64,000 nt of DNA, taken from positions 1-64,000 of the forward strand of contig CAXXHO010000001.1 in NCBI GenBank assembly GCA_963667725.2, in the 5' to 3' direction. This DNA is from Treponemataceae bacterium (GTDB lineage Bacteria; Spirochaetota; Spirochaetia; Treponematales; Rectinemataceae). Both the position numbers and the translations under genes were made by a program. Shown in pieces: positions 1 to 64,000 of the stretch. How positions within the stretch are numbered: the stretch's first letter is position 1; each line of letters opens with the position of its first letter. Under the pieces are notes generated by a model. That model worked only from the letters and a program-made list of their open reading frames with translations, searched no databases and was not told the DNA's origin.

Positions 1-337
1 CAAGAAGTCTTAAAGCCTCAGTCCCATACCCTTTGCCCCAATACGCTTGATTCCCAATGAAGATTCCTACTTCTGCCGTTTTATGAATATGATTGAGACT
101 CATAAGCCCAACATTGCCAATCAAAGTATCAGTCTCTTTATCTATAATGCCATACACATGTTCTTTTGATAACCTAATCAAGGCTTCTTTCTCAGTTTCA
201 TACGTAAGAACGCTTGTTCCTACAAGGAGATATTTATAAACATCCTCACAGTTGAGCCATTCGAGATAGAGATTAGTGTCTTCGAGATCAATTGGAGAAA
301 GATAGCATTTGTCACCAATGATTTTCTTGATATGCAT
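1..337 (-). CDS. GNAT acetyltransferase, RimJ/RimL type (partial, runs off the window)
   Basis: Manual translation MHIKKIIGDKCYLSPIDLEDTNLYLEWLN..., later TAEVGISLGIK...WGKGYG (acetyl-CoA-binding motif). Confidence 0.85.
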   Translation of the reverse strand, partial: MHIKKIIGDKCYLSPIDLEDTNLYLEWLNCEDVYKYLLVGTSVLTYETEKEALIRLSKEHVYGIIDKETDTLIGNVGLMSLNHIHKTAEVGIFIGNQAYWGKGYGTEALRLL

Positions 338-500
338 GGTACGCTCCAATGTAGATTCTTCATCCCCGGCGCCGGAGGCGTCCTTCTAACATTAGCTTAA
401 CCCTTAACGCGTACATTGGCGCGGTTTGTGCTTACGAGCGAAGCGAGTTGCACAAACCGTGACAATAGCGTTATAGGGTTGAAGCAGGTGTTGGACGTCT

Positions 501-914
501 TCACCTCTGATTCGTTTTGATCTTCTCTTCAACAATTCTATAGATCTCTTCGTTCTTCTCTTTTCCTAACCCCAATAGTATCTTCTCTGATTTCCCTACT
601 ATCATAACATAAGGCTTCTCTTTCTTTATCTCAAACAATCGTACCTTTCCTAATTCCTTATACGTAAACATTCCTATATTCATAAACCCTAGATTTATTC
701 CATTCGTCTTCAAGCCCCACATTGGTATTGAATCTAGTTTTCTTATTTCTTCTATATCTTTATATTCTATTTCTGTCCCATATAATCCATTAATCTTAAT
801 AGTATCTTCTAAAGCATCTACAGTTATTCCTTTGCCAAGAAGTACTGAAGAAAGAATAATGAATGCGGTAATGACTAGGGCGAGTATAATAGACTGTGGA
901 TTGTTTTTCTTCAT
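501..914 (-). CDS. Membrane-anchored bacterial PH-domain protein (paralog 1 of 3)
   Basis: N-terminal TM segment, GLKTNGINLG...GMF motif; close paralogs at 7365 and 8059. Confidence 0.7.
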   Translation of the reverse strand: MKKNNPQSIILALVITAFIILSSVLLGKGITVDALEDTIKINGLYGTEIEYKDIEEIRKLDSIPMWGLKTNGINLGFMNIGMFTYKELGKVRLFEIKKEKPYVMIVGKSEKILLGLGKEKNEEIYRIVEEKIKTNQR

Positions 915-1126
915 AGGATATCAGCCTTACTTTTACTAGAATAATCAATATTATATATATTGAAGCAACGAATATGACTATCTTATTTGCGCGCGTAAAG
1001 CGCGTCCGTCCAACATTAGCTTAACCCTTAACGCCTGTTCCTGAGCGAAGCGAAGGATTGGCGTGGTTTTTGCGTGATTTTGTCGCAAAAACCATGACAA
1101 AAGGCGTTATAGGGTTGAAGCAGTTG

Positions 1127-1876
1127 TTAGATGCTCCCACTTTCCCAATACAGTATACCTTCTTCATTGATTTCTTTCTGTTTTTCTATTATGCCATCAG
1201 CATTTACAACAATTGCTCCACCAAAGAAACTATCTTTCTCATTGATATAGTTTGTCATCAATACTCTTGTTTTAAGCTTTTTTACTTGATCCAAATAGTA
1301 GGGCTTTTCTTCATTATCCCATAATTCTTGTGAGAACAATTCATTATCACTACTTCGAGCTATAGGAACAATAACAACATCAGGATTACTTTCTTTAACA
1401 GCAGTAATAAGTTTGTCATCAAATAGATCACCACACACCAAATAGCCGTATGAACAATTTTCTATACTAAATTTAGATACCTTGTTTCCTTCTCGATAAA
1501 TGCCTTTATCTGCATTCCTACCATGCCAACCTGGACTTTGCCTGCGATAATGTCCTATTACCTTTCCCAATGGACTAATACAGACTACTGAATCGTAAAT
1601 ATGTTTGTTATCTCTTTCAATAAACCCTAATGATACATAAACTCCTTTTCTACAAGCGATCTCTTTAATTTGCTGCAAGCAGGACGAATCTAATAAAACT
1701 GCATATTTGTAATCATGCTCAGGATTATCATCAGTAACAAATCCAGTTAAGCATGCTTCAGGGAATATTATGAACTTGGCACTGTTTTTAGCTGCACTAT
1801 CAATTTAGGAGATAATACTATCTATATTTCGTTGGACATCATCACAAAGGGTTGGCACTATTAATGCATGTTTCAT
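1127..1876 (-). pseudogene. Carbon-nitrogen hydrolase (nitrilase family) with an in-frame stop
   Basis: ATG at 1876 (MKHALIVP...), TAA at 1805-1807 (codon 24); the frame continues through IIFPEACLTG and LVCGD motifs. Confidence 0.8.
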
Positions 1877-2104
1877 TCATTCTTCCGCAGGATGCACCTA
1901 ACATTGGCTTAACCCTTAACGCGTACATTGGCGTGGTTTGTGCTTCGCGAACGGAGTGAGCTGCACAAACCGTGACAATAGCGTTATAGGGTTGAAGCAG
2001 GTGTTAGGCGCTTTTCTTTTCTATAACTATAGTTACTTACACTTTTCACTTTGCGGTAAAGAAAACTCTTGACTTTTCACTAATATTGTACATACTTTGT
2101 AGGC

Positions 2105-2404
2105 ATGAAGGACATCTCCTTCGTTTGGGACCCCAGAAAGAACCTCATCAATCAAACCAAACATGATGGTGTTGATTTTGATGAAGCTAAAACAGTCTTC
2201 TATGATGAATATGCTCGAGTGATTTATGACCCTGAGCATTCTGACGAAGAAGACCGTTTTATTATATTGGGCCTAAGTATCAAGCTTAGGCTTTTAGTCG
2301 TTTGCCATTGCTATCGCGAATCGGATTCCATCATCCGTTTGATTTCGGCAAGAAAAGCCACGAAGAAGGAGGAAACCTCCTATGAAGAATACCGAAATGC
2401 GTGA
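2105..2404 (+). CDS. brnT: BrnT family toxin
   Basis: FVWDPRKN...KHDGVDFDEA...EDRF...IRLISARKA motifs; cassette inverted, candidate own promoter TTGACT-N16-CATACT at 2069-2096. Confidence 0.92.
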   Translation: MKDISFVWDPRKNLINQTKHDGVDFDEAKTVFYDEYARVIYDPEHSDEEDRFIILGLSIKLRLLVVCHCYRESDSIIRLISARKATKKEETSYEEYRNA

Positions 2405-2606
2405 GAACTACGATTTCGCTAAATCGGTTAAGAACCCTTACCTTACGAGACTCAAGAAGTCTATTACGATTAGGCTTGATGAAGACACTATTTCATACTT
2501 TAAGGATTTGGCCAAAGAATCCGGCATACCCTATCAGACTTTGATCAATTATTTCTTATCTCAATGTGCTAAAGAGAAGAAGAAACCAGAAGTCATTTGG
2601 GGATAG
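2382..2606 (+). CDS. brnA: BrnA family antitoxin (alternative start 2397)
   Basis: RENYDF...KKSITIRLDEDTISYFK...GIPYQTLIN motif; overlaps brnT. Confidence 0.9.
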   Translation: MKNTEMRENYDFAKSVKNPYLTRLKKSITIRLDEDTISYFKDLAKESGIPYQTLINYFLSQCAKEKKKPEVIWG

Positions 2607-2829
2607 GCCGTAATCTACTCAAGATAATTGCTTTTAAGACTCAGAATAGATCAAATTCCTATGCGCGCGCGTTTAGCGCGTCCGCCTAACATTGGCTTAA
2701 CCCTTAACGCGTACATTGGCGCGGTTTGTGCCTACGAGCGAAGCGAGTTGCACAAACCGTGACAATAGCGTTATAGGGTTGAAGCAGGTGTTAGGTATCT
2801 TTTTTAATACTATTGTACCTTTATCAAAG

Positions 2830-3240
2830 TCAGAAATACCATGTCCCCAATATTTTATGAATAAAACGATTTTCGATTCCCTCATCATATATAGTACCAC
2901 TATATAGCAAATAATACATACCAGGTTGTGCTAGATATAACTCAATCCTTCCTCCACTTTTTAGTATTACAGAACCATATGAACAGTCTTGCGTTACGTC
3001 TTTATACGATGCGGTTGTTGAAACAGTGCCAGTCCACATTAGGCTGCGACCACAAAAATATATATTAGTGGTAATGCTATTATCTTCATTATTTTCTGAT
3101 ATCGCATTTGTATTTGGAGTAAGCCATATTGATTGTGGCCTTGAAACCTTCAGATTGGTATTATTATTTTCTAGACTGCAACTGTAGAATAGCATAAAAA
3201 ATAAAACACCAACTACTAAAGGCTTAACCACTCTTCTCAT
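2830..3240 (-). CDS. Hypothetical lipoprotein
   Basis: AGGAGG before ATG 3240; signal peptide ending FYSC. Confidence 0.65.
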   Translation of the reverse strand: MRRVVKPLVVGVLFFMLFYSCSLENNNTNLKVSRPQSIWLTPNTNAISENNEDNSITTNIYFCGRSLMWTGTVSTTASYKDVTQDCSYGSVILKSGGRIELYLAQPGMYYLLYSGTIYDEGIENRFIHKILGTWYF

Positions 3241-3559
3241 AAAAATCCTCCTTGAAGTCATAATTTGCTCTAAACTATTTATTTTCAAATTAATGCTTTT
3301 TACCAGTGTAATAATGCATAGTACTATTTACACTTATATTTATTTAAAACTATACCATTATATCTCAAGAACACCTATAGCTTAACTTTTTCTATAGATC
3401 ATTTTTTATCCGCGCCCGCAGGGTCTACCTAACATTGGCTTAACCTTTAAATCCGCGCCTGAGCTACTGCGAAGGCTTGGCGTGGTTTGTGCATTGTTGT
3501 TCCTGCACAAACCATGACAAAGGATTTACAAGGTTGAAGCAGGTGTTAGGTGTCTCGTT

Positions 3560-4213
3560 TCAATGATTAGCCTCAATCACTTTATTTAGTATTTCCCTGT
3601 CTTGATAAGTATTACTTAGTTCTTTTATTCTTTCTTTAACCATTCCATTGGTATCTTCATACTCTTCAAAACTATATACCTTGTTATTCCCTTTTGAGAA
3701 CAAAGTATAAATGTCTTCAGTATTCTCCAGTACCTTTAAAAAGTACCAATAATTCCTTCGTTTCAAGTAATGATAAAGCAAGTGCCCATTAGGATGTATT
3801 GAACCATCCATTACCATATACCGCCAAAGTTCAATCTTAAATCCTAACGGTAAGTCTTCTCTTATGAGATCTTCTTTATGAAAGCCTTTAATGACTTCTT
3901 TATATCGAGCTATCGCTTGATCAAACGCTGACTCTACATCACTAAGCACTTTCACTTTATCTTGTTCATACCACACTTTATTTGCTTTTCTAAAGTCGTC
4001 GACATCATTAAAAGGAACCTTATCTAGAATACTTTGAAGCTTATCTGATGAAAATGATATCCATCGCGTTATATGTGCAACAGCGTCTTTATAACTCCAA
4101 TCTTGATAAGAACTATCCTCAAGCTTTTCAGACTTACATGTTTCAATGAACTCTTTGATATTTCTACTAGTTTTATCGATCTCGACACTAATACTTTCAA
4201 CATCAAAAAGCAT
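3560..4213 (-). CDS. DinB/ClbS-DfsB-like four-helix-bundle protein
   Basis: WSYKDAVAHITRW motif and a later HxxxH. Confidence 0.65.
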   Translation of the reverse strand: MLFDVESISVEIDKTSRNIKEFIETCKSEKLEDSSYQDWSYKDAVAHITRWISFSSDKLQSILDKVPFNDVDDFRKANKVWYEQDKVKVLSDVESAFDQAIARYKEVIKGFHKEDLIREDLPLGFKIELWRYMVMDGSIHPNGHLLYHYLKRRNYWYFLKVLENTEDIYTLFSKGNNKVYSFEEYEDTNGMVKERIKELSNTYQDREILNKVIEANH

Positions 4214-4381
4214 GTGGCATCTCCCTATTTATCTGCGCGATAGCGTCCACCTAACATTGGCTTAACCCTTAACGCCTGCTCCTGAGCGAAGCGAAGGATT
4301 GGCATGGTTTTTGCGTCATCTTCTAGCAAAAACCATGACAAAAGGCGTTATAGGGTTGAAGCTTTTGTTATGTGTCTTTTA

Positions 4382-5690
4382 TGTACACATCAGGGACATC
4401 GTTTACAAAACCTCAAGGACATCGTTTACACATTAAACTATGCTTTTCCTAGGGGGAAAGCATATGCCTTGGAGGAATACAACGATTATGGACGAGAAAT
4501 ACTTCTTCATCAATGAGTACCTGGCTCACAGACATACAATAACAGAACTCTGTAAGCAGTTTGGAATATCCCGAACCCTGGGGTACAAATACATTGAACG
4601 CTTTAACCACATGGGTTTTACCGGGCTTAATGAGCTTTCAAGAAAGCCTAAATCATGCCCTACTAAAACACCCGTAAGAATTGCCAAGAACATAATTTCA
4701 ATACGAAACAAGCATCCTCGATACGGTGCTGATAAAATCAAAACCATACTCGAAAGGGATATGCCAGATATGCAGTGGCCATCTCAAACGACAATTCATA
4801 CAATCTTAAAAATCGAAGGGCTAATACCCGAGAGGAAAACCAACCGCCATATCTATCCCTGTAATCCAAAGTTTGACCCCAAAGAAATAAACGATATGTG
4901 GGGCATTGATTACAAGGGAAAAATGCGATTGATTAATGCAGTATATTCATATCCCCTTACTATTACCGATTCATTTTCCCGTTTTATTTTGGCTGCTGAT
5001 GCTCTTGCAAGTCCCACTACAGAAGCTACAAAAGCAGTATTTATAAGGGTTTTCGAGGACTTTGGCTTGCCGAATTATATTCACAGCGATAATGGAGTGC
5101 CTTTTGCAGGATCAACATCATTGGCTCGCTTATCAAGTCTCTCTGTATGGTTCATTGAACTTGGTATTATGCCTGTGTACTCGGATCCTGCTAAGCCCGG
5201 TCAAAATGGCAGACATGAACGAATGCATAAAGAATTAAAAGCAGAAACGGCAAGTCCATTACCAAGATCTCATAATGAGTTACAGAAACGCTTAAATGCT
5301 TTTATTAAAGAGTACAATGAATACCGTCCTCATCAAGCGCTTAATAATAACACACCAGCAAGCATCTATAAACGATCAGAACGTGTATATCCTCAAAGTA
5401 TTGAACCGTGGGATTATCCTGGAGCGTTCGAAGTTAAAAGAGTTCTGAAGAATGGTGCTATACGCTGGGGTAATCATAACTGGATAATGGTTGCTACACC
5501 GCTTATTGGCAAAGACATTGGTCTCGAAGAAATCAGCGATGGCCTTTTTCGCGTCTATTTTAGGTTCAAGCTCCTTGGATATCTTGACGCCAGAAAACTA
5601 AGAATACAAGATATACAAGGACGCTTGAAGCGACAATAAAAGTGTAAACGATGTCCTTGTAGTTTTGTAAACTATGTCCTAGTTAGTACA
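4382..5690 (+). mobile_element. IS481-family insertion sequence, copy 1 (1309 bp, target duplication TTTA)
   Basis: TGT...ACA ends, imperfect ~50-bp IRs with doubled GGACATCGTTTACA sub-repeats, 4-bp flanking duplication. Confidence 0.93.
4464..5639 (+). CDS. IS481-family DDE transposase
   Basis: MPW... N-terminal HTH; rve core WGIDYKG, HSDNGVPF, QNGRHERMH, YNEYRPHQAL. Confidence 0.93.
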   Translation: MPWRNTTIMDEKYFFINEYLAHRHTITELCKQFGISRTLGYKYIERFNHMGFTGLNELSRKPKSCPTKTPVRIAKNIISIRNKHPRYGADKIKTILERDMPDMQWPSQTTIHTILKIEGLIPERKTNRHIYPCNPKFDPKEINDMWGIDYKGKMRLINAVYSYPLTITDSFSRFILAADALASPTTEATKAVFIRVFEDFGLPNYIHSDNGVPFAGSTSLARLSSLSVWFIELGIMPVYSDPAKPGQNGRHERMHKELKAETASPLPRSHNELQKRLNAFIKEYNEYRPHQALNNNTPASIYKRSERVYPQSIEPWDYPGAFEVKRVLKNGAIRWGNHNWIMVATPLIGKDIGLEEISDGLFRVYFRFKLLGYLDARKLRIQDIQGRLKRQ

Positions 5691-5691
5691 T

Positions 5692-6273
5692 TTAAAAATA
5701 TTTTTCACCAATTTTTATAGTTTCATTATCACTATCAAATATTAATGTTACGTAAGTTTCTGTTTCATATGCTTTATTATTACTATTCTCAATTGCAGCA
5801 AAAGATATACTTTGAGGATAACTAATAACATCATCACTCAAGCCAAGCAAAGTGTCTTCGCCATATTTTAAATCCTTATAATCATATATAATATTATAGC
5901 TTTTATTATAGACATATTTATCTGTAACCAAGCCCCATATCTGCTTAACATTATTTTCCACTGAGTAAATATAATAGCATTCTACAACCTTTTTATTAAT
6001 CCTTTCATTTGGATCAAAATACTCTTTCCCCCCCAATTTTACTGCTATAAAAAATTCTCCATACTTTCTTATAAGTTCATCTTTATTTTTTTCTCTTAAT
6101 CCAAAATTGAATCTATATATAACGAGACCCTTCGGTTCTTCAAGACATCCAATGCTTTGTGGAAATAATTCAAATAGAATACATGTTAATAGTATAAGTA
6201 TAGCTATGAGTATTCTTCTCTTTATGCTATAAATATTCAATTTGATACCATTAATTTTCATATTATCATCCAC
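5692..6273 (-). CDS. Hypothetical membrane-anchored protein
   Basis: ORF fills the cassette; N-terminal hydrophobic segment. Confidence 0.7.
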   Translation of the reverse strand: MDDNMKINGIKLNIYSIKRRILIAILILLTCILFELFPQSIGCLEEPKGLVIYRFNFGLREKNKDELIRKYGEFFIAVKLGGKEYFDPNERINKKVVECYYIYSVENNVKQIWGLVTDKYVYNKSYNIIYDYKDLKYGEDTLLGLSDDVISYPQSISFAAIENSNNKAYETETYVTLIFDSDNETIKIGEKYF

Positions 6274-6442
6274 TTTAACATACTAATGTTCTCATCTACT
6301 GCCCGTAGGGTCCACATAACATTAGCTTAACCTTTAAATCCGCGCCTGAGCGGAGCGAAGGCTTGGCGTGGTTTGTGCATTGTTGTTCTTGCACAAACCA
6401 TGACAAAGGATTTATAAGGTTGAAGCAGTTGTTAGGCGTAAG

Positions 6443-7162
6443 TTACTTTCTAATACTACATTTACTAGTATTTTCATAAAATTGCATTGTATTTTCGTAC
6501 ATATCCTTTATATGATCACTACTTTCAATAGATACATTTTTCGCATAATCTTTATAAAGTAACTGAAAACCTAAAGGAAAAACACCAATCGTCCAATCTA
6601 TAGCATATTCAGCGTTAATAGCTTCTTTTTTTAATGGAATTTTGTACTTTGTTATCATTTTTGAATAATTTACTTCCCAAATTGGCTCTTGGCTAATTCT
6701 TTTTATTGCCATATCATCAAGAGCACCACCTGTCCAATTTTGATATTCTTGTAATTTATTAGCAATAACAATAGGTAATCCCCATAAAAGATTGTTTTCC
6801 ATATCATAACTTATTTCGCCATATGAAACTCCTACTCTAGCTTTCATATTCCCTTCATATAAAGAATAAAATATTAGATGTTGAATAAATTGAATCAATT
6901 CTACTATGTTCTTTTGCCTATCTTCTTTTGTAAAAATCAATATTGTATCGGAAAACCATATTAAGTTCAAATACTCGTTTTTTTTAAAATCATTTATTGT
7001 TGGTAAAGATTCATTATTAATTTTAATACCTAAGCTTAAAGCAAGTACTTTTTTAAACCATGAAATATGTTTACTTTCAATTTCCTCAAGGCTTTTTTCC
7101 TTTAGCAGATTTGAAAAGCCCATAACATCACAAACAGCTATCATTTGATTGCTCATCTTCAC
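6443..7162 (-). CDS. Class III nucleotidyl cyclase-like (adenylate/guanylate cyclase fold) protein
   Basis: CDVMGFS...FSDTILI...RVGVSYGEI...WGLPIVIANKLQE. Confidence 0.6.
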   Translation of the reverse strand: MKMSNQMIAVCDVMGFSNLLKEKSLEEIESKHISWFKKVLALSLGIKINNESLPTINDFKKNEYLNLIWFSDTILIFTKEDRQKNIVELIQFIQHLIFYSLYEGNMKARVGVSYGEISYDMENNLLWGLPIVIANKLQEYQNWTGGALDDMAIKRISQEPIWEVNYSKMITKYKIPLKKEAINAEYAIDWTIGVFPLGFQLLYKDYAKNVSIESSDHIKDMYENTMQFYENTSKCSIRK

Positions 7163-7364
7163 TACCTTTTTTGCGCCGAAGGCGTCCGCCTAACATTGGC
7201 TTAACCCTTAACGCGTACATTGGCGCGGTTTGTGCTTGCGAGCGAAGCGAGTTGCACAAACCGTGACAATAGCGTTATAGGGTTGAAGCAGGTGTTGGAC
7301 GATTCCCTTGTACTTAATACTTAACTTCACTTTTTGTTACTAGCTTGATCACCTTGAACTATCT

Positions 7365-7778
7365 TCACTTATTAGTATTTTTTATCTTCTCTTCAACAAT
7401 TCTATAGATCTCTTCGTTCTTCTCTTTTCCTAACCCAATTATTATCTTCTCTGTCTTTCCTACTATCATTACATAAGGCTTCTCTTTCTTTATCTCAAAC
7501 AATCGTACTTTTCCTAGGTCTTTATAAGTAAACATTCCTATATTTATAAACCCTAAGTTTATTCCATTCGTCTTCAAGCCCCATAATGGTATTGTATCTA
7601 GTTCTTTTATACCTTCTATATCTTTATATGCTATCTCCGTCCCATATAACCCATTAATCTTAAGTGTGTTTTCTGAAGCATCGACAGATATTCCTTTACT
7701 GAGGAAGAGAGAAGAAAGCATGATGATTGCTGTTATGACCAAAGCGAGTATTATGGACTGCAGATTGCTTTTCTTCAT
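7365..7778 (-). CDS. Bacterial PH-domain protein (paralog 2)
   Basis: Highly similar to 501-914. Confidence 0.7.
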   Translation of the reverse strand: MKKSNLQSIILALVITAIIMLSSLFLSKGISVDASENTLKINGLYGTEIAYKDIEGIKELDTIPLWGLKTNGINLGFINIGMFTYKDLGKVRLFEIKKEKPYVMIVGKTEKIIIGLGKEKNEEIYRIVEEKIKNTNK

Positions 7779-8058
7779 AGCATCAGCCTTTCTATTACTC
7801 AGAGCATTTAAATTTCGCAGATAAAAGCATTTGAATAGCCTATCTTCTTTTGCGCGCGCGGAGCGCGTCCGTCCAACATTAGCTTAACCCTTAACGCGTA
7901 CATTGGCGCGGTTTGTGCTTATGAGCGAAGCGAATTGCACAAACCGTGACAATAGCGTTATAGGGTTGAAGCAGGTGTTGGACGATTTCCTTTAAATAAA
8001 ATCACTAATCTGCTATCTGCCATCAACTTATTCATCTTTATAAAGTATCAGCCTATCT

Positions 8059-8472
8059 TCACCTATTAGTATTTCTTATCTTCTCTTCAACAATTCTATA
8101 GATCTCTTCGTTCTTCTCTCTTCCTAACCCTATTACTATCTTCTCTGTCTTTCCTACTATAATAACATAAGGCTTCTCTTTCTTGATCTCAAATAATCTT
8201 ACCTTTCCTAATTCCTTATACGTAAACATTCCTATATTCATAAACCCTAAGTTTATTCCATTCGTCTTTAGGCCCCAGATTGGTATCGTTTCAAGCTCTT
8301 GTACATCTTCTATATCTTTATATGCTATTTCAGTTCCATATAATCCATTAATCTTAAGAGTATTTTCTAAAGTCTCTACAGATATTCCTTTACTAAGAAA
8401 GATTGAAAAAAGCATAATGACTGCAGTTATTACTAACGCGAGTATAATAGAATGCAGATTGTTTTTCTTCAT
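8059..8472 (-). CDS. Bacterial PH-domain protein (paralog 3)
   Basis: Highly similar to 501-914. Confidence 0.7.
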   Translation of the reverse strand: MKKNNLHSIILALVITAVIMLFSIFLSKGISVETLENTLKINGLYGTEIAYKDIEDVQELETIPIWGLKTNGINLGFMNIGMFTYKELGKVRLFEIKKEKPYVIIVGKTEKIVIGLGREKNEEIYRIVEEKIRNTNR

Positions 8473-8677
8473 GGTATAAGCCTTACAATTACTCTGAATA
8501 TTTCGAATTTGCAGATGACAGTATCAGAATAGCCTATCTTTTTTGCGCGCGCGAAGCGCGTCCGTCCAACATTGGCTTAACCGGTAATTCCGCGCCCGAA
8601 GGGCTTGGCGCGCAGTTTGCTAACGAGCGCAGCGAGCGCAAACTGCGTGACAAAGGAATTATCCGGTTGAAGCAGTT

Positions 8678-9239
8678 GTTAGGTCAATTTTCGTTTTTTG
8701 CCTTAACACCTTTGCAGCTATCAAGATACATGCCATGGCAAAAGCAATACTTATGCTAAAGGCTCTGTCTTTCATCGTGCATAGAACATATTTCTTCAGA
8801 CATAAGCTTCTATTATCTTGATCTTCAATCTTGACCTATTTCTCTTTTCCACTGCTTCAATCTTTCTTAAACAATATTTACCTTTATTTTCTTCGTTTTT
8901 TGAAGCAAGAAATATTCTCTTCTCCGTATACTTTGTATAATGAAGAATACAAGAACAGATCGCAATCGTAAGCAAGCTTACATTTTATCTGTTCTTGTAT
9001 TCTTCAATAGTACATTGTGTATGGTTTGCCCATTTTTCTTGGATCAATGCTTTAAGAAAATATTCCAAAATTGTTCTTTCTGTAGAATTTAGACAGGATA
9101 CTATTCAGGATAATTGAAAGCCATACTAAGTTTGCCGTTGAAGTAAGCACCATGAAAGCTGGTATCAAGCACGGGATTATGATCTTCCATGCCAATCACA
9201 CGTTGCCGTAGTGCGCCGCGTCAGCGGCGTCGACCTAAC
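8678..9239 (-). repeat. 562-bp cassette without a long ORF, copy at array position 29
   Basis: Near-identical to four other cassettes; no ORF of 60 aa or more; internal 20-bp inverted repeat. Confidence 0.9.
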
Positions 9240-9382
9240 ATTGGCTTAACCCTTAACGCGTACATTGGCGTGGTTTGTGCTTCGCGAACGCAGTGAGCTG
9301 CACAAACCATGACAATAGCGTTATAGGGTTGAAGCATGTGTTGGGTGTCTTATCTTATCTTTCTTTAATAAATACATTTATT

Positions 9383-9835
9383 CTAAATCTCTTTTCTCAT
9401 ACACACACTATATTCCATTCCCTTATATTGCCAATAATTATCTATTATTACATACATCAAACTTTTGTAAAGGCTTATTGCTGGTATAAATGTTTTACTT
9501 GTCTCTAGTAGTAATGTCTTTATATTTTTCTCTTTCGCTATGGCTTCTATTTTTTTCATCATTATTCTTGCTATCCCTGCTTTTCTATATTCTTTCTTTA
9601 CATATACTCTTTTTACTTCAAAAACATTCTCTTCAAGCTTTTTTATTGAAGCACAACCAATTGGCTTCATATTATCATAAGCAATAATTATATCTCTAAT
9701 TCCATCAAGCTTATTATATCTATTATATTGATTTTGAATTGACCCATTTTTTTCAAGAAACTCTAAATCCAATTCATTTGTTAACGAAATGAAATCTTCA
9801 TTTACTTCAGTAAAGTATTTATAAGTTATGTTCAT
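9383..9835 (-). CDS. GNAT acetyltransferase
   Basis: EVKRVYVKKEYRKAGIA motif. Confidence 0.9.
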   Translation of the reverse strand: MNITYKYFTEVNEDFISLTNELDLEFLEKNGSIQNQYNRYNKLDGIRDIIIAYDNMKPIGCASIKKLEENVFEVKRVYVKKEYRKAGIARIMMKKIEAIAKEKNIKTLLLETSKTFIPAISLYKSLMYVIIDNYWQYKGMEYSVCMRKEI

Positions 9836-10130
9836 TATGATCTTCCTATCCGCGCGCGCAGCGTCCACCCAACATTGGCTTAACCCTTAACGCGTACATT
9901 GGCGCGGTTTGTGCTTGCGAGCGAAGCAAGCTGCACAAACCGTGACAATAGCGTTATAGGGTTGAAGCAGGTGTTAGAAATCTTCTTTTACCATTATTAC
10001 TACATGCTGCATTTCATCAAAACATGAGTAAACTATTCTCTTGATAAGCTTTAATTCTCTTAACAATAGTACTTTCTTACATTCTCTTTATCTTTCTTAA
10101 CCAAAATCCTTTCCCTCTTCTCTTTCTTAA

Positions 10131-10478
10131 CTAAAGAACATCTTCTTTCCTAACATATTGTAGATAATCATCTCTTCTTGGACTAAATACTTCTAATGCT
10201 ACTGAGTCTTCAAGTATTTCTGCCTTATGCCTTACATTCGATTCAATATTCCAACTATCTCCTGGTTTTAGGTCTTTTGGCCTTCCATCAATAAAAAGCC
10301 GTATTGATCCTTTTACCAAGTAGCCTGTTTGTTCAGGAACATGATTATGTTCTGGAAGTACAGCACCTTTAGTAAGCATAAATTCTACCATTATTGAATT
10401 TGTGCCATAATTGAGAGACTTTATGCTTATTCCAGGTAGTATCTCTTTATAACCAGCATCTGAAGAAACACCAAACAT
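10131..10478 (-). CDS. Cupin domain protein (copy 1 of 3)
   Basis: PEHNHVPEQTGY...H cupin motifs. Confidence 0.9.
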   Translation of the reverse strand: MFGVSSDAGYKEILPGISIKSLNYGTNSIMVEFMLTKGAVLPEHNHVPEQTGYLVKGSIRLFIDGRPKDLKPGDSWNIESNVRHKAEILEDSVALEVFSPRRDDYLQYVRKEDVL

Positions 10479-10731
10479 ATGAACTCCACTAAATTGAACT
10501 TATTGAAACGAGATCTTATCTTCCTGCGCGGGAGCGTCTTTCTAACATTGGCTTAACCTTTAAATCCGCGCCTGAGCTACTGCGAGGGCTTGGCGTGGTT
10601 TGTGCTCTTCGTTTCTTGCACAAACCATGACAAAGGATTTATAAGGTTGAAGCATTTGTTAGACTTGACATTTGACTTTTACACACATACTATATACATA
10701 TATTATATATTTACTCTATCAGGAGGTTCTT

Positions 10732-10977
10732 ATGCTTGCACTTTATAATCGTAACGCTCCCAAAAAACCCACGAACCTTACTATTAACAGTGATTTACTC
10801 ATTAAGGCAAAAGAACTTAAGATAAATATATCATCGGTCCTAGAACAAGCTCTTGCTGAAAGACTTAAGCAGACTCAAAAAGATGAATGGCTAATGGAAA
10901 ATTCTGAATCTATCGCAAGCTATAACGAGCATATTGAGCAATTTGGTATTTTTAGCGATACAGTAAGGACATTCTAA
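10732..10977 (+). CDS. ccdA: CcdA family antitoxin
   Basis: AGGAGG RBS; KKPTNLTINSDLL...INIS...WLMEN...YNEHIEQFGIFSD. Confidence 0.9.
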   Translation: MLALYNRNAPKKPTNLTINSDLLIKAKELKINISSVLEQALAERLKQTQKDEWLMENSESIASYNEHIEQFGIFSDTVRTF

Positions 10978-11294
10978 TGGCACAATTCGATCTCTATTCA
11001 AACACTAACCACGTAACTAAAGCCATATATCCTTATCTTCTTGATGTTCAATCACCTTTGCTTGATTCTCTAGACACAAGGCTTGTAATACCATTAGCCC
11101 TAACTTCAAGATTTAAGGAAAAGGCTATAAAAAACTTGACTCCAGAAATTACAATCAAAGGGCATACTTATCTAGTTTTGACGCCACAAATGGCAGCTAT
11201 TAGTAAGAAAAGCCTTGGAATCTTTATCATGGATCTAGCAAGCAGCCGTACCACTATTATCTCGGCGATTGATTTCCTAATTACGGGATTTTAA
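10977..11294 (+). CDS. ccdB: CcdB family toxin
   Basis: MAQFDLY...PYLLDVQS.LL...TRLVIPL...AIDFLITGF; 1-nt overlap with ccdA; inverted cassette. Confidence 0.92.
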   Translation: MAQFDLYSNTNHVTKAIYPYLLDVQSPLLDSLDTRLVIPLALTSRFKEKAIKNLTPEITIKGHTYLVLTPQMAAISKKSLGIFIMDLASSRTTIISAIDFLITGF

Positions 11295-11389
11295 CTTTCT
11301 AAGTCTAACATTGGCTTAACCCTTAACGCGTACATTGGCGCGGTTTGTGCTTGCGAGCGAAGCGAGCTGCACAAACCGTGACAATAGCG

Positions 11390-12136
11390 TTATAGGGTTG
11401 AAGCAGGTGTTAGGATTCTTTTCTTAAGGTAATCTTCAATACTATAGAACTGTACTTCTTTAGCATCTTTAAGCAACGTAAAGAATATTGATCTATGCTC
11501 TACTCCAGCCAATACTACAGTAACAGCACCATCAACAGCTAACTTCTTGATATTTTCACACATACCTAGGTTTCTTGTATCCCAAAACTCAAGATACTTT
11601 CTACAAAACTCACTAAACTGAACTAGCTTGTCATTATTTGGCACAACTTCTGTGTAAAGTCGCTTAAGCAATTTCTCTTTATGTTCATTTACCCTATCAA
11701 AACGCGTACTATTGATATCATTCCATTTGCCATTATCTAATATCTCATCTCTCATGCCAAAGTACTTATTACTTTTTTCAATGATTACCCTTTGCCTATA
11801 TGTTAAGTCTTTACTTTTAATAAGGTTATCTATAGACAAAAATAGCGTATCTTCATTCTCTACAAGGTTCAAATCATGAACATACTTTTGCCTATCATGA
11901 ATATCATACGGTACTACTTTTATTCCATATTCCTTTGAATATGAATCAACGGCATACTCTTCCTGGCTTTCATAGTTACGCTGGATAATTCTCTTTCCAA
12001 ACTCATCATAAAAGCTATCAGGAAGCTCCTCTAGTATTAATGCTGGCTTTACTTCTTTTATAATGCTCAACAAATCATACTTTGAGTATGCTTTAGTAGG
12101 TCTATGAATAGTCCCAATAATTACTACTGTTTTCAT
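11390..12136 (-). CDS. Hypothetical protein (TraB/GumN-like motifs); C-terminus reads into attC
   Basis: IGTIH...PALILEELP...LAGVEH; ends LTPASTL inside attC. Confidence 0.6.
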   Translation of the reverse strand: MKTVVIIGTIHRPTKAYSKYDLLSIIKEVKPALILEELPDSFYDEFGKRIIQRNYESQEEYAVDSYSKEYGIKVVPYDIHDRQKYVHDLNLVENEDTLFLSIDNLIKSKDLTYRQRVIIEKSNKYFGMRDEILDNGKWNDINSTRFDRVNEHKEKLLKRLYTEVVPNNDKLVQFSEFCRKYLEFWDTRNLGMCENIKKLAVDGAVTVVLAGVEHRSIFFTLLKDAKEVQFYSIEDYLKKRILTPASTL

Positions 12137-12439
12137 TTTTTTTTGCGCCGCGCTAGCGGCGTCATCCTAACATTAGCTTAACCCTTAACGCGTACATTGG
12201 CGCGGTTTGTGCTTGCGAGCGAAGCGAGTTGCACAAACCGTGACAATAGCGTTATAGGGTTGAAGCAGGTGTTAGAAATCTTCTTTTACCATTATTACTA
12301 CATGCTGCATTGCTTCAAAACATGAGTAAATTATTCTCTTGATAAGCCTTAAGCAATCTTAGTTTCTCTTAACAATTGAACCTTCTTACATTCTCTTCAT
12401 CTTTCTTAACCAAAATCCTTTTCGTCTTCTCTTTCTTAA

Positions 12440-12787
12440 CTAAAGAACATCTTCTTTCCTAACATATTGTAGATAATCATCTCTTCTTGGGCTAAACACT
12501 TCTATCGCTATTGAATCTTCAAGTATTTCTGCCCTATGCCTTATATTTGATTCAATATTCCAACTATCTCCAATTTTGAGGTCTTGTGACTTTCCATCAA
12601 TAAAAAGCCGTATTGATCCATTTACCAAGTAGCCTGTTTGTTCAGGAACATGATTATGTTCTGGAAGTATGGCACCTTTAATAAGCCTAAATTCTACCAT
12701 TATTGAGTTTGTGCCATAATTAAGAGACTTTATGCTTATTCCAGGGATAATTTCTTTATAACCAGCATCTGAAGAAACGCCAAACAT
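12440..12787 (-). CDS. Cupin domain protein (copy 2)
   Basis: Paralog of 10131-10478. Confidence 0.9.
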   Translation of the reverse strand: MFGVSSDAGYKEIIPGISIKSLNYGTNSIMVEFRLIKGAILPEHNHVPEQTGYLVNGSIRLFIDGKSQDLKIGDSWNIESNIRHRAEILEDSIAIEVFSPRRDDYLQYVRKEDVL

Positions 12788-12988
12788 ATGAACTCCATCC
12801 TACTGAACTTATGAAAACGAGATTCTTATTATCTTCTCTTCCTGCGCGGGAGCGTCTTTCTAACATTAGCTTAACCCTTAACGCGTACATTGGCGCGGTT
12901 TGTGCTTGCGAGCGAAGCGAGTTGCACAAACCGTGACAATAGCGTTATAGGGTTGAAGCATGTGTTAGATTTCTTCTTTTATAACTAC

Positions 12989-13480
12989 TTACAATAACTT
13001 CTCATATGCTACAAAGTCTGTATCGTAAGCATGAACTACACCTAAGTCTTTATATCCCATTCTTTTATAAAGTCTATTTGCAGCCTTGTTTACTTCGGCA
13101 GCTAAATGATGTGTTGCTTTATATCCTTTCTCTTTTGCTACAATACTAATACTCTTCATCATCTTTTCCCCAATACCTTCGCCCTGGTATTCAGGAGCAA
13201 CACACAATCTTACAAGAAAACATGATCTTACTCTTTCCCAACCAAGATCCTTTATTTCTTCTGGTTCATCTTCAACTATAGATATTGAAGCTATGATTTT
13301 ATCTTGATCTTCAAGTACGTATAATCCTTTATTCTTAATGTCTTCTGATATGATTTCTTTATTTGGATAGTCTTCATCCCAATCTGAAGTATCATCAATC
13401 TTTCCTTTAGCCTTTGCAGCATCGAACATGCTATTGATGTAATTGATGTCTTCAATTGATGCTAATCTAAAACTTTGCAC
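12989..13480 (-). CDS. GNAT acetyltransferase
   Basis: LVRLCVAPEYQGEGIG; paralog at 24930. Confidence 0.9.
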   Translation of the reverse strand: MQSFRLASIEDINYINSMFDAAKAKGKIDDTSDWDEDYPNKEIISEDIKNKGLYVLEDQDKIIASISIVEDEPEEIKDLGWERVRSCFLVRLCVAPEYQGEGIGEKMMKSISIVAKEKGYKATHHLAAEVNKAANRLYKRMGYKDLGVVHAYDTDFVAYEKLL

Positions 13481-13661
13481 TTTTAATCCTTATATTACAG
13501 CAAAACTCAATCAGTAATCTTATTTCCTGCCCGGAGGGTCAATCTAACATTAGCTTAACCCTTAACGCGTACATTGGCGCGGTTTGTGCTTGCGAGCGAA
13601 GCGAGCTGCACAAACCGTGACAATAGCGTTATAGGGTTGAAGCAGGTGTTGGGCAGGTTAT

Positions 13662-14402
13662 TTAAAATTGATTACTGTAACAATTTTTACAAAGTGGTTT
13701 ATTCATACTGGTTTCTTTCGTTTGCCCACAAATATGACAGTACTTTTCTACAAAATCAGGATTACTCCAATAACTATAGCTTTGGTAACATTCTTTACAG
13801 TATGGTGCATTAGGATTTAAATCGATTTCTATACCACATCTTATACAGTATCCTGCAATACTTTTCTTATATACATTTTTACTACTTTTAACGTCATTTT
13901 TAACTTTTTCGTTTTTTCTACTTTTAGCATATCTTCCGGGTATCGATATTTCAGAGTTGATGCCAAATATGTCTTTATCAATAACAATTTCTTTTATCTT
14001 ATTTACCTCATCTTTTCTATTAATCTTATACCCAATTTCATAATTAAACTCTTTTGATGAATCGTACAAGTTCATCGATGATATAATGGCAGACTTTTCA
14101 TTTAGATACAATTTTGTATGTAATCTATCCACAAAATGGATATCAAAACCACTTTCTTTCAATCTGTCTATTTGATCTATACTTACATCATTAGTTCGAA
14201 ATACAAATATGATTTTTTTTTCTAGCTTTGCAGCTTTATCAAGAGCTCTTTGTAGTATTGGCCAAGGTTTATAATATGGGGTAATTAAAAAGCAATACTC
14301 TTTTGCATCTTCAATTAAATTTATTATTTCACCTGTTATTTGATGAATCGTTAATACATTGTATAGTTCCACTTTGTACTCCAATGTAGGTAAAAAATTC
14401 AC
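13662..14402 (-). CDS. Phospholipase D/Nuc-like protein with a C-terminal Cys-rich (Zn-ribbon) region
   Basis: LHTKLYLNE...SSMNL (HKD-like motif); four CxxC pairs. Confidence 0.8.
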   Translation of the reverse strand: MNFLPTLEYKVELYNVLTIHQITGEIINLIEDAKEYCFLITPYYKPWPILQRALDKAAKLEKKIIFVFRTNDVSIDQIDRLKESGFDIHFVDRLHTKLYLNEKSAIISSMNLYDSSKEFNYEIGYKINRKDEVNKIKEIVIDKDIFGINSEISIPGRYAKSRKNEKVKNDVKSSKNVYKKSIAGYCIRCGIEIDLNPNAPYCKECYQSYSYWSNPDFVEKYCHICGQTKETSMNKPLCKNCYSNQF

Positions 14403-14553
14403 GCTTAGCCTTTACTCTGCCCAACATTGGCTTAACCTTTAAATCCGCGCCTGAGCGTAGCGAAGGCTTGGCGTGGTTTGTGCATTGTTGTTCCTGCACA
14501 AACCATGACAAAGGATTTATAAGGTTGAAGCAGTTGTTCTATGTCTTTTCTTA

Positions 14554-15336
14554 CTAAATACTTTTAAATAATTTAAGTAATGATTTTTTCAAGCAACCTG
14601 AATTTGTAGCTCTAATATACTTATTTGTTTTTACTGCTTTTTCCAACCCTATAATCTTTAAATTTCTTTCTGGTGACCAAATGCCTGGTATATTGTGGTC
14701 AATACAAAATAATGGGCTACCACTAATTCCTTCTAAAGTAGGTACTTTTTCAAGTTTTCCATTTACCATTATTTCTTCTTTATATTCAAATACTATATCA
14801 ACACTCTTATTATAATTATCAACTATTGAAAAATCACCTTTATATATTTTTGTAATAAATTCCAAAGAGCCAATTCTAATATTCGGATCTCCGTATAAAT
14901 CTTTTTGCATTTCCCTTGGGAATCCATTAACAAACACTGCTTGATTATCATATATTGTCTTGCCATCGTAGAAAGAATCAATGTAAAATGGTTTCCAAAA
15001 CATTCTATTTAGTAATTCTTCTTCATATAACAACGGAACTACTGCAAAATCAGCACCTGAATCGTCTTTTGAAAAGTATGGAAAATATGGTAATGAATAA
15101 GCTTCTTTATTTTGACCAAATATTGGAAAAGCAAATTTTTTGTATTCTATGTCTTTAGTTTCTTCCAAGACATGCCTGGCAGTAATAAGATAATTTACAT
15201 TATTATAATATATAATGAAACCTGTTCCCCTTACGAAAGCACTTTCCTGAGATATCATATACATAATCGGGAAAACTCTTTCATTTATATAGTGATGGCA
15301 TGCCTCAAGCATTATAGAATCTTCATAGTATAGCAT
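14554..15336 (-). CDS. Trypsin-like serine protease domain protein
   Basis: GTGF...LITARHVL...DFAVV...GISGSPLF. Confidence 0.75.
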   Translation of the reverse strand: MLYYEDSIMLEACHHYINERVFPIMYMISQESAFVRGTGFIIYYNNVNYLITARHVLEETKDIEYKKFAFPIFGQNKEAYSLPYFPYFSKDDSGADFAVVPLLYEEELLNRMFWKPFYIDSFYDGKTIYDNQAVFVNGFPREMQKDLYGDPNIRIGSLEFITKIYKGDFSIVDNYNKSVDIVFEYKEEIMVNGKLEKVPTLEGISGSPLFCIDHNIPGIWSPERNLKIIGLEKAVKTNKYIRATNSGCLKKSLLKLFKSI

Positions 15337-15458
15337 CAATATTCCTCCGCCCGAAGGGTCCATAGAACATTGGCTTAACCTTTAAATCCGCGCCTGAGCG
15401 TAGCGAAGGCTTGGCGTGGTTTGTGCATTGTTGTTCTGCACAAACCATGACAAAGGAT

Positions 15459-16049
15459 TTATAAGGTTGAAGCTTTTGTTAGATTTCTGACTTTCTCTTT
15501 TATTGTTTGATCTATTATATTATCGATAAGCCACTTGATTTGAGTCTCATTCATCTTTTTAGAAGCATTTACTATATCTTTACAATCTTTATCATTAAGC
15601 TCTTTTGTCTTATACAGTAAGACTGCTTCAGGACATAAATAAGGAATACGCTCTTCAGTAAACTGTATCACTTTTTTTTCATCAAGCTTGATCTCTTTAT
15701 CCCGCCTATAAATCCAATTATCTTCATCTCTCTCATTCAATAGTATTTCTAGTTCCAATCCTTTATATTCAACATATATTTCATGTATTGGCAGCTGAAG
15801 ATACTCTTTATTCCATTCTTTCTTTTCATGCTTCCCAATTCTGCTCTTGTTATTAATAAAGTATTTCTTACTACTTTCAAAGTACCGATATAGATGCATT
15901 TGATGCTTCCTATATATCCCAATTTCAATATCACTATGAACTCGTGTTTCCTTATCCAGGAATAGATCAATTGCCCAACCACCAGCAATGAACCAAGGAT
16001 AACCGAATTTATCCATTATACTTTTAACTTTTATACATTGATCAAACAT
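15459..16049 (-). CDS. Nucleotidyltransferase of the aminoglycoside-2''-adenylyltransferase/Lnu-like family
   Basis: WFIAGGWAIDLFL...RVHSDIEI...PEAVLLYK...KDCKD. Confidence 0.8.
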   Translation of the reverse strand: MFDQCIKVKSIMDKFGYPWFIAGGWAIDLFLDKETRVHSDIEIGIYRKHQMHLYRYFESSKKYFINNKSRIGKHEKKEWNKEYLQLPIHEIYVEYKGLELEILLNERDEDNWIYRRDKEIKLDEKKVIQFTEERIPYLCPEAVLLYKTKELNDKDCKDIVNASKKMNETQIKWLIDNIIDQTIKEKVRNLTKASTL

Positions 16050-16237
16050 ACACGCTCCTAAACTCTCACTTCAAACTTTGCATGTCATTAAAGATACTAT
16101 TTCTCCCTGGCGCGGAGCGCTCAATCTAACATTGGCTTAACCGGTAATTCCGCGCCCGAAGGGCTTGGCGCGCAGTTTGCTAACGAGCGCAGCGAGCGCA
16201 AACTGCGTGACAAAGGAATTATCCGGTTGAAGCAGTT

Positions 16238-16799
16238 GTTAGGTCAATTTTCGTTTTTTGCCTTAACACCTTTGCAGCTATCAAGATACATGCCATGGCA
16301 AAAGCAATACTTATGCTAAAGGCTCTGTCTTTCATCGTGCATAGAACATATTTCTTCAGACATAAGCTTCTATTATCTTGATCTTCAATCTTGACCTATT
16401 TCTCTTTTCCACTGCTTCAATCTTTCTTAAACAATATTTACCTTTATTTTCTTCGTTTTTTGAAGCAAGAAATATTCTCTTCTCCGTATACTTTGTATAA
16501 TGAAGAATACAAGAACAGATCGCAATCGTAAGCAAGCTTACATTTTATCTGTTCTTGTATTCTTCAATAGTACATTGTGTATGGTTTGCCCATTTTTCTT
16601 GGATCAATGCTTTAAGAAAATATTCCAAAATTGTTCTTTCTGTAGAATTTAGACAGGATACTATTCAGGATAATTGAAAGCCATACTAAGTTTGCCGTTG
16701 AAGTAAGCACCATGAAAGCTGCTATCAAGCACGGGATTATGATCTTTTCTGCCAATCACACGTTGCCGTAGTGCGCCGCGCTAGCGGCGTCGACCTAAC
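16238..16799 (-). repeat. 562-bp cassette without a long ORF, position 19
   Basis: Copy of 8678-9239. Confidence 0.9.
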
Positions 16800-17056
16800 A
16801 TTGGCTTAACCCTTAACGCGTACATTGGCGTGGTTTGTGCCTACGAGTGAAGCGAGTTGCACAAACCATGACAATAGCGTTATAGGGTTGAAGCAGGTGT
16901 TAGAAATCTTCTTTTACCATTATTACAATATGCTGCATTGCTTCAAAAAATGAGTAAACTATTCTCTTGATAAGCTTTAGTTCTCTTAACAATAGTACTT
17001 TCTTACATTCCCTTTATCTTTCTTAACCAAAATCCTTTCCCTCTTCTCTTTCTTAA

Positions 17057-17404
17057 CTAAAGAACATCTTCTTCCCTAACATACTTAAGGTAATCATCTC
17101 TTCTTGGGCTAAACACTTCTATCGCTATTGAGTCTTCAAGTATTTCTGCCCTATGCCTTACATTCGATTCAATATTCCAACTATCTCCAGGTTTTAAGTC
17201 TTTTGGCTTTCCATCAATAAAAAGCCGTATTGATCCTTTTACCAAGTAGCCTGTTTGTTCAGGAACATGAGTATGTTCTGGAAGTACAGCACATTTAGTA
17301 AGCATAAATTCTACCATAATTGAGTTAGTGCCATAATTAAGGGACTTTATACATATTCCAGAGATAATCTCTTTATAACCAGCATCTGAAGAAACGCCAA
17401 ACAT
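17057..17404 (-). CDS. Cupin domain protein (copy 3)
   Basis: Paralog of 10131-10478. Confidence 0.9.
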   Translation of the reverse strand: MFGVSSDAGYKEIISGICIKSLNYGTNSIMVEFMLTKCAVLPEHTHVPEQTGYLVKGSIRLFIDGKPKDLKPGDSWNIESNVRHRAEILEDSIAIEVFSPRRDDYLKYVREEDVL

Positions 17405-17606
17405 ATGAATTCCATCCTATTGAACTTAAGAAAACGAGATTCTTATTTTCTTCTCTTCCTGCGCGGGAGCGTCTTTCTAACATTAGCTTAACCTTTAAAT
17501 CCGCGCCTGAGCAAAGCGAAGGCTTGGCGTGGTTTGTGCATTGTTGTTCCTGCACAAACCATGACAAAGGATTTATAAGGTTGAAGCATGTGTTAGATGC
17601 CACTAT

Positions 17607-18915
17607 TGTACACATCAGGGACATCGTTTACAAAACCTCAAGGACATCGTTTACACATTAAACTATGCTTTTCCTAGGGGGAAAGCATATGCCTTGGAGG
17701 AATACAACGATTATGGACGAGAAATACTTCTTCATCAATGAGTACCTGGCTCACAGACATACAATAACAGAACTCTGTAAGCAGTTTGGAATATCCCGAA
17801 CCCTGGGGTACAAATACATTGAACGCTTTAACCACATGGGTTTTACCGGGCTTAATGAGCTTTCAAGAAAGCCTAAATCATGCCCTACTAAAACACCCGT
17901 AAGAATTGCCAAGAACATAATTTCAATACGAAACAAGCATCCTCGATACGGTGCTGATAAAATCAAAACCATACTCGAAAGGGATATGCCAGATATGCAG
18001 TGGCCATCTCAAACGACAATTCATACAATCTTAAAAATCGAAGGGCTAATACCCGAGAGGAAAACCAACCGCCATATCTATCCCTGTAATCCAAAGTTTG
18101 ACCCCAAAGAAATAAACGATATGTGGGGCATTGATTACAAGGGAAAAATGCGATTGATTAATGCAGTATATTCATATCCCCTTACTATTACCGATTCATT
18201 TTCCCGTTTTATTTTGGCTGCTGATGCTCTTGCAAGTCCCACTACAGAAGCTACAAAAGCAGTATTTATAAGGGTTTTCGAGGACTTTGGCTTGCCGAAT
18301 TATATTCACAGCGATAATGGAGTGCCTTTTGCAGGATCAACATCATTGGCTCGCTTATCAAGTCTCTCTGTATGGTTCATTGAACTTGGTATTATGCCTG
18401 TGTACTCGGATCCTGCTAAGCCCGGTCAAAATGGCAGACATGAACGAATGCATAAAGAATTAAAAGCAGAAACGGCAAGTCCATTACCAAGATCTCATAA
18501 TGAGTTACAGAAACGCTTAAATGCTTTTATTAAAGAGTACAATGAATACCGTCCTCATCAAGCGCTTAATAATAACACACCAGCAAGCATCTATAAACGA
18601 TCAGAACGTGTATATCCTCAAAGTATTGAACCGTGGGATTATCCTGGAGCGTTCGAAGTTAAAAGAGTTCTGAAGAATGGTGCTATACGCTGGGGTAATC
18701 ATAACTGGATAATGGTTGCTACACCGCTTATTGGCAAAGACATTGGTCTCGAAGAAATCAGCGATGGCCTTTTTCGCGTCTATTTTAGGTTCAAGCTCCT
18801 TGGATATCTTGACGCCAGAAAACTAAGAATACAAGATATACAAGGACGCTTGAAGCGACAATAAAAGTGTAAACGATGTCCTTGTAGTTTTGTAAACTAT
18901 GTCCTAGTTAGTACA
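17607..18915 (+). mobile_element. IS481-family IS, copy 2 (target duplication CTAT)
   Basis: Same length and identical protein to copy 1; CTAT duplicated on both flanks. Confidence 0.93.
17689..18864 (+). CDS. IS481-family transposase
   Basis: Identical translation to 4464-5639. Confidence 0.93.
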   Translation: MPWRNTTIMDEKYFFINEYLAHRHTITELCKQFGISRTLGYKYIERFNHMGFTGLNELSRKPKSCPTKTPVRIAKNIISIRNKHPRYGADKIKTILERDMPDMQWPSQTTIHTILKIEGLIPERKTNRHIYPCNPKFDPKEINDMWGIDYKGKMRLINAVYSYPLTITDSFSRFILAADALASPTTEATKAVFIRVFEDFGLPNYIHSDNGVPFAGSTSLARLSSLSVWFIELGIMPVYSDPAKPGQNGRHERMHKELKAETASPLPRSHNELQKRLNAFIKEYNEYRPHQALNNNTPASIYKRSERVYPQSIEPWDYPGAFEVKRVLKNGAIRWGNHNWIMVATPLIGKDIGLEEISDGLFRVYFRFKLLGYLDARKLRIQDIQGRLKRQ

Positions 18916-19581
18916 CTATTTATTCTTTGCCGTATTAGTCTTTAAAATGTACTTATCAATACCATACACTAGGTGGCTTATACACACCATAAATAGTACC
19001 AATCCTAATATAAAGGGTATCGTTTTAAGCCCTAGCCTATCATAATCCATAAAGAAGTATGGGAAATGTACTGGATTCCCCGTTCTATCAACGTAATACG
19101 TATATCCTAACAAGCCAATAACAGAATTCATTATAATATATAGCATTGGAAAGATAAGCGAAAAGTAAACAGTCCGATATTTCAACCTATCGTTTTGATA
19201 ATATAGAATGTAATCAACAATGCATAACAAAGGTGCTATCCCATGAACTGCAATATTTGAAAACTTCCACACGTTAGTCATAGTTGGTGCCAGCATTGTC
19301 CAGTACACAAAGAATGTCAAAAATATGTCAATCATACATACCATTTCAAAGTCTTTTGTCTGATCGATTGATTCTGAGCCGGCCTTAATGTTTAGGATTG
19401 TCTTTATTATCAAATAGCCGAACAGCAAGAGTACGAGTGTATTGCTCTGTATTGTATAGTACATGAACAATGACCAATCCCATGTACCTTTGAAACCGCC
19501 ACATATAGATACTATACCTAACAAGACTAGGATGAATGAGGCGATTCGAGTTGTAAGGATGACAGATTTATTCTTTACCAT
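18916..19581 (-). CDS. Pr6Pr-family integral membrane protein
   Basis: YYTIQSN, H..AP and PYFFMD motifs; multiple TM segments. Confidence 0.75.
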   Translation of the reverse strand: MVKNKSVILTTRIASFILVLLGIVSICGGFKGTWDWSLFMYYTIQSNTLVLLLFGYLIIKTILNIKAGSESIDQTKDFEMVCMIDIFLTFFVYWTMLAPTMTNVWKFSNIAVHGIAPLLCIVDYILYYQNDRLKYRTVYFSLIFPMLYIIMNSVIGLLGYTYYVDRTGNPVHFPYFFMDYDRLGLKTIPFILGLVLFMVCISHLVYGIDKYILKTNTAKNK

Positions 19582-19742
19582 TCGCAATTGCCCTATAGCG
19601 CGCGTCAAGCGCGTCCATCTAACATTGGCTTAACCTGTAATTGCGACCTGAGCGAAGCGAAGGATTGGCGCACTTTTTGCTAAGGAGCAAGGCGACGACT
19701 GCAAAAAGTGTGATAAGAGCAATTATCAGGTTGAAGCATGTG

Positions 19743-20240
19743 TTAGGTTTTTGTACTAAACTTTATTGTAATACTTTTACCTTGATCATCATCATAAAAT
19801 GTAATTGAACTCGCATCAGTATTTATTGGAGAAAAAACAAAAGTCCCATCTGCTGAATCATTACCACTAAATCCATAACTATCATATGCTATTCCTGTTG
19901 TTAGTATATGATTATACTTATTTCCAAAATTATCTTTTATATACATATCATAATTCTTATCATCAGATTTTTTTAGAATATATCCAATTTTACCTGGTGT
20001 ATATGTCGATACCCAAGTACAAAATATTTCTGTTGAATAATCTTCATATACTGCAATTTTGTGTACTTTTAGGCTTATAGTCATATTATATATACTTTTT
20101 GTATACATATTTTTATCAACTATATAATATCCAGGAAGAAGTGGCCTATCGATTATGTAAATATTGCATGATTCAATACAGACAATAAATAGTAAAGCAG
20201 CCAATTTCATTATTAACACTCTTAAATTTTTGCTATTCAT
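19743..20240 (-). CDS. Hypothetical exported protein or lipoprotein (second ORF of a two-gene cassette)
   Basis: Signal-like N-terminus with Cys; stop lies in attC R''. Confidence 0.6.
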   Translation of the reverse strand: MNSKNLRVLIMKLAALLFIVCIESCNIYIIDRPLLPGYYIVDKNMYTKSIYNMTISLKVHKIAVYEDYSTEIFCTWVSTYTPGKIGYILKKSDDKNYDMYIKDNFGNKYNHILTTGIAYDSYGFSGNDSADGTFVFSPINTDASSITFYDDDQGKSITIKFSTKT

Positions 20241-20271
20241 AGTTTTACTTGCCTTCTTACAGATTCGTGTT

Positions 20272-20871
20272 TTAATACTCTGTTATTTTAATTACAGTGT
20301 AATCACATTTGACTGAAGTCGAAGATTCGCCACCACACAAGAACCCTATTCTACCTTGATTATTCGATCCAAATTGATAAGTTGGATATTCATTATCATT
20401 TATATATATTTTCATATAACAACACCCATCATACCTAAGTTTTATTCTATTTTGTTTACCCAATCCCTTACGTACCCCTGGACACTCTCCAATACTCATT
20501 GCATTCCATGTATGCTTTCCATTTTGAATCAAATCAAATCCAGCATATCCATTTTTATTTAAAATTAGATAGCTATAATTATATCTATCTTTATAGTTAT
20601 AAACTACTCCGAATATTGTGTTTTCTGAACCACTTCTCAGGTTTACATCTACATCGAATTCTTTTATTGAATATTCTCTTGTGTCATATATTTTTATATA
20701 TGAATACTTATCAGAAATATTACTTTCAAATTCATATGAGCCGCTACCAAGATCTATCCAATCAAATTCCATTTGCTCATTGTCAATTAAACCAAACGAA
20801 CATGAATATAATATTAATGTGCAAAAAACAAACCTAATAAGGTACCTGTAGATTATTTTAATTCTAGTCAT
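20272..20871 (-). CDS. Hypothetical lipoprotein
   Basis: LYSC lipobox-like motif. Confidence 0.6.
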   Translation of the reverse strand: MTRIKIIYRYLIRFVFCTLILYSCSFGLIDNEQMEFDWIDLGSGSYEFESNISDKYSYIKIYDTREYSIKEFDVDVNLRSGSENTIFGVVYNYKDRYNYSYLILNKNGYAGFDLIQNGKHTWNAMSIGECPGVRKGLGKQNRIKLRYDGCCYMKIYINDNEYPTYQFGSNNQGRIGFLCGGESSTSVKCDYTVIKITEY

Positions 20872-21179
20872 ATTTCTATATCCATAGTGCTTAACTTTCC
20901 TTAAGCCATTTTTTCAATTATAGAAGCGCGCATATGCGCGTCAACCTAACATTGGCTTAACCCTTAACGCGTACATTGGCGCGGTTTGTGCTTGCGAGCG
21001 AAGCGAGCTTCACAAACCGTGACAATAGCGTTATAGGGTTGAAGCAGGTGTTAGGCAATTTTTTCTATTATCAGTATTTAATCTAGCATAATACATATCA
21101 TTTACTGCAAACTCTATTTAAGTACTAAATGAGTTATTCTATGCTATTTAATAATACTAACTTACTTTATCTCAATACA

Positions 21180-21626
21180 TTAGGATTTCATGAGTACTAG
21201 ATTCTTTATCCCATTACGATCAAATTCTTCTCTATATTTCTCTTCAGCAATTTCATGCTTCTCTTCAAGCTCTTCTTCAGCCATCTTCCTATACTCTTTT
21301 TCTCCAATCTCTTGAATAATGTCTCTTTGTCCTAACCTAAAAAGTAGTTCTTGCCAAAATGTTTCCTCAACAAAGTCATCAAAATCATCTCCAAATGCCT
21401 TCTCTGCAGCTTCTGTTAACTCATACTCATTTGTTGATTGATTGAATTCAATACCTCGAAAAGCCTTTGCCATTTTCGTAGTAAGTAATACTTTCTGAAT
21501 AAGGCTATTTATAGTTTTATCTTCTACATCATCTTTTGGCACAACAATAAATGTACCGGAGTACAACAACTTGAGGAAAAGCCCAACTTCTTCTTTAGCG
21601 AAAGTAATACTTATTTCGTTTGCCAT
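21180..21626 (-). CDS. Hypothetical protein (paralog of 31715-32161)
   Basis: Two near-identical cassette proteins. Confidence 0.8.
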   Translation of the reverse strand: MANEISITFAKEEVGLFLKLLYSGTFIVVPKDDVEDKTINSLIQKVLLTTKMAKAFRGIEFNQSTNEYELTEAAEKAFGDDFDDFVEETFWQELLFRLGQRDIIQEIGEKEYRKMAEEELEEKHEIAEEKYREEFDRNGIKNLVLMKS

Positions 21627-21796
21627 TTTCATAACTCCATTTGCAGCTATTTTGTTTGCGCGCGCGAAGCGCGTCTGCCTAACATTGGCTTAAGCTGGGA
21701 GCTTCGACCGCGAAGCGGTTGGCGCGCTTTTTGCGTAAAGGAGCGTAGCGACACGCAAAAAGCGTGACAAAGAAGCGACTCAGCTTGAAGCAGTTG

Positions 21797-22570
21797 TTAG
21801 GTTTCTGCTTTTTTTATGAAACATGTAATAGCTTCAATTAATAATCCTAAGAAAACTAAAGTTATTAAGTTTTGAACAATGATAAGAATTCTTGCTATAC
21901 TTGTTATTGGCAGAATATCACCAAATGTCATTGTTGTTGCAATACCTGCACTTAGGTACAGCATTCTAAAAAACTCGCCAGATAAGTTTTTAGGGAAACC
22001 TTTATAGGCATCACCTAATCCGATTATCTTTGTATAAATCTTTTTATCGATTTCTATAAATCCATTTGGTTTGCTATCAAATACTGAATTGTAATTGAAG
22101 ATCTGCAAAACATTGTTAGTAATAAACACATTATTATTTTCATGTGATTTAAGTAGGAATAATTTATTATCTGTTATTAAATAAGTTTTTAGATTTAATA
22201 CTAAAGAATCATTAAAGCCCATACCATTAATTAAACCTGCTTCATTCTTGTATTCAAATGAGAAGAAATACTTTAGAATTATTTCGTTTGGATACTTGGT
22301 TAAAGATATGTCATTAACCCGAAAATCAACAATCTTAATATTGTTAGGAAGATTCTTTAATAAAACATCCGATAACTGTTTCGTTAATACTGTTGTTATT
22401 TCAATAACATCCTTATTAAAACTACTATTTTCATATTGCACTGTTGAATGGTAAAAACTTTCTTGTGGTAGTATCCTATAGATTGCTGCAAACAGAACAA
22501 TGCTACAAATATATAAAAATAATATTATCAAAATTTTGTTTCTAAAGAGATATATAATATTTTTCAACAT
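21797..22570 (-). CDS. Two-TM ion-channel-domain protein
   Basis: YLSAGIATTMTFGDILP pore-like motif. Confidence 0.7.
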   Translation of the reverse strand: MLKNIIYLFRNKILIILFLYICSIVLFAAIYRILPQESFYHSTVQYENSSFNKDVIEITTVLTKQLSDVLLKNLPNNIKIVDFRVNDISLTKYPNEIILKYFFSFEYKNEAGLINGMGFNDSLVLNLKTYLITDNKLFLLKSHENNNVFITNNVLQIFNYNSVFDSKPNGFIEIDKKIYTKIIGLGDAYKGFPKNLSGEFFRMLYLSAGIATTMTFGDILPITSIARILIIVQNLITLVFLGLLIEAITCFIKKAET

Positions 22571-22726
22571 CTTATCCTCTGCGCGAAGCGTCAACCTAAC
22601 ATTGGCTTAACCCTTAACGCCTGCTCCTGAGCGTAGCGAAGGATTGGCGTGGTTTTTGCATTGTTGTTCTGCAAAAACCATGACAAAAGGCGTTATAGGG
22701 TTGAAGCAGTTGTTAGAGTGTTCTTT

Positions 22727-24035
22727 TGTACACATCAGGGACATCGTTTACAAAACCTCAAGGACATCGTTTACACATTAAACTATGCTTTTCCTAGGGG
22801 GAAAGCATATGCCTTGGAGGAATACAACGATTATGGACGAGAAATACTTCTTCATCAATGAGTACCTGGCTCACAGACATACAATAACAGAACTCTGTAA
22901 GCAGTTTGGAATATCCCGAACCCTGGGGTACAAATACATTGAACGCTTTAACCACATGGGTTTTACCGGGCTTAATGAGCTTTCAAGAAAGCCTAAATCA
23001 TGCCCTACTAAAACACCCGTAAGAATTGCCAAGAACATAATTTCAATACGAAACAAGCATCCTCGATACGGTGCTGATAAAATCAAAACCATACTCGAAA
23101 GGGATATGCCAGATATGCAGTGGCCATCTCAAACGACAATTCATACAATCTTAAAAATCGAAGGGCTAATACCCGAGAGGAAAACCAACCGCCATATCTA
23201 TCCCTGTAATCCAAAGTTTGACCCCAAAGAAATAAACGATATGTGGGGCATTGATTACAAGGGAAAAATGCGATTGATTAATGCAGTATATTCATATCCC
23301 CTTACTATTACCGATTCATTTTCCCGTTTTATTTTGGCTGCTGATGCTCTTGCAAGTCCCACTACAGAAGCTACAAAAGCAGTATTTATAAGGGTTTTCG
23401 AGGACTTTGGCTTGCCGAATTATATTCACAGCGATAATGGAGTGCCTTTTGCAGGATCAACATCATTGGCTCGCTTATCAAGTCTCTCTGTATGGTTCAT
23501 TGAACTTGGTATTATGCCTGTGTACTCGGATCCTGCTAAGCCCGGTCAAAATGGCAGACATGAACGAATGCATAAAGAATTAAAAGCAGAAACGGCAAGT
23601 CCATTACCAAGATCTCATAATGAGTTACAGAAACGCTTAAATGCTTTTATTAAAGAGTACAATGAATACCGTCCTCATCAAGCGCTTAATAATAACACAC
23701 CAGCAAGCATCTATAAACGATCAGAACGTGTATATCCTCAAAGTATTGAACCGTGGGATTATCCTGGAGCGTTCGAAGTTAAAAGAGTTCTGAAGAATGG
23801 TGCTATACGCTGGGGTAATCATAACTGGATAATGGTTGCTACACCGCTTATTGGCAAAGACATTGGTCTCGAAGAAATCAGCGATGGCCTTTTTCGCGTC
23901 TATTTTAGGTTCAAGCTCCTTGGATATCTTGACGCCAGAAAACTAAGAATACAAGATATACAAGGACGCTTGAAGCGACAATAAAAGTGTAAACGATGTC
24001 CTTGTAGTTTTGTAAACTATGTCCTAGTTAGTACA
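22727..24035 (+). mobile_element. IS481-family IS, copy 3 (target duplication CTTT)
   Basis: Same length and protein as the other copies; CTTT duplicated. Confidence 0.93.
22809..23984 (+). CDS. IS481-family transposase
   Basis: Identical translation to 4464-5639. Confidence 0.93.
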   Translation: MPWRNTTIMDEKYFFINEYLAHRHTITELCKQFGISRTLGYKYIERFNHMGFTGLNELSRKPKSCPTKTPVRIAKNIISIRNKHPRYGADKIKTILERDMPDMQWPSQTTIHTILKIEGLIPERKTNRHIYPCNPKFDPKEINDMWGIDYKGKMRLINAVYSYPLTITDSFSRFILAADALASPTTEATKAVFIRVFEDFGLPNYIHSDNGVPFAGSTSLARLSSLSVWFIELGIMPVYSDPAKPGQNGRHERMHKELKAETASPLPRSHNELQKRLNAFIKEYNEYRPHQALNNNTPASIYKRSERVYPQSIEPWDYPGAFEVKRVLKNGAIRWGNHNWIMVATPLIGKDIGLEEISDGLFRVYFRFKLLGYLDARKLRIQDIQGRLKRQ

Positions 24036-24776
24036 CTTTTTTATAAGAACATTTTGTAACTCAATGATTTTAAAATCAAGAATTTTAAGTGCTACTTTGC
24101 TAATATGAATGCAACTATAATCTCTTTCCAATAATATTTTAAGATACTTGCCTTTATTTTCAAGTTTCGAATAAAATACTGCCCAGGATAGATTTTGTGT
24201 ACTTATCTTTTTATCATTAAAGTAGCTTAAGAAATTATTTTCACTTAATGCTAAACCTAATGTTTCACTAAATCTTTTATAATTAATCGCTTTACTTTTA
24301 ATTTTTGATTCTGCCCATTTTTGTAAATCAGCATTTTCATCTGGATATCTAAGAACCCTGTTCAGTACTAATTCATTTTTATCAGAATTATCTATAAGCC
24401 ATTGAATCTGATCTTTAGATAGTATCAAATCTTTAATATATTTTGATACCCTCCATACTTCATTTGTTTCTTTAAGAACATACTTTTGATAGACACAAAA
24501 AAGAAGATTTATTATTTTTATATCTCTAATCTTTTCGGTTGAATTATTAATAATTTTATATAAGATTTTCTTTGCTAAGTCTTTTTTATTTCTACTTTTT
24601 GAAAGTATATAATTACATACTATTTCTATTAGCTTATCTCTATTAACTACATCATAGCTTATTAATGATAAAAGTAGATAGTTATCAAACAGGTCATCTA
24701 TTGTTTTTATGTATTTTGGGAGATATTTGCTTGAATTTGCCTGAAGTAATAAGCTTTCAATTTCAGTGACTTTCAT
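24024..24776 (-). CDS. Hypothetical protein; last codons supplied by the IS end
   Basis: ORF ends CTN* inside the IS right IR. Confidence 0.7.
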   Translation of the reverse strand: MKVTEIESLLLQANSSKYLPKYIKTIDDLFDNYLLLSLISYDVVNRDKLIEIVCNYILSKSRNKKDLAKKILYKIINNSTEKIRDIKIINLLFCVYQKYVLKETNEVWRVSKYIKDLILSKDQIQWLIDNSDKNELVLNRVLRYPDENADLQKWAESKIKSKAINYKRFSETLGLALSENNFLSYFNDKKISTQNLSWAVFYSKLENKGKYLKILLERDYSCIHISKVALKILDFKIIELQNVLIKKCTN

Positions 24777-24929
24777 ATATTAAATCTTCCTTAAATCACT
24801 CTAACATTGGCTTAACCCTTAACGCGTACATTGGCGCGGTTTGTGCTTGCGAGCGAAGCGAGTTGCACAAACCGTGACAATAGCGTTATAGGGTTGAAGC
24901 AGGTGTTAGATTTCTTTTCCTATAATTGC

Positions 24930-25421
24930 TTACAAAATCTTCTCATACGCTACAAAGTCTGTTTCGTAGGCATGAACTAGACCTAAGTCTTTATACCCCA
25001 TTCTTCTATAAAGCCTGTTTGCAGCCTTGTTTGCATCGGCAGCCAAATGATGTGTTGCTTTATATCCTTTCTCTTTTGCTACAATACTAATACTCTTCAT
25101 CATCTGTTCTCCTATACCTTTGCCCTGATATTCAGGAGCGACACACAATCTTACAAGAAAACATGAACTCACTCTTTCCCAACCAAGATCTTTTATTTCT
25201 TCTGGTTCATCTTCAACAATGGATATTGAAGCTATTACTTTGCCCTGATCTTCAAGTACGTATAAACCTTTATTCTTAATGTCTTCTGCTATTATATCTA
25301 TATTTGGATAGTCTTCATCCCAATCTGAAGTACCATCAATCTTCCCCTTAACCTTTACAGCATCGAACATGCTATTGATGTAATTGATTTCTTCTGTTGA
25401 TGCTAATCTAAAACGCTGCAC
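24930..25421 (-). CDS. GNAT acetyltransferase
   Basis: Paralog of 12989-13480. Confidence 0.9.
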   Translation of the reverse strand: MQRFRLASTEEINYINSMFDAVKVKGKIDGTSDWDEDYPNIDIIAEDIKNKGLYVLEDQGKVIASISIVEDEPEEIKDLGWERVSSCFLVRLCVAPEYQGKGIGEQMMKSISIVAKEKGYKATHHLAADANKAANRLYRRMGYKDLGLVHAYETDFVAYEKIL

Positions 25422-25588
25422 AATTAATCCTTATATTGCCGTAATACTCGAGCATAACTCTTATTTCCTGCCCGGAGGGTCAATCTAACATTAGCTTAAC
25501 CCTTAACGCGTACATTGGCGCGGTTTGTGCTTGCGAGCGAAGCGAGTTGCACAAACCGTGACAATAGCGTTATAGGGTTGAAGCAGTT

Positions 25589-26150
25589 GTTAGGTCAATT
25601 TTCGTTTTTTGCCTTAACACCTTTGCAGCTATCAAGATACATGCCATGGCAAAAGCAATACTTACGCTAAAGGCTCTGTCTTTCATCGTGCATAGAACAT
25701 ATTTCTTCAGACATAGGCTTCTATTATCTTGATCTTCAATCTTTACCTATTTCTCTTTTCCACTGCTTCAATCTTTCTTAAACAATATTTACCTTTATTT
25801 TCTTCGTTTTTTGAAGCAAGAAATATTCTCTTCTCCGTATACTTTGTATAATGAAGAATACAAGAACAGATCGCAATCGTAAGCAAGCTTACATTTTATC
25901 TGTTCTTGTATTCTTCAATAGTACATTGTGTATGGTTTGCCCATTTTTCTTGGATCAATGCTTTAAGAAAATATTCCCAAATTGTTCTTTCTGTAGAATT
26001 TAGACAGGATACTATTCAGGATAATTGAAAGCCATACAAAGTTTGCCGTTGAAATAAGCACTATGAAAGCTGCTATCAAGCACGGGATTATGATCTTCCA
26101 TGCCAATCACACGTTGCCGTAGTGCACCGCGTCAGCGGCGTCGACCTAAC
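25589..26150 (-). repeat. 562-bp cassette without a long ORF, position 11
   Basis: Copy of 8678-9239, but attached to a different attC type. Confidence 0.9.
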
Positions 26151-26295
26151 ATTAGCTTAACCTTTAAATCCGCGCCTGAGCTACTGCGAAGGCTTGGCAT
26201 GGTTCTTGCATAAAGGAGCGCCGCCACGAAGTGGCGAAGCGACGTGCAAGAACCATGACAAAGGATTTATAAGGTTGAAGCGTTTGTTAGCTGTA

Positions 26296-27333
26296 TTATT
26301 CTTGAATATTAATTACAGTTACCATTCTGTTTAACAAATCACCATTTTTACCATTTCCTAATACAATTTGTTGATCAACATCGTATTCTGTCATATTAGG
26401 AAATAATTCAACAACATCTTTTGGTATCTCATAATTTGCGTAAGGATTAAGAAATATACCTAAACCATCTTCAAGTTCTTCTTGATACTCAGCTTTAGAA
26501 CAACTTTTAATAATTGGCTTAAGTCCGTACTTATTATACTTTGCATAAGAAAATATCATATCTCTATCATCATTATCTTTAATCATTGCTCGAACTTTCC
26601 CCATTGTTGCAACATTGGAAAATATTACTGCGCTGATTTCTGGCATCATATTTTCGCTAAAAAATCCTAAAGGAATGTCAGCGCCATTATCTTTTGTTAT
26701 ACTGCTTATGTATTCTTGTCCTAAATATATTCTTCTATTTTCACTTTCAATATCTTCATAGATTGTTCTTTTATAGCCATAAAGAACTTGTCCTATTGCC
26801 CTTTGGGTTTGTTCCCAGAAAAACGGTTGTTCAAAGGGAGCAACAGCAATGATAAATGGCTTCCTTTTAACTTGTGGACTATTACTATAATGCTCTTTAA
26901 ATTTTCTATACTTGCTAATTAAAGCATTTGCTAATCTAATTGTTGCAATTCTTACAACTTCTTCAATATCTACCTTTCCATCAAGAAATTTCTTATAATC
27001 TCTTTCCCATTCTGCTTTTTCATCTATTGCATTACTTGCAGTTACTGCTTCTATACAAATTTCATATGGCTTTTGAATAATAAAATCAGGATATTGATGG
27101 TCAAAGCTAATTGTAAATGACCATTTTTTCATTACATTGTATAGATACAATTCCCAAAATGTGGAATTGAAAGTTGTCTGGAATTCAATTCGTAGCTTTC
27201 CATCTCTATCAATAAACCCTTCGGTCCAACTAGATATATATTTTCTAGCTATATCACTTTTTTCTTCCAAGATATTTATAAAGTTTTTATGCATCTTTTC
27301 TTTAGGAACACATACTTCAAACAAGTCAATCAT
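26296..27333 (-). CDS. Hypothetical protein with a PD-(D/E)xK-like motif
   Basis: EFQTTFNSTFWELYL...PDFII...IEAVTA. Confidence 0.7.
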   Translation of the reverse strand: MIDLFEVCVPKEKMHKNFINILEEKSDIARKYISSWTEGFIDRDGKLRIEFQTTFNSTFWELYLYNVMKKWSFTISFDHQYPDFIIQKPYEICIEAVTASNAIDEKAEWERDYKKFLDGKVDIEEVVRIATIRLANALISKYRKFKEHYSNSPQVKRKPFIIAVAPFEQPFFWEQTQRAIGQVLYGYKRTIYEDIESENRRIYLGQEYISSITKDNGADIPLGFFSENMMPEISAVIFSNVATMGKVRAMIKDNDDRDMIFSYAKYNKYGLKPIIKSCSKAEYQEELEDGLGIFLNPYANYEIPKDVVELFPNMTEYDVDQQIVLGNGKNGDLLNRMVTVINIQE

Positions 27334-27590
27334 AATAGCATTTCCTCTGCCCGAAGGGTCCAGCTAACATTGGCTTAACCCTTAACGCGTACATTGGCGC
27401 GGTTTGTGCTTTGCGAACGCAGTGAGCTGCACAAACCGTGACAATAGCGTTATAGGGTTGAAGCAGGTGTTAGGCGTTTTTTCTTCCATACTTAACTCAA
27501 AAGTATATAAAATTCTTATTATTAATGACATTACTTTATATCCAATAACACAAATGTATCATAAGTTAATAATATTAATTAAGAATTATT

Positions 27591-27914
27591 TCAATAAAAC
27601 TCGATGTTAGTTTTCTCTAGATAATCAACCACTTTCCCTGTGTGCAACGCATAATCGATTTCACTTCTCGTTGAAGTGCCGATATATCCTCCAACGTTTA
27701 TTACGAATATTCCGTCTGACATATCTATCTTTCGCTTGTGCATATCATCAAGCATAATTTTTTGTTCTTTATTAATAACTTCATTATCATTATCAAAAAA
27801 ATCAACAGACAAAACAATTTTCCCTTCTAGCGTCAAACGTTTCTGTTGTTCTATAAAATGCTTACCAAACTTCATACTTCCACAAAGTGTTATTACCGCA
27901 TATTTACCAATCAT
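27591..27914 (-). CDS. Nucleoside 2-deoxyribosyltransferase/DUF4406-like small protein
   Basis: ITLCGSMKF...HKRKIDMSD...GGYIGTSTRSEIDYA. Confidence 0.65.
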   Translation of the reverse strand: MIGKYAVITLCGSMKFGKHFIEQQKRLTLEGKIVLSVDFFDNDNEVINKEQKIMLDDMHKRKIDMSDGIFVINVGGYIGTSTRSEIDYALHTGKVVDYLEKTNIEFY

Positions 27915-28521
27915 GTTTCCTTCTTACGTATGCTATTTTCAATCTTGCTATAGACCATTTTTTTCTCAATTTGATGCTTTTCAAGCTGATTTTAACACTC
28001 TAGCTTTCAAAATAATTCCAAAATTATCGACTTACTAAGTATATTTTTCTCTTCCTCAAGATTGTTCAGCTAATTTCAATCTTTACATTTTTCCTCGAAT
28101 TTTGCATACGACAATTTCAGAATGAAAAATACTAATTGCGCCCGCAGGGTCCGCCTAACATTAGCTTAACCCTTAACGCGTACATTGGCGCGGTTTGTGC
28201 TTGCGAGCGAAGCGAGTTGCACAAACCGTGACAATAGCGTTATAGGGTTGAAGCAGGTGTTAGGCGTTTCCCTTTATCCTAAATATGCTCTTTATATTTT
28301 TATCGGTATTTACTGTTTTAATTACATAGGCCTTCGATTAATTGCAACAACACTTACAAGCTATACAAATATTACTATACATAGCAGCACGCGCAGTGTA
28401 TCTTTTTAGCATCCATCTTGACCTATGCCGATCGAAGGACGGCGCCATGATCTAAACGGGCTTTAGGCTCTTCTGCAATCAAACTCACTAAGTGCTTGCA
28501 GGTGAGTACTACATCAACACA

Positions 28522-28884
28522 TTAGGGTGAGTAACTTATTTTAAAACCATATAAAAAGATTACCTGAAATTCTATATCTCTCTTAGAGGAAAGCACAACA
28601 GAAATTTCTTTTTCAGTGAGCCAGTTTACATCAATGATATTATCATATTTTGCAGTATAAAATGGTACTGTATTTCTCTTCAGTTTTAAATCAGTTCGTA
28701 ATAGATATAGTTTCACAATCTGGCTAGTTGCAGTTCCAGCCCCTGTAGAAACCTTTATAATCTTAAACATACCAGATGGAGAGAACTGTGTATCAATAAT
28801 ACTAGTCTCAACAACAGAACATCCACTAGTGATAATCAAGAATAGCATAAGTATTCTAATAACCACTTTATTTATGTTTTGCAT
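28522..28884 (-). CDS. Lipoprotein, DUF5412-like; candidate immunity protein
   Basis: TSGC lipobox, SPSG...GAGTATS, W at DVNWL; follows a toxin remnant. Confidence 0.6.
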   Translation of the reverse strand: MQNINKVVIRILMLFLIITSGCSVVETSIIDTQFSPSGMFKIIKVSTGAGTATSQIVKLYLLRTDLKLKRNTVPFYTAKYDNIIDVNWLTEKEISVVLSSKRDIEFQVIFLYGFKISYSP

Positions 28885-29049
28885 ATTAATTCCTTGTATT
28901 ATCCAATATGCATCTTAGGGGTCATTACCATAGGATAGATTTTTACTTAATGGTCCTCAATAAAAACTTTCACGTGTTGGATCTGCATCTACACTGGCCT
29001 AACCAGTTCCACGTAATAGAACCTATACTAGTATACAAAGAGTTGTATC
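28885..29049 (-). pseudogene. Decayed C-terminal fragment of a polymorphic toxin (Ntox44-like)
   Basis: Translates TLCILV*VLLRGTG*A...*GP...SYGNDP*DAYWIIQGIN. Confidence 0.6.
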
Positions 29050-29249
29050 TTTTATTAATTACAAGTTTAATACTTCTATAAAAAGCTTTATTAATATAAC
29101 TATAATCGTTTAATAATTATAGCGCGATAGCGCCCGCCTAACATTGGCTTAACCGGTAATTCCGCGCCCAAAGGGCTTGGCGCGCAGTTTGCTAACGAGC
29201 GCAGCGAGCGCAAACTGCGTGACAAAGGAATTATCCGGTTGAAGCAGTT

Positions 29250-29811
29250 GTTAGGTCAAACTTCGTTTTTTGCCTTAACACCTTTGCAGCTATCAAGATA
29301 CATGCCCTGGTAAAAGCAATACTTACGCTAAAGGCTCTGTCTTTCATCGTGCATAGAACATATTTCTTCAGACATAGGCTTCTATTATCTTGATCTTCAA
29401 TCTTTACCTATTTCTCTTTTCCACTGCTTCAATCTTTCTTAAACAATATTTACCTTTATTTTCTTCGTTTTTTGAAGCAAGAAATATTCTCTTCTCCGTA
29501 TACTTTGTATAATGAAGAATACAAGAACAGATCGCAATCGTAAGCAAGCTTACATTTTATCTGTTCTTGTATTCTTCAATAGTACATTGTGTATGGTTTG
29601 CCCATTTTTCTTGGATCAATGCTTTAAGAAAATATTCCCAAATTGTTCTTTATAAAGAATTTAGACAGGATACTATTCAGGATAATTGAAAGCCATACTA
29701 AGTTTGCCGTTGAAATAAGCACCATGAAAGCTGCTATCAAGCACGGGATTATGATCTTTTCTGCCAATCACACGTTGCCGTAGTGCGCCGCGCCAGCGGC
29801 GTCAACCTAAC
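29250..29811 (-). repeat. 562-bp cassette without a long ORF, position 7
   Basis: Copy of 8678-9239. Confidence 0.9.
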
Positions 29812-29925
29812 ATTAGCTTAACCCTTAACGCGTACATTGGCGCGGTTTGTGCTTGCGAGCGAAGCGAGTTGCACAAACCGTGACAATAGCGTTATAGGGT
29901 TGAAGCAGGTGTTAGCTTTCTTCTC

Positions 29926-30303
29926 CTATGGCTCAAACCTTTTGATCTCTATATTTGGTATATATTTATAATGCTTATCATTCGCAGTTAATAACGTCTC
30001 TCCCATCTGTACAATTGTAGCTGCTATCAATGCATCCCCAAGCATCATCGAATGACTCAATGAATACTCTTGTATATAGAATATGGCCCTTGATGAAATC
30101 TCGCGATCTATCTGTACTATTTCGGTTTCCCACCGCTGCATCTGTTTCTGAAATATTCGATACTCTTCTTTATTCTTCATCCCCTGCAATAGTTCCATAT
30201 ACGTAACAGCAGACATTTTAAAAGGAACAGAACTCTCGACTACTTTTTTAGCTTTTTCATTGCCACGTAAGTACCATATTAGGACATCAGTATCGATAAT
30301 CAA
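29926..30303 (-). CDS. vapC: VapC PIN-domain toxin
   Basis: IIDTDVLI...ELLQG...DALIAAT...LLTANDKHY. Confidence 0.92.
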   Translation of the reverse strand: MIIDTDVLIWYLRGNEKAKKVVESSVPFKMSAVTYMELLQGMKNKEEYRIFQKQMQRWETEIVQIDREISSRAIFYIQEYSLSHSMMLGDALIAATIVQMGETLLTANDKHYKYIPNIEIKRFEP

Positions 30304-30539
30304 AATGTCCTCCCTTTTCTTAACCCCCGTACAACATCTTCGACACTTTTATCTTCTTTATGTTCTTTCCACATTCCAAAGATACTTTCTTCGTTTTCTA
30401 CCATCTTTCGTCTCTTTTCCAAAGGTACAATCTTAGCTAATTCTTTCCCACGGAATGTAATAGTTACCTCTTGCCCGCCAACAACATGATCAATGATCTT
30501 ACCGGGTTGTATCCTTAACTCTTTAGTAGTCACTTTCAT
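30300..30539 (-). CDS. Phd/YefM family antitoxin
   Basis: VTTKELR...GQEVTITFRGKELAKIVP; ATGA overlap with vapC; operator-like palindrome TGTAGTGTA...TACACTACA at 30551-30580. Confidence 0.9.
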   Translation of the reverse strand: MKVTTKELRIQPGKIIDHVVGGQEVTITFRGKELAKIVPLEKRRKMVENEESIFGMWKEHKEDKSVEDVVRGLRKGRTF

Positions 30540-30736
30540 AATCAGCTCCTTGTAGTGTACACTCTACAGTATACACTACAAACCTATACAATGCAAGGTT
30601 ACTACTTTTCTTCCTGCGCGGGAGCGTCAAGCTAACATTGGCTTAACCCTTAACGCGTACATTGGCGCGGTTTGTGCTTGCGAGCGAAGCGAGTTGCACA
30701 AACCGTGACAATAGCGTTATAGGGTTGAAGCATGTG

Positions 30737-31393
30737 TTAGGTTTCTTCTTGCTTAACAATGGAATAATATTTTTCTAGTTTAACTTTTTGCATATTGTAT
30801 AAATTATTCATATACTTCACACTAAGCCATCCAAATATTATAACAGTAATTAATTCCATATAATATATGATATTTATTGAAGGCATGTTGATGTTTTTTA
30901 TTATATTCACAATCCCTAATACTATATTTACTATAAATAATGTATCATATAGTATCACAAAGATTACTAAATAAACATTTCTTTTCGGATTTACTTCGCT
31001 TGAATACTCTTTTAGCAAATCACCTAGAAATCTATATGGGTAAATCAAATTAGCTATAGGGGTTATCAGCGAAATAATAAAAAACTCAGGATAATATTGT
31101 GTCTTTACTAATAATGTTTTTTCTAAGTGATAATATGATAGATATATATATCGTAATCCATCTCTAATCATGAAAGCTGATGTAATAATTATCGTAAATA
31201 TTCCAATTAATAAGAAGACAGAATCACGAATACTATTGGCATCATGTATTTGATTAATGTTATCTGTAGCATTTCCAATAATTGATAAAATAGTTATTAA
31301 TGCTGATATACCAACAAGTAGTAAATAAGCATAATTTATTCTTTTTCGTATACGCCTTAACACTTCAAGTAGAATTATCATGTATTTCTCCAT
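30737..31393 (-). CDS. Membrane protein, DUF4328-like
   Basis: Four hydrophobic segments, PIANLIYPY motif. Confidence 0.6.
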   Translation of the reverse strand: MEKYMIILLEVLRRIRKRINYAYLLLVGISALITILSIIGNATDNINQIHDANSIRDSVFLLIGIFTIIITSAFMIRDGLRYIYLSYYHLEKTLLVKTQYYPEFFIISLITPIANLIYPYRFLGDLLKEYSSEVNPKRNVYLVIFVILYDTLFIVNIVLGIVNIIKNINMPSINIIYYMELITVIIFGWLSVKYMNNLYNMQKVKLEKYYSIVKQEET

Positions 31394-31714
31394 TTTTTAC
31401 TGATTACTATTATAAGAGCAGCTTCGCATTACCAGAAAACTATAATAAAACCTATCTTATTTGCGCCGAAGGCGTCAACCTAACATTAGCTTAACCCTTA
31501 ACGCGTACATTGGCGCGGTTTGTGCTTACGAGCGAAGCGAGTTGCACAAACCGTGACAATAGCGTTATAGGGTTGAAGCAGGTGTTAGGCAATTTTTTCA
31601 TTTATCAGCATTTACCCTATTTCCATACATATGGCATATTACACACTATCATAAAGCATTATTTATTTTTAATATAATATATTTCGTTATACTAAAACTT
31701 TTTAAAACAATACA

Positions 31715-32161
31715 TTAGGACTTCATAAGAACTAGATTCTTAATCCCATTAATATCGAATTCTTCTCTATACTTTTCTTCAGCTATTTCATGCTTTACTT
31801 CCAACTCTTCTTCAGGCATCTTCCTATACTCTTTTTCTCCAATCTCTTGAATAATGTCTCTTTGGCCTAACCTAAAAAGAAGTTCTTGCCAAAATGTTTC
31901 TTCAACAAAGTCATCAAAATCATCTCCAAATGCCTTTTCTGCAGCTTCTGTTAACTCATACTCATTTGTTGATTGATTGAATTCAATACCTCTAAAAGCC
32001 TTTGCCATCTTTGTAGAAAGTAATACTTTCTGAACAAGGCTATTTATAACTTTATCTTCAGCATCATCCTTGGGGACAACAATAAAAGTACCTGAGTACA
32101 ACAACTTAAGGAAAAGCCCAACCTCTTCTTTAGCGAAAGTAATGCTAATATCGTTTGCCAT
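31715..32161 (-). CDS. Hypothetical protein (paralog of 21180-21626)
   Basis: Near-identical duplicate. Confidence 0.8.
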   Translation of the reverse strand: MANDISITFAKEEVGLFLKLLYSGTFIVVPKDDAEDKVINSLVQKVLLSTKMAKAFRGIEFNQSTNEYELTEAAEKAFGDDFDDFVEETFWQELLFRLGQRDIIQEIGEKEYRKMPEEELEVKHEIAEEKYREEFDINGIKNLVLMKS

Positions 32162-32362
32162 TTCAATACTCCATTTGCAGTAATTATGATTGCGCGCGCG
32201 AAGCGCGTCTGCCTAACATTGGCTTAACCCTTAACGCGTACATTGGCGCGGTTTGTGCTTGCGCGCGATGCGAGCTGCACAAACCGTGACAATAGCGTTA
32301 TAGGGTTGAAGCAGGTGTTGGGCGTATTTTCTGATAAAAACATATAACTTATTTCACTTTGC

Positions 32363-32848
32363 CTAAGTTACTACCTTTAACTCTCTTTCTACATAAGAAT
32401 TGTACCCATTCTTATAATAAAAGCTTTTTGCCTTTTCATTAAAACTATACACTGGTATTTCTATACTACTAATATTCTTTATCTTTGCTTCTTCTTCTAT
32501 TAACTCAAGCATTTTCTTTCCTATACCATGATTCCTATATTCTTCTTTGATTATTAAATCTGTTAACATTATCATATCTCTTTCTTTTACAAATAATGAC
32601 TCTTCAATATTCTTATATCGTCCTTTCATATACCCAATGACTTTTTTATCAATAGTAACAACATAAAAGTAATCGAATTCACATATATCATTTTTGATTT
32701 CATCTAAATCTACTTTTTTCTCACTCGTAAATATATTTGGTAGCTTTACAGCATGAAGATTCATTAGTTCAAGATAAAGTGGTTCTATCTCTTTCGCATC
32801 ATCAGCTTCAGCTTTTCTAATTTGAATGTCTACTTCAGCCTTTGCCAT
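32363..32848 (-). CDS. GNAT acetyltransferase
   Basis: EEYRNHGIGKKML...NEKAKSFYYKNGY. Confidence 0.9.
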   Translation of the reverse strand: MAKAEVDIQIRKAEADDAKEIEPLYLELMNLHAVKLPNIFTSEKKVDLDEIKNDICEFDYFYVVTIDKKVIGYMKGRYKNIEESLFVKERDMIMLTDLIIKEEYRNHGIGKKMLELIEEEAKIKNISSIEIPVYSFNEKAKSFYYKNGYNSYVERELKVVT

Positions 32849-33081
32849 TACTATTCTTTGTCCCCCGCGCGCGTAAAGCGCGTCCGCCCAACATTAGCTT
32901 AACCCTTAACGCGTACATTGGCGCGGTTTGTGCTTACGAGCGAAGCGAGTTGCACAAACCGTGACAATAGCGTTATAGGGTTGAAGCAGGTGTTGGGCGT
33001 TCTTGCAATATTTCTTTGCCAATTAAAGCTTAATAATCAATTTGTCTTCTTATTGTAAGTATATTAAAACCATCTACTCTA

Positions 33082-33510
33082 TTACACGAATATTGAATAT
33101 CCCTTTGCAATAAATATCTTGCCGTTTAAAGAATAGTATTTCCAATTATCGTTTCCTGCAGAAGTTGATATAATTTGTAGAATAAATTGATCTTCAAACT
33201 CTATATCAATATCTCCTGTACTTTCTAGAATTTTACACTTTACTATCTTTAAACCTACTAATTCACTTAATGCTTTAATACCATCGAATTGTCTTTCTAA
33301 ATAAAATACTTTTCCATGATCTTCACTAGTTGAACAAAGGTTATCATCATCAATAAGTCTCCACAGTCCTAATATTTCAAGTCTTGAATTATCAACAAAT
33401 TGAATTTCCCATGTATTACAATTATCACATTTTACTCTACAAATAGTTGTAGCTTCAATGCTTTTTGAAATTTCTATATAAGCAGCTTCATCCCACATAT
33501 AATACCTCAA
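33082..33510 (-). CDS. Hypothetical protein
   Basis: ORF fills the cassette. Confidence 0.65.
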   Translation of the reverse strand: MRYYMWDEAAYIEISKSIEATTICRVKCDNCNTWEIQFVDNSRLEILGLWRLIDDDNLCSTSEDHGKVFYLERQFDGIKALSELVGLKIVKCKILESTGDIDIEFEDQFILQIISTSAGNDNWKYYSLNGKIFIAKGYSIFV

Positions 33511-33674
33511 TATATAATACTATCTCACATTTGAATAATTACTTAACGCCAAAGGCGTCCGCCCAACATTGGCTTAACCGGTAATTCCGCGCCCAAAGGG
33601 CTTGGCGCGCAGTTTGCTAACGAGCGCAGCGAGCGCAAACTGCGTGACAAAGGAATTATCCGGTTGAAGCAGTT

Positions 33675-34236
33675 GTTAGGTCAATCTTCGTTTTTTGCCT
33701 TAACACCTTTGCAGCTATCAAGCTATATGCCATGGCAAAAGCAATACTTACGCTAAAGGCTCTGTCTTTCATCGTGCATAGAACATATTTCTTCAGACAT
33801 AGGCTTCTATTATCTTGATCTTCAATCTTTACCTATTTCTCTTTTCCACTGCTTCAATCTTTCTTAAACAATATTTACCTTTATTTTCTTCGTTTTTTGA
33901 AGCAAGAAATATTCTCTTCTCCGTATACTTTGTATAATGAAGAATACAAGAACAGATCGCAATCGTAAGCAAGCTTACATTTTATCTGTTCTTGTATTCT
34001 TCAATAGTACATTGTGTATGGTTTGCCCATTTTTCTTGGATCAATGCTTTAAGAAAATATTCCCAAATTGTTCTTTCTATAGAATTTAGACAGGATACTA
34101 TTTAGGATGATTGAAAGCCATACAAAGTTTGCCGTTGAAATAAGCACTATGAAAGCTGGTATCAAGCACGGGATTATGATCTTCCATGCCAATCATACGT
34201 TGCCGTAGTGCGCCGCGTCAGCGGCGTCGACCTAAC
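33675..34236 (-). repeat. 562-bp cassette without a long ORF, first cassette at attI
   Basis: Copy of 8678-9239, directly abutting attI. Confidence 0.9.
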
Positions 34237-34265
34237 ATTTATTGGACAGTTCAAGAGAAGAGAGA
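34230..34265 (-). other. attI: attI site (crossover G|TT at 34236)
   Basis: Minus strand ...GAACTGTCCAATAAAT-GTTAGGT: a cassette-start core with no attC arm, next to intI. Outer boundary approximate. Confidence 0.8.
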
Positions 34266-34288
34266 GATTTAAGTGAAGACCGAACCAT

Positions 34289-34317
34289 ATAATAGTGCAG
34301 ATAAAATGAAATGACAA
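34289..34317 (-). promoter_or_regulatory. Candidate cassette promoter Pc
   Basis: TTGTCA-N17-TATTAT on the minus strand, pointing into attI. Confidence 0.7.
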
Positions 34318-34404
34318 ACTAAATCACAGAGTAATCAGGAGTTGTGGATTTCTTTATAATCATAATAAGGAATTTAGGCGGAACATTCATAAATTACTGG
34401 CGAG

Positions 34405-35700
34405 CTAGAGTCCATCAGCTGGGCTGCGGACGCCGTTTGGACCGCGGTTAAGGACATGCGTGTAGATCATCGTTGTCTTGACATCGCTATGACCAAGAAG
34501 CTCCTGGACAGTGCGAATATCGTAGCCGTTTTCGAGCAGATGGGTTGCGAATGAATGCCGAAAGGTATGGCAGCTCGCGCGCTTCGCGATGCCCGATTTC
34601 ACTATCGCCTCGTGGACAGCGGTCTGGAGAATGCTCGGATCCATATGATAGCGGCCTTCATTGCCAGTGCGGGGATCTTTCCATCGCCGCTCTTGCGGGA
34701 AGATCCATTGCCATGCCCATTCGGATGCGGCCTTTGGATATTTTTTCCCGAGAGCCTCAGGGACGGGAACGCGCCCCCACCCTTCGGCGATATCCTTGCT
34801 ATGAATAGCCTTTACGGCGATGAGATGCTCTTGCAGAGCAGTCTTGAGCGTCCCGGGAAGCATGGTGCGCCGATCCTTTCCTCCTTTCCCGTTGTGGACG
34901 ATTATCTCATTCTGAGTGAAGTCGATATCCTGCACGCGAAGCTCGAGGCACTCCATGATTCTAAGGCCGGTGCCATACATGAGCGAGGCGATGAGCCATT
35001 TGTCGCCAGAGAGTTCGGAGAGAACCGCTCGGACCTCCTGGCGGCTCATGACGACCGGAAGCCGCTTCGGCTTTTTTGCGCGGATGACTTCGCCAATATC
35101 GCCGACAGGATTGTTCATTATGGTGCGAAAGAAGAAGAGCAAGGCGGCGAGGGCCTGGTTCTGCGTCGACGCGCTCACATTTTCACCGGTGGCCAGGCGG
35201 CTTAGAAAAGCGTTGATGTCGGCGCCGCCCATCGCGGCGGGATTTTTCCCTTTATTGGCGGCGATGAATCGCGACAGCCACTTCGAGTAGGATTCTTTCG
35301 TCCTATTGCTGTAGTGGCGCGCGCTGAGAGCGGCCAGGTATCGCCGCATGTACGGGGAGCCTTGATCCGGCGCCGCTGGCTTATAGGGCTCGAGAGGCTG
35401 CGGATCATCCTCGAAGAAGTCAGCGGGCCCCAGTTTGATCGGGGCGTGGGCAAGGGCGGGTGATCTGCCTTTCGCCTGCGATAGAGCGTCGACCTTCGAG
35501 GGGACAGCGCGTCCTGAGTCGCCTAACGCCGCACGCACCAAGTCAAGGGAAGCTTTCGTTTTAGGGAAAAGCCATAATCTCCGTTCGGGATCCCAGCGTC
35601 GCCCGGGAATCCGCTGAAAGGCGGCGATTATGCTTCTATCGGTGCAATCCATCGATACGGCGAACCAGAGATCCCCATCGGCCGACACGGACACCTTCAT
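34405..35700 (-). CDS. intI: Integron integrase with an N-terminal extension
   Basis: AAGGAG RBS; SASTQNQALAAL, LMYGTGLR, HTFRHSFATHLLE.GYDIRTVQELLGHSDVKTTMIYTH; IntI-specific insert ALGKKYPKAASEWAWQWIFP. Confidence 0.97.
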   Translation of the reverse strand: MKVSVSADGDLWFAVSMDCTDRSIIAAFQRIPGRRWDPERRLWLFPKTKASLDLVRAALGDSGRAVPSKVDALSQAKGRSPALAHAPIKLGPADFFEDDPQPLEPYKPAAPDQGSPYMRRYLAALSARHYSNRTKESYSKWLSRFIAANKGKNPAAMGGADINAFLSRLATGENVSASTQNQALAALLFFFRTIMNNPVGDIGEVIRAKKPKRLPVVMSRQEVRAVLSELSGDKWLIASLMYGTGLRIMECLELRVQDIDFTQNEIIVHNGKGGKDRRTMLPGTLKTALQEHLIAVKAIHSKDIAEGWGRVPVPEALGKKYPKAASEWAWQWIFPQERRWKDPRTGNEGRYHMDPSILQTAVHEAIVKSGIAKRASCHTFRHSFATHLLENGYDIRTVQELLGHSDVKTTMIYTHVLNRGPNGVRSPADGL

Positions 35701-35975
35701 GCTGCCAATCTCCTTAACGACATTCCGCAAAGGAAGCACATGGACACAAACATTACGCGCGGAATGCGCATGATGGCTTCAACGGGGAGGATGATGGTGC
35801 GCGGCTCCTTTCTTCGCCGAAACAGAATGAAAAGGGCCGGATCGTACCTTTTTTAATCATTCTAAACGCAGTATTTATCATACCCTCATTGACGGAGAAG
35901 TCAATTGTGAAACCAAGGAGCGAGAGCGGCCATCGCGGCGAAGGGGAGGAGAATTGCAGATGCCAGAGGTCGGCT

Positions 35976-37184
35976 CTACGCGAGCATGGAACGAATGACG
36001 GTTTCGAGCGCGGAGGCGTCGAGGACGATGGGCACGGGATAGGGCGTGCCGTGAGCCTCCTTGAGCGCGGCGACGGCGATGGCGGGAATGTCGTCCGCGA
36101 CGAGGAAGGCCGCCTTGGCGGGGATGCCGATGTCGGAGGCAAGCGAGCGGACCGCGTCGACGAAGGCTTGCGCGGCCGAGGCGACATCGCCGGCCGCGGC
36201 GGCTCGGTCGCGGATGCCGGCCGCGGCGGCCAGGTCGGCCAGACGCTCGGGGCAAGCATCGCGGTAGAGGTCGAGGAAATACGGCAGGGCAATGGCGTTC
36301 GCGAGGCCATGCGGCACATGGTAGCGCTCGCCGAAGCGATGCGCGACCGCGTGGACGTAGCCGACGAAGCCGCGCGTAAAGGCTCGCCCGGCGAGATGGG
36401 AGGCTCTGAGCATGGCTTCGCGGGCTTCGACTTTACCGCCGTCGGCGCAGGCGGCGCGCAGATTGGAGAAGATGAGCCGCACCGCCTCGATCGCCTGGAC
36501 GTCAACGTCGGAGTAATGGAGAGTATTCGTGTAGGCTTCAACAGCGTGCGTGAGGGCATCCATGCCGGTGGCGGCAGTCATGGCGGGGGGCAGGCCGATG
36601 GTTATGAGAGGATCGAGGATAGCGGTGTTGGGGGGCAGGCGCGGATCAAGAACGGTCTGCTTGCGGTGGCGCGCCGCATCGGTGAGGACGGCGGCGGCCG
36701 TTGCCTCGCTGCCGGTGCCGGCCGTGGAGGGGGCGCAGATAAAGGGAAGCCCGCCGTTGCGGAAGGGCAGCAGGCCGACGAACTTGGCGATGCTCTTGCG
36801 ATGCGTCGCGCCCATGCGGATGAGTTTGGCCGCATCGATCACGGAGCCGCCGCCGACGGCGATCACCGCGTCGCAGGCGCCCGCGCGCAGGGCCGCCAGG
36901 CCCTGCGCGCAGACTTCGTACGTGGGATCGGGAAGGATCTTGTCGAAGACTGCATAGGGGATGTCGGCGGCCTCGAGTATCTCGGTGACGCGCGCCACGA
37001 CTCCGGTCTTTACCAGAACGGCATCGGTGACGATGAGGGGTTTCTTGGCGCCGAGAACCTCGAGTTCGGAGGGGATGAGCTTGAGGCTGCCCGCGCCCGT
37101 CAGCAGGGTCGGGACTTTCTGCGGCAGGATAGTGAGCGCCCGGGCTGCGATATTGAACCAGATACGCTTTCCTGCATGCTTCAT
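35976..37184 (-). CDS. Iron-containing alcohol dehydrogenase
   Basis: GGGSVIDAAK, TAGTGSE, DALTHAVE, HGLANA. Confidence 0.95.
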   Translation of the reverse strand: MKHAGKRIWFNIAARALTILPQKVPTLLTGAGSLKLIPSELEVLGAKKPLIVTDAVLVKTGVVARVTEILEAADIPYAVFDKILPDPTYEVCAQGLAALRAGACDAVIAVGGGSVIDAAKLIRMGATHRKSIAKFVGLLPFRNGGLPFICAPSTAGTGSEATAAAVLTDAARHRKQTVLDPRLPPNTAILDPLITIGLPPAMTAATGMDALTHAVEAYTNTLHYSDVDVQAIEAVRLIFSNLRAACADGGKVEAREAMLRASHLAGRAFTRGFVGYVHAVAHRFGERYHVPHGLANAIALPYFLDLYRDACPERLADLAAAAGIRDRAAAAGDVASAAQAFVDAVRSLASDIGIPAKAAFLVADDIPAIAVAALKEAHGTPYPVPIVLDASALETVIRSMLA

Positions 37185-37248
37185 CGTCCCTCCTAAAGTG
37201 GCGGGACCTTGCTGGGCACAGAATGCCGGCAGGTTCCGCCCCGGCCTG

Positions 37249-37599
37249 CTAGCGTTTCAGACAGCGGAGAAAGCCGCCTTTGTCGATATAGTTGCTCTCG
37301 CGGGCGAAGGCGCCATCGCGATAATAGCGCACGTAAGGAATTTCATGGTTTCCAAAGGAATCTTCCTTGAAGGCGCGGAAATCGTCGAAGAAGGCCTCGC
37401 GATCGTACTCGATCCAATAGACATCGACGCCTTCTTCCTCGGCGATGGATCCGAGGTAGGACTTCATCCAAAGCCATTGCGGGCACCAGCTCTGGGTGAG
37501 GACGACGGCGACGTTCGGCGCGGAAGCGATCAGCGAGGCGGGAAATTCGCCGTCGCGCATCGCCGCCCTGCAGTCATCCTCGCTAAGCTTCAATTTCAT
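37249..37599 (-). CDS. Small thioredoxin-fold-like protein
   Basis: C-terminal part of a listed ORF: MKLKLSED...TQSWCPQW...IPYVRYY. Confidence 0.65.
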   Translation of the reverse strand: MKLKLSEDDCRAAMRDGEFPASLIASAPNVAVVLTQSWCPQWLWMKSYLGSIAEEEGVDVYWIEYDREAFFDDFRAFKEDSFGNHEIPYVRYYRDGAFARESNYIDKGGFLRCLKR

Positions 37600-37637
37600 G
37601 GCTGAATGATACCTGCGGAGAGAGCGCGGCGCAAGCG

Positions 37638-39002
37638 CTAGACCGTGATGTGCACCCAACGCCCTCTTCGGTAGCGGATGGCGATAAGGAAGAAGCGGAC
37701 AATGACGTCCGTCATGAGGGCGATCCAGGCGCCGAAGAGGCCAAGCGAGAAGAATTTGATCATAATGACGGCCAGAAGAGGCCGGATGCCGAGCGTGCCG
37801 AGCGCCATGGAGAGCGCCGGATAGAGAGAATCGCCGGCTCCGCGGAGGGCGCCCGAGTAGATCTGGAAGGAGGACGAGAAGGGCTGGTTGATTGCGGCGA
37901 GGATCATCACGCTCGCGCCAAGCTCGATGATGATCGATTCCTGGGTGAAACAGCCGATCAACTGGCGGCGGAACACGAACATGACGATGCCCATGAGGGT
38001 CGAGATGAGGGCGCCGATTCGCTGGCAGGCTGCGGATGCTGTCCTGGCTCCATTGGGATCGCCGCGGCCGAGCGCCTGGCCTGTGAGGCTGGTGGCGGCG
38101 ATGCCGAATGCCTGGCCGTTCACGAAGGACAGGTTGAGGATCGTAAGTACGATCTGATGCGCGGCGAACACGTCGGTGCCGAGCGCTGCGACGGAGAGCG
38201 TGTAGAGCAGGAGGCCGAGGCGGAGGGCGACCTGCTCGCCCGCCGAGGGGAGGCCGATCCGGAATATGCGCTTGAGCATGGCGAAATCGGGCTTGATGTT
38301 GGCGCGGCTGAAATGAAGTTCGATAAATTCGGACGCAGCCTTGCCCGGTTTTCGGAAAGGTCGGCCGAGGATAGCCCAGAAGGCCATGGCGCATCCGACG
38401 GTATTGCCGATGACGGTGGCGACGGCTGCGCCGGCGACCCCGAGGCGGGGAAAGCCGAACTTGCCGTAGATGAGGAGGTAGTTGAAGAAGATGTTCACGA
38501 GGTTGGCGGTGAGGTTGTACCGCATGGAGAGCTTGGTGTCGCCGACGCCCCGCAGAAGGGCCGAGATGGAAATCGGCAGCACGGTCGGAATGAAGCCGAG
38601 CATCAGGATCTGGAAATAGACGGTGCCCGCCTCGATGGTATCGGGGCCGGCGCCCATGAACGTCACCATGGGCCGTGCGAACACGATACCGGGGATGGTG
38701 AGAAGGAAGCCAAGAATAAGGGTGAGAAGGATCGACTGGGTCGTGACGATCCCGGCGTCGGCCTTGTTTTTCTGGCCTTTGAAACGGGCGACGAGGGCGG
38801 TGGTGCCCACGTTGAGCGCGACGAAGGTGGCGAGCATGATCAGGCGGGGCTGGTTGGTGAGTCCGACCGCCGAGATGGCATAGGCGCCGAGCTGGCCTAC
38901 CATGATCGTATCGGCGAGGGATGTGGCCGAAGTGAGGACAAGTTCGACGACGGCGGGGGCGGCGATGACCAGGACGTTGCGGTACAGGGGACTGAGCTTC
39001 AT
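37638..39002 (-). CDS. MATE family efflux transporter
   Basis: ADTIMVGQLG, LRGVGDTK, LGVAGAAVAT. Confidence 0.95.
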   Translation of the reverse strand: MKLSPLYRNVLVIAAPAVVELVLTSATSLADTIMVGQLGAYAISAVGLTNQPRLIMLATFVALNVGTTALVARFKGQKNKADAGIVTTQSILLTLILGFLLTIPGIVFARPMVTFMGAGPDTIEAGTVYFQILMLGFIPTVLPISISALLRGVGDTKLSMRYNLTANLVNIFFNYLLIYGKFGFPRLGVAGAAVATVIGNTVGCAMAFWAILGRPFRKPGKAASEFIELHFSRANIKPDFAMLKRIFRIGLPSAGEQVALRLGLLLYTLSVAALGTDVFAAHQIVLTILNLSFVNGQAFGIAATSLTGQALGRGDPNGARTASAACQRIGALISTLMGIVMFVFRRQLIGCFTQESIIIELGASVMILAAINQPFSSSFQIYSGALRGAGDSLYPALSMALGTLGIRPLLAVIMIKFFSLGLFGAWIALMTDVIVRFFLIAIRYRRGRWVHITV

Positions 39003-39084
39003 GTGCTTCCACTATACCGAGATGAGCTGGAGATGCTCAAGAAAGGGAGCGAAGGCAACGGTAAAAAATGCAAAAAAAGTGGAA

Positions 39085-39178
39085 CGGCAGAGGGGGCGCG
39101 GCCGGCAGGCCGCGCCCCCTCTGCCGCGAGGTCGGCGAAACAGGGCAGCGGCGCGCGGCGAGCCGCGCGCCGCTGCCC
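39085..39178 (-). terminator. Two GC-rich hairpins downstream of the AOR gene
   Basis: CGGCAGAGGGGGCGCGGCC/GGCCGCGCCCCCTCTGCCG followed by T-runs on the minus strand. Confidence 0.65.
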
Positions 39179-39191
39179 GCCGATACGGCCG

Positions 39192-41393
39192 CTACAGGTG
39201 CTTGCGGACCACTTCGAGGACCTCGGGTAGGTCGATGCCGATAGCCGCGAGGTGTTCGGGTGTCGGCACGCCCTCGTCCGTCCATCCGCGGCGCTTGAAG
39301 ACGGCATCCACGAGGCTTTCGTACTGCGCCTCGCGGTATTTGCGCGTGGCCGCCACCTTGGCCTCCAGCGTCATCGAGGCGGGATCGAGCCCTACCTTCT
39401 CGCGAAGCTGCTTGTCGTAGCGCTCCTGGCGGGAAAGGTATTCCTTTTCGGTGACGGGACCCATGGCGCGGTAGGGCGGATAGTCGTCGGCGCGCTTGCC
39501 GTGGCCGCAGCGCAGGTTGAAGACCCGTTGGAAGTTGTAGACCCTTTCCGACTGGACGATGAGCTCGGGCCAGGACAGGGTTTCGCCGGTGATGGCCGTG
39601 TAGAGCAGCCGATAGTTGTCGACATGCTCCGGCACCTTGTTGGGCTCGGACCAGCGGGCGTTGTCCGCCGGCTCGATGTCGTTCCAGGGCAGCTTGCAGA
39701 TTCCCTGCAGCCCGAACCAGGTGCGGAACATCGGGAAGTAGTGCAGCGCCTCGGCCTTGTCTTCAAAAGAGGGAATTCGGTTGTTCACCATATCCATGAA
39801 GATGAGCCAGGCTTCGTCGTGCTGGGGGCCTTTGTTGGTGAGATAGTAGCCGCCCTGCTGAGCCAGCGACTCCTTGGAGATGTACTGGCTCTGCTCGAGG
39901 CCCTTGCCCTGGAGGGCGATGTCCTTCATCAGCCGCGGGTCGGCGCCGTACTGCTCGACGAAGTAGTCGGCGAGGAACCGCACGCCGCGCCCGACGAGCA
40001 TGCCGAAGCCGCGGCCTTCCGCCATCTGGTGCATGAGCTCGCAGACGGACTTCCAATTGCCCCAGCTCAGGTCGACGCCGCCGGTGCGGGCTTCGTTCAG
40101 GATGCCGTACTCCCAGCATTCCATGAGGAAGCTGGAGATAGTGCCGACGCTGATCGTATCGATGCCGTAGGTGTCGCAGTAGAAATTGATTTCGAGGACG
40201 CCCTCGGGATCCCAGACGGCGATGTTGGAGCCGCAGCCGGCGGCGGTCTCGTATTCGGGGCCGTCCACGCAGACTTTCTGGCCGGCATAGGGACCGGTCT
40301 TGAGCTCGAACTGATCCACGGCGTGGGCGCAGGCGAGGGTGCAGCCGTACCAGCAACCGTCGGGGAGGCCCTGGGAGAAGAGCTTCTCCCAGACCCAGGA
40401 TGCCAGCTCGGGGCCGCGCGGATCCTGGCCGTAACGGTGGTTCTGCACGGGCAGGAGGTCGTAGTCGTTCATGACTTCCATGAGGTGGGCGGTGCCGATG
40501 CGGCGCATCTTGCACTGCTTGTCGTCTTCCTTGACGATTTCGCGATGGAGCTTGAGGCCGAGGCGCTGGACGGCGGCCGGGTCGGCGGCGCCGTTGGAGT
40601 CTTGCGCGAGTGTGGAGAAGCGGCAGACGAGGGCTTTAATCTTCTTGTCGCGGAAAACGGTGCCTATGCCGCCGCGGCCGGCCTGCTTGACGCGGCAGCC
40701 TTTGCGCCTGCGGTCGTAGAGGCTGAAGTTGAGGAGGCCGAGGACGGTGTGCTCGGCGCCCCGCCCCGCCGACACGATCGAGACGGCGGCCAGATCGGCC
40801 TCGTCCTGGGATGCCGCGAAAGCGTGGGTGAGCTTTTCGGCGAGGATGTGCGTATCCGACTCGAGGCCTTCAGGCGATTCGTAGAGTTCGATAGTGCCGG
40901 CGTCGCCGTTGATGAAGACGATGACGTCGCGGTCGGCCTTGCCGGTCAACTCGAGAGCGTCGAAGCCGGAGAACTTGAGGAAAGGACCGAAGTATCCGCC
41001 GACGTTCGAGTCGATGGGGATGCCGGTCATGGGCGAGAGGCTGACGACGAGGCTCTTGCCGGAGCCGGGGTAGTTGGTGTTGCCGCAAACAGGACCCATG
41101 GCGATGACGATCTCGTTTTCGGGGTCGTCCCATTTTGTGGAAGGTTTCGTGCCGTCCCAGAGGAGCCTGAGGCCGAAACCCTTGCCGCCGACGAAGCGCT
41201 TCTTCATTTCGGCGCTGACGGGCTTTTCGAGGAAGCCGGGAGTCGCGGAACCAGCGGCCGATGCGCCCGGATGGCCGCCCGAGGCGGCGCCGACGTCCAG
41301 GGCGAGAGTGCGGTTGTTGTAGCCGCGTTTGAGCGGGCGCTTTTCATACTCCCATCGGGCGATCCGCTTGAGTTCGTTCATGTTCAGGGTCAT
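39192..41393 (-). CDS. aor: Aldehyde:ferredoxin oxidoreductase (W/Mo-pterin AOR family)
   Basis: GGKGFG, AGRGGIG, GPEYET, CDTYGIDTIS. Confidence 0.92.
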   Translation of the reverse strand: MTLNMNELKRIARWEYEKRPLKRGYNNRTLALDVGAASGGHPGASAAGSATPGFLEKPVSAEMKKRFVGGKGFGLRLLWDGTKPSTKWDDPENEIVIAMGPVCGNTNYPGSGKSLVVSLSPMTGIPIDSNVGGYFGPFLKFSGFDALELTGKADRDVIVFINGDAGTIELYESPEGLESDTHILAEKLTHAFAASQDEADLAAVSIVSAGRGAEHTVLGLLNFSLYDRRRKGCRVKQAGRGGIGTVFRDKKIKALVCRFSTLAQDSNGAADPAAVQRLGLKLHREIVKEDDKQCKMRRIGTAHLMEVMNDYDLLPVQNHRYGQDPRGPELASWVWEKLFSQGLPDGCWYGCTLACAHAVDQFELKTGPYAGQKVCVDGPEYETAAGCGSNIAVWDPEGVLEINFYCDTYGIDTISVGTISSFLMECWEYGILNEARTGGVDLSWGNWKSVCELMHQMAEGRGFGMLVGRGVRFLADYFVEQYGADPRLMKDIALQGKGLEQSQYISKESLAQQGGYYLTNKGPQHDEAWLIFMDMVNNRIPSFEDKAEALHYFPMFRTWFGLQGICKLPWNDIEPADNARWSEPNKVPEHVDNYRLLYTAITGETLSWPELIVQSERVYNFQRVFNLRCGHGKRADDYPPYRAMGPVTEKEYLSRQERYDKQLREKVGLDPASMTLEAKVAATRKYREAQYESLVDAVFKRRGWTDEGVPTPEHLAAIGIDLPEVLEVVRKHL

Positions 41394-41794
41394 TCGGCCG
41401 CCTCCTTGGTGAGGATTTCAAGGGCTCCCTTGGGGCAGGCTCGGGCGCAGGCTCCGCAGGCGACGCATTTGAAGGTCGTCGGATAGCCGGGAAACCAGCG
41501 CATGGCGCCGATGGGGCAGACGGCGACGCAGGCGAGGCAGCCCACGCAGCGTTTTTTGTCGATGACGATGGCGCCCGCCTTGTTGCGGGAAATCGCCCGT
41601 GTCGGACATTCACGGACGCAGGCCATGCATTCCTGGTCGCAGGCGACGAGATGGAAAGCGTTGGCCGCCGCTTCGTTCACCTGGATGCAGGATTTCGCGG
41701 GGTTGTCTTCCTTAAAATAGAGCTTTGAGCAGACCGAGGCGCAGGTCATGCAGCCGACGCATTTGGCGTCGTTCATCGCAAGGTATTTGATCAC
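41390..41794 (-). CDS. 4Fe-4S dicluster protein
   Basis: GTG start after AGGAGG; several CxxCxxCxxxC motifs. Confidence 0.9.
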   Translation of the reverse strand: MIKYLAMNDAKCVGCMTCASVCSKLYFKEDNPAKSCIQVNEAAANAFHLVACDQECMACVRECPTRAISRNKAGAIVIDKKRCVGCLACVAVCPIGAMRWFPGYPTTFKCVACGACARACPKGALEILTKEAAE

Positions 41795-41945
41795 GGGGGA
41801 GGCTCCTCCTTGTACCGCCAGGGCTTGGGGGCAGTCGAGCGTCATTATAGTACGAATCCGGGCGGGGAGCAACGAAAGACGGAGAGGAATGGAAGCCCGG
41901 GGCGCCGGCTTCGCTGCCAAACGCCCCGGAATTGTTCAGTATCGT

Positions 41946-43679
41946 TTATTTTTTAAGGGAAGCGGCGGCGTTCGTGCCCGCGATGCGTCCAAAGACGGTG
42001 ATGTCGGCGACGGCATTGCCGCCCAGGCGGTTGCCGCCATGGACGCCGCCGGTGACTTCGCCCGCGGCCCAGAGGCCGGCGATGGGCTTGCCCGCTGCGG
42101 AGATGACGCGCGCCGAAGTGTCGATCTTGACGCCGCCCATGGTGTGGTGGACGGCGGGCGTGATCTCGATGCTGTAGAAGGGGCCGGCCGCCAGCGCGCG
42201 CGGCATGTCGGCGCGCTTGAAGTCGGGGTCGGCCTTGGCGGCGACGGCCGCGTTATAGCGGTCGAGGGTCGCCGCGAGCGCGTCGGCGGGAACGCCGATC
42301 TTGGCGGCGAGTTCGGCGGGCGTGGCGCCTTCGGCGACGATGCCCATCCTCACGTAATCCTCGATGGCCTTGAGGCTCTTACGGACGGACTGGTCGAAGA
42401 CGATATAGGCTGTCTTGCCTTTCTGGGCGAGGACGGCGGCGGAGACGACGTCGCGGGTCTCGAGTTCGTTGATGAAGCGTTTGCCTTCGTGGCCCACCAG
42501 AATGGCGCCGTTGCCGCGGACGGCTTCGGTGATCATTTCCTTTCCGGGGGCGTAGGTCGGGTGGGTCTGTATTTCCTTCATGTCGACGAGGGCGGCGCCG
42601 ATCTTCTCAGCCATGGCGATGCCGTCGCCCATGGCGCCCGAATGGTTGGTCGTGGCGAAACCGCGGAGCGAGGGTTGGTAGGAGGCGACCATCTCATTGT
42701 TGGCCGCGAAGCCTCCGGCCGCCAGGATGACCGCCTTGGCGGCGACTTTGTAGTCCTTGCCACCGATGGTCACGCGGATGCCGGATGCCGCGCCGGCTTT
42801 GTCGAGGAGGATCTCCTGGACCTTGGCGCTTGTGAAGATGGCGATGCCGGTCTGTTTGTCGGCGGCGCCTTTCAGGGTTTTGACCACCTCGGGGCCGACG
42901 GGGGCGCCGCCGACCGGCCGATGGGCGCGGTTGACCGAGGCGCCGGCAAGCCTGCCCACGTCGGAAAGGTTGGCGCCGAGGGACTCAAGCCAGGCGACCG
43001 TCGCCGCGCCCTGCTCCGCGAGGGTGCGCACGAGTGCGGGGTCGTTCTTGTTGTAGCCGCCCTTCATGGTGTCCTGGAAGAAGAGCTCGGCGCTGTCCTT
43101 GATGCCCGCGGCGGCCTGTTCCTTCGTGCCCGCGGCGTTGAGGCCGCCCGTGGCGCGGAGGGTGTTGCCGCCGACGAGGCCCATCTTCTCGAAGACCGCG
43201 ACGGAAACGCCCGCTTCGGCGGCCGCGTTGGCCGCGGAGAGGCCGGCGCCGCCCGCCCCGATGATCACGATATCATAGGACTTCGCCGGCGCCTTGGCCG
43301 AGGCGGAAGCCGCGGCCGCCACGGGCGCGCCCTTGAAGCCGGCCTGGTTCAAGGCGTCCTTGATGGCCTCGAGAATGCCGCCCGAGGATTCGGACGCGCC
43401 GGCCACGACGTCGACGTTGGCGCTGTTCGCCTTCATGACGCGGTCCGAAAGTTCCTTGAATGCGGCGTCGCCGATGCCGGCGGTCTCGCCGCTCTGCAGC
43501 AGCTCGATTTTCAGCACTTTGGCCGCGCTCACCGTAACCGCGACCTTGATGTCGCCGCCGTGGCCCTTGCCGGTGCCGATGTAGGTGCCGGCGGTGAATA
43601 CCGGCGTCGTGGCGCAGGCTACAAGCGACAGCGCCGCCACTATGCCCAGAAGGGCGGACCATAGAGTTCGTTTCTTCAT
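41946..43679 (-). CDS. Flavocytochrome c-type FAD oxidoreductase lipoprotein with an FMN-binding domain (fumarate/urocanate reductase family)
   Basis: LVAC lipobox, VDVVAGAS, GAGGAG, HHTMGG, HGGNRLGGNA. Confidence 0.9.
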   Translation of the reverse strand: MKKRTLWSALLGIVAALSLVACATTPVFTAGTYIGTGKGHGGDIKVAVTVSAAKVLKIELLQSGETAGIGDAAFKELSDRVMKANSANVDVVAGASESSGGILEAIKDALNQAGFKGAPVAAAASASAKAPAKSYDIVIIGAGGAGLSAANAAAEAGVSVAVFEKMGLVGGNTLRATGGLNAAGTKEQAAAGIKDSAELFFQDTMKGGYNKNDPALVRTLAEQGAATVAWLESLGANLSDVGRLAGASVNRAHRPVGGAPVGPEVVKTLKGAADKQTGIAIFTSAKVQEILLDKAGAASGIRVTIGGKDYKVAAKAVILAAGGFAANNEMVASYQPSLRGFATTNHSGAMGDGIAMAEKIGAALVDMKEIQTHPTYAPGKEMITEAVRGNGAILVGHEGKRFINELETRDVVSAAVLAQKGKTAYIVFDQSVRKSLKAIEDYVRMGIVAEGATPAELAAKIGVPADALAATLDRYNAAVAAKADPDFKRADMPRALAAGPFYSIEITPAVHHTMGGVKIDTSARVISAAGKPIAGLWAAGEVTGGVHGGNRLGGNAVADITVFGRIAGTNAAASLKK

Positions 43680-43706
43680 TTCATGCTCCTGAAATTGGGG
43701 TTGAAT

Positions 43707-43730
43707 ATATAGATAACAAATTATCTATAT
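43707..43730. promoter_or_regulatory. Palindromic operator upstream of the flavocytochrome gene
   Basis: ATATAGATAA-CAAA-TTATCTATAT. Confidence 0.55.
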
Positions 43731-43765
43731 TATGTCTAGCCCCGCGCGGCATGGGGCGAGAGTAG

Positions 43766-43855
43766 ACTGGATACGACAGGATACAACAGGATCACTGGAT
43801 ACAACAGGATCACAGGACCTTGCAGGATTTACAGGATTTACAGGATTTACAGGAT
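43766..43855. repeat. Degenerate 8-10 bp tandem repeat (ACAGGAT core)
   Basis: About 10 units of CAGGAT/CTGGAT overlapping the ABC ATPase stop codon. Confidence 0.85.
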
Positions 43856-44581
43856 GTGCTCCAGGAAGCGGCGCGTGCGGTCCTCGCGGGGCGAGGTGAA
43901 GAAGGTCTCGGGCGGCGCTTCCTCGACGATCTGGCCGGCGTCCATGAAGATGATCCGGTGCGCGGCCGCCCTCGCGAAGCCCATCTCGTGGGAGACGACC
44001 AGCATGGTCATGCCTTCCTTGGCCAGGTCGGTCATGACGTCGAGGACTTCCTTGATCATTTCAGGATCGAGGGCGCTTGTCGGCTCGTCGAAGAGCATCA
44101 CCTTGGGGTTCATGGCGAGGGCGCGGGCGATGGCGACGCGCTGCTGCTGGCCGCCGGAGAGCTGCTCGGGCCAGGCGCCCTCCTTTTCGGAGAGGCCGAC
44201 CTTGGCCAGGAGCCTGCGCGCCGTGGCCGCAGCCTCTTCCTTGCCCTGCTTGAGCACGAGGGTCGGGGAGAGCGTTATGTTGTCCAGCACGCTCAAGTGG
44301 GGAAAGAGGTTGAAGCTCTGGAAAACCATGCCCACTTCCTCGCGGATGTGGCGGATATCGGACTTCTCGTCGGTGACGCACTCGCCGTCGATGAAGATGC
44401 TGCCTGAATCGAGGGCCTCGAGCCGGTTGACCGAGCGGAGGAGGGTGCTCTTGCCCGAGCCCGAGGGCCCGATGATGAGGACGACCTCGCCCTTCCTGAC
44501 GCTCAGGTCCACCCCGCGAAGGGCCTGGACGGTGCCGCCAAAGGTTTTGACGGCGTTCTTTATCTCAATGTACGTTTCCAC
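43847..44581 (-). CDS. Polar amino-acid ABC transporter ATPase (GlnQ-like)
   Basis: [26 protein letters not shown]. Confidence 0.95.
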
Positions 44582-45389
44582 GGTGCCTCAGCTTTTCTTC
44601 CATAAATGCGACGACGCGCGAGAAGAAGAGGGTCATCACGAGGTAGATCAGCGCGATGATCGTGTAGCTTTCAAAATAGCGGAAGGAGGTCGACGCGTAC
44701 TCGCGCCCGCGCCGGAGAAGGTCCGAGACCGCGAGTATGGAGACGAGCGACGAGTCCTTGAGCAGGGCGATGAATTCGTTCCCGATCGGGGGCAGGATAA
44801 CCTTGACCGTCTGGGGAATGATGATCTTGCGCAGGGCCTGGCCCCGCGACATGCCGAGGGCGAGCGCGGCTTCCATCTGCCCCTTGGGGATGGACTGGAT
44901 GCCGGCGCGGAAAATCTCCGCCATGTAGGCGCCGTAGCAGATCGACATGGCGAGGATGGCCGCGGGCGGTCCCTGCAGCTTCAGGAGCGGGCCCAGCGCG
45001 TAGTAGATGTAGAAAAGCTGGACCAGGAGGGGTATGCCGCGGATCACCTCGACATAGATCGTCGCGATGCGGTTGATGGTCTTGTTCTGCGAGATGCGCC
45101 CGAGCCCCGCGAAGAGGCCGATCATGAGCGCGAAGGCGATCGAAATGAGCGTGACGGCGAAGGTCGCCACGAGGCCGTCGGGGACGAAGGAAAGTATTCG
45201 CAGGTAGGGATCGGGACTCACCAGGGGCAGCACGACCAGGAGGCCGATCGCCCCGAAGAATGCGATGTTCCAGGCGGAAAGCAAGCCGCCCTCATCCTTT
45301 GAGGGGATGAGGGTGCCGTCGGTGACATTAATCGTCGTCCGGCCGGTAGTGTGATCCTCCCGGCCGCGACTCTGAGAGCCTTTGTTCAT
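44565..45389 (-). CDS. Amino-acid ABC transporter permease
   Basis: [24 protein letters not shown]. Start codon uncertain. Confidence 0.93.
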
Positions 45390-45393
45390 GGTG

Positions 45394-46158
45394 CTATTTG
45401 AGCCATTTCGCAATGAGTTCGTCAAGCTTGCCGGAGGCCTTTACCTTGGCGAGGCCGTCGGCGAAGAGCTTGGCGGTCTTGGCGTCGCCCTTCTTGAAGG
45501 CGAAGCCGAGCCACTCGTCGGTGAAGGGCTGGCCGACGATCATGAGCTTGTCCTTGTAGGCGGGGTTCTGGAGGGCGAAGTTGGCGGCGATGGGGGAGTC
45601 GGCGACGACGCCGTCGATATTGCCGTTCGCGAGATCCTGATAGGCGAGCCCCACTTCGTCGTAGGTCTTGAGCTCGACGCCGGCGACTTTGCCGATTTCC
45701 ATCACGCCGGTGGTGCCGATCTGTCCGCCCACCTTCTTGCCAACGAGGTCGGCGAGCGTGGTTACTCCAGCGGTTTCCTTGCGCACGACGAGGACCTGGC
45801 CGGCGTTGACGTAGCCTTCCGAGAAGTCCATGGTGGCCTTGCGCTCGTCGGTGATGGTGACAGAGGAGGCGACTGCCTGATAGTTGCCCGCGGCGAGGCC
45901 GGCGAAGATGCCGTCCCAGGCGGTGTTCTTGATTTCGACTTCGAAGCCGGCGGCCTTGGCGATCTCGTTGACGAGGTCGACGTCGAAGCCGACGACGTTC
46001 TTGTTCTCGTCGACGAACTCCATGGGAGGCCAGGTGGCGTCCGAGGCGACGACGATCTTGGAGGGTTTCTTGGCGCAGGAAGAGAGGCTCGCCGAGCCGA
46101 TGACGACGAGGGCTGCGAGCAGCACGAAGGCGACGGGAGCGGACCAGGATTTCTTCAT
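45394..46158 (-). CDS. Basic amino-acid ABC substrate-binding lipoprotein
   Basis: DATWPPMEF, GFDVDL; AAGGAG RBS. Confidence 0.92.
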   Translation of the reverse strand: MKKSWSAPVAFVLLAALVVIGSASLSSCAKKPSKIVVASDATWPPMEFVDENKNVVGFDVDLVNEIAKAAGFEVEIKNTAWDGIFAGLAAGNYQAVASSVTITDERKATMDFSEGYVNAGQVLVVRKETAGVTTLADLVGKKVGGQIGTTGVMEIGKVAGVELKTYDEVGLAYQDLANGNIDGVVADSPIAANFALQNPAYKDKLMIVGQPFTDEWLGFAFKKGDAKTAKLFADGLAKVKASGKLDELIAKWLK

Positions 46159-46301
46159 TGCGTTACTCCTTGGGTTCCGGCGGGCTGGCGCCATTCTGGT
46201 GCATGCCGCCGCGGCTGGGACGCCTCGCTGGCGTCGGCGCCGTTATTTCTTTGCGAAGATACGATATTTAGCATACAGTGTCAATGACGGCATTCGATCA
46301 T

Positions 46302-46340
46302 CTGCAATAGTTATGCACTATTTATGCATAATAATGCAGA
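46302..46340. promoter_or_regulatory. Tandem ARG-box-like operator
   Basis: Two 18-mers (CTGCAATAGTTATGCACT, TATGCATAATAATGCAGA) 3 bp apart. Confidence 0.6.
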
Positions 46341-46442
46341 ATATGCCCTGCTTTGAGCCCCTGCAGCGCATATTTGCAGCGCGGGCGGCCGAGGCGCCCC
46401 TCCACGCTTGCGTCTGGAGGGGCGCCGGGAGTAGGATCGGCC

Positions 46443-46646
46443 ATGGTCGTTACGGTCAATTTCGAGAAGGAAGAATATCCGGAAGCTGAACTCAGCGTAG
46501 CCGAGATCATCAAGCGCCGCCGATACTCCTTTCCCCATATCATCACCACGCTGAACGGCAAGCTGGTCGAGCGCGACCATCGCGAGACCACGCTGGTTTC
46601 GCACGGCGACGATCTCGAAATCTTCCATTTGATAAGCGGGGGCTGA
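46443..46646 (+). CDS. ThiS/MoaD family sulfur carrier protein
   Basis: 67 aa ending ISGG. Confidence 0.85.
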   Translation: MVVTVNFEKEEYPEAELSVAEIIKRRRYSFPHIITTLNGKLVERDHRETTLVSHGDDLEIFHLISGG

Positions 46647-46760
46647 ACCCTGGCGACGGCCGAGAAGCCAACATCCGGCTGCCTCGCGGTGCGTGTAGCC
46701 AAATCCTCAAGCCGTGATATACTTCACCCAGAATTCTAAAAGCGAAAGGGAGTTCCAAAC

Positions 46761-48527
46761 ATGAAGAAAATTGCGCTGCTTGCCCTCGCGCTCTGCCTGC
46801 TGGCCTCTGTGGTGCCGGCCGCCGAGAACGCGAACAACCTGCAGAAGATCTATCCGGTGAATTCCGACGTCTACAAGGCGATCACCTATCTCTTCATCGA
46901 CCAGGGACTGGCGCTGCCCTCCACGTCCGGTCCATGGAGCGGCGACGAGCTCTTGGGCATGCTGGACAAGGTGAGTCCCGACAAGCTCGCTTCGGGCGCG
47001 CGAGCCACTTACGACTACGCGCTGGCCGAGCTCGCCCAGCACCGCAAGGCGGTGAAGTTCACGCTGGCCACCTCGCTCGAGGGGTACTACCACACCAACA
47101 CGACCGACTTCACCAAGGACAGCCAGTGGATCCGCGGCTTCGACGAGCGTAATCCCGTCCTCGACATCATCCTCGAGACCTGGCCCTCGGAGCATTTCTA
47201 CGGCTACAGCTCGCTGCCCGTGCAGAACAACCGCTACAACGGCGAGAGCGCGGCCGATGGCTACACGTCGACCCTCTGGGGATCGAGCGCTCTGACGACG
47301 AACATCCCGATGGTGGCCCCCGCCGTGATCGGCGACCTCAACATGAACGTGCCGTACCGGGCTTTCGGCGCCATCGGCGGCACGGGCTGGAGCGCCCAGA
47401 TCGGCCGTGACAAGCTCTCCTGGGGTCCCGGCGAGTCGGGCAACTTCGTGCTCGGCGACCACCTGCTTTACCACAACGTGGGCAGGCTGGCGACTTACGG
47501 TAAAAACTTCAAGTACACCTTCCTGACTTCGTTCTTTCCCTACCCGACCGACTACTACCCGATCATCGATGGTTCGGGCAATTTCATCAACGAGGGCAGC
47601 CAGGATACCATCCAGAGCGGCATCAACATGTTCATCGGCCACAGGGTCGAGGGACGGCTCTTCAACAACAAGGTCGGCATCGCGCTCAACGAGGCGATCA
47701 TGTACCAGTCGGCGGACAACGCCATCGACCTCCAGGTTCTGAGCCCCACGGCTATCTTCCACGACTATTACATCAGGGGCAACGCCAACTCCATCATATC
47801 CCTTGAAGTGGACTATAACCCGATCAGGTATGTCGATCTTTACGGCCAGGTGGTGGTGGACGAGTTCTACCTGCCCGGCGAGCCGGTTCCCGGCGTCGAC
47901 GCTGACGCCCTGCCGAATGCTTTCGGATATATGGCCGGCGCCAAGGCGTCCTATCCGCTGGGAAAGGGAATGCTTTTCGGCTCGGCCGAGTGGGCCAAGA
48001 CCGATCCCTACCTCTACTTGAGGGACGGCGGCGACCGCGACCAGGATCAGGGCGAGTACGGCATCAATTGGGTGGTGGCGCTCCGCGAATTCAACTCCAG
48101 TTCGGGCATCACCTACACTGAGGACTTTATCGGCTACCAGTACGGCTGCGACGCCATCGTCTACAACGCCAACCTTGGCTACAAGGTCTTTGGCAAGTGG
48201 TCCCTGGAAGGCAATATCTTCTATATGATACACGGCACGCATGACAAGTGGACGACCTGGGGCGGCCAAGGCGACGCTGCCCAGGACACCGAAACCACGC
48301 CAACCACGACCCATGTGACGGATAACAACGGCGACCTCAACGCCGACGAGCGCAACGCGGCGAGCTACACCTTCGTGGTGGGCGCCCATGGCGGCTACAC
48401 GATCCTGAAGGGGCTCGAGGTTTACGGCCAGGTGGACTACATCCACATCACGAACCCGGGCAACATCAGCACGAACGCGCCGATCAGCGACGTGCAGATC
48501 ACGGCGGGAGTCAAGTACTCGCTGTAG
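46761..48527 (+). CDS. Exported Wzi-like outer-membrane protein (1)
   Basis: Signal peptide; GRDKLSWG, HRVE, DPYLY, IGYQYG; terminal VKYSL. Confidence 0.7.
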   Translation: MKKIALLALALCLLASVVPAAENANNLQKIYPVNSDVYKAITYLFIDQGLALPSTSGPWSGDELLGMLDKVSPDKLASGARATYDYALAELAQHRKAVKFTLATSLEGYYHTNTTDFTKDSQWIRGFDERNPVLDIILETWPSEHFYGYSSLPVQNNRYNGESAADGYTSTLWGSSALTTNIPMVAPAVIGDLNMNVPYRAFGAIGGTGWSAQIGRDKLSWGPGESGNFVLGDHLLYHNVGRLATYGKNFKYTFLTSFFPYPTDYYPIIDGSGNFINEGSQDTIQSGINMFIGHRVEGRLFNNKVGIALNEAIMYQSADNAIDLQVLSPTAIFHDYYIRGNANSIISLEVDYNPIRYVDLYGQVVVDEFYLPGEPVPGVDADALPNAFGYMAGAKASYPLGKGMLFGSAEWAKTDPYLYLRDGGDRDQDQGEYGINWVVALREFNSSSGITYTEDFIGYQYGCDAIVYNANLGYKVFGKWSLEGNIFYMIHGTHDKWTTWGGQGDAAQDTETTPTTTHVTDNNGDLNADERNAASYTFVVGAHGGYTILKGLEVYGQVDYIHITNPGNISTNAPISDVQITAGVKYSL

Positions 48528-48556
48528 GCGGAAGGCCGCTGCGAAAAAAATAAAGC

Positions 48557-48598
48557 GGGGCCGCCCGCGCTCCCCGGCCGGGGAGCGCGGGCGGCCCC
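48557..48598. terminator. Bidirectional terminator-like 42-bp palindrome
   Basis: GGGGCCGCCCGCGCTCCCCGG/CCGGGGAGCGCGGGCGGCCCC between convergent genes. Confidence 0.75.
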
Positions 48599-48647
48599 TT
48601 CTTATGCGCAGCCTGCCAAAATGCCTAAACGACCTTTCCGGACAGCC

Positions 48648-50081
48648 TTAAGGCGTCGCGCCCACGCCGAAGCGCCTGACGAAGCCAAACGAGAGAGAGA
48701 TTGCCGGATCCTCGCCCTCGGCCTTTTCAAGGCCGGCGCTCACCGTAGCCAGGGACCTGCGTCCGATGAGGATCTCGGCGCGAAGGGCGGCGTCCCAACG
48801 CGTTGTAATAGGCTCCTGCGGTCCGAGCCAGTCGATTTCGTGATCGGCAGGCGTGGTGTAGGTCCATTGGCCCGACTCGTTGCCGAGAAAGGAGAGGCGC
48901 GCCTCGCCGCTCAGAGCCAAACCGGGAAAGTCGTAGCCAAGCTTAGCCCGCGCCACGATCCGGTCGGGTCCCAACGGATAGGCGAACCATGAGTCGATAG
49001 TGTGCCAGGCGCTGTCGGTCTGCATGAAATAGCGCGTGTAATAAGCCTGGCCGGAGCTGCCGGCGCTGCGCCTGTATAAGTAGGTCGAGGCCCAATAACC
49101 GTCCAGTGTCAGGACGAGGCCGCCTTCAAGGGGTTTGCCGACCATGGCGAGGCGGAAATCGTTGCGGAAATGCTTGGGCCGCTCCATCCTGCGCCCATCC
49201 AGAATCTTCCATTGCATTCCCGCCGAAAAGCCGAAGGCGCTGGGATTGGAACCTGTGCCCTCGCTGCCGAGCTGGAAGTCGTCCATCAAGGTTTCACCGT
49301 AGAGGCGGAACACGGGCGCGGGCCTCCACTCGCCGTCCACGTGGAACATGACGTTCGAACCATCGGCGAAAAGATGATGGTAGACGAGAAAGGGCGCGAA
49401 GTCCTGGAAGTCGAGGTCCACGCCCGTGGACAGGTTGTACTCGGCGAAGCCCAAGGAGAATGCCGGAAACTCGATGCCGAGGCGATGGTAGAAAAGATGT
49501 TTGCCGTCGTCCGCGGCGTCCGAGGTGCGAGGCACGCTGACGGCCAGAAAGTCGTAGTCCAGGCTGCCCTTTCCCAGGGAAGCCGAAAGGCCGGCGGTGG
49601 CGTGGTCGTAGCGGGGGTTGTCGCCGGAGAGCAGGAGTGAACCCATTCCGCGGCCCAGATTGATCGCCCGCCGCCCCAGGCTCGCGCGCCACCAGTCGCC
49701 CTTCCCTTCCAGGTACCCAGCGTTGGGGTAATTATTCGAAAAGATAATGCCGGTAAAGTCGCGGTTCACGATGAGGTTCGTGATTTCGCCGCCCTTGAGC
49801 ATTTCACCCATGTCCTGCTGCAGCTCGAGCACCATGACGGCGTTGAAGGGGCCGGCTGCGAGGGAAAAGCCGCCCGATAGTATCGCCGGCCTGGAAAAAT
49901 ACCGCACGAGCTCGTCGATGCCCACGGCATCGGAGTCGGTATACGCGATCCGGTTGGAGAGCGTCGCCAGCGGCGCGATGTCGAACCACAAGCCGGCGCC
50001 AAGACCGCTTCCCTGCGCGAAAGACGGCGCCGCGGACATGACGAAAAGCGCGGCCAGGGCCGCGAGAAATGACTTTTTCAA
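48648..50081 (-). CDS. Exported Wzi-like outer-membrane protein (2)
   Basis: Signal peptide; GRRAINLG, YHRL, YGE...DDF, YPLGPD. Confidence 0.65.
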   Translation of the reverse strand: MKKSFLAALAALFVMSAAPSFAQGSGLGAGLWFDIAPLATLSNRIAYTDSDAVGIDELVRYFSRPAILSGGFSLAAGPFNAVMVLELQQDMGEMLKGGEITNLIVNRDFTGIIFSNNYPNAGYLEGKGDWWRASLGRRAINLGRGMGSLLLSGDNPRYDHATAGLSASLGKGSLDYDFLAVSVPRTSDAADDGKHLFYHRLGIEFPAFSLGFAEYNLSTGVDLDFQDFAPFLVYHHLFADGSNVMFHVDGEWRPAPVFRLYGETLMDDFQLGSEGTGSNPSAFGFSAGMQWKILDGRRMERPKHFRNDFRLAMVGKPLEGGLVLTLDGYWASTYLYRRSAGSSGQAYYTRYFMQTDSAWHTIDSWFAYPLGPDRIVARAKLGYDFPGLALSGEARLSFLGNESGQWTYTTPADHEIDWLGPQEPITTRWDAALRAEILIGRRSLATVSAGLEKAEGEDPAISLSFGFVRRFGVGATP

Positions 50082-50093
50082 ATTCGCATTCCT

Positions 50094-50606
50094 CTAGCGC
50101 TTGGCCATGGAATCGTGAAAATCGATGTCCTTGGCGTCCCAGGGATAGACGATCCAGACGTCGTCCAGCTCCTCGCCGACGACGTAGTGCTTGACTTCCT
50201 GCGGGATGACGCCCCGTTTGTGCTTGTTCTTGTTGTGGAGGACGGACACGGCGATCTCGGCCGGCTTGTGCTTGAGCAGCTCCCGGATGCAGTACTCGAG
50301 GGTCGTGCGCGAGTCGTCCACCTCGTCGATCAGGAGGATCTTTTTGCCGGCCAGCTTGCGCTCGGCTTCCTCGATCCACTGGACCTTGCGGGGGAATTCG
50401 GTGGGCTTGTCGTTGGCGTCGTAGTAGGCGATGCCGACCGCGAGGATCGGGGCGCCCAGGAAGGTCCTGATGATGCGGGCGGGGATGAAGCCCCCCGTGC
50501 CGATCGCCACGATGACGTCGGGCTCGAAGCCCGCGGCGGCGATGCGCTCCGCCATGCTCTTGGCCGTTTTGTGTATTTCCTGATAGGAGAAATAGCGCTT
50601 TTCCAT
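50094..50606 (-). CDS. Purine (xanthine/hypoxanthine-type) phosphoribosyltransferase
   Basis: GGFIPAR, ILLIDEVDDSRTTL, WIVYPWD. Confidence 0.88.
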   Translation of the reverse strand: MEKRYFSYQEIHKTAKSMAERIAAAGFEPDVIVAIGTGGFIPARIIRTFLGAPILAVGIAYYDANDKPTEFPRKVQWIEEAERKLAGKKILLIDEVDDSRTTLEYCIRELLKHKPAEIAVSVLHNKNKHKRGVIPQEVKHYVVGEELDDVWIVYPWDAKDIDFHDSMAKR

Positions 50607-50722
50607 GGAAGGATTGTAAAGCAAGCTTTCAGATTGGGCAATGGCAATGACCCCGCGCCCTGGATTCGCCGGTTTCCCGAAATCGGGAAATAGTCTAGAA
50701 TTCCATGCATGCGAGGTCAGCG

Positions 50723-52468
50723 ATGGGAAAATTCCTGCTTCCGCTCTGCTTGATTGCATTCATGGCCCTTCCCGCCCACATTTTCGCCCTGCCAAGCCTG
50801 GGTCCCGCCGAGATCTCCCAGGAGATGATTCCCCTCTCCTCGCCGATTTACGATGAAATGGATGCGCTCTATCTGGTCCTCGGCGCGGGAACGCCCTCGA
50901 ATGACCGGCCGTGGAGCAAGACCGAAGCGAACCTGATTCTGTCGCGCATCGAGAGGGCGGCGCTGAGTCCGTCGGAATCGCGGCTTTACGACACGCTGAG
51001 GGCGGAGATCGCGCCTGGCCTGAAATTCGCCTTCAGGGACGGCTTCGGTTTCGGCGCCGCGCTGACTGCCAGTTTCGAGGCTTACTCGCACAGCAACACC
51101 GAGTACGACCTGGAGTCGGACTGGATCTACGGCTTCGAGCAGCGCGCGCCCATGGCGAAGGTTTCGCTCGACTTCTCGATAAAGGATTTCTTCTACACCT
51201 ACTGCGACATGCAGTACGGGCGCAACCGCTTCAACATAGCGGACGACCTGTTCGTGGCCACGACGCGCTACGGCGCCGGAATCGGCGCGATCATAGACCC
51301 CACGGACGTAAACGCGATCCTCGGCGCCCATTCGTCCATCTACAGCCAGCCCTTCCTGACCAACATCCTCGAACACAGCATCGATTTCGATTTCCAGTGG
51401 CCCAAGAGGGCGGTGTCGGCCATCGGCGGGGCGAACTGGAACATTTCCCTCTCCCGCGACAAGCTGAGCTGGGGAAACGGCCACTCGGGCAACTTCGTGG
51501 TGGATGACCACGTCGACTATCAGGAGTTCGCCAGACTCGTCGCCTTCACCGATGCCTTCAAATACGATTTTCTCAACATTTTCCTCGACACGAACACTTC
51601 GCCTGGCGAGACTCCCGACAGCGAGTTCAAGCTGCTCATGGCGCATCGGCTGGAATTCAGGATCCTCAAGGGGCTTTCCTTCGCGATCTCGGAAAACGTG
51701 ATGTACCAGAACACGGTCTTCGACTTCAGGTACCTCAATCCGGCCTTCATCTACCACAATTTGAACAACAGCAGCATCTTCAACGCGATCGCGCACGCGG
51801 AGCTCGATTACAGCTTCGCGAAAGGCTTCAATCTCTACGCGCAATTCGTGATGGATCAAGCGAGAGCGCCGAACGAGGGAACCGCCCAAGCCGACGCCAA
51901 GGGCTATATGGGCGGCATCGAATACGCCTCCCTGATCGGCCCCGGCATCTTCACCTCGTCACTCGAGCTGGTGTCCACCGATCCAGTGCTCTACCGCCGC
52001 GAAAAAGTGGATTTCCTGATGTTCCGGAAATATTTCACCAACGGCAACCCCGGCGGTCCGGGCTATGTCCTAAGCCTGGACTATATCGGCTACCAGTACG
52101 GCGGAGACGCCCAGGTGCTGCAGTGGGATGCCGCCTACCGCCATCCCGGCAGGGGAACCGTGGGCCTGAGGCTCTTCGGGATGCGCCACGGCGAGATGAA
52201 TTTCTTCAAGTCGCACAACTCCGGCGGCAATAACGCCGGCTACGCGGACTACGCGGGAACGACCCCGTCCGGCGACCTGATCGCCGAGACCATAGCCGCG
52301 AGCCTGATGGGAGAATTGCAGGCGCCGAGGTTGCTTTCCTGGGCCGAGGCCAAGCTCTGGGCGGAGCTGGATTGGATCAACCGCAGAACCTGGACGAAAT
52401 CGACCGACAGCCGCACGGCCTGGAGCGCCGATCTGCAGCTGAGCGCCGGCTGCTCGCTGACGCTCTAG
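50723..52468 (+). CDS. Exported Wzi-like outer-membrane protein (3)
   Basis: Paralog of 46761: RDKLSWG.G.SGNFV, AHRLE, DPVLY, IGYQYG. Confidence 0.7.
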   Translation: MGKFLLPLCLIAFMALPAHIFALPSLGPAEISQEMIPLSSPIYDEMDALYLVLGAGTPSNDRPWSKTEANLILSRIERAALSPSESRLYDTLRAEIAPGLKFAFRDGFGFGAALTASFEAYSHSNTEYDLESDWIYGFEQRAPMAKVSLDFSIKDFFYTYCDMQYGRNRFNIADDLFVATTRYGAGIGAIIDPTDVNAILGAHSSIYSQPFLTNILEHSIDFDFQWPKRAVSAIGGANWNISLSRDKLSWGNGHSGNFVVDDHVDYQEFARLVAFTDAFKYDFLNIFLDTNTSPGETPDSEFKLLMAHRLEFRILKGLSFAISENVMYQNTVFDFRYLNPAFIYHNLNNSSIFNAIAHAELDYSFAKGFNLYAQFVMDQARAPNEGTAQADAKGYMGGIEYASLIGPGIFTSSLELVSTDPVLYRREKVDFLMFRKYFTNGNPGGPGYVLSLDYIGYQYGGDAQVLQWDAAYRHPGRGTVGLRLFGMRHGEMNFFKSHNSGGNNAGYADYAGTTPSGDLIAETIAASLMGELQAPRLLSWAEAKLWAELDWINRRTWTKSTDSRTAWSADLQLSAGCSLTL

Positions 52469-52499
52469 CCCGACGCCCCGCCGACGCCCCGCGACCACC

Positions 52500-54158
52500 T
52501 CAATACCTCCAGAGGACGCCGCCGGAATAGAGGAAGAACTGCTGGGAGTTCCCTAAAACATTCCGGTAATTCGCGTGATTCCAGTACTGGACGCTGGCGT
52601 TCACCTCGAAGCCCTTGGGAAGGGGCCATGTCCCTTTCAGGGAGACGCAATGGCTCAGCTGGTCGGGAAGCGCTCGGATGGCCGCGAGCGTGGTGGACTG
52701 CGTGATGTCCGTCCGCGTGTCGTAGTCGTAGTAGATGGGATTCCCGTTCGCGTCCATCATGCCGAGGTAGATCGGCCCCTTGATCAGGTACTCATAGCCC
52801 AGCTCGGCGGTCGCCCCCGTGGGCAGGCTCGCGCTCACGAAGACGCCCAGATGCTTGGCGTCGGGACCGTAGGCGAAACCGAGCGGCCAGTCCGTCGCCC
52901 AGCTCGGGCCCTGGATATGGCGGTCGTACATGGTGAGGTAGGGCTGCCACCGGCAATAGGCCCACTCGTTCGCGTAGGTATATTCGCCTCCCACGGTCAG
53001 GATGAGGCCGTCCGCCGGCTTGAACGAATAGCGGCCTCCCGCCTGCCAGGCGAACTGGGCGGGCTTGCCGCCGCTCCCCGCCTCGTCGCCGACGAGAAAG
53101 TCGTCCACGGTGACTTCGCCGAAAAGCTGCAGCCCGTCGAGAGGCACGGCCGCGGCGCTCAGCGTCAGCATGACATTGGTGAAGCCCGCCGAATAGGCGT
53201 TGTGGAAAAAAGAGGTCGGAAGGATGTCGAGGAGGCCGGGAACCTTGCCTCCGATCATGGCCATCTCGGCCACGCCGAAGCGGAACCTGTCCCAGAACCG
53301 CGCCTCGACCTGGTGATAGGCGTACACCTTGACCGCTTCCATCTCGGGGACGAAGTCGTGGTCGTTGATGGGATCCCAGGGGTTGATGCTGTTGTTCGCG
53401 GCGTCGTAGTCGTCCCTGAGCCGGTATTGGATGGCCGCCTCGGATTGATCGAGGAAGGTCGACGATGTCCCGATGATCGAGGTGAAGCGGAAATTCTCAT
53501 TGCCGAGGGCGCCCTGGACGTGGTCGTAATACTCGGACTTCGAGCTAAGCAGGGTGTTGCTGAAATGCCCGTCGCCCAGGCCCGACTTGAAGCGCCCCGC
53601 CGCGATCCAGGCATTCTTGCCGCCCGCGGAAACCCAGCCTTCCTGCGGAAATTTCCAGAACATCAGGTATCGGAGCATCGCGTCAAGGTTCCAGGGGGCG
53701 ATGAGGGAGAGATCATTGGCTCCCACGTAATTCTGCCGCATCGAGAGGTCGATCTTGACCTTGCCGGCAAAGGAATCGCCGAGCGACATATCCGCCCCAA
53801 GCTCAAGGAAGAGCGGCAGGCCGTCGAGGAAATACAGGAGGGTGGGATCGGAATCCGGGGACAGGCCATAGGTCTGGATGCCGGTGACGCCGGTCACGGC
53901 GGCGGGGTCGAGGGAAAAAAGGAGGCGGCTCCTGAATTCGGGGGATTTCGCCAGGCGGCTTTCGCAGCCGAGGATTTCCGCCGCCTCGTTGCCCGAGAAG
54001 ACGAAGCCGTTGGTGACGGGGACTTTGCCCGCCATGATGTATTCCGCGATAGCCCTGGCGATGTCGGGATCGTCCCGAAAAGCCAGCTGGGCGCCTTGGG
54101 CTCCAAGGCGGCAGACCAGACCAAGCAGCAGGAAAAAGCCATAGAGCAAGCGCTTCAT
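52500..54158 (-). CDS. Exported Wzi-like outer-membrane protein (4)
   Basis: Signal peptide; GRFKSGLG, YHQVE, GE..VDDF, LGFAYGPD; terminal LWRY. Confidence 0.65.
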   Translation of the reverse strand: MKRLLYGFFLLLGLVCRLGAQGAQLAFRDDPDIARAIAEYIMAGKVPVTNGFVFSGNEAAEILGCESRLAKSPEFRSRLLFSLDPAAVTGVTGIQTYGLSPDSDPTLLYFLDGLPLFLELGADMSLGDSFAGKVKIDLSMRQNYVGANDLSLIAPWNLDAMLRYLMFWKFPQEGWVSAGGKNAWIAAGRFKSGLGDGHFSNTLLSSKSEYYDHVQGALGNENFRFTSIIGTSSTFLDQSEAAIQYRLRDDYDAANNSINPWDPINDHDFVPEMEAVKVYAYHQVEARFWDRFRFGVAEMAMIGGKVPGLLDILPTSFFHNAYSAGFTNVMLTLSAAAVPLDGLQLFGEVTVDDFLVGDEAGSGGKPAQFAWQAGGRYSFKPADGLILTVGGEYTYANEWAYCRWQPYLTMYDRHIQGPSWATDWPLGFAYGPDAKHLGVFVSASLPTGATAELGYEYLIKGPIYLGMMDANGNPIYYDYDTRTDITQSTTLAAIRALPDQLSHCVSLKGTWPLPKGFEVNASVQYWNHANYRNVLGNSQQFFLYSGGVLWRY

Positions 54159-54260
54159 TGTTTCCTCCCTCTCGATTCGGTAAGTGTCGGCCTTTCTTCC
54201 GATTCCGTCAAACGGGGAATCCCCTTATGCGGAAGGCGCCAAAGCGCTAAAGTAGGGCGC

Positions 54261-54524
54261 ATGAGCATCTTCGAAATCATCATGCTGGTTTGCTTCGGGG
54301 CCGCTTGGCCTTTCTCGATCTATCGCTCCTACCGATCGCGAGCGACGGGCGGCAAGAGCGTGTTCTTCCTGCTCGTCATCCTGGCCGGCTATGTCGCGGG
54401 CATCGCCAACAAGCTTTTCTACCGCTTCGACAATGTCGTCTACCTGTACGTCCTCAACTTCGCCATGGTGAGCGTCGACACCGCGCTCTGGTTCCGCAAC
54501 AGGAAGCTCGAGAAGAAGTCCTAG
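54261..54524 (+). CDS. Small 3-TM PQ-loop/SemiSWEET-like protein
   Basis: MSIFEIIMLVCFGAAWPFSI...GKSVFF. Confidence 0.7.
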   Translation: MSIFEIIMLVCFGAAWPFSIYRSYRSRATGGKSVFFLLVILAGYVAGIANKLFYRFDNVVYLYVLNFAMVSVDTALWFRNRKLEKKS

Positions 54525-54558
54525 CGTACTTTTGCGCGCTTTCGGCCGGACTGACCGC

Positions 54559-54591
54559 TTGACAGGTTTATTGATAATGATTATCAATATC
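54559..54591 (+). promoter_or_regulatory. Promoter with Fur box
   Basis: TTGACA at 54559; GATAATGATTATCAATATC (54573-54591) matches the classical Fur box at 17 of 19 positions. Confidence 0.85.
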
Positions 54592-54608
54592 AATACCAAG
54601 GAGCGGAC

Positions 54609-55067
54609 ATGAACGAAGAGCGCGACCTGTTCGAGCGTTACCTGCGGACCAAGGATCTGAAGATGACCTCCCCGCGGGAGACGGTGCTCCAGGCTTTCCT
54701 GGCCACTGAAGGCCACTTGAGCGCCGAGGACGTTCTCGCGGCGGCGCGGCGGATCGATCCGGGCATCGGCCAGGCGACGGTTTTCCGCACGCTGAAATTG
54801 CTGCAGGAGGCCGGTCTGGCGCGCGACGCCTGCGCCTGCACCGACGAGGGGCCGCGGCGCTACGAGCACGCCTACCACCACAGCCATCACGACCACCTCC
54901 TCTGCATCCGCTGCGGGAAGCTCGTCGAATTCTTCGATCCGGCGATCGAGAAGGCGCAGGAGAAGGTCTTCAAGAAATATGGGTTCAAGGCGATCGGACA
55001 CATGATGGAGCTCAAGGGGCTCTGCGCCGAATGCACCGATGCGGTGCGCGATTCCCTCGGCAAGTGA
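54609..55067 (+). CDS. fur: Ferric uptake regulator
   Basis: ATVFRTL, HHDHLLCIRCG, C-terminal CxxC. Confidence 0.9.
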   Translation: MNEERDLFERYLRTKDLKMTSPRETVLQAFLATEGHLSAEDVLAAARRIDPGIGQATVFRTLKLLQEAGLARDACACTDEGPRRYEHAYHHSHHDHLLCIRCGKLVEFFDPAIEKAQEKVFKKYGFKAIGHMMELKGLCAECTDAVRDSLGK

Positions 55068-55096
55068 TCGGGCGACGATTGGATAGGAGCCAACAA

Positions 55097-55387
55097 ATGC
55101 AGCTTTCGGAGTTGAGGCCCGGCGCCTCGTTTCGGGTGGGAAGGGTTATGGTGGGTGGAGAGATCGGCAAGCGCCTCGCCGATATGGGATTCACCGAGGG
55201 CGCCGAGGGCGAGCTGATCCGCAGCGCCTTTTTGCGCGGGCCGGTGCAGATCCGCATAAGGGGCTATGATCTTTTGATTCGGCGCTGCGAGGCGCGGCTC
55301 ATAGAGGTCGAGGCTGCGGGCGGCGGCGCCACACAGACAGGACAAGACAGGATCGGCCGGGACGGCGGCCAGGGAAGGCCCGAATGA
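55097..55387 (+). CDS. feoA: Ferrous iron transport protein A
   Basis: RLADMGFTEG...GPVQIRIRG. Confidence 0.9.
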   Translation: MQLSELRPGASFRVGRVMVGGEIGKRLADMGFTEGAEGELIRSAFLRGPVQIRIRGYDLLIRRCEARLIEVEAAGGGATQTGQDRIGRDGGQGRPE

Positions 55388-57609
55388 GGACGATCAGCGT
55401 AGCCCTGGCGGGCAATCCCAACGCGGGCAAGACCAGCCTTTTCAACGCCATCACCGGCGCGCACCACAAGGTGGGGAACTACCCCGGCGTTACGGTGGAG
55501 AAGCGCGAGGGCATCCACGACTTCCGCGACACGCGCTTCAGGATCATCGATCTGCCGGGCATCTACAGCCTGACCGCCTATTCGCTGGACGAGGTCGTGG
55601 CGCGCGATTTCCTCCTGGAGGAGAAGCCGGACATCGTCGTCGACGTGATCGATTCGACGAATCTGGAGCGCAACCTCTACCTCTGCCTGCAGTTCCAGGA
55701 GCTGGGGATTCCGGTGGTCGGCGCGCTCAACATGTCGGACGAGGCCGAGGCGAAAGGCCTGCGCATCGACGCGGCCCTGCTCTCGAAGACGCTGGGCATT
55801 CCCCTCGTCAAGACGGTCGGGACGAACGGCGAGGGCGTCGAGGGCCTCCTCGAGGCGGTGCTCGCCGCGATTGCGTCGCCCGCGGTAGCGGCGCCCGCGG
55901 CAGCGGCGGCCGGGGCAGGGAATGTCCAGGGCGACGCCTCCGCCGCCGGGGCGGCGCCGCTGAAGATGCCCCACTATGGCGACGAGATCGAGTCGCGGCT
56001 TGGCCCGCTGACGGAGGTTATCGCCTCGGACAAAGCCTTCGCCGGGCGCTATCCCGCGCGCTGGCTGGCAATCAAGCTGCTGGAGAACGATACGAACGCC
56101 GCGGAAAAGCTGGCCTCCCACACGCGGGGAGCCGAAATCGGCGTACAAGCCGCAGCCGACCGAGTGTGGTTGGCGAAGCATTTCGGCAGGGAAGCGGAGA
56201 TCATCGTGACCGAGCAGCGCTACGGCTACATCCGCGGCGCGATCAGGGAAGCGGTGAGACAGACGCCCGTCAGCCGCGTGCCGCTGACCGAGCGCATCGA
56301 CCGCATTCTGATGAACCGGGTCCTCGGCCTGCCGATCTTCTTCCTGATCATCTGGGGCATTTTCAAGCTGACCTTCGCGCTGGGCGAGTACCCCGCCGCT
56401 CTGCTCGACCGCTTTTTCACGCTGGTGGCGGAAGGCGCGGAGCGGATCATCCCCGCGGGGCTTCTGCGCTCCCTGGTCGTCGACGGCATCATCCAGGGCG
56501 TGGGCGGCGTCTTCTCCTTCGTGCCCCTCATCGTCCTACTCTTCCTCGCCATCTCGATCCTCGAGGATACCGGCTACATGTCGAGGGCGGCCTTCCTGAC
56601 GGACAAGATCCTGCACGCCTTCGGGCTCCACGGGCAGTCCTTCATGCCGCTGATGCTCGGCTTCGGCTGCAGCGTGCCGGCGATCATGGCCACGCGCACG
56701 GTGAAGAGCCCCAAGGACCGCATCGCGACGATCCTTGCCGTGCCCTTCATGAGCTGCGGCGCCAAGCTGCCGGTCTACGTGCTGCTGGCGGGCACCTTCT
56801 TCCCCGAGCACGCCGACAACGCCGTCATGCTCATCTACCTGGCGGGCGTCCTCCTTTCGCTGGCGTCCACGATATTTCTCCGCAAGACGGTGCTCAGGGG
56901 TGAGACGACCCCCTTCGTGATGGAGCTGCCGCCCTACCGCAGGCCGACCTGGCGCGGCGTGTTCTGGCATGTCTGGGGCAAGACGCTCAATTATATAAAG
57001 AAGGCGGGCACGGTGATCCTGGCGGCCTCGGTCCTGATATGGGCGCTCACCACCTTCCCGGCGCCCAGGGACGAACCCGCCAAGGCCGAGGCGCTCCGCG
57101 CCGAGCTTTCGGCGGGCATGGCGGAGGCCGAGGCGAACGCCTCTACTGAGGCGAGCGCCTCTATTGAGGCGAGTGTCCAGGCGGCGGTCGACGCGGCCCT
57201 CAGGGAGTACCGCCTCGAGTCGAGCGCGGCGGGAGCGATCGGCAAGATGATGACGCCGATCCTGAGGCCGCTGGGATTGAACTGGAAAGTGGGCATCGCC
57301 CTGATCCCGGGCTTCGCCGCCAAGGAGCTCGTCGTATCGACGCTCGGCATCCTCTACGGCACGGACACGACGGACGTGGAGGAGACCGCCTCGCTGAAGG
57401 CGGCGCTCAGGCGCGATCCGGGCATGTCGCCGCTCGCGGCGGCGGTGCTGATGGCGATCATCCTGATCATGCCGCCATGCTTCGCGAGCCTGGCGACGAT
57501 CAGGGCCGAGGCTGGGGACAAGTGGATGATCTTCCAGGTGTTCTACGCGCTGGCTCTGGCCTGGGTGGTGGGCTTTATCGTGAAGCTCGTGGGCGGCGCG
57601 ATCGCCTAG
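55384..57609 (+). CDS. feoB: Ferrous iron transport protein B
   Basis: GNPNAGKT, GNYPGVTVE, DLPG, GFGCSVPA. Confidence 0.97.
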   Translation: MRTISVALAGNPNAGKTSLFNAITGAHHKVGNYPGVTVEKREGIHDFRDTRFRIIDLPGIYSLTAYSLDEVVARDFLLEEKPDIVVDVIDSTNLERNLYLCLQFQELGIPVVGALNMSDEAEAKGLRIDAALLSKTLGIPLVKTVGTNGEGVEGLLEAVLAAIASPAVAAPAAAAAGAGNVQGDASAAGAAPLKMPHYGDEIESRLGPLTEVIASDKAFAGRYPARWLAIKLLENDTNAAEKLASHTRGAEIGVQAAADRVWLAKHFGREAEIIVTEQRYGYIRGAIREAVRQTPVSRVPLTERIDRILMNRVLGLPIFFLIIWGIFKLTFALGEYPAALLDRFFTLVAEGAERIIPAGLLRSLVVDGIIQGVGGVFSFVPLIVLLFLAISILEDTGYMSRAAFLTDKILHAFGLHGQSFMPLMLGFGCSVPAIMATRTVKSPKDRIATILAVPFMSCGAKLPVYVLLAGTFFPEHADNAVMLIYLAGVLLSLASTIFLRKTVLRGETTPFVMELPPYRRPTWRGVFWHVWGKTLNYIKKAGTVILAASVLIWALTTFPAPRDEPAKAEALRAELSAGMAEAEANASTEASASIEASVQAAVDAALREYRLESSAAGAIGKMMTPILRPLGLNWKVGIALIPGFAAKELVVSTLGILYGTDTTDVEETASLKAALRRDPGMSPLAAAVLMAIILIMPPCFASLATIRAEAGDKWMIFQVFYALALAWVVGFIVKLVGGAIA

Positions 57610-57628
57610 GCTGGCGATGGCGGCGGGT

Positions 57629-57660
57629 GCGAGGGGGGCGGCGGGAGCCGCCCCCCTCGC
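57629..57660. terminator. Hairpin between convergent feoB and zur-like genes
   Basis: GCGAGGGGGGCGGC/GCCGCCCCCCTCGC. Confidence 0.6.
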
Positions 57661-57665
57661 CGCAT

Positions 57666-58076
57666 TCAGCGGCAGTGCGCCGCGATGCCGCTGCCGCCGT
57701 CGTTTTCGCGGCAGGACGCGCAGCAGCCGCTCGCGTAGAGCGTATGGCTGCGGATCGCCACGCCCGTGTCGTCTTCCATTTCGCGGAGGATCGGCTCGAC
57801 CCTGCAGGCACCCAGGTCCACGAAGCGGTGGCAGCGCTCGCAGTGGAACCAATGCCGATGCTGGGCTTTGCCCGAAACGTAGTAGCGCTCGGTGCCGTGG
57901 GCCTCGCAGTGGAGGACGAAGGACTCCGCGAGCCCCCGCTCCTCGAGGTAATGCAGGGAACGGTAAATAGTAGCAGGGTCGCAGAGGCTCCCAGCGCGTT
58001 CCTCAACGTCGAGGGCGCAGAGCGGCGTTCCCGCCGCGTCGAGAATATCCTGGACAGCCTGTCTCGCCTTGGTCAT
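57666..58076 (-). CDS. Fur-family regulator, probably Zur
   Basis: MTKARQAV...ATIYRSL...HRHWFHCERC; last gene of the znu operon. Confidence 0.85.
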   Translation of the reverse strand: MTKARQAVQDILDAAGTPLCALDVEERAGSLCDPATIYRSLHYLEERGLAESFVLHCEAHGTERYYVSGKAQHRHWFHCERCHRFVDLGACRVEPILREMEDDTGVAIRSHTLYASGCCASCRENDGGSGIAAHCR

Positions 58077-58087
58077 GCGCCGCCTCC

Positions 58088-58927
58088 TCAAGCCTTCCGC
58101 CCGGCGCGGAGCGCCGAGACGGCGAGGAAGGTGGCCCCCGCCACCAGGACGACGATGGCTCCCGAGGGAAGGTCCAGCCCCCAGCTTATCGCGAGGCCGG
58201 CAACGGAGAAGGCCACCGAGAAAAGCGTGCCTATGGCCATCATGCCGGCGAGGTTGCGGGCGAAATAGCCCGAAGTTCCCGCCGGGAGGGTGAGCATGGC
58301 GATGACCATGACGATGCCGACGTAGGTCTGGAGGAGGACCACCGCGATGGCGGTGACTCCCAGAATGACGAGGAATACGGCGTCGGTGGAGACGCCCCGC
58401 GTGCGCGCGAACTCCTCGTCGAAGGCACTGGCCTCGATCTGGGGGTAATAGCGCCAGGCGAGGAAGATGACGGCAATGTCGAGGACCGCCAGCATGATGA
58501 GGTCGCGGGTCGACACCAGGAGGATGTTGCCGAAGAGGTAGCTCATGGGGTCGGCGTAGCCGGGGGTCTTGGCGATGAAGACGATGCCGAGGCTCATGCC
58601 GATAGCCCAGAGCGCGTTGATGACGGTGTCCTCGCGCTGCTTGGCCTTGAGCGAGACCAGGCCGATGAGGGCCGCCGATATCAGCGCGAAGACGAGGGCG
58701 CCAACGATGGGCGGCAGGCCGGGCACTATCTTTTTCGCCGACAGGTAGAGCGCCAGTCCTATGCCGCCGAGCACCGCGTGGGATATGGCTCCGGCGAGGC
58801 CTGCGATGCGCTTCACGGTGACGACCGAGCCCAGGACGCCGAAGAGGATGCTCGAGAGGATGCCGGCGATCAGGGCGTTGCGCACGAAGGGCATGGCGGG
58901 ATCGAAGATGGCGGAGAAGAAGCTCAT
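58088..58927 (-). CDS. znuB: Zn/Mn ABC transporter permease
   Basis: ISHAVLGG, SYLFGNIL, FDEEFA. Confidence 0.9.
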   Translation of the reverse strand: MSFFSAIFDPAMPFVRNALIAGILSSILFGVLGSVVTVKRIAGLAGAISHAVLGGIGLALYLSAKKIVPGLPPIVGALVFALISAALIGLVSLKAKQREDTVINALWAIGMSLGIVFIAKTPGYADPMSYLFGNILLVSTRDLIMLAVLDIAVIFLAWRYYPQIEASAFDEEFARTRGVSTDAVFLVILGVTAIAVVLLQTYVGIVMVIAMLTLPAGTSGYFARNLAGMMAIGTLFSVAFSVAGLAISWGLDLPSGAIVVLVAGATFLAVSALRAGRKA

Positions 58928-59853
58928 CGCTCGCCTCCTTGCGGCTCGGCATCGGTGTCGACGGGGGCGCAGCTCGCGCAGCGCGCGTCGTCGGGCAGGT
59001 CGGTGTCGTGGAGGACCTGGAGGACGGCGCCGCCGTAGTGGCCCGAGGAGACATGTTCCACCGGGCCCGAGGCGTGGCGCGTGACGCCGCCGGGAGCTTC
59101 CTCGCCGCCCCGGCCGTTGACGCAGAGCACCACGTCGGTGAGCGCGGAGACGAAATCCATATCGTGCGTGGCGATGATAACCGTGGTGGAACCCTTGAGG
59201 GAGCCGAGGACGGCGTAGAGGCGGCGCTCGCTCTCCTCATCCATGTTCGCCGTGGGCTCATCGAGGACGAGAAGGCGGGGCCTGGAGGCGAGGGCGCGCG
59301 CCACGAGGACGCGGCGGCGCTGCCCGCCCGAGAGGGCCGCGTAAGGCCGGTCGCGGAGATCGGCGACGTCGGCCATAGCCAGGGCGTCGTCGACGTCGGA
59401 GCAGCCGCCCTTCAGGCAATCGCGCCCCGTCCCGCTCAAGCGCCCCATGCGCACGACCTCCTCCACCGAGATGGGAAAGGCGCGGTCGAAGCTCATCGAT
59501 TGGGGGACATAGCCCACGGCGCCGCGGGCAAGCTCGGGCGGCGCGCCGAAGACTTCGATCGATCCCGCGCCCGGCCGGGCGAGCCCGAGGATGAGGCGGA
59601 GTATCGTGGTCTTCCCCGAGCCGTTGGGGCCGATCAGGGCGACGAACTCGCCTTCGTGAACGTGGAAGGAGGCGTTCTTGAGCACCTCCGCCTCGCGGTG
59701 CGCGAAGTCGACGCCCAAAAAACGCACCGCGACGCGATGAGCGTCGCGAGCGGCACGATGAGCGTCGCGAGCGACCCGATGAGCGTCGCGAGCGGCGGCT
59801 TCGGAGGCGCCAGCCTCGGCCTGCCGCGCTCTATCGATTTCCAGGTTCATCAC
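58924..59853 (-). CDS. znuC: Zn/Mn ABC transporter ATPase
   Basis: GPNGSGKT, GYVPQ, LSGGQRRR; N-terminal RDAHR(V/A)A x3. Confidence 0.9.
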   Translation of the reverse strand: MMNLEIDRARQAEAGASEAAARDAHRVARDAHRAARDAHRVAVRFLGVDFAHREAEVLKNASFHVHEGEFVALIGPNGSGKTTILRLILGLARPGAGSIEVFGAPPELARGAVGYVPQSMSFDRAFPISVEEVVRMGRLSGTGRDCLKGGCSDVDDALAMADVADLRDRPYAALSGGQRRRVLVARALASRPRLLVLDEPTANMDEESERRLYAVLGSLKGSTTVIIATHDMDFVSALTDVVLCVNGRGGEEAPGGVTRHASGPVEHVSSGHYGGAVLQVLHDTDLPDDARCASCAPVDTDAEPQGGER

Positions 59854-59878
59854 CGATCTCCTTCCATTATAAACGCGC

Positions 59879-60832
59879 CTATTTTATGGCGCGCTTCAGC
59901 GCGGCGCCCATTGCCTTGATGTTGGCGAGCCAGTCGGGCGCCAGCGGATCGACTTCCACCACCACGCCGCCGATCGCGGCCGCGACAGTCCTGGCCGCGT
60001 TGGTCGAGAACTGCTTCTGCACGAAAACCACCTTGGCGCCGTCAGCCTTGGCCTCGGCGATCAGCGAGGCGAGGGACTTCTGCGTCGGCTCCTTGCCGCC
60101 GAGCTCGACCGCCTCCTGAAGAATGCCGAAGCTGTCGAGGAAGTACCCGAAGGAAGGATGGTAGACGAAAACTTTCCTGCCCTTGAGCGGGGCCAGGTCC
60201 TTCGCGAGCGAGGCGAAGGCGGCGTCGATCTCCGCGACGTAGGCGTCGCGGTTCTTCCTGAACAGGGCTGCGTCCGCGGGCAGGAGGGCGCAGAGCGCGT
60301 CGGTCGCGGCCGAGAGCTGGACCTTCACCGCGTCGCGGCCGAGCCAGACATGGGGGTCGGGACCGCCTTCCTCATCATGATCGCCCTCGCCCGCTGCGGC
60401 GGGAGCGGCGCCAGAAGCCGCGGCCTCGCCCTCGTGGCTGTGGGATTCGAGCGTCCGAAACTTTACGCCCGCCGCGGTGTCGACGATCCCGAGGCGCGGG
60501 TAGAGGGCTTTCACCTTCGGCATGAGCGCCTTCTCGAATTCGACGCCGCCGATGGTGAGCCAGAGCGAGGCGCCGCTCAGGTCGGCCATCTGACGGGGCG
60601 TGGGCTCGTAGCTGTGGGGAGAGGCGCCGGGACCGACGAGCGTGAGAATCTTTACCTTGCTTCCCGCGATGCGCGCGACAAACTCGGACTGGGGGAGAAT
60701 GCTGACGACCACGGTCGGCGCCTGGGCGGGAGCGGCCGCGGGCGTCCCGGCCCAGACGCCCGCGAGCGCCGCGAGGGCGAAAACGGCCGCGAGCGGGAAT
60801 TCGGCCCGATGTGACAAAACTGTTTTCTGCAT
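59879..60832 (-). CDS. znuA: Zn ABC substrate-binding protein
   Basis: SPHSYEP, DPHVWL, HPSFGYF. Confidence 0.9.
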   Translation of the reverse strand: MQKTVLSHRAEFPLAAVFALAALAGVWAGTPAAAPAQAPTVVVSILPQSEFVARIAGSKVKILTLVGPGASPHSYEPTPRQMADLSGASLWLTIGGVEFEKALMPKVKALYPRLGIVDTAAGVKFRTLESHSHEGEAAASGAAPAAAGEGDHDEEGGPDPHVWLGRDAVKVQLSAATDALCALLPADAALFRKNRDAYVAEIDAAFASLAKDLAPLKGRKVFVYHPSFGYFLDSFGILQEAVELGGKEPTQKSLASLIAEAKADGAKVVFVQKQFSTNAARTVAAAIGGVVVEVDPLAPDWLANIKAMGAALKRAIK

Positions 60833-60848
60833 AGTCTTGGTACGTTCC

Positions 60849-60914
60849 TTTTGCGAATGATTCGCAAAATTAAGTATAGCGAAACAGACCACTATTTGCA
60901 AGCCATTCGCAAAT
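60849..60914. promoter_or_regulatory. Two palindromic Fur-family (Zur-like) operator sites
   Basis: TTTTGCGAATGATTCGCAAAA and ATTTGCAAGCCATTCGCAAAT upstream of znuA. Confidence 0.65.
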
Positions 60915-60944
60915 CATCCCGGCAGGCAGCTTTCAGCCAGGCGC

Positions 60945-61736
60945 TCAGCTTAGGCGCTGCGTCAAGCGCCCGACGAGGTACACCGAGACGACGGAGGCGG
61001 CGAAGGCCAGCGCGGTGCCGAACCAGGGGCCGATCGTCGGATAGAGGATACCGACGCAGGTCGTGTAGACGATGATGTTGACGTTGGAAAGGATGAGGAT
61101 CTTGCCCGTGGCGCGGGCGAAATCGACGCCCTGGCTCCTCACGAGGATGATCATCGTCGTGGTGAGAACCGCCGGGAAAGTGGCCAGCACGCCGGTCATG
61201 TAGGGAGGCGCCACCTGGGCGACAGCCACCGCGCCGGCGACGATGGTGCCGGCGAAGAAGGCGCGCAGGATCATGACTTTCCAGGAGAAAACGACCGGCT
61301 TTTTCTCGACCTTTTCCCTGCCCAGTCTGGTGTCAGCCAGGAAGAAGAGGGAAAGGGCGGCCGCGGCGAAAAGGGCGAGGGAGGCGGCGTAGCCCAGCGG
61401 AGGCAGAACGGCCACGGCGATCGTGGCGACAACAGCCCAGGCGGTCAGCGCGAGCCCGAGGGCGGCGGCCAGTCCCTTGCCGAGGGCGAAGATGAGGACG
61501 GCGACGAAGATCGAATCGATGGCCATGCCAATGGGGACGCCCGCCGTAGCCGCCGCCGCGTAGCCAGGCCCCTTGGTCAGCGCCATGAAAAGCAGGGAGA
61601 TGAGGATATTGGACGGCAGATTCCCGATGAGGCCGGCTTTGCGGCTGCCGAGCCGCTCGCCGATGAAGGTTGCGGCGGCGATCCAGACGCCGGCGATGAC
61701 GAAGGAGAGCGCAATGCGGAAGACGAGGATGCCCAT
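60945..61736 (-). CDS. Integral membrane protein with two internal repeats (DUF3147-like)
   Basis: AGLIGNLP and TGVLATFP repeats; many TM segments. Confidence 0.7.
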   Translation of the reverse strand: MGILVFRIALSFVIAGVWIAAATFIGERLGSRKAGLIGNLPSNILISLLFMALTKGPGYAAAATAGVPIGMAIDSIFVAVLIFALGKGLAAALGLALTAWAVVATIAVAVLPPLGYAASLALFAAAALSLFFLADTRLGREKVEKKPVVFSWKVMILRAFFAGTIVAGAVAVAQVAPPYMTGVLATFPAVLTTTMIILVRSQGVDFARATGKILILSNVNIIVYTTCVGILYPTIGPWFGTALAFAASVVSVYLVGRLTQRLS

Positions 61737-61815
61737 GGGCGCAGTATAGCCCGGCCTTTGCCCGGGGGAAAAGGCCGTGGTAGAATTAAGCCCGGATCGG
61801 CTTAAGGAGGCTTTC

Positions 61816-62805
61816 ATGGACTATGTTCGCTGGGGCGTTCTCTCGGTCTCCACTCATTTCAGGCTCAGGGTGTGGAACGAGCTCAGGGAAGCTCCGCTCT
61901 CCAGAATCGTGGGCATCGCCTCGCGCGACGGCGAGAAGGCCGCCGCCGAAGCCGCGCGGCTGGACATTCCCCGCGCCTACGCATCCTACGAAGCCCTGCT
62001 GGCCGACCCCGATATCGACGCGGTCTACATACCGCTGCCCAACCACCTCCACGCGCCGTGGGTGAAGGCCGCGGCCGCGGCCGGCAAGCACGTCCTCTGT
62101 GAAAAGCCTTTCGCCATGAACGCCGACGAAGCCGAGGAGGCGATCGCCTTCGCGCGGGCGAAGGGCGTCCGCGTCATGGAAGCCTTCATGTACCGCTACC
62201 ACCCCCAGTGGCAGCGGGCGAGGCAGATCGTCAGGACCGGGGAACTGGGCAAGGTGGTCATGGTGCAAGCGGCCTTCGCCTACAACAACAAGGACCCGAA
62301 GAACATCCGCAATATAAAGGAAGCCGGCGGCGGCGGAATCATGGACATCGGCTGCTACGCGGTGTCCTGCGCGCGCTTCATCCTCGGGGAGGAACCGCGC
62401 CGCGCCCTCGCCCTGGTGAACCGCGACTCCCAGCTCGGCACCGACACGCTGAGCTCGGGACTCCTCGACTTCAGCGGAGCCCACGCGGGCTTCACCGTGT
62501 CAACGCAGGCATTCCCCTTCCAGCGCGTGCAGGTGGTCGGAACCTCGGGCCGCCTCGAGCTGCGGATTCCCTACAACATGTACCCTGACGTCCCCGCCGA
62601 GCTGGAAGTGACGACTGGCGTAGGCGCGAGGACAGTGGCCTGCGGTCCCGCCGGCCAATACCGAGCCATGTTCGAGGCCTATTCAAAGCGCATTCTCGAA
62701 GGTGCGCCCGAACCGACCCCTCCTGAGGATGCCGTCGCGAACATGAAAGCCCTGGACGCGCTCTTCCGCTCGGAACGCTCCGGGAGCTGGGAGGAGCTGC
62801 GGTAG
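61816..62805 (+). CDS. Gfo/Idh/MocA family oxidoreductase
   Basis: [30 protein letters not shown]. Confidence 0.93.
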
Positions 62806-62920
62806 GGCGCGGCAGCGTGCCGGCTCGCCGCCGGAAGGCGGCGAGCCGCGACCATGCCAGCATCGGCATCAAAGGCGGAAGCGTCCAGCTTCCGCCTTTG
62901 CATTTTCCTCACTTTTTTCA

Positions 62921-63008
62921 TTGACAGATCCGGAAAGCCGTTCAACAATACAACCGTCGAATGTAAACGTGTACATTCATGAAAATGCGTATGGTAATCG
63001 TATACATT
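62921..63008 (+). promoter_or_regulatory. Promoter with LacI-type operator(s)
   Basis: TTGACA at 62921; AATGTAAACGTGTACATT (62960-62977) and a related site at 62991-63008. Confidence 0.6.
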
Positions 63009-63040
63009 CGGCTAGCAACCCTCTTAAAAGGAGCGCGTCC

Positions 63041-64000
63041 TTGGCAGAACCCCTGATCGTCGTCAAGAACCTGAACAAGTCCTTTCCGGGCGTCCACGCG
63101 CTCAAGGATGTTCGCTTCGACCTCTGCCCGGGCGAAGTGCACACGCTGGTCGGGGAAAACGGAGCGGGCAAGTCCACCCTCATGAAGGTGATTTCGGGCG
63201 TCTACCAGAAAGACTCCGGCGAGATCCTCCTCGATGGCAAGCCGGTCGCCATTCCCAACCCCAAGGCGGCCCAAAAGCTCGGCATCGCGATCATCCACCA
63301 GGAACTCAACCTGATGAACCACCTGACCGCCGCCCAGAACATCTTCATCGGCAGGGAGTCCAAGGACAGGACGGGCATCTTCCTGGACGAGAAGACGATG
63401 AACCGGAAAGCGCAGGAGCTTTTCGGCCTCCTGAAGATCGACATCGATCCGCGCGTCAAGATCGGCGAGCTGACCATCGCCAAGCAGCAGATGGTCGAAA
63501 TCGTGAAAGCCCTCTCCTACGACGCGCGCGTCCTCATCATGGACGAGCCCACCTCGCCCCTGAACGACGCGGAGATCGAGGAGCTGTTCGGCATAATCCG
63601 CGACCTGCGGAGCAAGGGCGTCGCCATCATCTACATCTCGCACCGCATGGACGAGCTTTTTCGCATCTCGGATCGCATCACGGTGATGCGCGACGGCCAG
63701 TACGTCGCCACGCTCAAAGTGAGTGAGACCAACCTCGACCACGTCATCTCCCTGATGGTCGGCAGGTCGATCGAAGTGACCACCCCGCAGGTGGACCTGG
63801 GAGCGAACCGCCCCGTAATGCTCGAAGTGAAGGGGCTGAACCGCGGCAAGGCGCTGAGGGACATCAGCTTCAACGCCAAGAAGGGCGAGATCCTCGGCTT
63901 CGCGGGGCTCATGGGAGCGGGGCGGACCGAGGCCGCGCGGGCGATTTTCGGCGCCGACCCCATCGATTCGGGCGAGATCTGGATCAACGGCGCCAAGGTG
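63041..64000 (+). CDS. Sugar ABC transporter ATPase, RbsA/MglA type (partial)
   Basis: TTG after [15 protein letters not shown]...[12 protein letters not shown]...IHQELNL...MDEPT; runs off the window. Confidence 0.93.

What the first reader, a model, noticed from the sequence alone, without database searches (positions are those of the whole stretch)
366..34236. Covarying GC hairpin at a fixed position just outside attC at the start of almost every cassette
Seen (minus strand): after GTT-N5 comes GA-stem-loop-stem'-C, e.g. GACGCC-TCC-GGCGC, GACGCGC-TTTAC-GCGCGC, GACCC-TTC-GGGC, GACGC-TCCC-GCGC, GACGCCGC-TGAC-GCGGCGC. It is present at about 35 of 39 cassette starts including the one at attI; absent after the attC sites at 11303, 14419 and 24799 and atypical at 1896. 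Stem sequence and length vary while pairing, position and the apparent bulged A are kept, in otherwise very AT-rich DNA. The standard attC model ends at R' and does not include this. Inference: an accessory arm for this IntI, a 5' stabilising or processing hairpin for cassette mRNAs, or a footprint of cassette genesis.
Basis: partly seen in the sequence, partly recalled or inferred. Interest (0 to 1): 0.75.

Follow-up and report, generated by a model that had tools for sequence, protein, structure and literature searches.

The report
Extra hairpin beside integron recombination sites
Most gene cassettes of this spirochaete integron begin with a tiny, very stable DNA hairpin placed exactly next to the folded recombination site, a so far undescribed extra part of that site which probably helps the single-stranded site to fold or be recognised.

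Summary
In detail: 35 of 39 cassette junctions in the window, attI included, carry G-A(bulge)-stem-loop-stem'-C starting 8 nt after the G of GTT. The strict motif hits 31 of 38 attC junctions plus attI, 0 of 601 other GTT sites, and about 3 per shuffled array.

The stems covary: 92 distinct hairpins have 32 distinct stems. The motif recurs in other spirochaete genomes with different attC types. Only 1 of 106 attC-like sites predicted in other phyla has it in register.

New evidence points to single-stranded DNA of the bottom (recombined) strand:
- The loops read GNA/GNNA closed by C-G on that strand only, which is the hyperstable "mini-hairpin DNA" motif (PMC13037366).
- The attC interiors show the same polarity.
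- Hairpin cassettes have an exactly 8-bp own R box whose ninth pair is made by the hairpin. Hairpin-less cassettes have 9 bp.
- The hairpin is anchored to R', not to start codons, and also occurs in reverse-oriented cassettes.

Best reading (about 0.5): an accessory structural part of an extended attC. Function is inferred, not shown. My three look-ups of this scan's earlier notes showed no note of this hairpin on other DNA.

The parts
34405..35739 (-). intI, integron integrase on the same strand as the cassettes, with a ~110-aa N-terminal extension
   Evidence: ORF. Pfam Phage_integrase 2.1e-35, Phage_int_SAM_4 8e-24, weak HARP hit 0.0065
1..34236 (-). cassette array: attI junction plus 38 attC sites; it runs off the contig end at position 1
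   Evidence: G+C 0.32-0.39
34210..34228 (-). hairpin GA-CGCCGC-TGAC-GCGGCG-C of the first cassette, at attI (GTT G at 34236)
33546..33559 (-). hairpin GA-CGCC-TTT-GGCG-T (closing G.T)
32867..32884 (-). hairpin GA-CGCGC-TTTAC-GCGCG-C
32194..32209 (-). hairpin GA-CGCGC-TTC-GCGCG-C
31463..31476 (-). hairpin GA-CGCC-TTC-GGCG-C
30616..30628 (-). hairpin GA-CGC-TCCC-GCG-C
29785..29803 (-). hairpin GA-CGCCGC-TGGC-GCGGCG-C
29122..29134 (-). hairpin GG-CGC-TATC-GCG-C (G instead of the bulged A)
28140..28151 (-). hairpin GA-CCC-TGC-GGG-C
27349..27360 (-). hairpin GA-CCC-TTC-GGG-C
26124..26142 (-). hairpin GA-CGCCGC-TGAC-GCGGTG-C (one G.T)
25470..25481 (-). hairpin GA-CCC-TCC-GGG-C
22581..22592 (-). hairpin GA-CGC-TTC-GCG-C
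21660..21675 (-). hairpin GA-CGCGC-TTC-GCGCG-C
20926..20942 (-). hairpin GA-CGCGC-ATAT-GCGCG-C
19598..19615 (-). hairpin GA-CGCGC-TTGAC-GCGCG-C
17461..17473 (-). hairpin GA-CGC-TCCC-GCG-C
16773..16791 (-). hairpin GA-CGCCGC-TAGC-GCGGCG-C
16109..16122 (-). hairpin GA-GCGC-TCC-GCGC-C (first stem pair inverted, compensated)
15349..15360 (-). hairpin GA-CCC-TTC-GGG-C
13529..13540 (-). hairpin GA-CCC-TCC-GGG-C
12844..12856 (-). hairpin GA-CGC-TCCC-GCG-C
12145..12163 (-). hairpin GA-CGCCGC-TAGC-GCGGCG-C
10526..10538 (-). hairpin GA-CGC-TCCC-GCG-C
9854..9865 (-). hairpin GA-CGC-TGC-GCG-C
9213..9231 (-). hairpin GA-CGCCGC-TGAC-GCGGCG-C
8547..8562 (-). hairpin GA-CGCGC-TTC-GCGCG-C
7854..7869 (-). hairpin GA-CGCGC-TCC-GCGCG-C
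7173..7186 (-). hairpin GA-CGCC-TTC-GGCG-C
6301..6312 (-). hairpin GA-CCC-TAC-GGG-C
4235..4247 (-). hairpin GA-CGC-TATC-GCG-C
3414..3425 (-). hairpin GA-CCC-TGC-GGG-C
2665..2682 (-). hairpin GA-CGCGC-TAAAC-GCGCG-C at the start of the cassette whose genes (brnT, brnA) lie on the opposite strand
989..1006 (-). hairpin GA-CGCGC-TTTAC-GCGCG-C
369..382 (-). hairpin GA-CGCC-TCC-GGCG-C
24774..24805 (-). cassette start without hairpin (own R box 9 bp)
14394..14425 (-). cassette start without hairpin (own R box 9 bp)
11278..11309 (-). cassette start without hairpin (own R box 9 bp)
1871..1902 (-). cassette start with a degenerate form (C-A-TCC-TGC-GGA-A)

Best explanation
The hairpin is a single-stranded-DNA structure of the bottom strand, the strand that integron integrases recombine. 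It works as an accessory part of an extended attC site.

In the excised, circular cassette the cassette's own start lies directly after its own attC. There the R box is a perfect 8-bp stem (GTT plus 5 nt). The next base (G9) pairs with the C that closes the hairpin, the following base is bulged (A on the top strand, T on the bottom strand), and a 3-7-bp G+C stem follows. On the bottom strand that stem is capped by a GNA or GNNA loop closed by C-G, the extraordinarily stable 'mini-hairpin DNA' motif.

The small helix can therefore stack on the R box as one arm of a three-way junction.

Inferred function: it forms at once, resists melting by single-strand-binding protein, fixes the outer end and register of the R box, and presents a bulged T. 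In that way it helps the long attC to fold, or the integrase to recognise it, most plausibly at the integration step.

Shown here: position, covariation, strand polarity, the 8/9-bp rule and the taxonomic spread.
Inferred: any effect on recombination.
For: (1) Register. The hairpin starts 8 nt after the G of GTT at 35 of 39 junctions. It is not found at 601 other GTT sites.

(2) Structure is selected. 92 distinct hairpins have 32 distinct stems. Stem pair 2 is G-C 56, C-G 16, A-T 9, T-A 9 and non-standard 2. The hairpins were picked for pairing, so the evidence is the diversity of stems, not the pairing itself.

(3) Ninth-pair rule. In G000, hairpin cassettes have exactly 8 bp of own R''/R' complementarity in 111 of 131, and never 9. 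Hairpin-less cassettes have exactly 9 bp in 50 of 84 and 8 bp in 10. This was replicated in 12 other genome sets: hairpin cassettes 8 bp in 89 and 9 bp in 2 of 138; hairpin-less 9 bp in 26 and 8 bp in 14 of 85. Position 9 pairs with the base after the stem in 280 of 292 sites, including 10 C-G and 2 T-A.

(4) Strand. Of the 291 loops of 3-6 nt, 256 read G..A on the bottom strand and 0 on the top strand. The closing pair is C-G in 287 of 292. GCGNAGC/GCGNNAGC mini-hairpins melt at about 70-76 C and resist nucleases. The RNA version tested there, r(GCGAAAGC), is far weaker at 39 C (PMC13037366, abstract and passages).

(5) Internal control. The attC interiors of 215 cassettes hold 215 words of the bottom-strand type against 11 of the top-strand type. 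Cassette bodies hold 135 against 133.

(6) Exclusivity. The hairpin words occur almost only at cassette starts in the 4.2-Mb genome: 50 of 52, 34 of 34, 18 of 18 and 35 of 54.

(7) Hairpin presence goes with the cassette's own attC class (0 of 2000 shuffles reach the observed value). It does not go with the upstream neighbour's class (p 0.31).

(8) Predicted folds of the circularised junction keep the R box and the hairpin together in 100 of 111 (bottom strand) and 101 of 111 (top strand).

(9) Precedent. A mini-hairpin-like nucleus near the apical loop of attC is thought to promote IntI recognition and displacement of single-strand-binding protein (PMC11641012, introduction passage).
Against: No experiment bears on it.

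- About a third to a half of cassettes lack the hairpin, and such cassettes exist in many copies. One example is 11 cassettes of 273-298 bp, all hairpin-less. It therefore cannot be essential for mobility.
- The energy model does not predict the G9-C pair across the bulge (0 of 111).
- The association with the own attC class could come from paralogy alone.
- G.T against A.C mispairs were too few (about one of each kind) to confirm the strand independently.
- Hairpin cassettes have slightly more G+C in the R box, not less (2.57 against 2.12 of 5). The hairpin does not compensate for weak R boxes.
- Half of the first forward ORF starts have a Shine-Dalgarno-like word upstream of them (62 of 126), and the hairpin often lies close by (within 30 nt of the start in 45 of 126). 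An RNA role cannot be excluded.
Confidence: 0.5

Rival explanations
1. It is an RNA element of the cassette transcript: a 5' stem-loop that stabilises processed cassette mRNAs or shields the ribosome-binding site from the structured attC RNA upstream.
For: The hairpin lies at the 5' end of every cassette that has it. 110 of 131 hairpin cassettes have their longest ORF in the forward direction. 45 of 126 have the first forward ORF start within 30 nt of the hairpin, and 62 of 126 have a Shine-Dalgarno-like word before that start.
Against: - The position is fixed to R', while the distance to the start codon runs from 7 to more than 100 nt, median 44.
- The hairpin is present in 20 of 37 cassettes whose longest ORF is reversed (Fisher p 0.26). 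One is the BrnT/BrnA cassette, where it lies beyond the 3' end of the genes.
- Sense-RNA loops are U-N-C or U-NN-C. From recall, these fit no known stable RNA loop family. The UNCG register is incompatible with the covarying pairs (my reading).
- G.U pairs are almost absent, about 3 among the stem pairs of 92 distinct hairpins.
- The RNA version of the mini-hairpin is weak (PMC13037366).
Confidence: 0.15
2. It is a relic. The hairpin belongs to the ancestral attC-bearing module from which cassettes of this lineage are made, and it is merely carried along without a present function.
For: Hairpin and attC are contiguous in the circular cassette. Presence goes with the own attC class. Many mobile-looking cassettes lack it.
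Against: Compensatory changes keep pairing across 32 stem types and across several families of the phylum. The loop polarity and the C-G closing pair are kept. The ninth-pair rule is hard to explain without selection on structure.
Confidence: 0.12
3. It is a single-strand initiation or pausing signal. Like the mini-hairpins of ssDNA phage origins and ssiA, it would recruit primase or stall synthesis on the bottom strand. That would time how long the adjacent attC stays single-stranded, or allow complementary-strand synthesis on an excised single-stranded circle.
For: It has the same sequence class as the hairpins described at the phage G4 origin and at ssiA (CCGAAGG, bound by the primase RepB'), which single-strand-binding protein does not cover (PMC13037366, passages). 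It sits on the bottom strand immediately 5' of the attC.
Against: This is purely analogical. There are no priming data, and no conserved flanking sequence beyond G-A and an A-rich tail (98 of 256). It does not explain the ninth-pair rule.
Confidence: 0.08
4. It is the specific ligand of the HARP-like N-terminal domain that these integrases carry, that is, an arm-type site.
For: All spirochaete IntI examined with hairpin arrays have about 110 extra N-terminal residues, apart from the one in G391 (431-440-aa frames). Nine of them share the motif around P-G-x-R/H-W-x-P-x-x-x-x-W. Pfam gives a weak HARP match (E 0.0065). HARP domains are known from recall to bind branched DNA, and the hairpin plus R box would form a junction.
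Against: Co-distribution fails both ways. The G391 array has hairpins (22 of 42 sites), but the nearby IntI has a different N-terminus. The Nitrospira locus L028 has the domain, but its 3 attC junctions lack a hairpin.
Confidence: 0.08

Closest known systems
Canonical integron attC sites (R''-L''-VTS-L'-R', recombined as a folded bottom strand)
   Same: The sites here have AAC/GTT boxes, an L box with an extra base on the R''/L'' side, an unpaired spacer and a long variable stem. They lie in an array next to intI, and each cassette's start is complementary to its own R''.
   Different: The described site and its covariance model end at R' (PMC4889954, passages). Here a further covarying helix with a bulged base abuts R' and supplies the ninth R-box pair.
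Mini-hairpin DNA, d(GCGNAGC) / d(GCGNNAGC) (Hirao and co-workers; review PMC13037366)
   Same: On the bottom strand there is a GNA or GNNA loop closed by C-G on a short G+C stem. 190 of 207 triloops and 51 of 65 tetraloops are of this kind.
   Different: The stems here are 3-7 bp and carry a conserved bulge and closing pair. The context, beside a recombination site, is not among the contexts I read in that review (replication and transcription origins). Stability was not measured here.
Mini-hairpin-like nucleus near the apical loop of attC, thought to help IntI displace single-strand-binding protein (cited in PMC11641012)
   Same: A very stable small hairpin that could seed folding of the attC bottom strand. 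The attC interiors here also hold such words (215 against 11).
   Different: That nucleus lies inside the attC at its tip. This one lies outside the site, at its base, on the cassette side of the crossover.
Accessory integrase-binding repeats of attI1 (DR1, DR2; recalled, not checked here)
   Same: Extra elements beside the core site that modulate recombination.
   Different: Those are double-stranded sequence repeats at attI. This is a structure-defined single-strand element that travels with each cassette.
Hairpins of ssDNA origins and ssi signals (phage G4, ssiA/RepB'), and the subterminal hairpins of IS200/IS605 and REP elements (the latter recalled)
   Same: Small ssDNA hairpins, some with a bulged base, read by a protein on one strand only.
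   Different: There is no dispersal outside cassette starts. There is no evidence of priming or of an HUH enzyme; the latter was not searched for.

Membership tests
Integron attC site (for the repeats that the hairpin flanks) | Inverse core and core boxes with AAC ... GTT that pair, and cassette-own complementarity | tested here: met
   172 of 215 G000 cassettes have 8 bp or more of perfect own R''/R' complementarity.
Integron attC site (for the repeats that the hairpin flanks) | L box with an extrahelical base on the bottom strand, an unpaired spacer and a variable terminal stem | tested here: met
   Read from the sequence. The predicted fold shows a long imperfect hairpin.
Integron attC site (for the repeats that the hairpin flanks) | Array next to an integron integrase and an attI | tested here: met
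   intI at 34405..35739, with Pfam matches. The first cassette is joined at 34236.
Integron attC site (is the hairpin itself part of the described site?) | Lies between R'' and R' | tested here: not met
   It starts 8 nt after the G of R', on the far side of the crossover. The published model's consensus is R-UCS-L.
Mini-hairpin DNA (GCGNAGC / GCGNNAGC) | Loop G-N-A or G-NN-A with a C-G closing pair on a G+C stem | tested here: met
   On the bottom strand, 241 of the 272 loops of 3 or 4 nt are of this kind, and the closing pair is C-G in 287 of 292.
Mini-hairpin DNA (GCGNAGC / GCGNNAGC) | Extraordinary thermal and nuclease stability | not testable with these tools
   This needs melting curves of the oligonucleotides.
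Intrinsic transcription terminator | G+C hairpin followed by a T run | tested here: not met
   1 of 256 distinct hairpins has 5 or more T in the next 8 nt, and 98 have 5 or more A. The consensus scan flags only 3 alternative pairings of one cassette family.
Dispersed palindromic repeats (REP-like) | Copies scattered through intergenic regions of the genome | tested here: not met
   The hairpin words are preceded by GTT-N5 in 50 of 52, 34 of 34, 18 of 18 and 35 of 54 genome-wide occurrences.
Known RNA families | Match to an Rfam model at its gathering score | tested here: not met
   0 matches in window 1..36000.

The most novel reading that the evidence does not exclude
Spirochaete integrons use a fourth structural determinant of attC, besides the extrahelical bases, the unpaired spacer and the variable stem. 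It is a hyperstable bottom-strand mini-hairpin with a bulged T, stacked on the R box of the circular cassette. It resists single-strand-binding protein and sets the efficiency or orientation of cassette capture. Cassettes with and without it would then form two classes with different mobility.
Probability: 0.35. Interest if true: 0.8.

Novelty: new variant of a known kind. Interest (0 to 1): 0.65.

Why it matters
How a long attC site folds on single-stranded DNA, in competition with single-strand-binding protein, and how the integrase picks the right strand, are open mechanistic questions for integrons.

This finding is a lineage-wide, covarying, strand-polar extra helix at a fixed register. 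It offers a natural experiment. The same arrays hold cassettes with and without it, and the predicted variants (bulge, loop polarity, ninth pair) are easy to build and score in standard recombination assays.

It also matters for annotation. Cassette boundaries and attC models for spirochaete integrons, including those of oral Treponema, would gain a diagnostic feature. If the hairpin tunes capture, it bears on which cassettes move.

Tried and rejected
- Rfam at gathering scores on window 1..36000 gave 0 matches.
- Terminator reading: rejected.
- REP-like dispersed repeat: rejected.
- UNCG-type RNA tetraloop. T-N-C plus the closing G spells UNCG, but that register leaves only 1-2 pairs and breaks the covarying pairs. 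Rejected on my reading.
- Strand inference from G.T against A.C mispairs: too few cases, about one of each.
- Compensation for weak R boxes: not seen, and the trend is the opposite.
- RNA evidence. One search for runs found only small-share metatranscriptome contigs, plus four runs of unrecorded kind that hold most of the stretch. Laying X1, X2, X4 and X6 gave contigs only, which cannot show RNA ends. Nothing could be learned about transcripts.
- A k-mer listing of loci L016, L017, L020, L023 and L028 was too noisy to use, except for the three L028 junctions.
- A fold-based attC detector for the 80 IntI loci reports palindromic sites on both strands and gives false positives in G+C-rich DNA. 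It found only 8 sites in the spirochaete loci. Its negative result for other phyla (1 in-register hairpin among 106) is therefore indicative only.
- Co-distribution of the hairpin with the HARP-like N-terminal domain fails in both directions.
- Literature:
  - Treponema + integron + attC: 28 papers, 20 listed. I searched three of them for hairpin, stem-loop, palindrome and similar terms and found no mention.
  - attC + integron + triloop: 0 papers.
  - integron + mini-hairpin: 2 papers, 1 listed, which concerns the apical loop.
  - attC + three-way junction: the 10 papers listed of 28 hold nothing on integron sites.
  - The 2004 description of the T. denticola integron is recalled only and could not be read. 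No supplementary files were opened.

Full report
WHAT IS THERE

The window is the first 64 kb of contig C1 of a 4.2-Mb, 8-contig genome.

Positions 1..34236 are an integron cassette array on the minus strand, at 32-39% G+C. The flank is at 59-68%. The integrase gene (34405..35739, minus strand) lies on the same strand as the cassettes. By recall, this is the "inverted" layout known from Treponema. Its product matches Phage_integrase and the SAM-like domain, and it has about 110 extra N-terminal residues with a weak HARP match.

The attC sites are about 110 nt long, with AAC/GTT boxes, an L box with an extra base on the R''/L'' side, and a long variable stem.

The window holds 38 attC sites plus the attI junction. 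The genome holds 229 matches to the 15-nt attC word on four contigs, a few of them chance matches.

One search lists all 39 junctions. 35 have x9-A10-stem-loop-stem'-y beginning 8 nt after the G of GTT.

For the strict motif:
- 31 of 38 attC junctions and the attI junction are hit.
- 0 of 601 other GTT sites are hit.
- There is 1 hit on the other strand.
- Shuffled arrays give about 3 hits.

Genome-wide, the hairpin words are almost exclusive to this context: 50 of 52, 34 of 34, 18 of 18 and 35 of 54 occurrences follow GTT-N5. With a strict definition, 135 of the 229 genome sites carry the hairpin.

IT IS A LINEAGE FEATURE, NOT A QUIRK OF ONE ARRAY

- The attC word occurs in 21 of 69 genomes of the family. 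Arrays fetched from five of them show the same hairpin.
- More distant spirochaete integrons (IntI 48-58% identical) have it too, including at their attI junctions.
- The exact commonest form behind GTT-N5 occurs in 16 of 401 genomes sampled from the phylum. Most are in the same order, and there are single hits in four further families. The reversed control pattern hit once.
- Arrays from 2.8-Mb genomes with short, roughly 65-nt attC sites carry much more diverse stems, always after G-A and before C.
- Pooled over 13 genome sets, 292 of 502 array sites have a hairpin. The denominator includes degenerate sites.
- In loci of other phyla found with the same integrase, a crude fold-based detector predicted 106 attC-like sites, with both strands counted. 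Only 1 had a hairpin in register. Three attC junctions of a Nitrospira locus had none. So it was not found outside Spirochaetota in what I examined.

COVARIATION

There are 92 distinct hairpins with 32 distinct stems. Stem pair 2 shows all four Watson-Crick types: 56 G-C, 16 C-G, 9 A-T and 9 T-A. Because the hairpins were selected for pairing, the evidence is the diversity of stems together with the position control above.

Position 9 pairs with the base after the stem in 280 of 292 sites, including 10 C-G and 2 T-A. The base between, an A by my definition of a hairpin site, is thus a one-base bulge.

HOW IT JOINS THE RECOMBINATION SITE

In a circular cassette the cassette's own start follows its own attC. 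I measured the run of perfect complementarity between the own start and the sequence ending at the own R''.

| Genomes | Cassette class | Result |
|---|---|---|
| G000 | with hairpin (131) | exactly 8 bp in 111; never 9 |
| G000 | without hairpin (84) | exactly 9 bp in 50; 8 bp in 10 |
| 12 other sets | with hairpin (138) | 8 bp in 89; 9 bp in 2 |
| 12 other sets | without hairpin (85) | 9 bp in 26; 8 bp in 14 |

So a ninth pair is made either with the base before R'' or, in hairpin cassettes, with the C that closes the hairpin. The next base is A in 120 of 182 distinct hairpin-less starts as well.

The hairpin helix therefore continues the R-box helix with a strand switch and a bulge, which is a three-way junction. 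Predicted minimum-energy folds of the circularised junction keep the R box and the hairpin together in 100 of 111 cases on the bottom strand and 101 of 111 on the top strand. The energy model does not predict the isolated ninth pair.

WHICH STRAND, AND DNA OR RNA

The loops are polar.
- Of the 291 loops of 3-6 nt, 256 begin with T and end with C on the cassette strand. That is G..A on the bottom strand. None is G..A on the top strand.
- The closing pair is C-G in 287 of 292.
- c-GNA-g and c-GNNA-g are the "mini-hairpin DNA" motif. [quoted passage not shown] The RNA version tested, r(GCGAAAGC), has a Tm of 39 C (PMC13037366, abstract and passages).
- The cassette strand is otherwise purine-rich, so base composition does not explain pyrimidine loops.
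- As an internal control, the attC interiors, which are known to act as folded bottom strands, hold 215 words of the bottom-strand type against 11 of the top-strand type. Cassette bodies hold 135 against 133.

Against an mRNA role:
- The hairpin is present in 20 of 37 cassettes whose longest ORF is reversed, against 110 of 169 forward ones (Fisher p 0.26).
- A BrnT/BrnA cassette on the opposite strand has a canonical hairpin beyond the 3' end of its genes.
- The distance to the first forward ORF start varies from 7 to more than 100 nt, with a median of 44.
- Wobble pairs are almost absent.
- It is not a terminator.

LIMITS ON THE FUNCTIONAL CLAIM

- Hairpin-less cassettes are common and multi-copy. 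For example, all 11 cassettes of 273-298 bp lack it. The hairpin is therefore not essential for movement.
- Presence goes with the cassette's own attC class (0 of 2000 shuffles) and not with the neighbour's (p 0.31). This fits a unit that acts in the circular form, but paralogy could give the same result.
- The HARP-like N-terminal domain of these integrases is an obvious candidate partner, since HARP domains bind branched DNA (recalled). But the G391 array has hairpins beside an integrase with a different N-terminus, and Nitrospira has the domain without hairpins.

COMPARISON WITH WHAT IS KNOWN

The described attC site and the IntegronFinder model comprise R-UCS-L with a variable stem (PMC4889954). 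The Treponema integron papers that I searched do not mention a flanking hairpin. My literature searches found none either.

The nearest idea in print is that a mini-hairpin-like nucleus near the apical loop of attC helps IntI displace single-strand-binding protein (PMC11641012). Here a comparable element sits outside the site, at its base.

I did not test it.

VERDICT

This is a real, selected, lineage-wide element. It is most likely a bottom-strand ssDNA accessory helix of an extended attC (0.5). The rivals are:
- an RNA 5' element (0.15);
- a relic of cassette genesis (0.12);
- a priming or pausing signal (0.08);
- a ligand of the N-terminal domain (0.08).

It is a new variant of a known kind, and the interest score is 0.65.

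Noticed in passing
window 35311-35739 (-): The integrase has about 110 extra N-terminal residues with a weak Pfam HARP match (E 0.0065). A conserved motif in this region is shared by nine other spirochaete IntI and by Nitrospira and Methylomirabilota IntI.
   Followed up: partly
window 1-36000: There is a sharp composition break. The cassette array is at 32-39% G+C, and the 2-kb bin that holds intI (34001-36000) is at 53%. The flanking genome is at 59-68% and the contigs are at 54-59%. The cassettes look foreign to their host.
   Followed up: no
G000 contigs C1, C5, C7, C3: A very large cassette pool: 229 matches to the attC word. There are 137 on one strand of C5 (about 400-550 kb), 38 on C1 and 30 on C7. 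Another 19 on C3 are scattered and mostly degenerate, and their hairpins and R boxes are often decayed too.
   Followed up: partly
window GTT at 34236, 29811, 26150, 16799, 9239: One cassette start occurs five times, first at attI. The hairpin stems are conserved, but the loops differ (TGAC, TGGC, TAGC), and one copy has a G.T. The differences are G/A transitions in the loop, which are C/T on the bottom strand.
   Followed up: partly
G000:C5, about 513-544 kb: A family of 11 cassettes of 273-298 bp. All lack the hairpin, and those printed have a 9-bp own R box.
   Followed up: partly
window 2105-2606 (+): A BrnT toxin / BrnA antitoxin pair sits in a cassette, oriented against the array (Pfam 3.8e-27 and 2.2e-09).
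   Followed up: yes
all arrays examined: The 8 nt after the hairpin are A-rich (5 or more A in 98 of 256 distinct cases). The bases before R'' looked purine-rich by eye in the listings. Both cassette ends thus seem to have conserved composition beyond the attC.
   Followed up: no
L104 (G391:C1:1925323-1929261): This spirochaete genome has its intI divergent from the cassettes, which is the classical layout. Its N-terminus is unlike the HARP-like one, yet its array carries the same hairpins.
   Followed up: partly
window 25000-34900: Contigs 90-99% identical to single cassettes occur in soil and sludge runs from two other studies (X1, X2). This suggests a shared environmental cassette pool. They are contigs only, and the shares of words held were small.
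   Followed up: no

Follow-up and report, generated by a model that had tools for sequence, protein, structure and literature searches.

Gene capture in bacteria relies chiefly on integrons, and elements homing to their attC sites shape the growth, breakage and movement of cassette arrays. Only two kinds of attC-homing elements are established, IS1111-attC insertion sequences (IS) and group IIC introns, and neither has a DDE transposase. The IS1111-attC group of the IS110 family, which reportedly includes ISPa21, ISUnCu1 and others and is said to go back to Tetu & Holmes in 2008 and Post & Hall in 2009, homes to integron attC in one orientation and inserts inside the site without target duplication. 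Some DDE elements are found at a structured repeat or a recombinase-occupied site: IS1397 and ISKpn1 of the IS3 family insert in REP palindromes, and the 'res hunters' Tn5053/Tn402 need an occupied res site. Members of the IS481 family duplicate 4–15 bp of their target, and the known preference of IS481 is for a short palindrome, NCTAGN. The IS1111-attC transposase is of the DEDD type and has recently been shown to be RNA-guided (PMC11187229). Group IIC-attC introns, retroelements that combine a ribozyme with a reverse transcriptase, are described as inserting specifically and directionally at attC (PMC3001079). The nearest analogue in its working is the ISAjo2 group of the IS1202 family: these are DDE elements of ~1.5 kb, with a transposase of 441–457 aa and no accessory protein, which lie 5 bp away from dif/pdif on its XerC side, keep this short spacing and a single orientation, generate a 5-bp duplication and leave the recombinase site intact (PMC10132070). 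Full-text literature searches did not turn up an account of an IS481-type element, or of any other DDE element, that targets attC.

Three IS copies, each 1309 bp long and with 0 differences in pairwise comparison, lie in the window, that is, the whole stretch of 64,000 nt that was analysed (Table 1). In our reading, to which we assign a probability of roughly 60%, they represent an active IS481-type DDE element that picks insertion points according to where they lie with respect to the attC of the integron. The element ends in TGTAC...GTACA, with inverted repeats of 50 (IRL) and 49 nt (IRR), and in copy 1 both repeats contain a 14-nt motif twice. Mimicry of the attC R'' box by this IS-end motif was considered and rejected: by eye the likeness is slight, and it does not co-vary from one lineage to another. 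The single long ORF has no programmed frameshift and encodes a DDE-type (rve) transposase with Pfam matches to rve, rve_3, HTH_28 and HTH_32, in which D157, D217 and E260 are conserved across an alignment of 37 relatives. The true start is likely the ATG at 4464, which would give a protein of 391 aa beginning with MPWR; this start is indicated by relatives of the same length (391 aa) and by the alignment's consensus start. Among all IS models the best match is NCBIfam IS481 (NF033577), with 201.4 bits over residues 21–309, compared with 110.6 bits for IS3; the nearest annotated relatives, plasmid-borne proteins at ~40% identity, carry the name 'IS481 family transposase'. The IS481 assignment of the preliminary description is reasonable, although the score falls slightly short of the curated cut-off, 224. 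The structure model (pLDDT 82.8) resembles IS21 IstA, TnsB and retroviral integrases in fold; an RNase-H-like DDE core is preceded in it by two N-terminal helix-turn-helix (HTH) domains and followed by a C-terminal beta domain. A sigma-70 scan of the IS gave 7 sites versus 5.1 expected, and 0 terminators were found in it.

Table 1. Coordinates, in the window, of the IS copies, their target duplications and the features of the host integron
Feature	Position	Strand	Remarks
IS copy 1	4382..5690	+	IRL 4382-4431, IRR 5642-5690
Transposase ORF, 399 aa	4440..5639	+	single ORF in IS copy 1
IS copy 2	17607..18915	+	1309 bp
IS copy 3	22727..24035	+	1309 bp
Target duplication TTTA, copy 1	4378-4381 / 5691-5694		flanking 4 bases match
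Target duplication CTAT, copy 2	17603-17606 / 18916-18919		flanking 4 bases match
Target duplication CTTT, copy 3	22723-22726 / 24036-24039		flanking 4 bases match
attC of cassette 1	4249..4373	-	R' ACCTAAC 4249-4255, R'' GTTATGT 4367-4373 on + strand (bottom strand)
attC of cassette 2	17475..17598	-	R'' GTTAGAT 17592-17598
attC of cassette 3	22594..22718	-	R'' GTTAGAG 22712-22718
Empty site GTTAGGA ttct TTTC	11409..11423	+	15 nt equal to the left IS flank in L012
Empty target site GTTAGGC gttt CCCT	28259..28273	+	unoccupied form of the right junction in L012
Integron integrase intI	34405..35739	-	Pfam; TIGR02249 452.8 bits vs cut-off 265

With canonical members of its family such as IS481 and IS1002, the element shares one DDE ORF without frameshift, TGT ends, a short duplication and a length of ~1–1.3 kb, but it differs from them in its 50-bp ends with two internal repeats and in a site read by distance. 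Compared with the ISAjo2 group of the IS1202 family, it belongs to another family, its transposase (391–399 aa) and overall length (1309 bp) are different, it duplicates 4 rather than 5 bp, and it lies 15 nt from the R'' box of attC instead of 5 bp from dif/pdif; the recombinase (XerC/D there) differs too. Unlike IS1111-attC, it combines a DDE (rve) transposase with a 4-bp duplication and inserts 8 nt outside the R'' box, and nothing like the ribozyme and reverse transcriptase of the group IIC-attC introns is present here. IS1397/ISKpn1 and Tn5053/Tn402 belong to other families, have other targets and insert within the site, not beside it.

The host array is a complete chromosomal integron. 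It extends from position ~34.2 kb to the end of the contig at window base 1, with 30 L''-R'' motifs on the plus strand (1113–33675) and minus-strand ORFs between them, and intI is co-oriented with the cassettes (the 'inverted' layout). The attC boxes fit RYYYAAC and GTTRRRY. All three occupied attC sites form canonical bottom-strand folds in which a T and a G each bulge out singly from the 3' arm, with energies of -33.5 to -36.3 kcal/mol (z -7.5 to -8.9; 0/200 shuffles as stable). Each IS starts 15 nt after the plus-strand G of the R'' box (4367, 17592 and 22712), which in cassette 1 is 8 nt past the box, and the insertion point is situated between the end of the cassette ORF and attC, with the left end of the IS towards attC; on the attC bottom strand, the duplicated bases are numbers 12–15 when counting starts at the R'' core G. 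Insertion leaves the attC hairpin and both core boxes undamaged, and usually the cassette ORF whole too: the right-hand TTTA overlaps the TAA stop of the ORF at 5692–6273 (minus strand) and the right-hand CTAT overlaps the TAG stop of that at 18916–19608 (minus strand), while the end of the third ORF (24024–24776, minus strand) now lies 12 nt within IS copy 3. With the IS gene on the plus and the cassette ORFs on the minus strand, the transposase gene is antisense to the cassettes. Because the duplications are different and intact and lie beside unrelated ORFs (local BLOSUM62 scores of 28–43) and differing attCs (families D10–D14, 80–97%), the three insertions are independent. By our own arithmetic, ~30 attC in ~34.2 kb and two orientations would allow ~4e-4 of random insertions to fit the rule, and the chance that 3/3 do so is ~1e-10. 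A search of the whole 4,224,812-base assembly found no IS copies beyond those of the window, so that 3/3 genome copies are at attC. The coordinates thus bear out what had been stated of the locus, namely, three independent insertions with duplications of their own, all antisense to the cassettes and all leaving attC intact.

The same positioning is found beyond the window. Junctions of the same IS (at least 92% identical) were collected from other assemblies and metagenome contigs in addition to the window, giving 18 distinct left junctions on 16 records (the window, two genome records and 13 metagenome contigs); three come from the window, three new ones from CAXXOL010000030.1, one from OW818665.1, and 11 distinct ones were drawn from 13 metagenome matches. 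The IRL faces attC in all 18, and the G of GTT is at -15 in 17 and at -14 in the remaining one (L088); the offset, originally given as fixed at 15 nt, is better stated as 15 with an occasional 14. No base is invariant between positions -8 and -1, which are T-rich like those of 27 empty window sites. As proposed in the preliminary description, what counts is how far the target lies from attC, and the cut-site bases are not read. Since attC length ranges from ~60 to ~140 nt among these junctions, the distance is kept to the R'' arm and not to R'. Target duplications could be checked in six close-family junction pairs, of which four are intact, including a fourth sequence, TGCC, in L010, one is recombinant (L012) and one is ambiguous (L013). 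The junction of copy 2 recurs identically in an independent assembly (L011).

The targeting rule is older than the window element: insertions of a relative of 57% identity and of a more distant clade lie 13–15 nt from the GTT that corresponds to it in the sites of their hosts, which in the distant clade are attC-like hairpin sites. In the former (L144, from a genome of the same order), a classical attC has its G 15 nt ahead of the IS start. The distant clade comprises relatives of 42–52% identity from records titled as Bacteroidota and is sister to the close branch with 99% support. GTT is present at 13–15 in 37/45 of its distinct left junctions (offset 14 in 26, 15 in 10 and 13 in one), where the background is 0.67 per offset and right flanks read likewise give 3/21; the other 8/45 lack GTT at these positions, and some of these copies are nearly identical to attC-associated ones. 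The initial interpretation extends to two further lineages. The distant clade keeps the GTT distance despite a different L'' box (CATAGCC type), a textbook AAC + L' partner occurs in 12/36 of its sites versus 2.5 expected, and several loci display 3–5 co-oriented sites. Folds of the distant-clade flanks, which are too noisy to position the stem foot, have a median z of -2.0 versus -0.5 in controls (duplex folds, -0.6), and an Rfam scan of ten distant loci assigned no family to the flanking hairpins. Transposases have been noted in a Treponema integron (PMC3607928), which prompted a search of five genomes of the order for the family; it gave no match at E 1e-40. Copies of a Leptospira-type outgroup adjoin a small conserved hairpin (by eye, ~6/24 flanks), and a liking for hairpin repeats may be ancestral.

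At the occupied sites, arm sequence, hairpin and recombinase site occur together, and the corresponding read-outs are not separable here. Among the modes of recognition we favour, at slightly less than even odds, a direct read-out of the duplex arm, in which the transposase itself would read the double-stranded L''-spacer-R'' arm (GGTTGA-N7-GTTA here). The arm would probably be contacted through one of the two N-terminal HTH domains, and this asymmetric contact would hold the catalytic core some one and a half turns of the helix away, which would explain both the fixed distance and the single orientation. The landing position could serve as a safe harbour, with the IS riding within a cassette still movable by IntI. 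Sequence read-out is feasible, given 202 occurrences of the motif in the genome versus 5 of a reversed control, and the R' arm of the same sites differs from the R'' arm, in our own reading, by one base spacing, the extrahelical G. By contrast, ~170 attC-type motifs that have this sequence but lie on other contigs are empty, versus 3/29–30 filled in the window array, which is unexpected under pure sequence read-out; local hopping or a mixed assembly (it contains three intI genes and has 6% contamination) could account for the empty sites. Furthermore, a structure or protein partner in common would account for the distance kept by the distant clade with another L'' box no less well than a co-evolving DNA-binding domain would. 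Tentatively, and at odds well short of even, the two-phylum DDE clade as a whole could read the architecture of a recombinase site (the folded attC, or a bound integrase or Xer-like enzyme) instead of bases, and land one and a half turns from R''. If so, it would be to integrons what the dif-hunting ISAjo2 group is to dif sites, and would amount to a protein-only insertion system guided by site architecture.

Docking of the transposase on IntI at the attC R box, or on an Xer/IntI-like recombinase in the Bacteroidota-titled records, followed by integration at a set distance, is unlikely but accords with several observations. The distance to the R'' GTT is constant across lineages with different L'' sequences; all three copies are in the array beside one of the three intI genes and 0 at the ~170 motif-identical sites, although local hopping or a mixed assembly would explain this clustering as well. 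A tyrosine recombinase is encoded ~5 kb from one distant-clade array (L084); its score is 235.8 bits for the XerA/integron-integrase model and, for the IntI model, 212 bits, which is below the cut-off of 265. The need of Tn5053/Tn402 for an occupied site offers a precedent. On the other hand, IntI much prefers the folded single bottom strand to duplex attC as a binding substrate, whereas a 4-bp duplication implies a double-stranded target, and the predicted transposase has no added domain beyond the usual IS21/Mu/retroviral-integrase layout. The authors of the ISAjo2 study, Harmer, Pong & Hall (2023), raise an equivalent idea for XerC (PMC10132070).

Recognition of structure is improbable. The transposase would recognise the extruded attC hairpin or cruciform through the stem base and extrahelical bases, not through its letters, and insert into the duplex next to it, on the side that is 3' with respect to the bottom strand. 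IS1397/ISKpn1 in REP palindromes offer a comparison. Consistent with this, all occupied sites fold strongly, the offsets are kept between lineages with different box sequences, the used arm and the unused R' arm differ, in our own reading, mainly by the extrahelical G, which marks the strand in the folded form, and the outgroup hairpins would fit as well. These points are all indirect, however; that stem length (~60–140 nt) leaves the position unchanged is equally expected for read-out of the R'' arm, and a clean partner arm is seen in about a third of the distant-clade sites. The absence of any targeting, with one ancestral insertion spread by cassette duplication, attC x attC or homologous recombination, or an assembly artefact, has hardly any probability left: the attCs of one array are similar, IS copies do recombine, as the mismatched L012 flanks indicate, and Logan unitigs of three runs end at the IS ends, so that reads neither bridge nor contradict the junctions, but against it stand intact duplications of four different sequences next to unrelated ORFs (matching duplications cannot arise by recombination), 18 distinct junctions on 16 records, an identical copy-2 junction in the independent assembly L011 and diverged lineages that obey the same rule.

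A DDE element at attC would be a new parasite and remodeller of cassette arrays and likely a hitch-hiker on mobile cassettes. It also provides a natural test case of how a one-protein transposase reaches site-specific, oriented insertion, and the IS left end could be used as an annotation marker for attC and attC-like sites in phyla with poor models. Transport on excised cassettes, envisaged in the preliminary description, is consistent with a block of attC, IS and ORF (window 17469–19680) that is 99.4% identical in L011 but is flanked there by other neighbours, left and right; with a fixed target position, two independent insertions would look identical, and the IS cassette common to the window and L011 could equally have arisen in this way. 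In another assembly (L012), recombination between IS copies has deleted cassettes: the right end of the IS abuts exactly the cassette of the empty site at 28259–28273 of the window, with the flank CCCT, and the attC around the empty site at 11409–11423 is 94% like that at the left flank.

Three copies of the IS, with 0 differences in any pairwise comparison, lie in the cassette array of a complete chromosomal integron, and each left end follows by 15 nt a + strand G (4367, 17592 and 22712) that opens the R'' box of an attC site (see table). Consistent with the preliminary description, each copy has its own 4-bp duplication and the adjoining ORFs are unrelated to one another (local scores 28-43). 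The cassette ORFs are on the minus strand, and all three transposase genes are antisense to them. The attC sites stay intact, as had been claimed: their R'' boxes are whole and, in single-stranded DNA folding, the + strand of all three yields the classical attC bottom-strand hairpin, in which two single bases bulge out (-33.5 to -36.3 kcal/mol; z -7.5 to -8.9; 0/200 shuffles fold as well). In copies 1 and 2 the duplicated bases take in the stop codon of the cassette ORF, and copy 3 replaces the final codons of its own. By simple arithmetic, only ~4 in 10,000 random insertions into ~34 kb, in either orientation, would place the left end 15 nt past R''.

Coordinates of features in the window and of the IS pair in genome G371
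Feature	Position	Strand	Remarks
IS copy 1	4382-5690	+	1309 bp; flanking 4-bp direct repeat TTTA
IS copy 2	17607-18915	+	1309 bp; flanking 4-bp direct repeat CTAT
IS copy 3	22727-24035	+	1309 bp; flanking 4-bp direct repeat CTTT
attC of cassette 1	4249-4373		R'' GTTATGT
attC of cassette 2	17475-17598		R'' GTTAGAT
attC of cassette 3	22594-22718		R'' GTTAGAG
Transposase ORF, copy 1	4440-5639	+	399 aa; rve, rve_3, HTH_28, HTH_32
Integron integrase intI	34405-35739	-	TIGR02249 at 452.8 bits, cut-off 265
Short repeated cassette, copies	8550-8945, 16110-16505, 25461-25856, 29122-29517, 33547-33942
IS in G371:C1, 57% identical	~483.2-484.4 kb		L144
IS in G371:C1, 92% identical	557.6-558.8 kb		L013/L115

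The array reaches base 1 of the window, which is the contig end, and contains 30 + strand L''-R'' motifs from 1113 to 33675 (GGTTGAAGC-N3-5-GTTA with up to two mismatches), 3 of them occupied by the IS and 27 empty. The integrase gene is co-oriented with the cassettes, an 'inverted' layout that an earlier report describes for Treponema (PMC3607928). One short cassette with its attC is present in five copies across the array, 95-100% alike over 300 nt or more, one of which adjoins attI. A genome search found the three window copies to be the only ones in the 4.22-Mb assembly, which carries three integron integrase genes (C1 34408-35739, C7 36700-37989 and C5 550880-552103; 100, 87 and 69% identical to the window intI) and 202 L''-R'' motifs, the majority of them in a very extensive array of contig C5 (409-479 kb and beyond); among these arrays, the IS occupies that of C1 only. 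With three intI genes and 6% contamination, the assembly may be a mixture. In one sequencing run, the IS unitig (window 4382-5671) has a word depth of 502 versus ~70 in both unique flanks; word depth is not copy number, but the sample may hold further IS copies or other carriers beyond the three assembled.

The positional rule extends beyond the window. A protein-guided scan in which each species was represented by one genome yielded 78 loci, and exact matching of the IS tip to metagenome contigs returned 13 hits, of which 11 were distinct. Contig CAXXOL010000030.1 has four left ends of the identical IS, one corresponding to window copy 2 and three at new sites, including L010 with an intact duplication (TGCC). 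At another of its loci, L012 (2943-4251), the flanks are mismatched (TTTC left, CCCT right); we compared them with the window sites at 11409 and 28259. The right flank matches the window cassette 28270-29154 at 99.8%, and its target site in the window is empty. L012 therefore reflects two insertions followed by recombination between IS copies, which removed or rearranged cassettes in its array. A 92%-identical IS in OW818665.1 also begins 15 nt after the G, with a duplication that is not clean. When 18 distinct left junctions were pooled, the left end faced attC in all 18 and GTT was at -15 in 17, so that the 'fixed 15-nt offset' of the preliminary description holds with one exception (L088, at -14). 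Because attC length at these junctions varies from ~60 to ~140 nt, it is the R'' arm to which the distance stays constant. Conservation is seen in columns -28 to -19 (GGTTGAAGCA) and -16 to -11 (TGTTAG), whereas no base is invariant from -8 to -1, a stretch that is T-rich, as in empty sites; the target is thus a position relative to attC and not a sequence at the cut, as had been proposed. Given the matching duplications, the unrelated flanks and the empty counterpart site, the IS was inserted by transposition, directionally and at a position set by attC, leaving attC whole and the ORFs nearly so. Overall, the original observation is confirmed and generalised, and we consider attC targeting to be real with a probability of about 95%.

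Two side observations concern these records. L014/L116 (G359:C30) is an 84-86% identical copy without the first 40-46 codons and with three in-frame stops in G359; immediately left of the truncated IS lies the 3' end of a gene for a tyrosine recombinase. CAXXOL010000030.1, the closest public contig, is titled as a Bacteroidaceae MAG, yet Leptospira-type relatives are found in phylum-level kin of the window, and the record of another close copy bears the title Spirochaetes, which makes either the label or the binning of this contig doubtful.

More diverged relatives display a similar preference. The genome with a 92%-identical copy, G371, also has a 57%-identical IS with a 3-bp repeat; it starts 15 nt beyond the G of an attC that closely resembles the one beside the 92% copy. 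Two IS lineages thus occupy equivalent positions at near-identical attCs on one chromosome. In a phylogenetic tree, the window IS and L013 are sister (99% support) to a distant clade with mostly Bacteroidota hosts by record title (Maribacter, Flavobacteriales and others), with elements of Leptospira, Turneriella and Cupriavidus outside. Of 73 distant-clade loci, 46 combine a recognisable left end with 60 nt or more of flank; 45 of them are distinct. GTT occurs at offset 13-15 in 37/45 (26 at 14, 10 at 15, 1 at 13) versus 0.67 per offset elsewhere in the flank, and in 3/21 right flanks read the same way. The common left flank is caTAgcC-N4-5-CGTTR, and target repeats of 3-4 bp are present in 11 of the 23 copies having both ends and flanks. 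The other 8/45 junctions depart from the rule, some of them in copies almost identical to conforming ones; in this clade it thus amounts to a strong preference and is not absolute. The evidence that the distant-clade sites are attCs is partial: 3-5 co-oriented sites occur together at several loci, an upstream AAC and L' partner is found at 12/36 sites versus 2.5 expected, and the recombinase beside one array is Xer/IntI-like, below the IntI cut-off. In one closely read Leptospira-plasmid copy, GTT was not found at that distance.

The assignment to IS481 is reasonable: the best NCBIfam model for the transposase is IS481 (201.4 bits versus 110.6 for IS3), with a score just below the cut-off of 224. 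The closest annotated relatives, ~40% identical and encoded on Leptospira and Turneriella plasmids, are named 'IS481 family transposase'. The true start is likely the ATG at 4464, because relatives have a length of 391 aa and MPWR opens the consensus of the alignment. D157, D217 and E260 are conserved among 37 aligned relatives. The AlphaFold model (mean pLDDT 82.8) displays two N-terminal helical DNA-binding domains, an RNase-H-like core and a C-terminal beta domain, with IS21 IstA, CAST TnsB and retroviral integrases as top structural matches; neither the model nor these matches revealed an extra domain able to serve as a dedicated attC reader. The IS ends (50 and 49 nt) begin with TGTAC, and each has a 14-nt motif twice.

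The 4-bp duplication points to a double-stranded target in which the two cuts would be offset by 4 bp, at bases 12-15 counted from the G. As to how the site is recognised, we tentatively rank first, at somewhat less than even odds, the possibility that the transposase itself reads the duplex L''-R'' arm directly. The motif GGTTGA-N7-GTTA (ten fixed bases) is specific enough for this, with 202 genome matches versus 5 for the reversed control, and the unused R' arm differs from the R'' arm by one base of spacing. Against direct read-out, the distance to GTT is conserved in the distant clade despite a different L'' box, and ~170 motif-identical sites on other contigs of the assembly are unoccupied. 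The latter objection is weak, since the assembly may be mixed and insertion sequences often hop locally. Recruitment of the transposase by a recombinase bound at attC appears unlikely, and recognition of the attC hairpin by the transposase even less probable.

Full-text searches of the openly accessible literature turned up no description of attC targeting by an IS481-type or other DDE element; matches for IS481 and attC deal with unrelated resistance regions. Cury et al. (2016) report IS within cassettes in 23% of complete integrons with the IS families unnamed, Richard et al. (2024) found that some cassettes of the V. cholerae array have IS3 copies within their coding sequences, and Wu et al. 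(2013) note that a Treponema integron contains transposases but give no target rule. The ISAjo2 group (IS1202 family), located 5 bp from the XerC side of dif/pdif, is the closest functional analogue. The element described here joins two known kinds, the target-specific IS and the attC-homing element, and should interest researchers of integrons and of transposase targeting.

A block of attC, IS and ORF (window 17469-19680) is 99.4% identical to L011 1283-3496, with different neighbours on both sides. This is only consistent with IntI moving a cassette with the IS inside, because a fixed target position makes two independent insertions look alike. Among ~40%-identical outgroup IS481-type copies from same-phylum genomes, L117, L119, L120, L122, L124 and L125 share a conserved left flank of their own, namely, a small hairpin of the GTCGGAA-N-CGAC type followed by a C-rich block that stops a few bases short of the IS tip, suggesting that this lineage has another site-specific habit. 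One copy, L058 (OY970294.1, 2904-2921), has a tandem duplication of the 9 nt that open the IS tip at its left end.

Follow-up and report, generated by a model that had tools for sequence, protein, structure and literature searches.

The five 562-bp repeats in the window, a 64,000-nt stretch of DNA from a Treponemataceae bacterium that was analysed as a whole, turned out to be genuine integron cassettes from a spirochaete, mobile and without genes. They moved as units and carried no coding signal, and their bodies contained a hairpin of ~67 nt that was conserved with covariation and with a bias towards the sense strand. The explanation I favour, tentatively and at somewhat less than an even chance, is a non-coding cassette mobilised by the integron integrase (IntI), the selected cargo of which would be a hairpin in the sense-strand RNA with a cis effect on the transcript of the array.

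A first-pass annotation had listed the repeats, and all five (5/5) were recovered at their coordinates with equal length and aligned without gaps. They constitute F1, one of six sub-families (F1 to F6) into which I split the wider family:

33563 to 34236, minus strand: F1 cassette copy 1, array position 1, first after attI (body 33675-34236 plus 119-nt attC 33563-33681).
29138 to 29811, minus strand: F1 cassette, array position 7 (body 29250-29811).
25487 to 26150, minus strand: F1 cassette, array position 11, with an attC of the neighbouring-cassette type (body 25589-26150).
16126 to 16799, minus strand: F1 cassette, array position 19 (body 16238-16799).
8564 to 9239, minus strand: F1 cassette, array position 29 (body 8678-9239).

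Pairs of F1 bodies differed at 6-20 of 562 positions (96-98% identity to copy 1), the site patterns among the copies formed a mosaic, and the central part was invariant, as had been claimed:

33831 to 34063 in copy 1, minus strand: segment without variation among the five window copies (0 variable columns from 157 to 389 of the five-copy alignment).

The reported lack of any ORF of 60 aa or more also held, the longest being 50 aa in copy 1 and 59 aa over all copies with the attC included. Every occurrence of the F1 body in the 4.22-Mb genome (n = 5) lay inside the window. Its description as the most repeated cassette was right within the window but not genome-wide, as contig C5 of the same genome held an ORF-less cassette of ~275-299 bp in at least 8 copies.

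On the minus strand, the 562-bp stretch runs from the R' box GTTAGGT to the R'' box ACCTAAC with the attC adjoining beyond, and it is therefore the cassette body, with the attC outside; whole F1 cassettes (body plus attC) measured 664-676 bp. As expected of gene cassettes, all five copies had a GTTRRRY crossover and their own attC with complementary R''/R' and L''/L' boxes, the attCs being 107-119 nt long and ending in GTTRRRY in 5/5 copies. One 119-nt attC was common to four copies, and the copy at position 11 carried the type of its neighbouring cassettes; the attC described as private was so in the window but had relatives of 86-87% identity on contig C5. GTTAGGT occurred 22 times against 4.2 expected, and the 36 attC ends on contig C1 shared a single orientation, in an array of cassettes beside intI and attI. 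The flanks of the five F1 copies were unrelated apart from the attC, as in a mobile unit, and the F1 cassette was also found in different contexts in metagenomes. Array positions 1, 7 and 11 followed from the attC list, whereas 19 and 29 were correct only if the list had missed one attC before each. An attC-like match absent from the list was found for position 19 (21681-21815), and for position 29 the missed attC presumably lies within the 1.7-kb gap at 14419-16124, judging by two ORFs there.

Copy 1 indeed adjoined attI, 169 nt past the stop of a co-oriented intI, as the first cassette of the array:

34405 to 35739, minus strand: integron integrase intI, co-oriented with the cassettes (listed ORF; family match over the last 331 aa).
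34237 to 34404, minus strand: attI region, from the intI stop to the crossover GTTAGGT, holding a promoter-like TTGTCA-17-TATTAT at 34289-34317.

The integrase scored 454 bits against TIGR02249 (cutoff 265). Terminator-like sites numbered 0 in 33400-34450, including the stretch between intI and cassette 1, and read-through from intI is possible because no canonical terminator precedes cassette 1.

The hairpin was located in all F1 copies:

33939 to 34004, minus strand: conserved, covarying hairpin of copy 1, with a 20-bp lower stem, an internal loop, a 5-bp upper stem and a CUUG loop.
29514-29579, 25853-25918, 16502-16567 and 8942-9007, minus strand: the same hairpin in the other F1 copies.

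It was the sole body sequence common to all six sub-families, with a lower stem of 20-22 bp, in which 17-22 pairs were counted, then an internal loop rich in purines and above it a second stem of 5-8 pairs; the arms of F1 and F2, the only arms compared, showed 24-40% ungapped identity, which is about random. In the lower stem, 8 of 20 pairs were changed on both sides and 97.5% of cells were paired (12 distinct sequences), a result matched by 0 of 500 shuffles and set against 36-53% pairing in slid controls; 9 of 25 hairpin pairs covaried, including 3 of 5 in the upper stem (10 sequences). The lineages known number only six and have common ancestry. The first 10-11 bp of the stem were conserved in sequence. 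G-U occurred at three hairpin pairs (5 cells), which on the opposite strand would be A-C mismatches, and the folding energy was lower for the sense strand in five of the six sub-families and tied in one, with a gap of 1.5-4 kcal/mol. The apical loop on the sense strand read CUUG in F1, F3, F5, F6 and one F2 variant and CUGG in F2 and F4, and was retained although the underlying stem had been replaced. The shared hairpin, its covariation and its sense-strand features (G-U pairs, loop and energy) support the structured RNA that had been among the first suggestions for this cassette; given its near-perfect palindrome, a hairpin or cruciform in the DNA would explain the covariation just as well.

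A second attC was rejected as an identity for the hairpin, the stem base TTGAAGAAT having no core site RYYYAAC...GTTRRRY and the perfect 20-bp stem no extrahelical bases. An intrinsic terminator was rejected as well, with an AU-rich stem, tails that are not U-rich either way and the empty terminator scan of the region, as was a dispersed REP/MITE-like repeat, all 7 covariance-model matches in the 4.22-Mb genome being F1 or F2 cassettes. Rfam returned a single chance match for positions 1-36000 of the window, inside intI, and for five loci with F1-F6 copies only look-alikes of miRNA precursors, which scored 24-34 bits where the thresholds were 64-103. A generalised hairpin pattern matched only 3 records among 185,579 species genomes, and the covariance model matched 0/9 and 0/15 genomes of genus g23, which may, at a guess, comprise the oral treponemes.

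Members of the family came from this genome, from three MAGs of Treponemataceae/Spirochaetales and from eight metagenome contigs. F2 had two copies on contig C5 of this genome and was also present on six of the eight metagenome loci; the remaining two carried F1, one of them together with F4. F3 was found in G141, F5 in three copies in G238 and F6 in G207, giving 5+2, 2, 3 and 1 copies per genome across the four genomes, or 7 of ~208-212 cassettes in this genome and 3 of at least 139 in G238. A family member occupied the first slot after attI in three of the five integrons with a visible junction (F1 in the window, F2 in L035 and F5 in G238), all five having been picked for holding the family, and the second slot in G207 (F6). 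In G141, the first slot held another short cassette that was highly repeated and not of the family; first-slot occupancy may therefore merely reflect mobility.

In the RNA-hairpin explanation, the integrase would excise F1 at attC and reinsert it at attI as a unit, and such movement explains why there are several copies, why their neighbours are unrelated and why one of them sits in the first slot. The hairpin would most likely form in the sense RNA of the array transcript, started from the promoter region beside attI or by read-through from the co-oriented intI, and may act in cis as a double-strand-specific processing, stability or insulating element that segments or stops the transcript between intI/Pc and the cassettes behind. 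I infer its transcription, its function as RNA and its effect. A stem of ~20 bp or more with an internal loop, predicted in all six sub-families, gives the hairpin a geometry like that of an RNase III-type substrate. Phage T7 early mRNAs carry RNase III processing hairpins that likewise combine a lower stem of about two turns, an asymmetric internal loop and an upper stem in a polycistronic transcript; the likeness is one of shape only, and the basal stem here differs in being sequence-conserved. RNase III does not require a sequence-conserved basal stem, so that the conserved first 10-11 bp point to a specific binder as a candidate. Xanthomonas sRNA-Xcc1, an integron-borne small RNA, is similarly a non-coding RNA carried as cassette cargo, whereas the family described here had no sequence or Rfam match. 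Two metatranscriptome runs yielded only attC-type pieces and one 64-nt fragment of 92% identity, as contigs, which cannot show transcription. Besides the palindrome, the few lineages of shared ancestry, the conserved stem base, the first slot in G141 and the choice of integrons, two further points speak against the RNA-hairpin explanation: the sense-strand signs are few, and each cassette RNA already has a long attC hairpin, which makes an extra one hard to justify for RNA processing.

The main rival is a selfish, hyper-mobile cassette, the hairpin of which would act in the DNA: by holding up replication, for instance, or by extruding, it would keep the two flanking attCs single-stranded and able to fold. 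Hairpin and short length would then raise excision and re-insertion while the host gains nothing. I consider this unlikely, though a serious contender. Such a recombinogenic cassette had also been suggested at first pass, and the multiple copies across four genomes, their differing neighbours and swapped attCs, and the first slot in 3/5 integrons, the site where new insertions land, are all compatible with it. It would further explain the mosaic sites, which exchange between copies predicts, and 14 runs covering several habitats contained near-identical cassettes. Conservation falls outside the attC, which is freely exchanged, and the repeated short cassette at the head of the G141 array suggests that 'most repeated sits first' may be general. 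However, the G-U pairs and the CUUG loop belong to the top (sense) strand and not to the bottom strand on which attC recombines, no copy is a fresh duplicate, as the copies differ by 1-3.5%, and a long perfect palindrome has been retained across sub-families. Long perfect palindromes are usually unstable in DNA, and integrons are not known to have a mechanism for hairpin-driven cassette mobility of this kind.

More doubtful is the idea that reverse integrons have, in the hairpin cassettes, a control module of their own. As an RNA gate, these would time and again be taken up between intI/Pc and the array and there set the expression of the array and of the intI mRNA; as cargo boosting its own IntI mobility, they would be the first known cassette cargo to raise its own IntI-mediated movement. 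The hairpin is maintained by compensatory change amid otherwise unrelated cassettes and recurs attI-proximally where the integrase is transcribed towards the array. If true, either a gate of array and integrase expression or a movement aid would add a new layer to the running of large chromosomal integrons, and in either form the control module would give gene-less cassettes a function beyond promoter activity, which is the activity measured for them so far in the cited work (PMC11014356; PMC6557892).

A promoter relay, also among the first suggestions, appears rather improbable; here, as in gene-less cassettes of Vibrio and oral Treponema, a promoter inside the cassette would set off transcription anew for the cassettes that follow. 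Its candidate, with 10/12 matches in the copies scanned, sits at the joint of body and attC:

33655 to 33684, minus strand: promoter-like TTGACC-18-GATAAT facing the next cassette, spanning the body end, R'' and attC; F1-specific and proposed from sequence only.

Precedents exist: most of the gene-less Vibrio cassettes tested had sense promoter activity, established by reporters and 5'-RACE (Blanco et al., 2024; PMC11014356), and Tansirichaiya et al. (2019; PMC6557892) describe promoter activity on either strand for an ORF-less cassette at the head of a Treponema array, and antisense regulation by a few cassettes of the ORF-less type. By eye, however, the motif was absent from F2-F5 (the F6 sequence has no 3' end) and no -10/-35 pair kept a constant place with respect to the hairpin from one sub-family to another; the array contained 73 promoter-like matches against 76.3 in shuffles, hence no excess, and a section heading of PMC11014356 states that such promoters are not identifiable in silico. 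The family shares with the Vibrionaceae superintegron promoter cassettes of that study the gene-less body (longest ORF 47-59 aa, no coding signal), the scattering in a large sedentary array and a proposed role as regulator of neighbours; what is conserved here is a hairpin and not a promoter. It shares with oral Treponema TMB4 the reverse (co-oriented) integron and the ORF-less cassette in first position, but the -10/-35 boxes predicted for TMB4 (table S1, PMC6557892), by which alone it was compared, were not seen by eye in the family sequences.

The small-peptide module proposed at first pass found no support, there being no frame conserved across relatives, and its elaboration as a type I toxin-antitoxin system is very unlikely. 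Here, a hydrophobic peptide would be controlled by an antisense RNA, with the hairpin as a shared bidirectional terminator, a role at odds with the 0 terminator-like sites in 33400-34450. The candidate frames in copy 1 were:

34049 to 34192, minus strand: candidate 47-aa hydrophobic ORF.
33656 to 33772, minus strand: candidate 38-aa hydrophobic ORF.

Vibrio arrays contain toxin-antitoxin cassettes scattered throughout, which would fit, as would the small hydrophobic ORFs in F1, F2 and F3, the last with a GAGGA ribosome-binding site. No ORF was kept in position, frame or sequence over F1-F6, though, and F5 had none outside the attC. One antisense frame of the F1 left arm had 9 synonymous to 11 non-synonymous changes (uncorrected P = 0.007), but this was 1 of 24 tests and the ATG was present in only 3/7 members. 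The 47-aa frame had 5 synonymous to 15 non-synonymous changes, with no purifying selection; its F2 counterpart had 0 to 11, a premature stop in 2/7 members spanning the site and a lost GTG start in 1/6 full-length members. Searches with three candidate ORFs found 0 relatives among 1.84 billion representatives, likewise 0 for a 58-aa frame, and in another search 1 match, which was the same cassette; Pfam gave none at threshold.

A decayed remnant of an ordinary gene cassette is hardly credible: the left arm of F1 has a lower AT content than the remaining body and shows that weak synonymous excess in one antisense frame, but this frame had no longer homologue, six-frame pieces of the F1, F2, F5 and F6 bodies were absent from the best 15 of 353 genome matches (these being F3/F4 pieces that still contained attC), and the never-varying segment is the hairpin region, which has no ORF. 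Alignment as a decayed ordinary gene, named at first pass as what would refute the proposal, was not borne out by the homologue, six-frame and Pfam searches, Pfam giving no hit at threshold.

The paralogous non-coding cassettes of Vibrio (Boucher et al., 2006; PMC1382264) come close to the RNA-hairpin family in having no ORF, no BLASTX match, several copies per array, close homologues in related hosts only and no codon-like substitution pattern, and their authors weighed selfish against integron-beneficial readings, as is done here. The host here is instead a spirochaete with a co-oriented intI, and sub-families with unrelated arms share a covarying hairpin, none being mentioned for the Vibrio cassettes in the available part of that paper; the family is thus defined by structure. 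Gene-less cassettes were known already, and a hairpin-defined family is a new form of them, in which the 67-nt hairpin offers a defined element for the question of gene-less cassette function.

A separate small feature lies at the 5' end of cassette 1:

34210 to 34228, minus strand: GC-rich mini hairpin (GACGCCGC-TGAC-GCGGCGC), also in F2 and F4.

This mini hairpin of copy 1 is a variant of a feature found in many cassettes of the window integron. Mini hairpins open nearly half of the cassettes of this genome, and their place at cassette starts also points to an organisation of the array at the RNA level.

The five 562-bp repeats of the window are mobile non-coding cassettes and belong to a family that has conserved, as its cargo, a hairpin of ~67 nt under selection for pairing. 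Six sub-families of these ORF-less integron cassettes were distinguished, F1 to F6, with the five repeats belonging to F1. These five sit in a chromosomal integron that is read on the minus strand, in which intI and the cassettes point in the same direction:

Features of the integron and its array
34405-35739, minus strand: integrase ORF, 454 bits on the integron-integrase model (cutoff 265)
34230-34236, minus strand: crossover GTTAGGT, 169 nt past the intI stop, followed by the array
4440-5639, 17665-18864 and 22785-23984, plus strand (opposite to the cassettes): 399-aa rve-family transposase ORFs, three copies in the array

GC content is 32-38% in the cassette array (window 1-34000) versus 59-68% in the chromosome beyond intI (36000-64000). 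As the array reaches the contig start, the true array is probably longer; a pattern search returned ~203 attC ends on four contigs of the 4.22-Mb genome.

The first-pass annotation had described a five-copy repeat with an invariant centre and one copy directly after attI, and all of this was borne out: the copies are gap-free, differ pairwise at 6-20 sites, have zero variable columns between columns 157 and 389 of the five-copy alignment, and one of them occupies slot 1. The 562-bp unit is delimited by the R' and R'' boxes and is thus the cassette body, which together with its attC makes up whole cassettes of 664-676 bp. All 5 occurrences of this body in the genome lie in the window, and their flanks are unrelated to one another, attCs excepted, which argues that the copies were inserted one by one and not by segmental duplication. 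The proposal of a private attC on four copies held only in part: one 119-nt attC is indeed common to four copies, but on a contig from the RNA-library run X19 (window 33572-33694) the end of another cassette with an F1-type attC is joined to an F1 start, so this type is not private to F1 elsewhere. The copy at 25487-26150 carries the attC type of its neighbouring cassettes; here (25487-25595) the attC was exchanged for the local type while the F1 body was kept up to the R''/L'' boxes, making body and attC separable modules. The 119-nt attC shares 80% identity with F3 and F5 attCs and 67-73% with local types, a pattern suggesting that it was imported from the F3/F5 integron pool.

F2, a 610-bp cassette with two copies on contig C5 of the same genome, was traced from a weak self-match. 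A 5' GC mini hairpin and the central palindrome are common to F1 and F2 and nothing else is, the arms showing 24-40% ungapped identity, which is about random. An exact-pattern search of metagenome contigs yielded 8 loci (six F2, two F1); at one of them, L041, an insertion sequence whose two transposase frames overlap cuts into an F1 copy from about 1284 onwards, after ...GAAAGACAGAG. Covariance models were built from the hairpins and run on genomes and loci, which placed F4 beside an F1 copy and recovered two F3 copies in genome G141, three of F5 in G238 and one of F6 in G207, three members of one genus (g64) in the same order as the window's host. In the genome that holds the window the model matched nothing beyond the 7 known sites. 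Elsewhere it matched 1 genome out of 150 others in an order sample, 3 of 151 in the taxonomic family of G141, G207 and G238, and 3 of 27 in g64, and it was not found in 150 other genomes of a phylum sample; as these are samples, the lack of a match does not amount to absence. Among 185,579 species genomes, a generalised exact pattern retrieved G141, G207 and G238 alone (two of the three being Treponemataceae and Spirochaetales MAGs), and it had no match in viral contigs. BLAST with the bodies of F1 and F2 gave no match in 40 relatives or in 80 IntI-bearing loci of other genomes. The sole model match in those 80 loci (L095, a weak 31.7 bits) was an unrelated palindromic repeat, and the 9 matches of the first exact hairpin pattern in genome contigs were all due to chance, none having an extended stem.

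Of 22 sequencing runs listed, 14 contained near-identical F1 sequence, their sources being aquatic, freshwater, drinking-water, digester and biofloc samples. DNA run X12 covered 30 of 30 bins with the same flanks as the window, and DNA run X3 covered 21 of 30, cassette only. Two metatranscriptome runs covered 13 and 10 of 30 bins, mostly attC, the rest being one 64-nt piece with 5 mismatches; these are contig sequences and hence no measure of transcription.

In the hairpin, a lower stem of 17-22 pairs leads through a purine-rich internal loop to an upper stem of 5-8 pairs that is capped by four loop bases. Only distinct sequences entered the covariation counts; omitted were four copies from the window, one from C5 and the metagenome loci L037 and L040 (identical), plus L034. 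Among 10 sequences, 9 of 25 pairs showed changes on both sides and 97.6% of cells paired; a set of 12, limited to the lower stem since the upper stem of F6 does not keep register, gave 8 of 20 pairs and 97.5%. For the lower stem, 0 of 500 shuffles reached the observed pairing, and slid partners paired at 36-53%. The first ~ten pairs (GAAGAAUWC...) are nearly invariant. Three signs point to the sense strand: G-U pairing is seen at three of the stem pairs, the folding energy there is 1.5-4.2 kcal/mol lower in 5 of 6 sub-families, and each of the 6 keeps a CUUG or CUGG loop despite a replaced stem beneath it. CUUG is a stable RNA tetraloop. The structured RNA proposed at first pass found no match among Rfam families. 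A canonical terminator was ruled out by the lack of a U tract at the hairpin; a conserved antisense -10 (TATACT) adjoining it was rejected, as the motif seen in F1 and F2 has shifted in F3 and is missing from F4; and no fixed distance from cassette start to hairpin holds, the values ranging over 119-299 nt.

Judging from these sequence features, the hairpin may work in cis at the RNA level, in the sense transcript of the array, where it would affect processing, stability or insulation; the setting would be an integron whose array is entered by transcription from intI. The chief competing reading is a selfish cassette whose mobility would be raised by the hairpin or by short length, and the two readings are compatible. 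The same selfish-or-useful dilemma is posed by the paralogous non-coding cassettes of Vibrio (Boucher et al. 2006, PMC1382264). For other gene-less cassettes, a promoter role has been demonstrated (Blanco et al. 2024, PMC11014356; Tansirichaiya et al. 2019, PMC6557892), the latter including a first-position ORF-less Treponema cassette, TMB4, whose predicted -10/-35 boxes were not seen, by eye, in the family sequences. Promoter-like matches number 73 in the array against 76 in shuffled sequence, and a promoter role is a less likely reading here. No description of a shared structured element was found in the portions of the gene-less-cassette literature returned by searches that were not aimed at this claim.

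The intI-attI junction was visible in five integrons. Slot 1 is filled by F1 in the window, by F2 in metagenome locus L035 and by F5 in G238, while G207 has its family member in the second slot, behind a coding cassette, and G141 has two copies 31 and 62 kb off. Family members make up 7 of about 208-212 cassettes in the window's genome and 3 of at least 139 in G238. The enrichment in slot 1 is real but biased, since the integrons were found through the family itself. Slot 1 of G141 holds another short cassette (~357 bp; locus L149, 2941-3297), which recurs beside an F3 copy and contains a 40-codon Cys-rich ORF, read by eye; its attC type occurs 16 times among the matches listed, often 356 bp past the previous attC.

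A small-peptide module is not supported. As first noted, the five copies contain no ORF of 60 aa or more. Across seven F1 sequences, the five of the window plus two metagenomic ones, a clear synonymous excess appeared in no frame. The best, a left-arm antisense frame, had 9 synonymous and 11 non-synonymous changes (uncorrected P 0.007 in a set of 24 frame-by-region tests), and only 3 of the 7 members have an ATG in it. A hydrophobic 47-aa sense ORF of F1, with zero relatives in 1.84 billion representatives, showed 5 synonymous and 15 non-synonymous changes; its F2 counterpart showed 0 and 11, and of the 7 members spanning the site in question 2 have a premature stop. A 58-aa frame, which includes a 38-aa membrane-like ORF, had no relative in a database search. 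ORFs starting from TTG/ATG at the hairpin edge (MKNT...) were rejected: F1 reaches a stop after 9 codons, and its frame across the two arms is not that of F2-F4, so the resemblance is one of nucleotides. A decayed ordinary gene is very unlikely, as the database search with the antisense frame gave one match, the same cassette on a metagenome contig, and no longer protein, and there was no Pfam match at threshold.

Of 212 cassette starts in this genome, taken from window 1-34236, C5 and C7, 96 have a GC-rich hairpin with perfect pairing (at least 4 bp, loop 3-6, most often TTC) that begins ~3 nt past the R' box, compared with 0-1 of 212 control windows inside cassettes, and the coding first cassette of G207 has a GC-rich start hairpin too. 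In these integrons the 5' ends of cassettes seem to have a feature at the RNA level. Without an ORF of at least 60 aa are 19 of 208 delimited cassettes, and contig C5 holds two further ORF-less families, one of ~275-299 bp with 8 delimited copies (e.g. 543547-543821, 537837-538111 and 513503-513801) and one of ~365 bp with 5 copies (e.g. 487049-487779 and 478487-478851).
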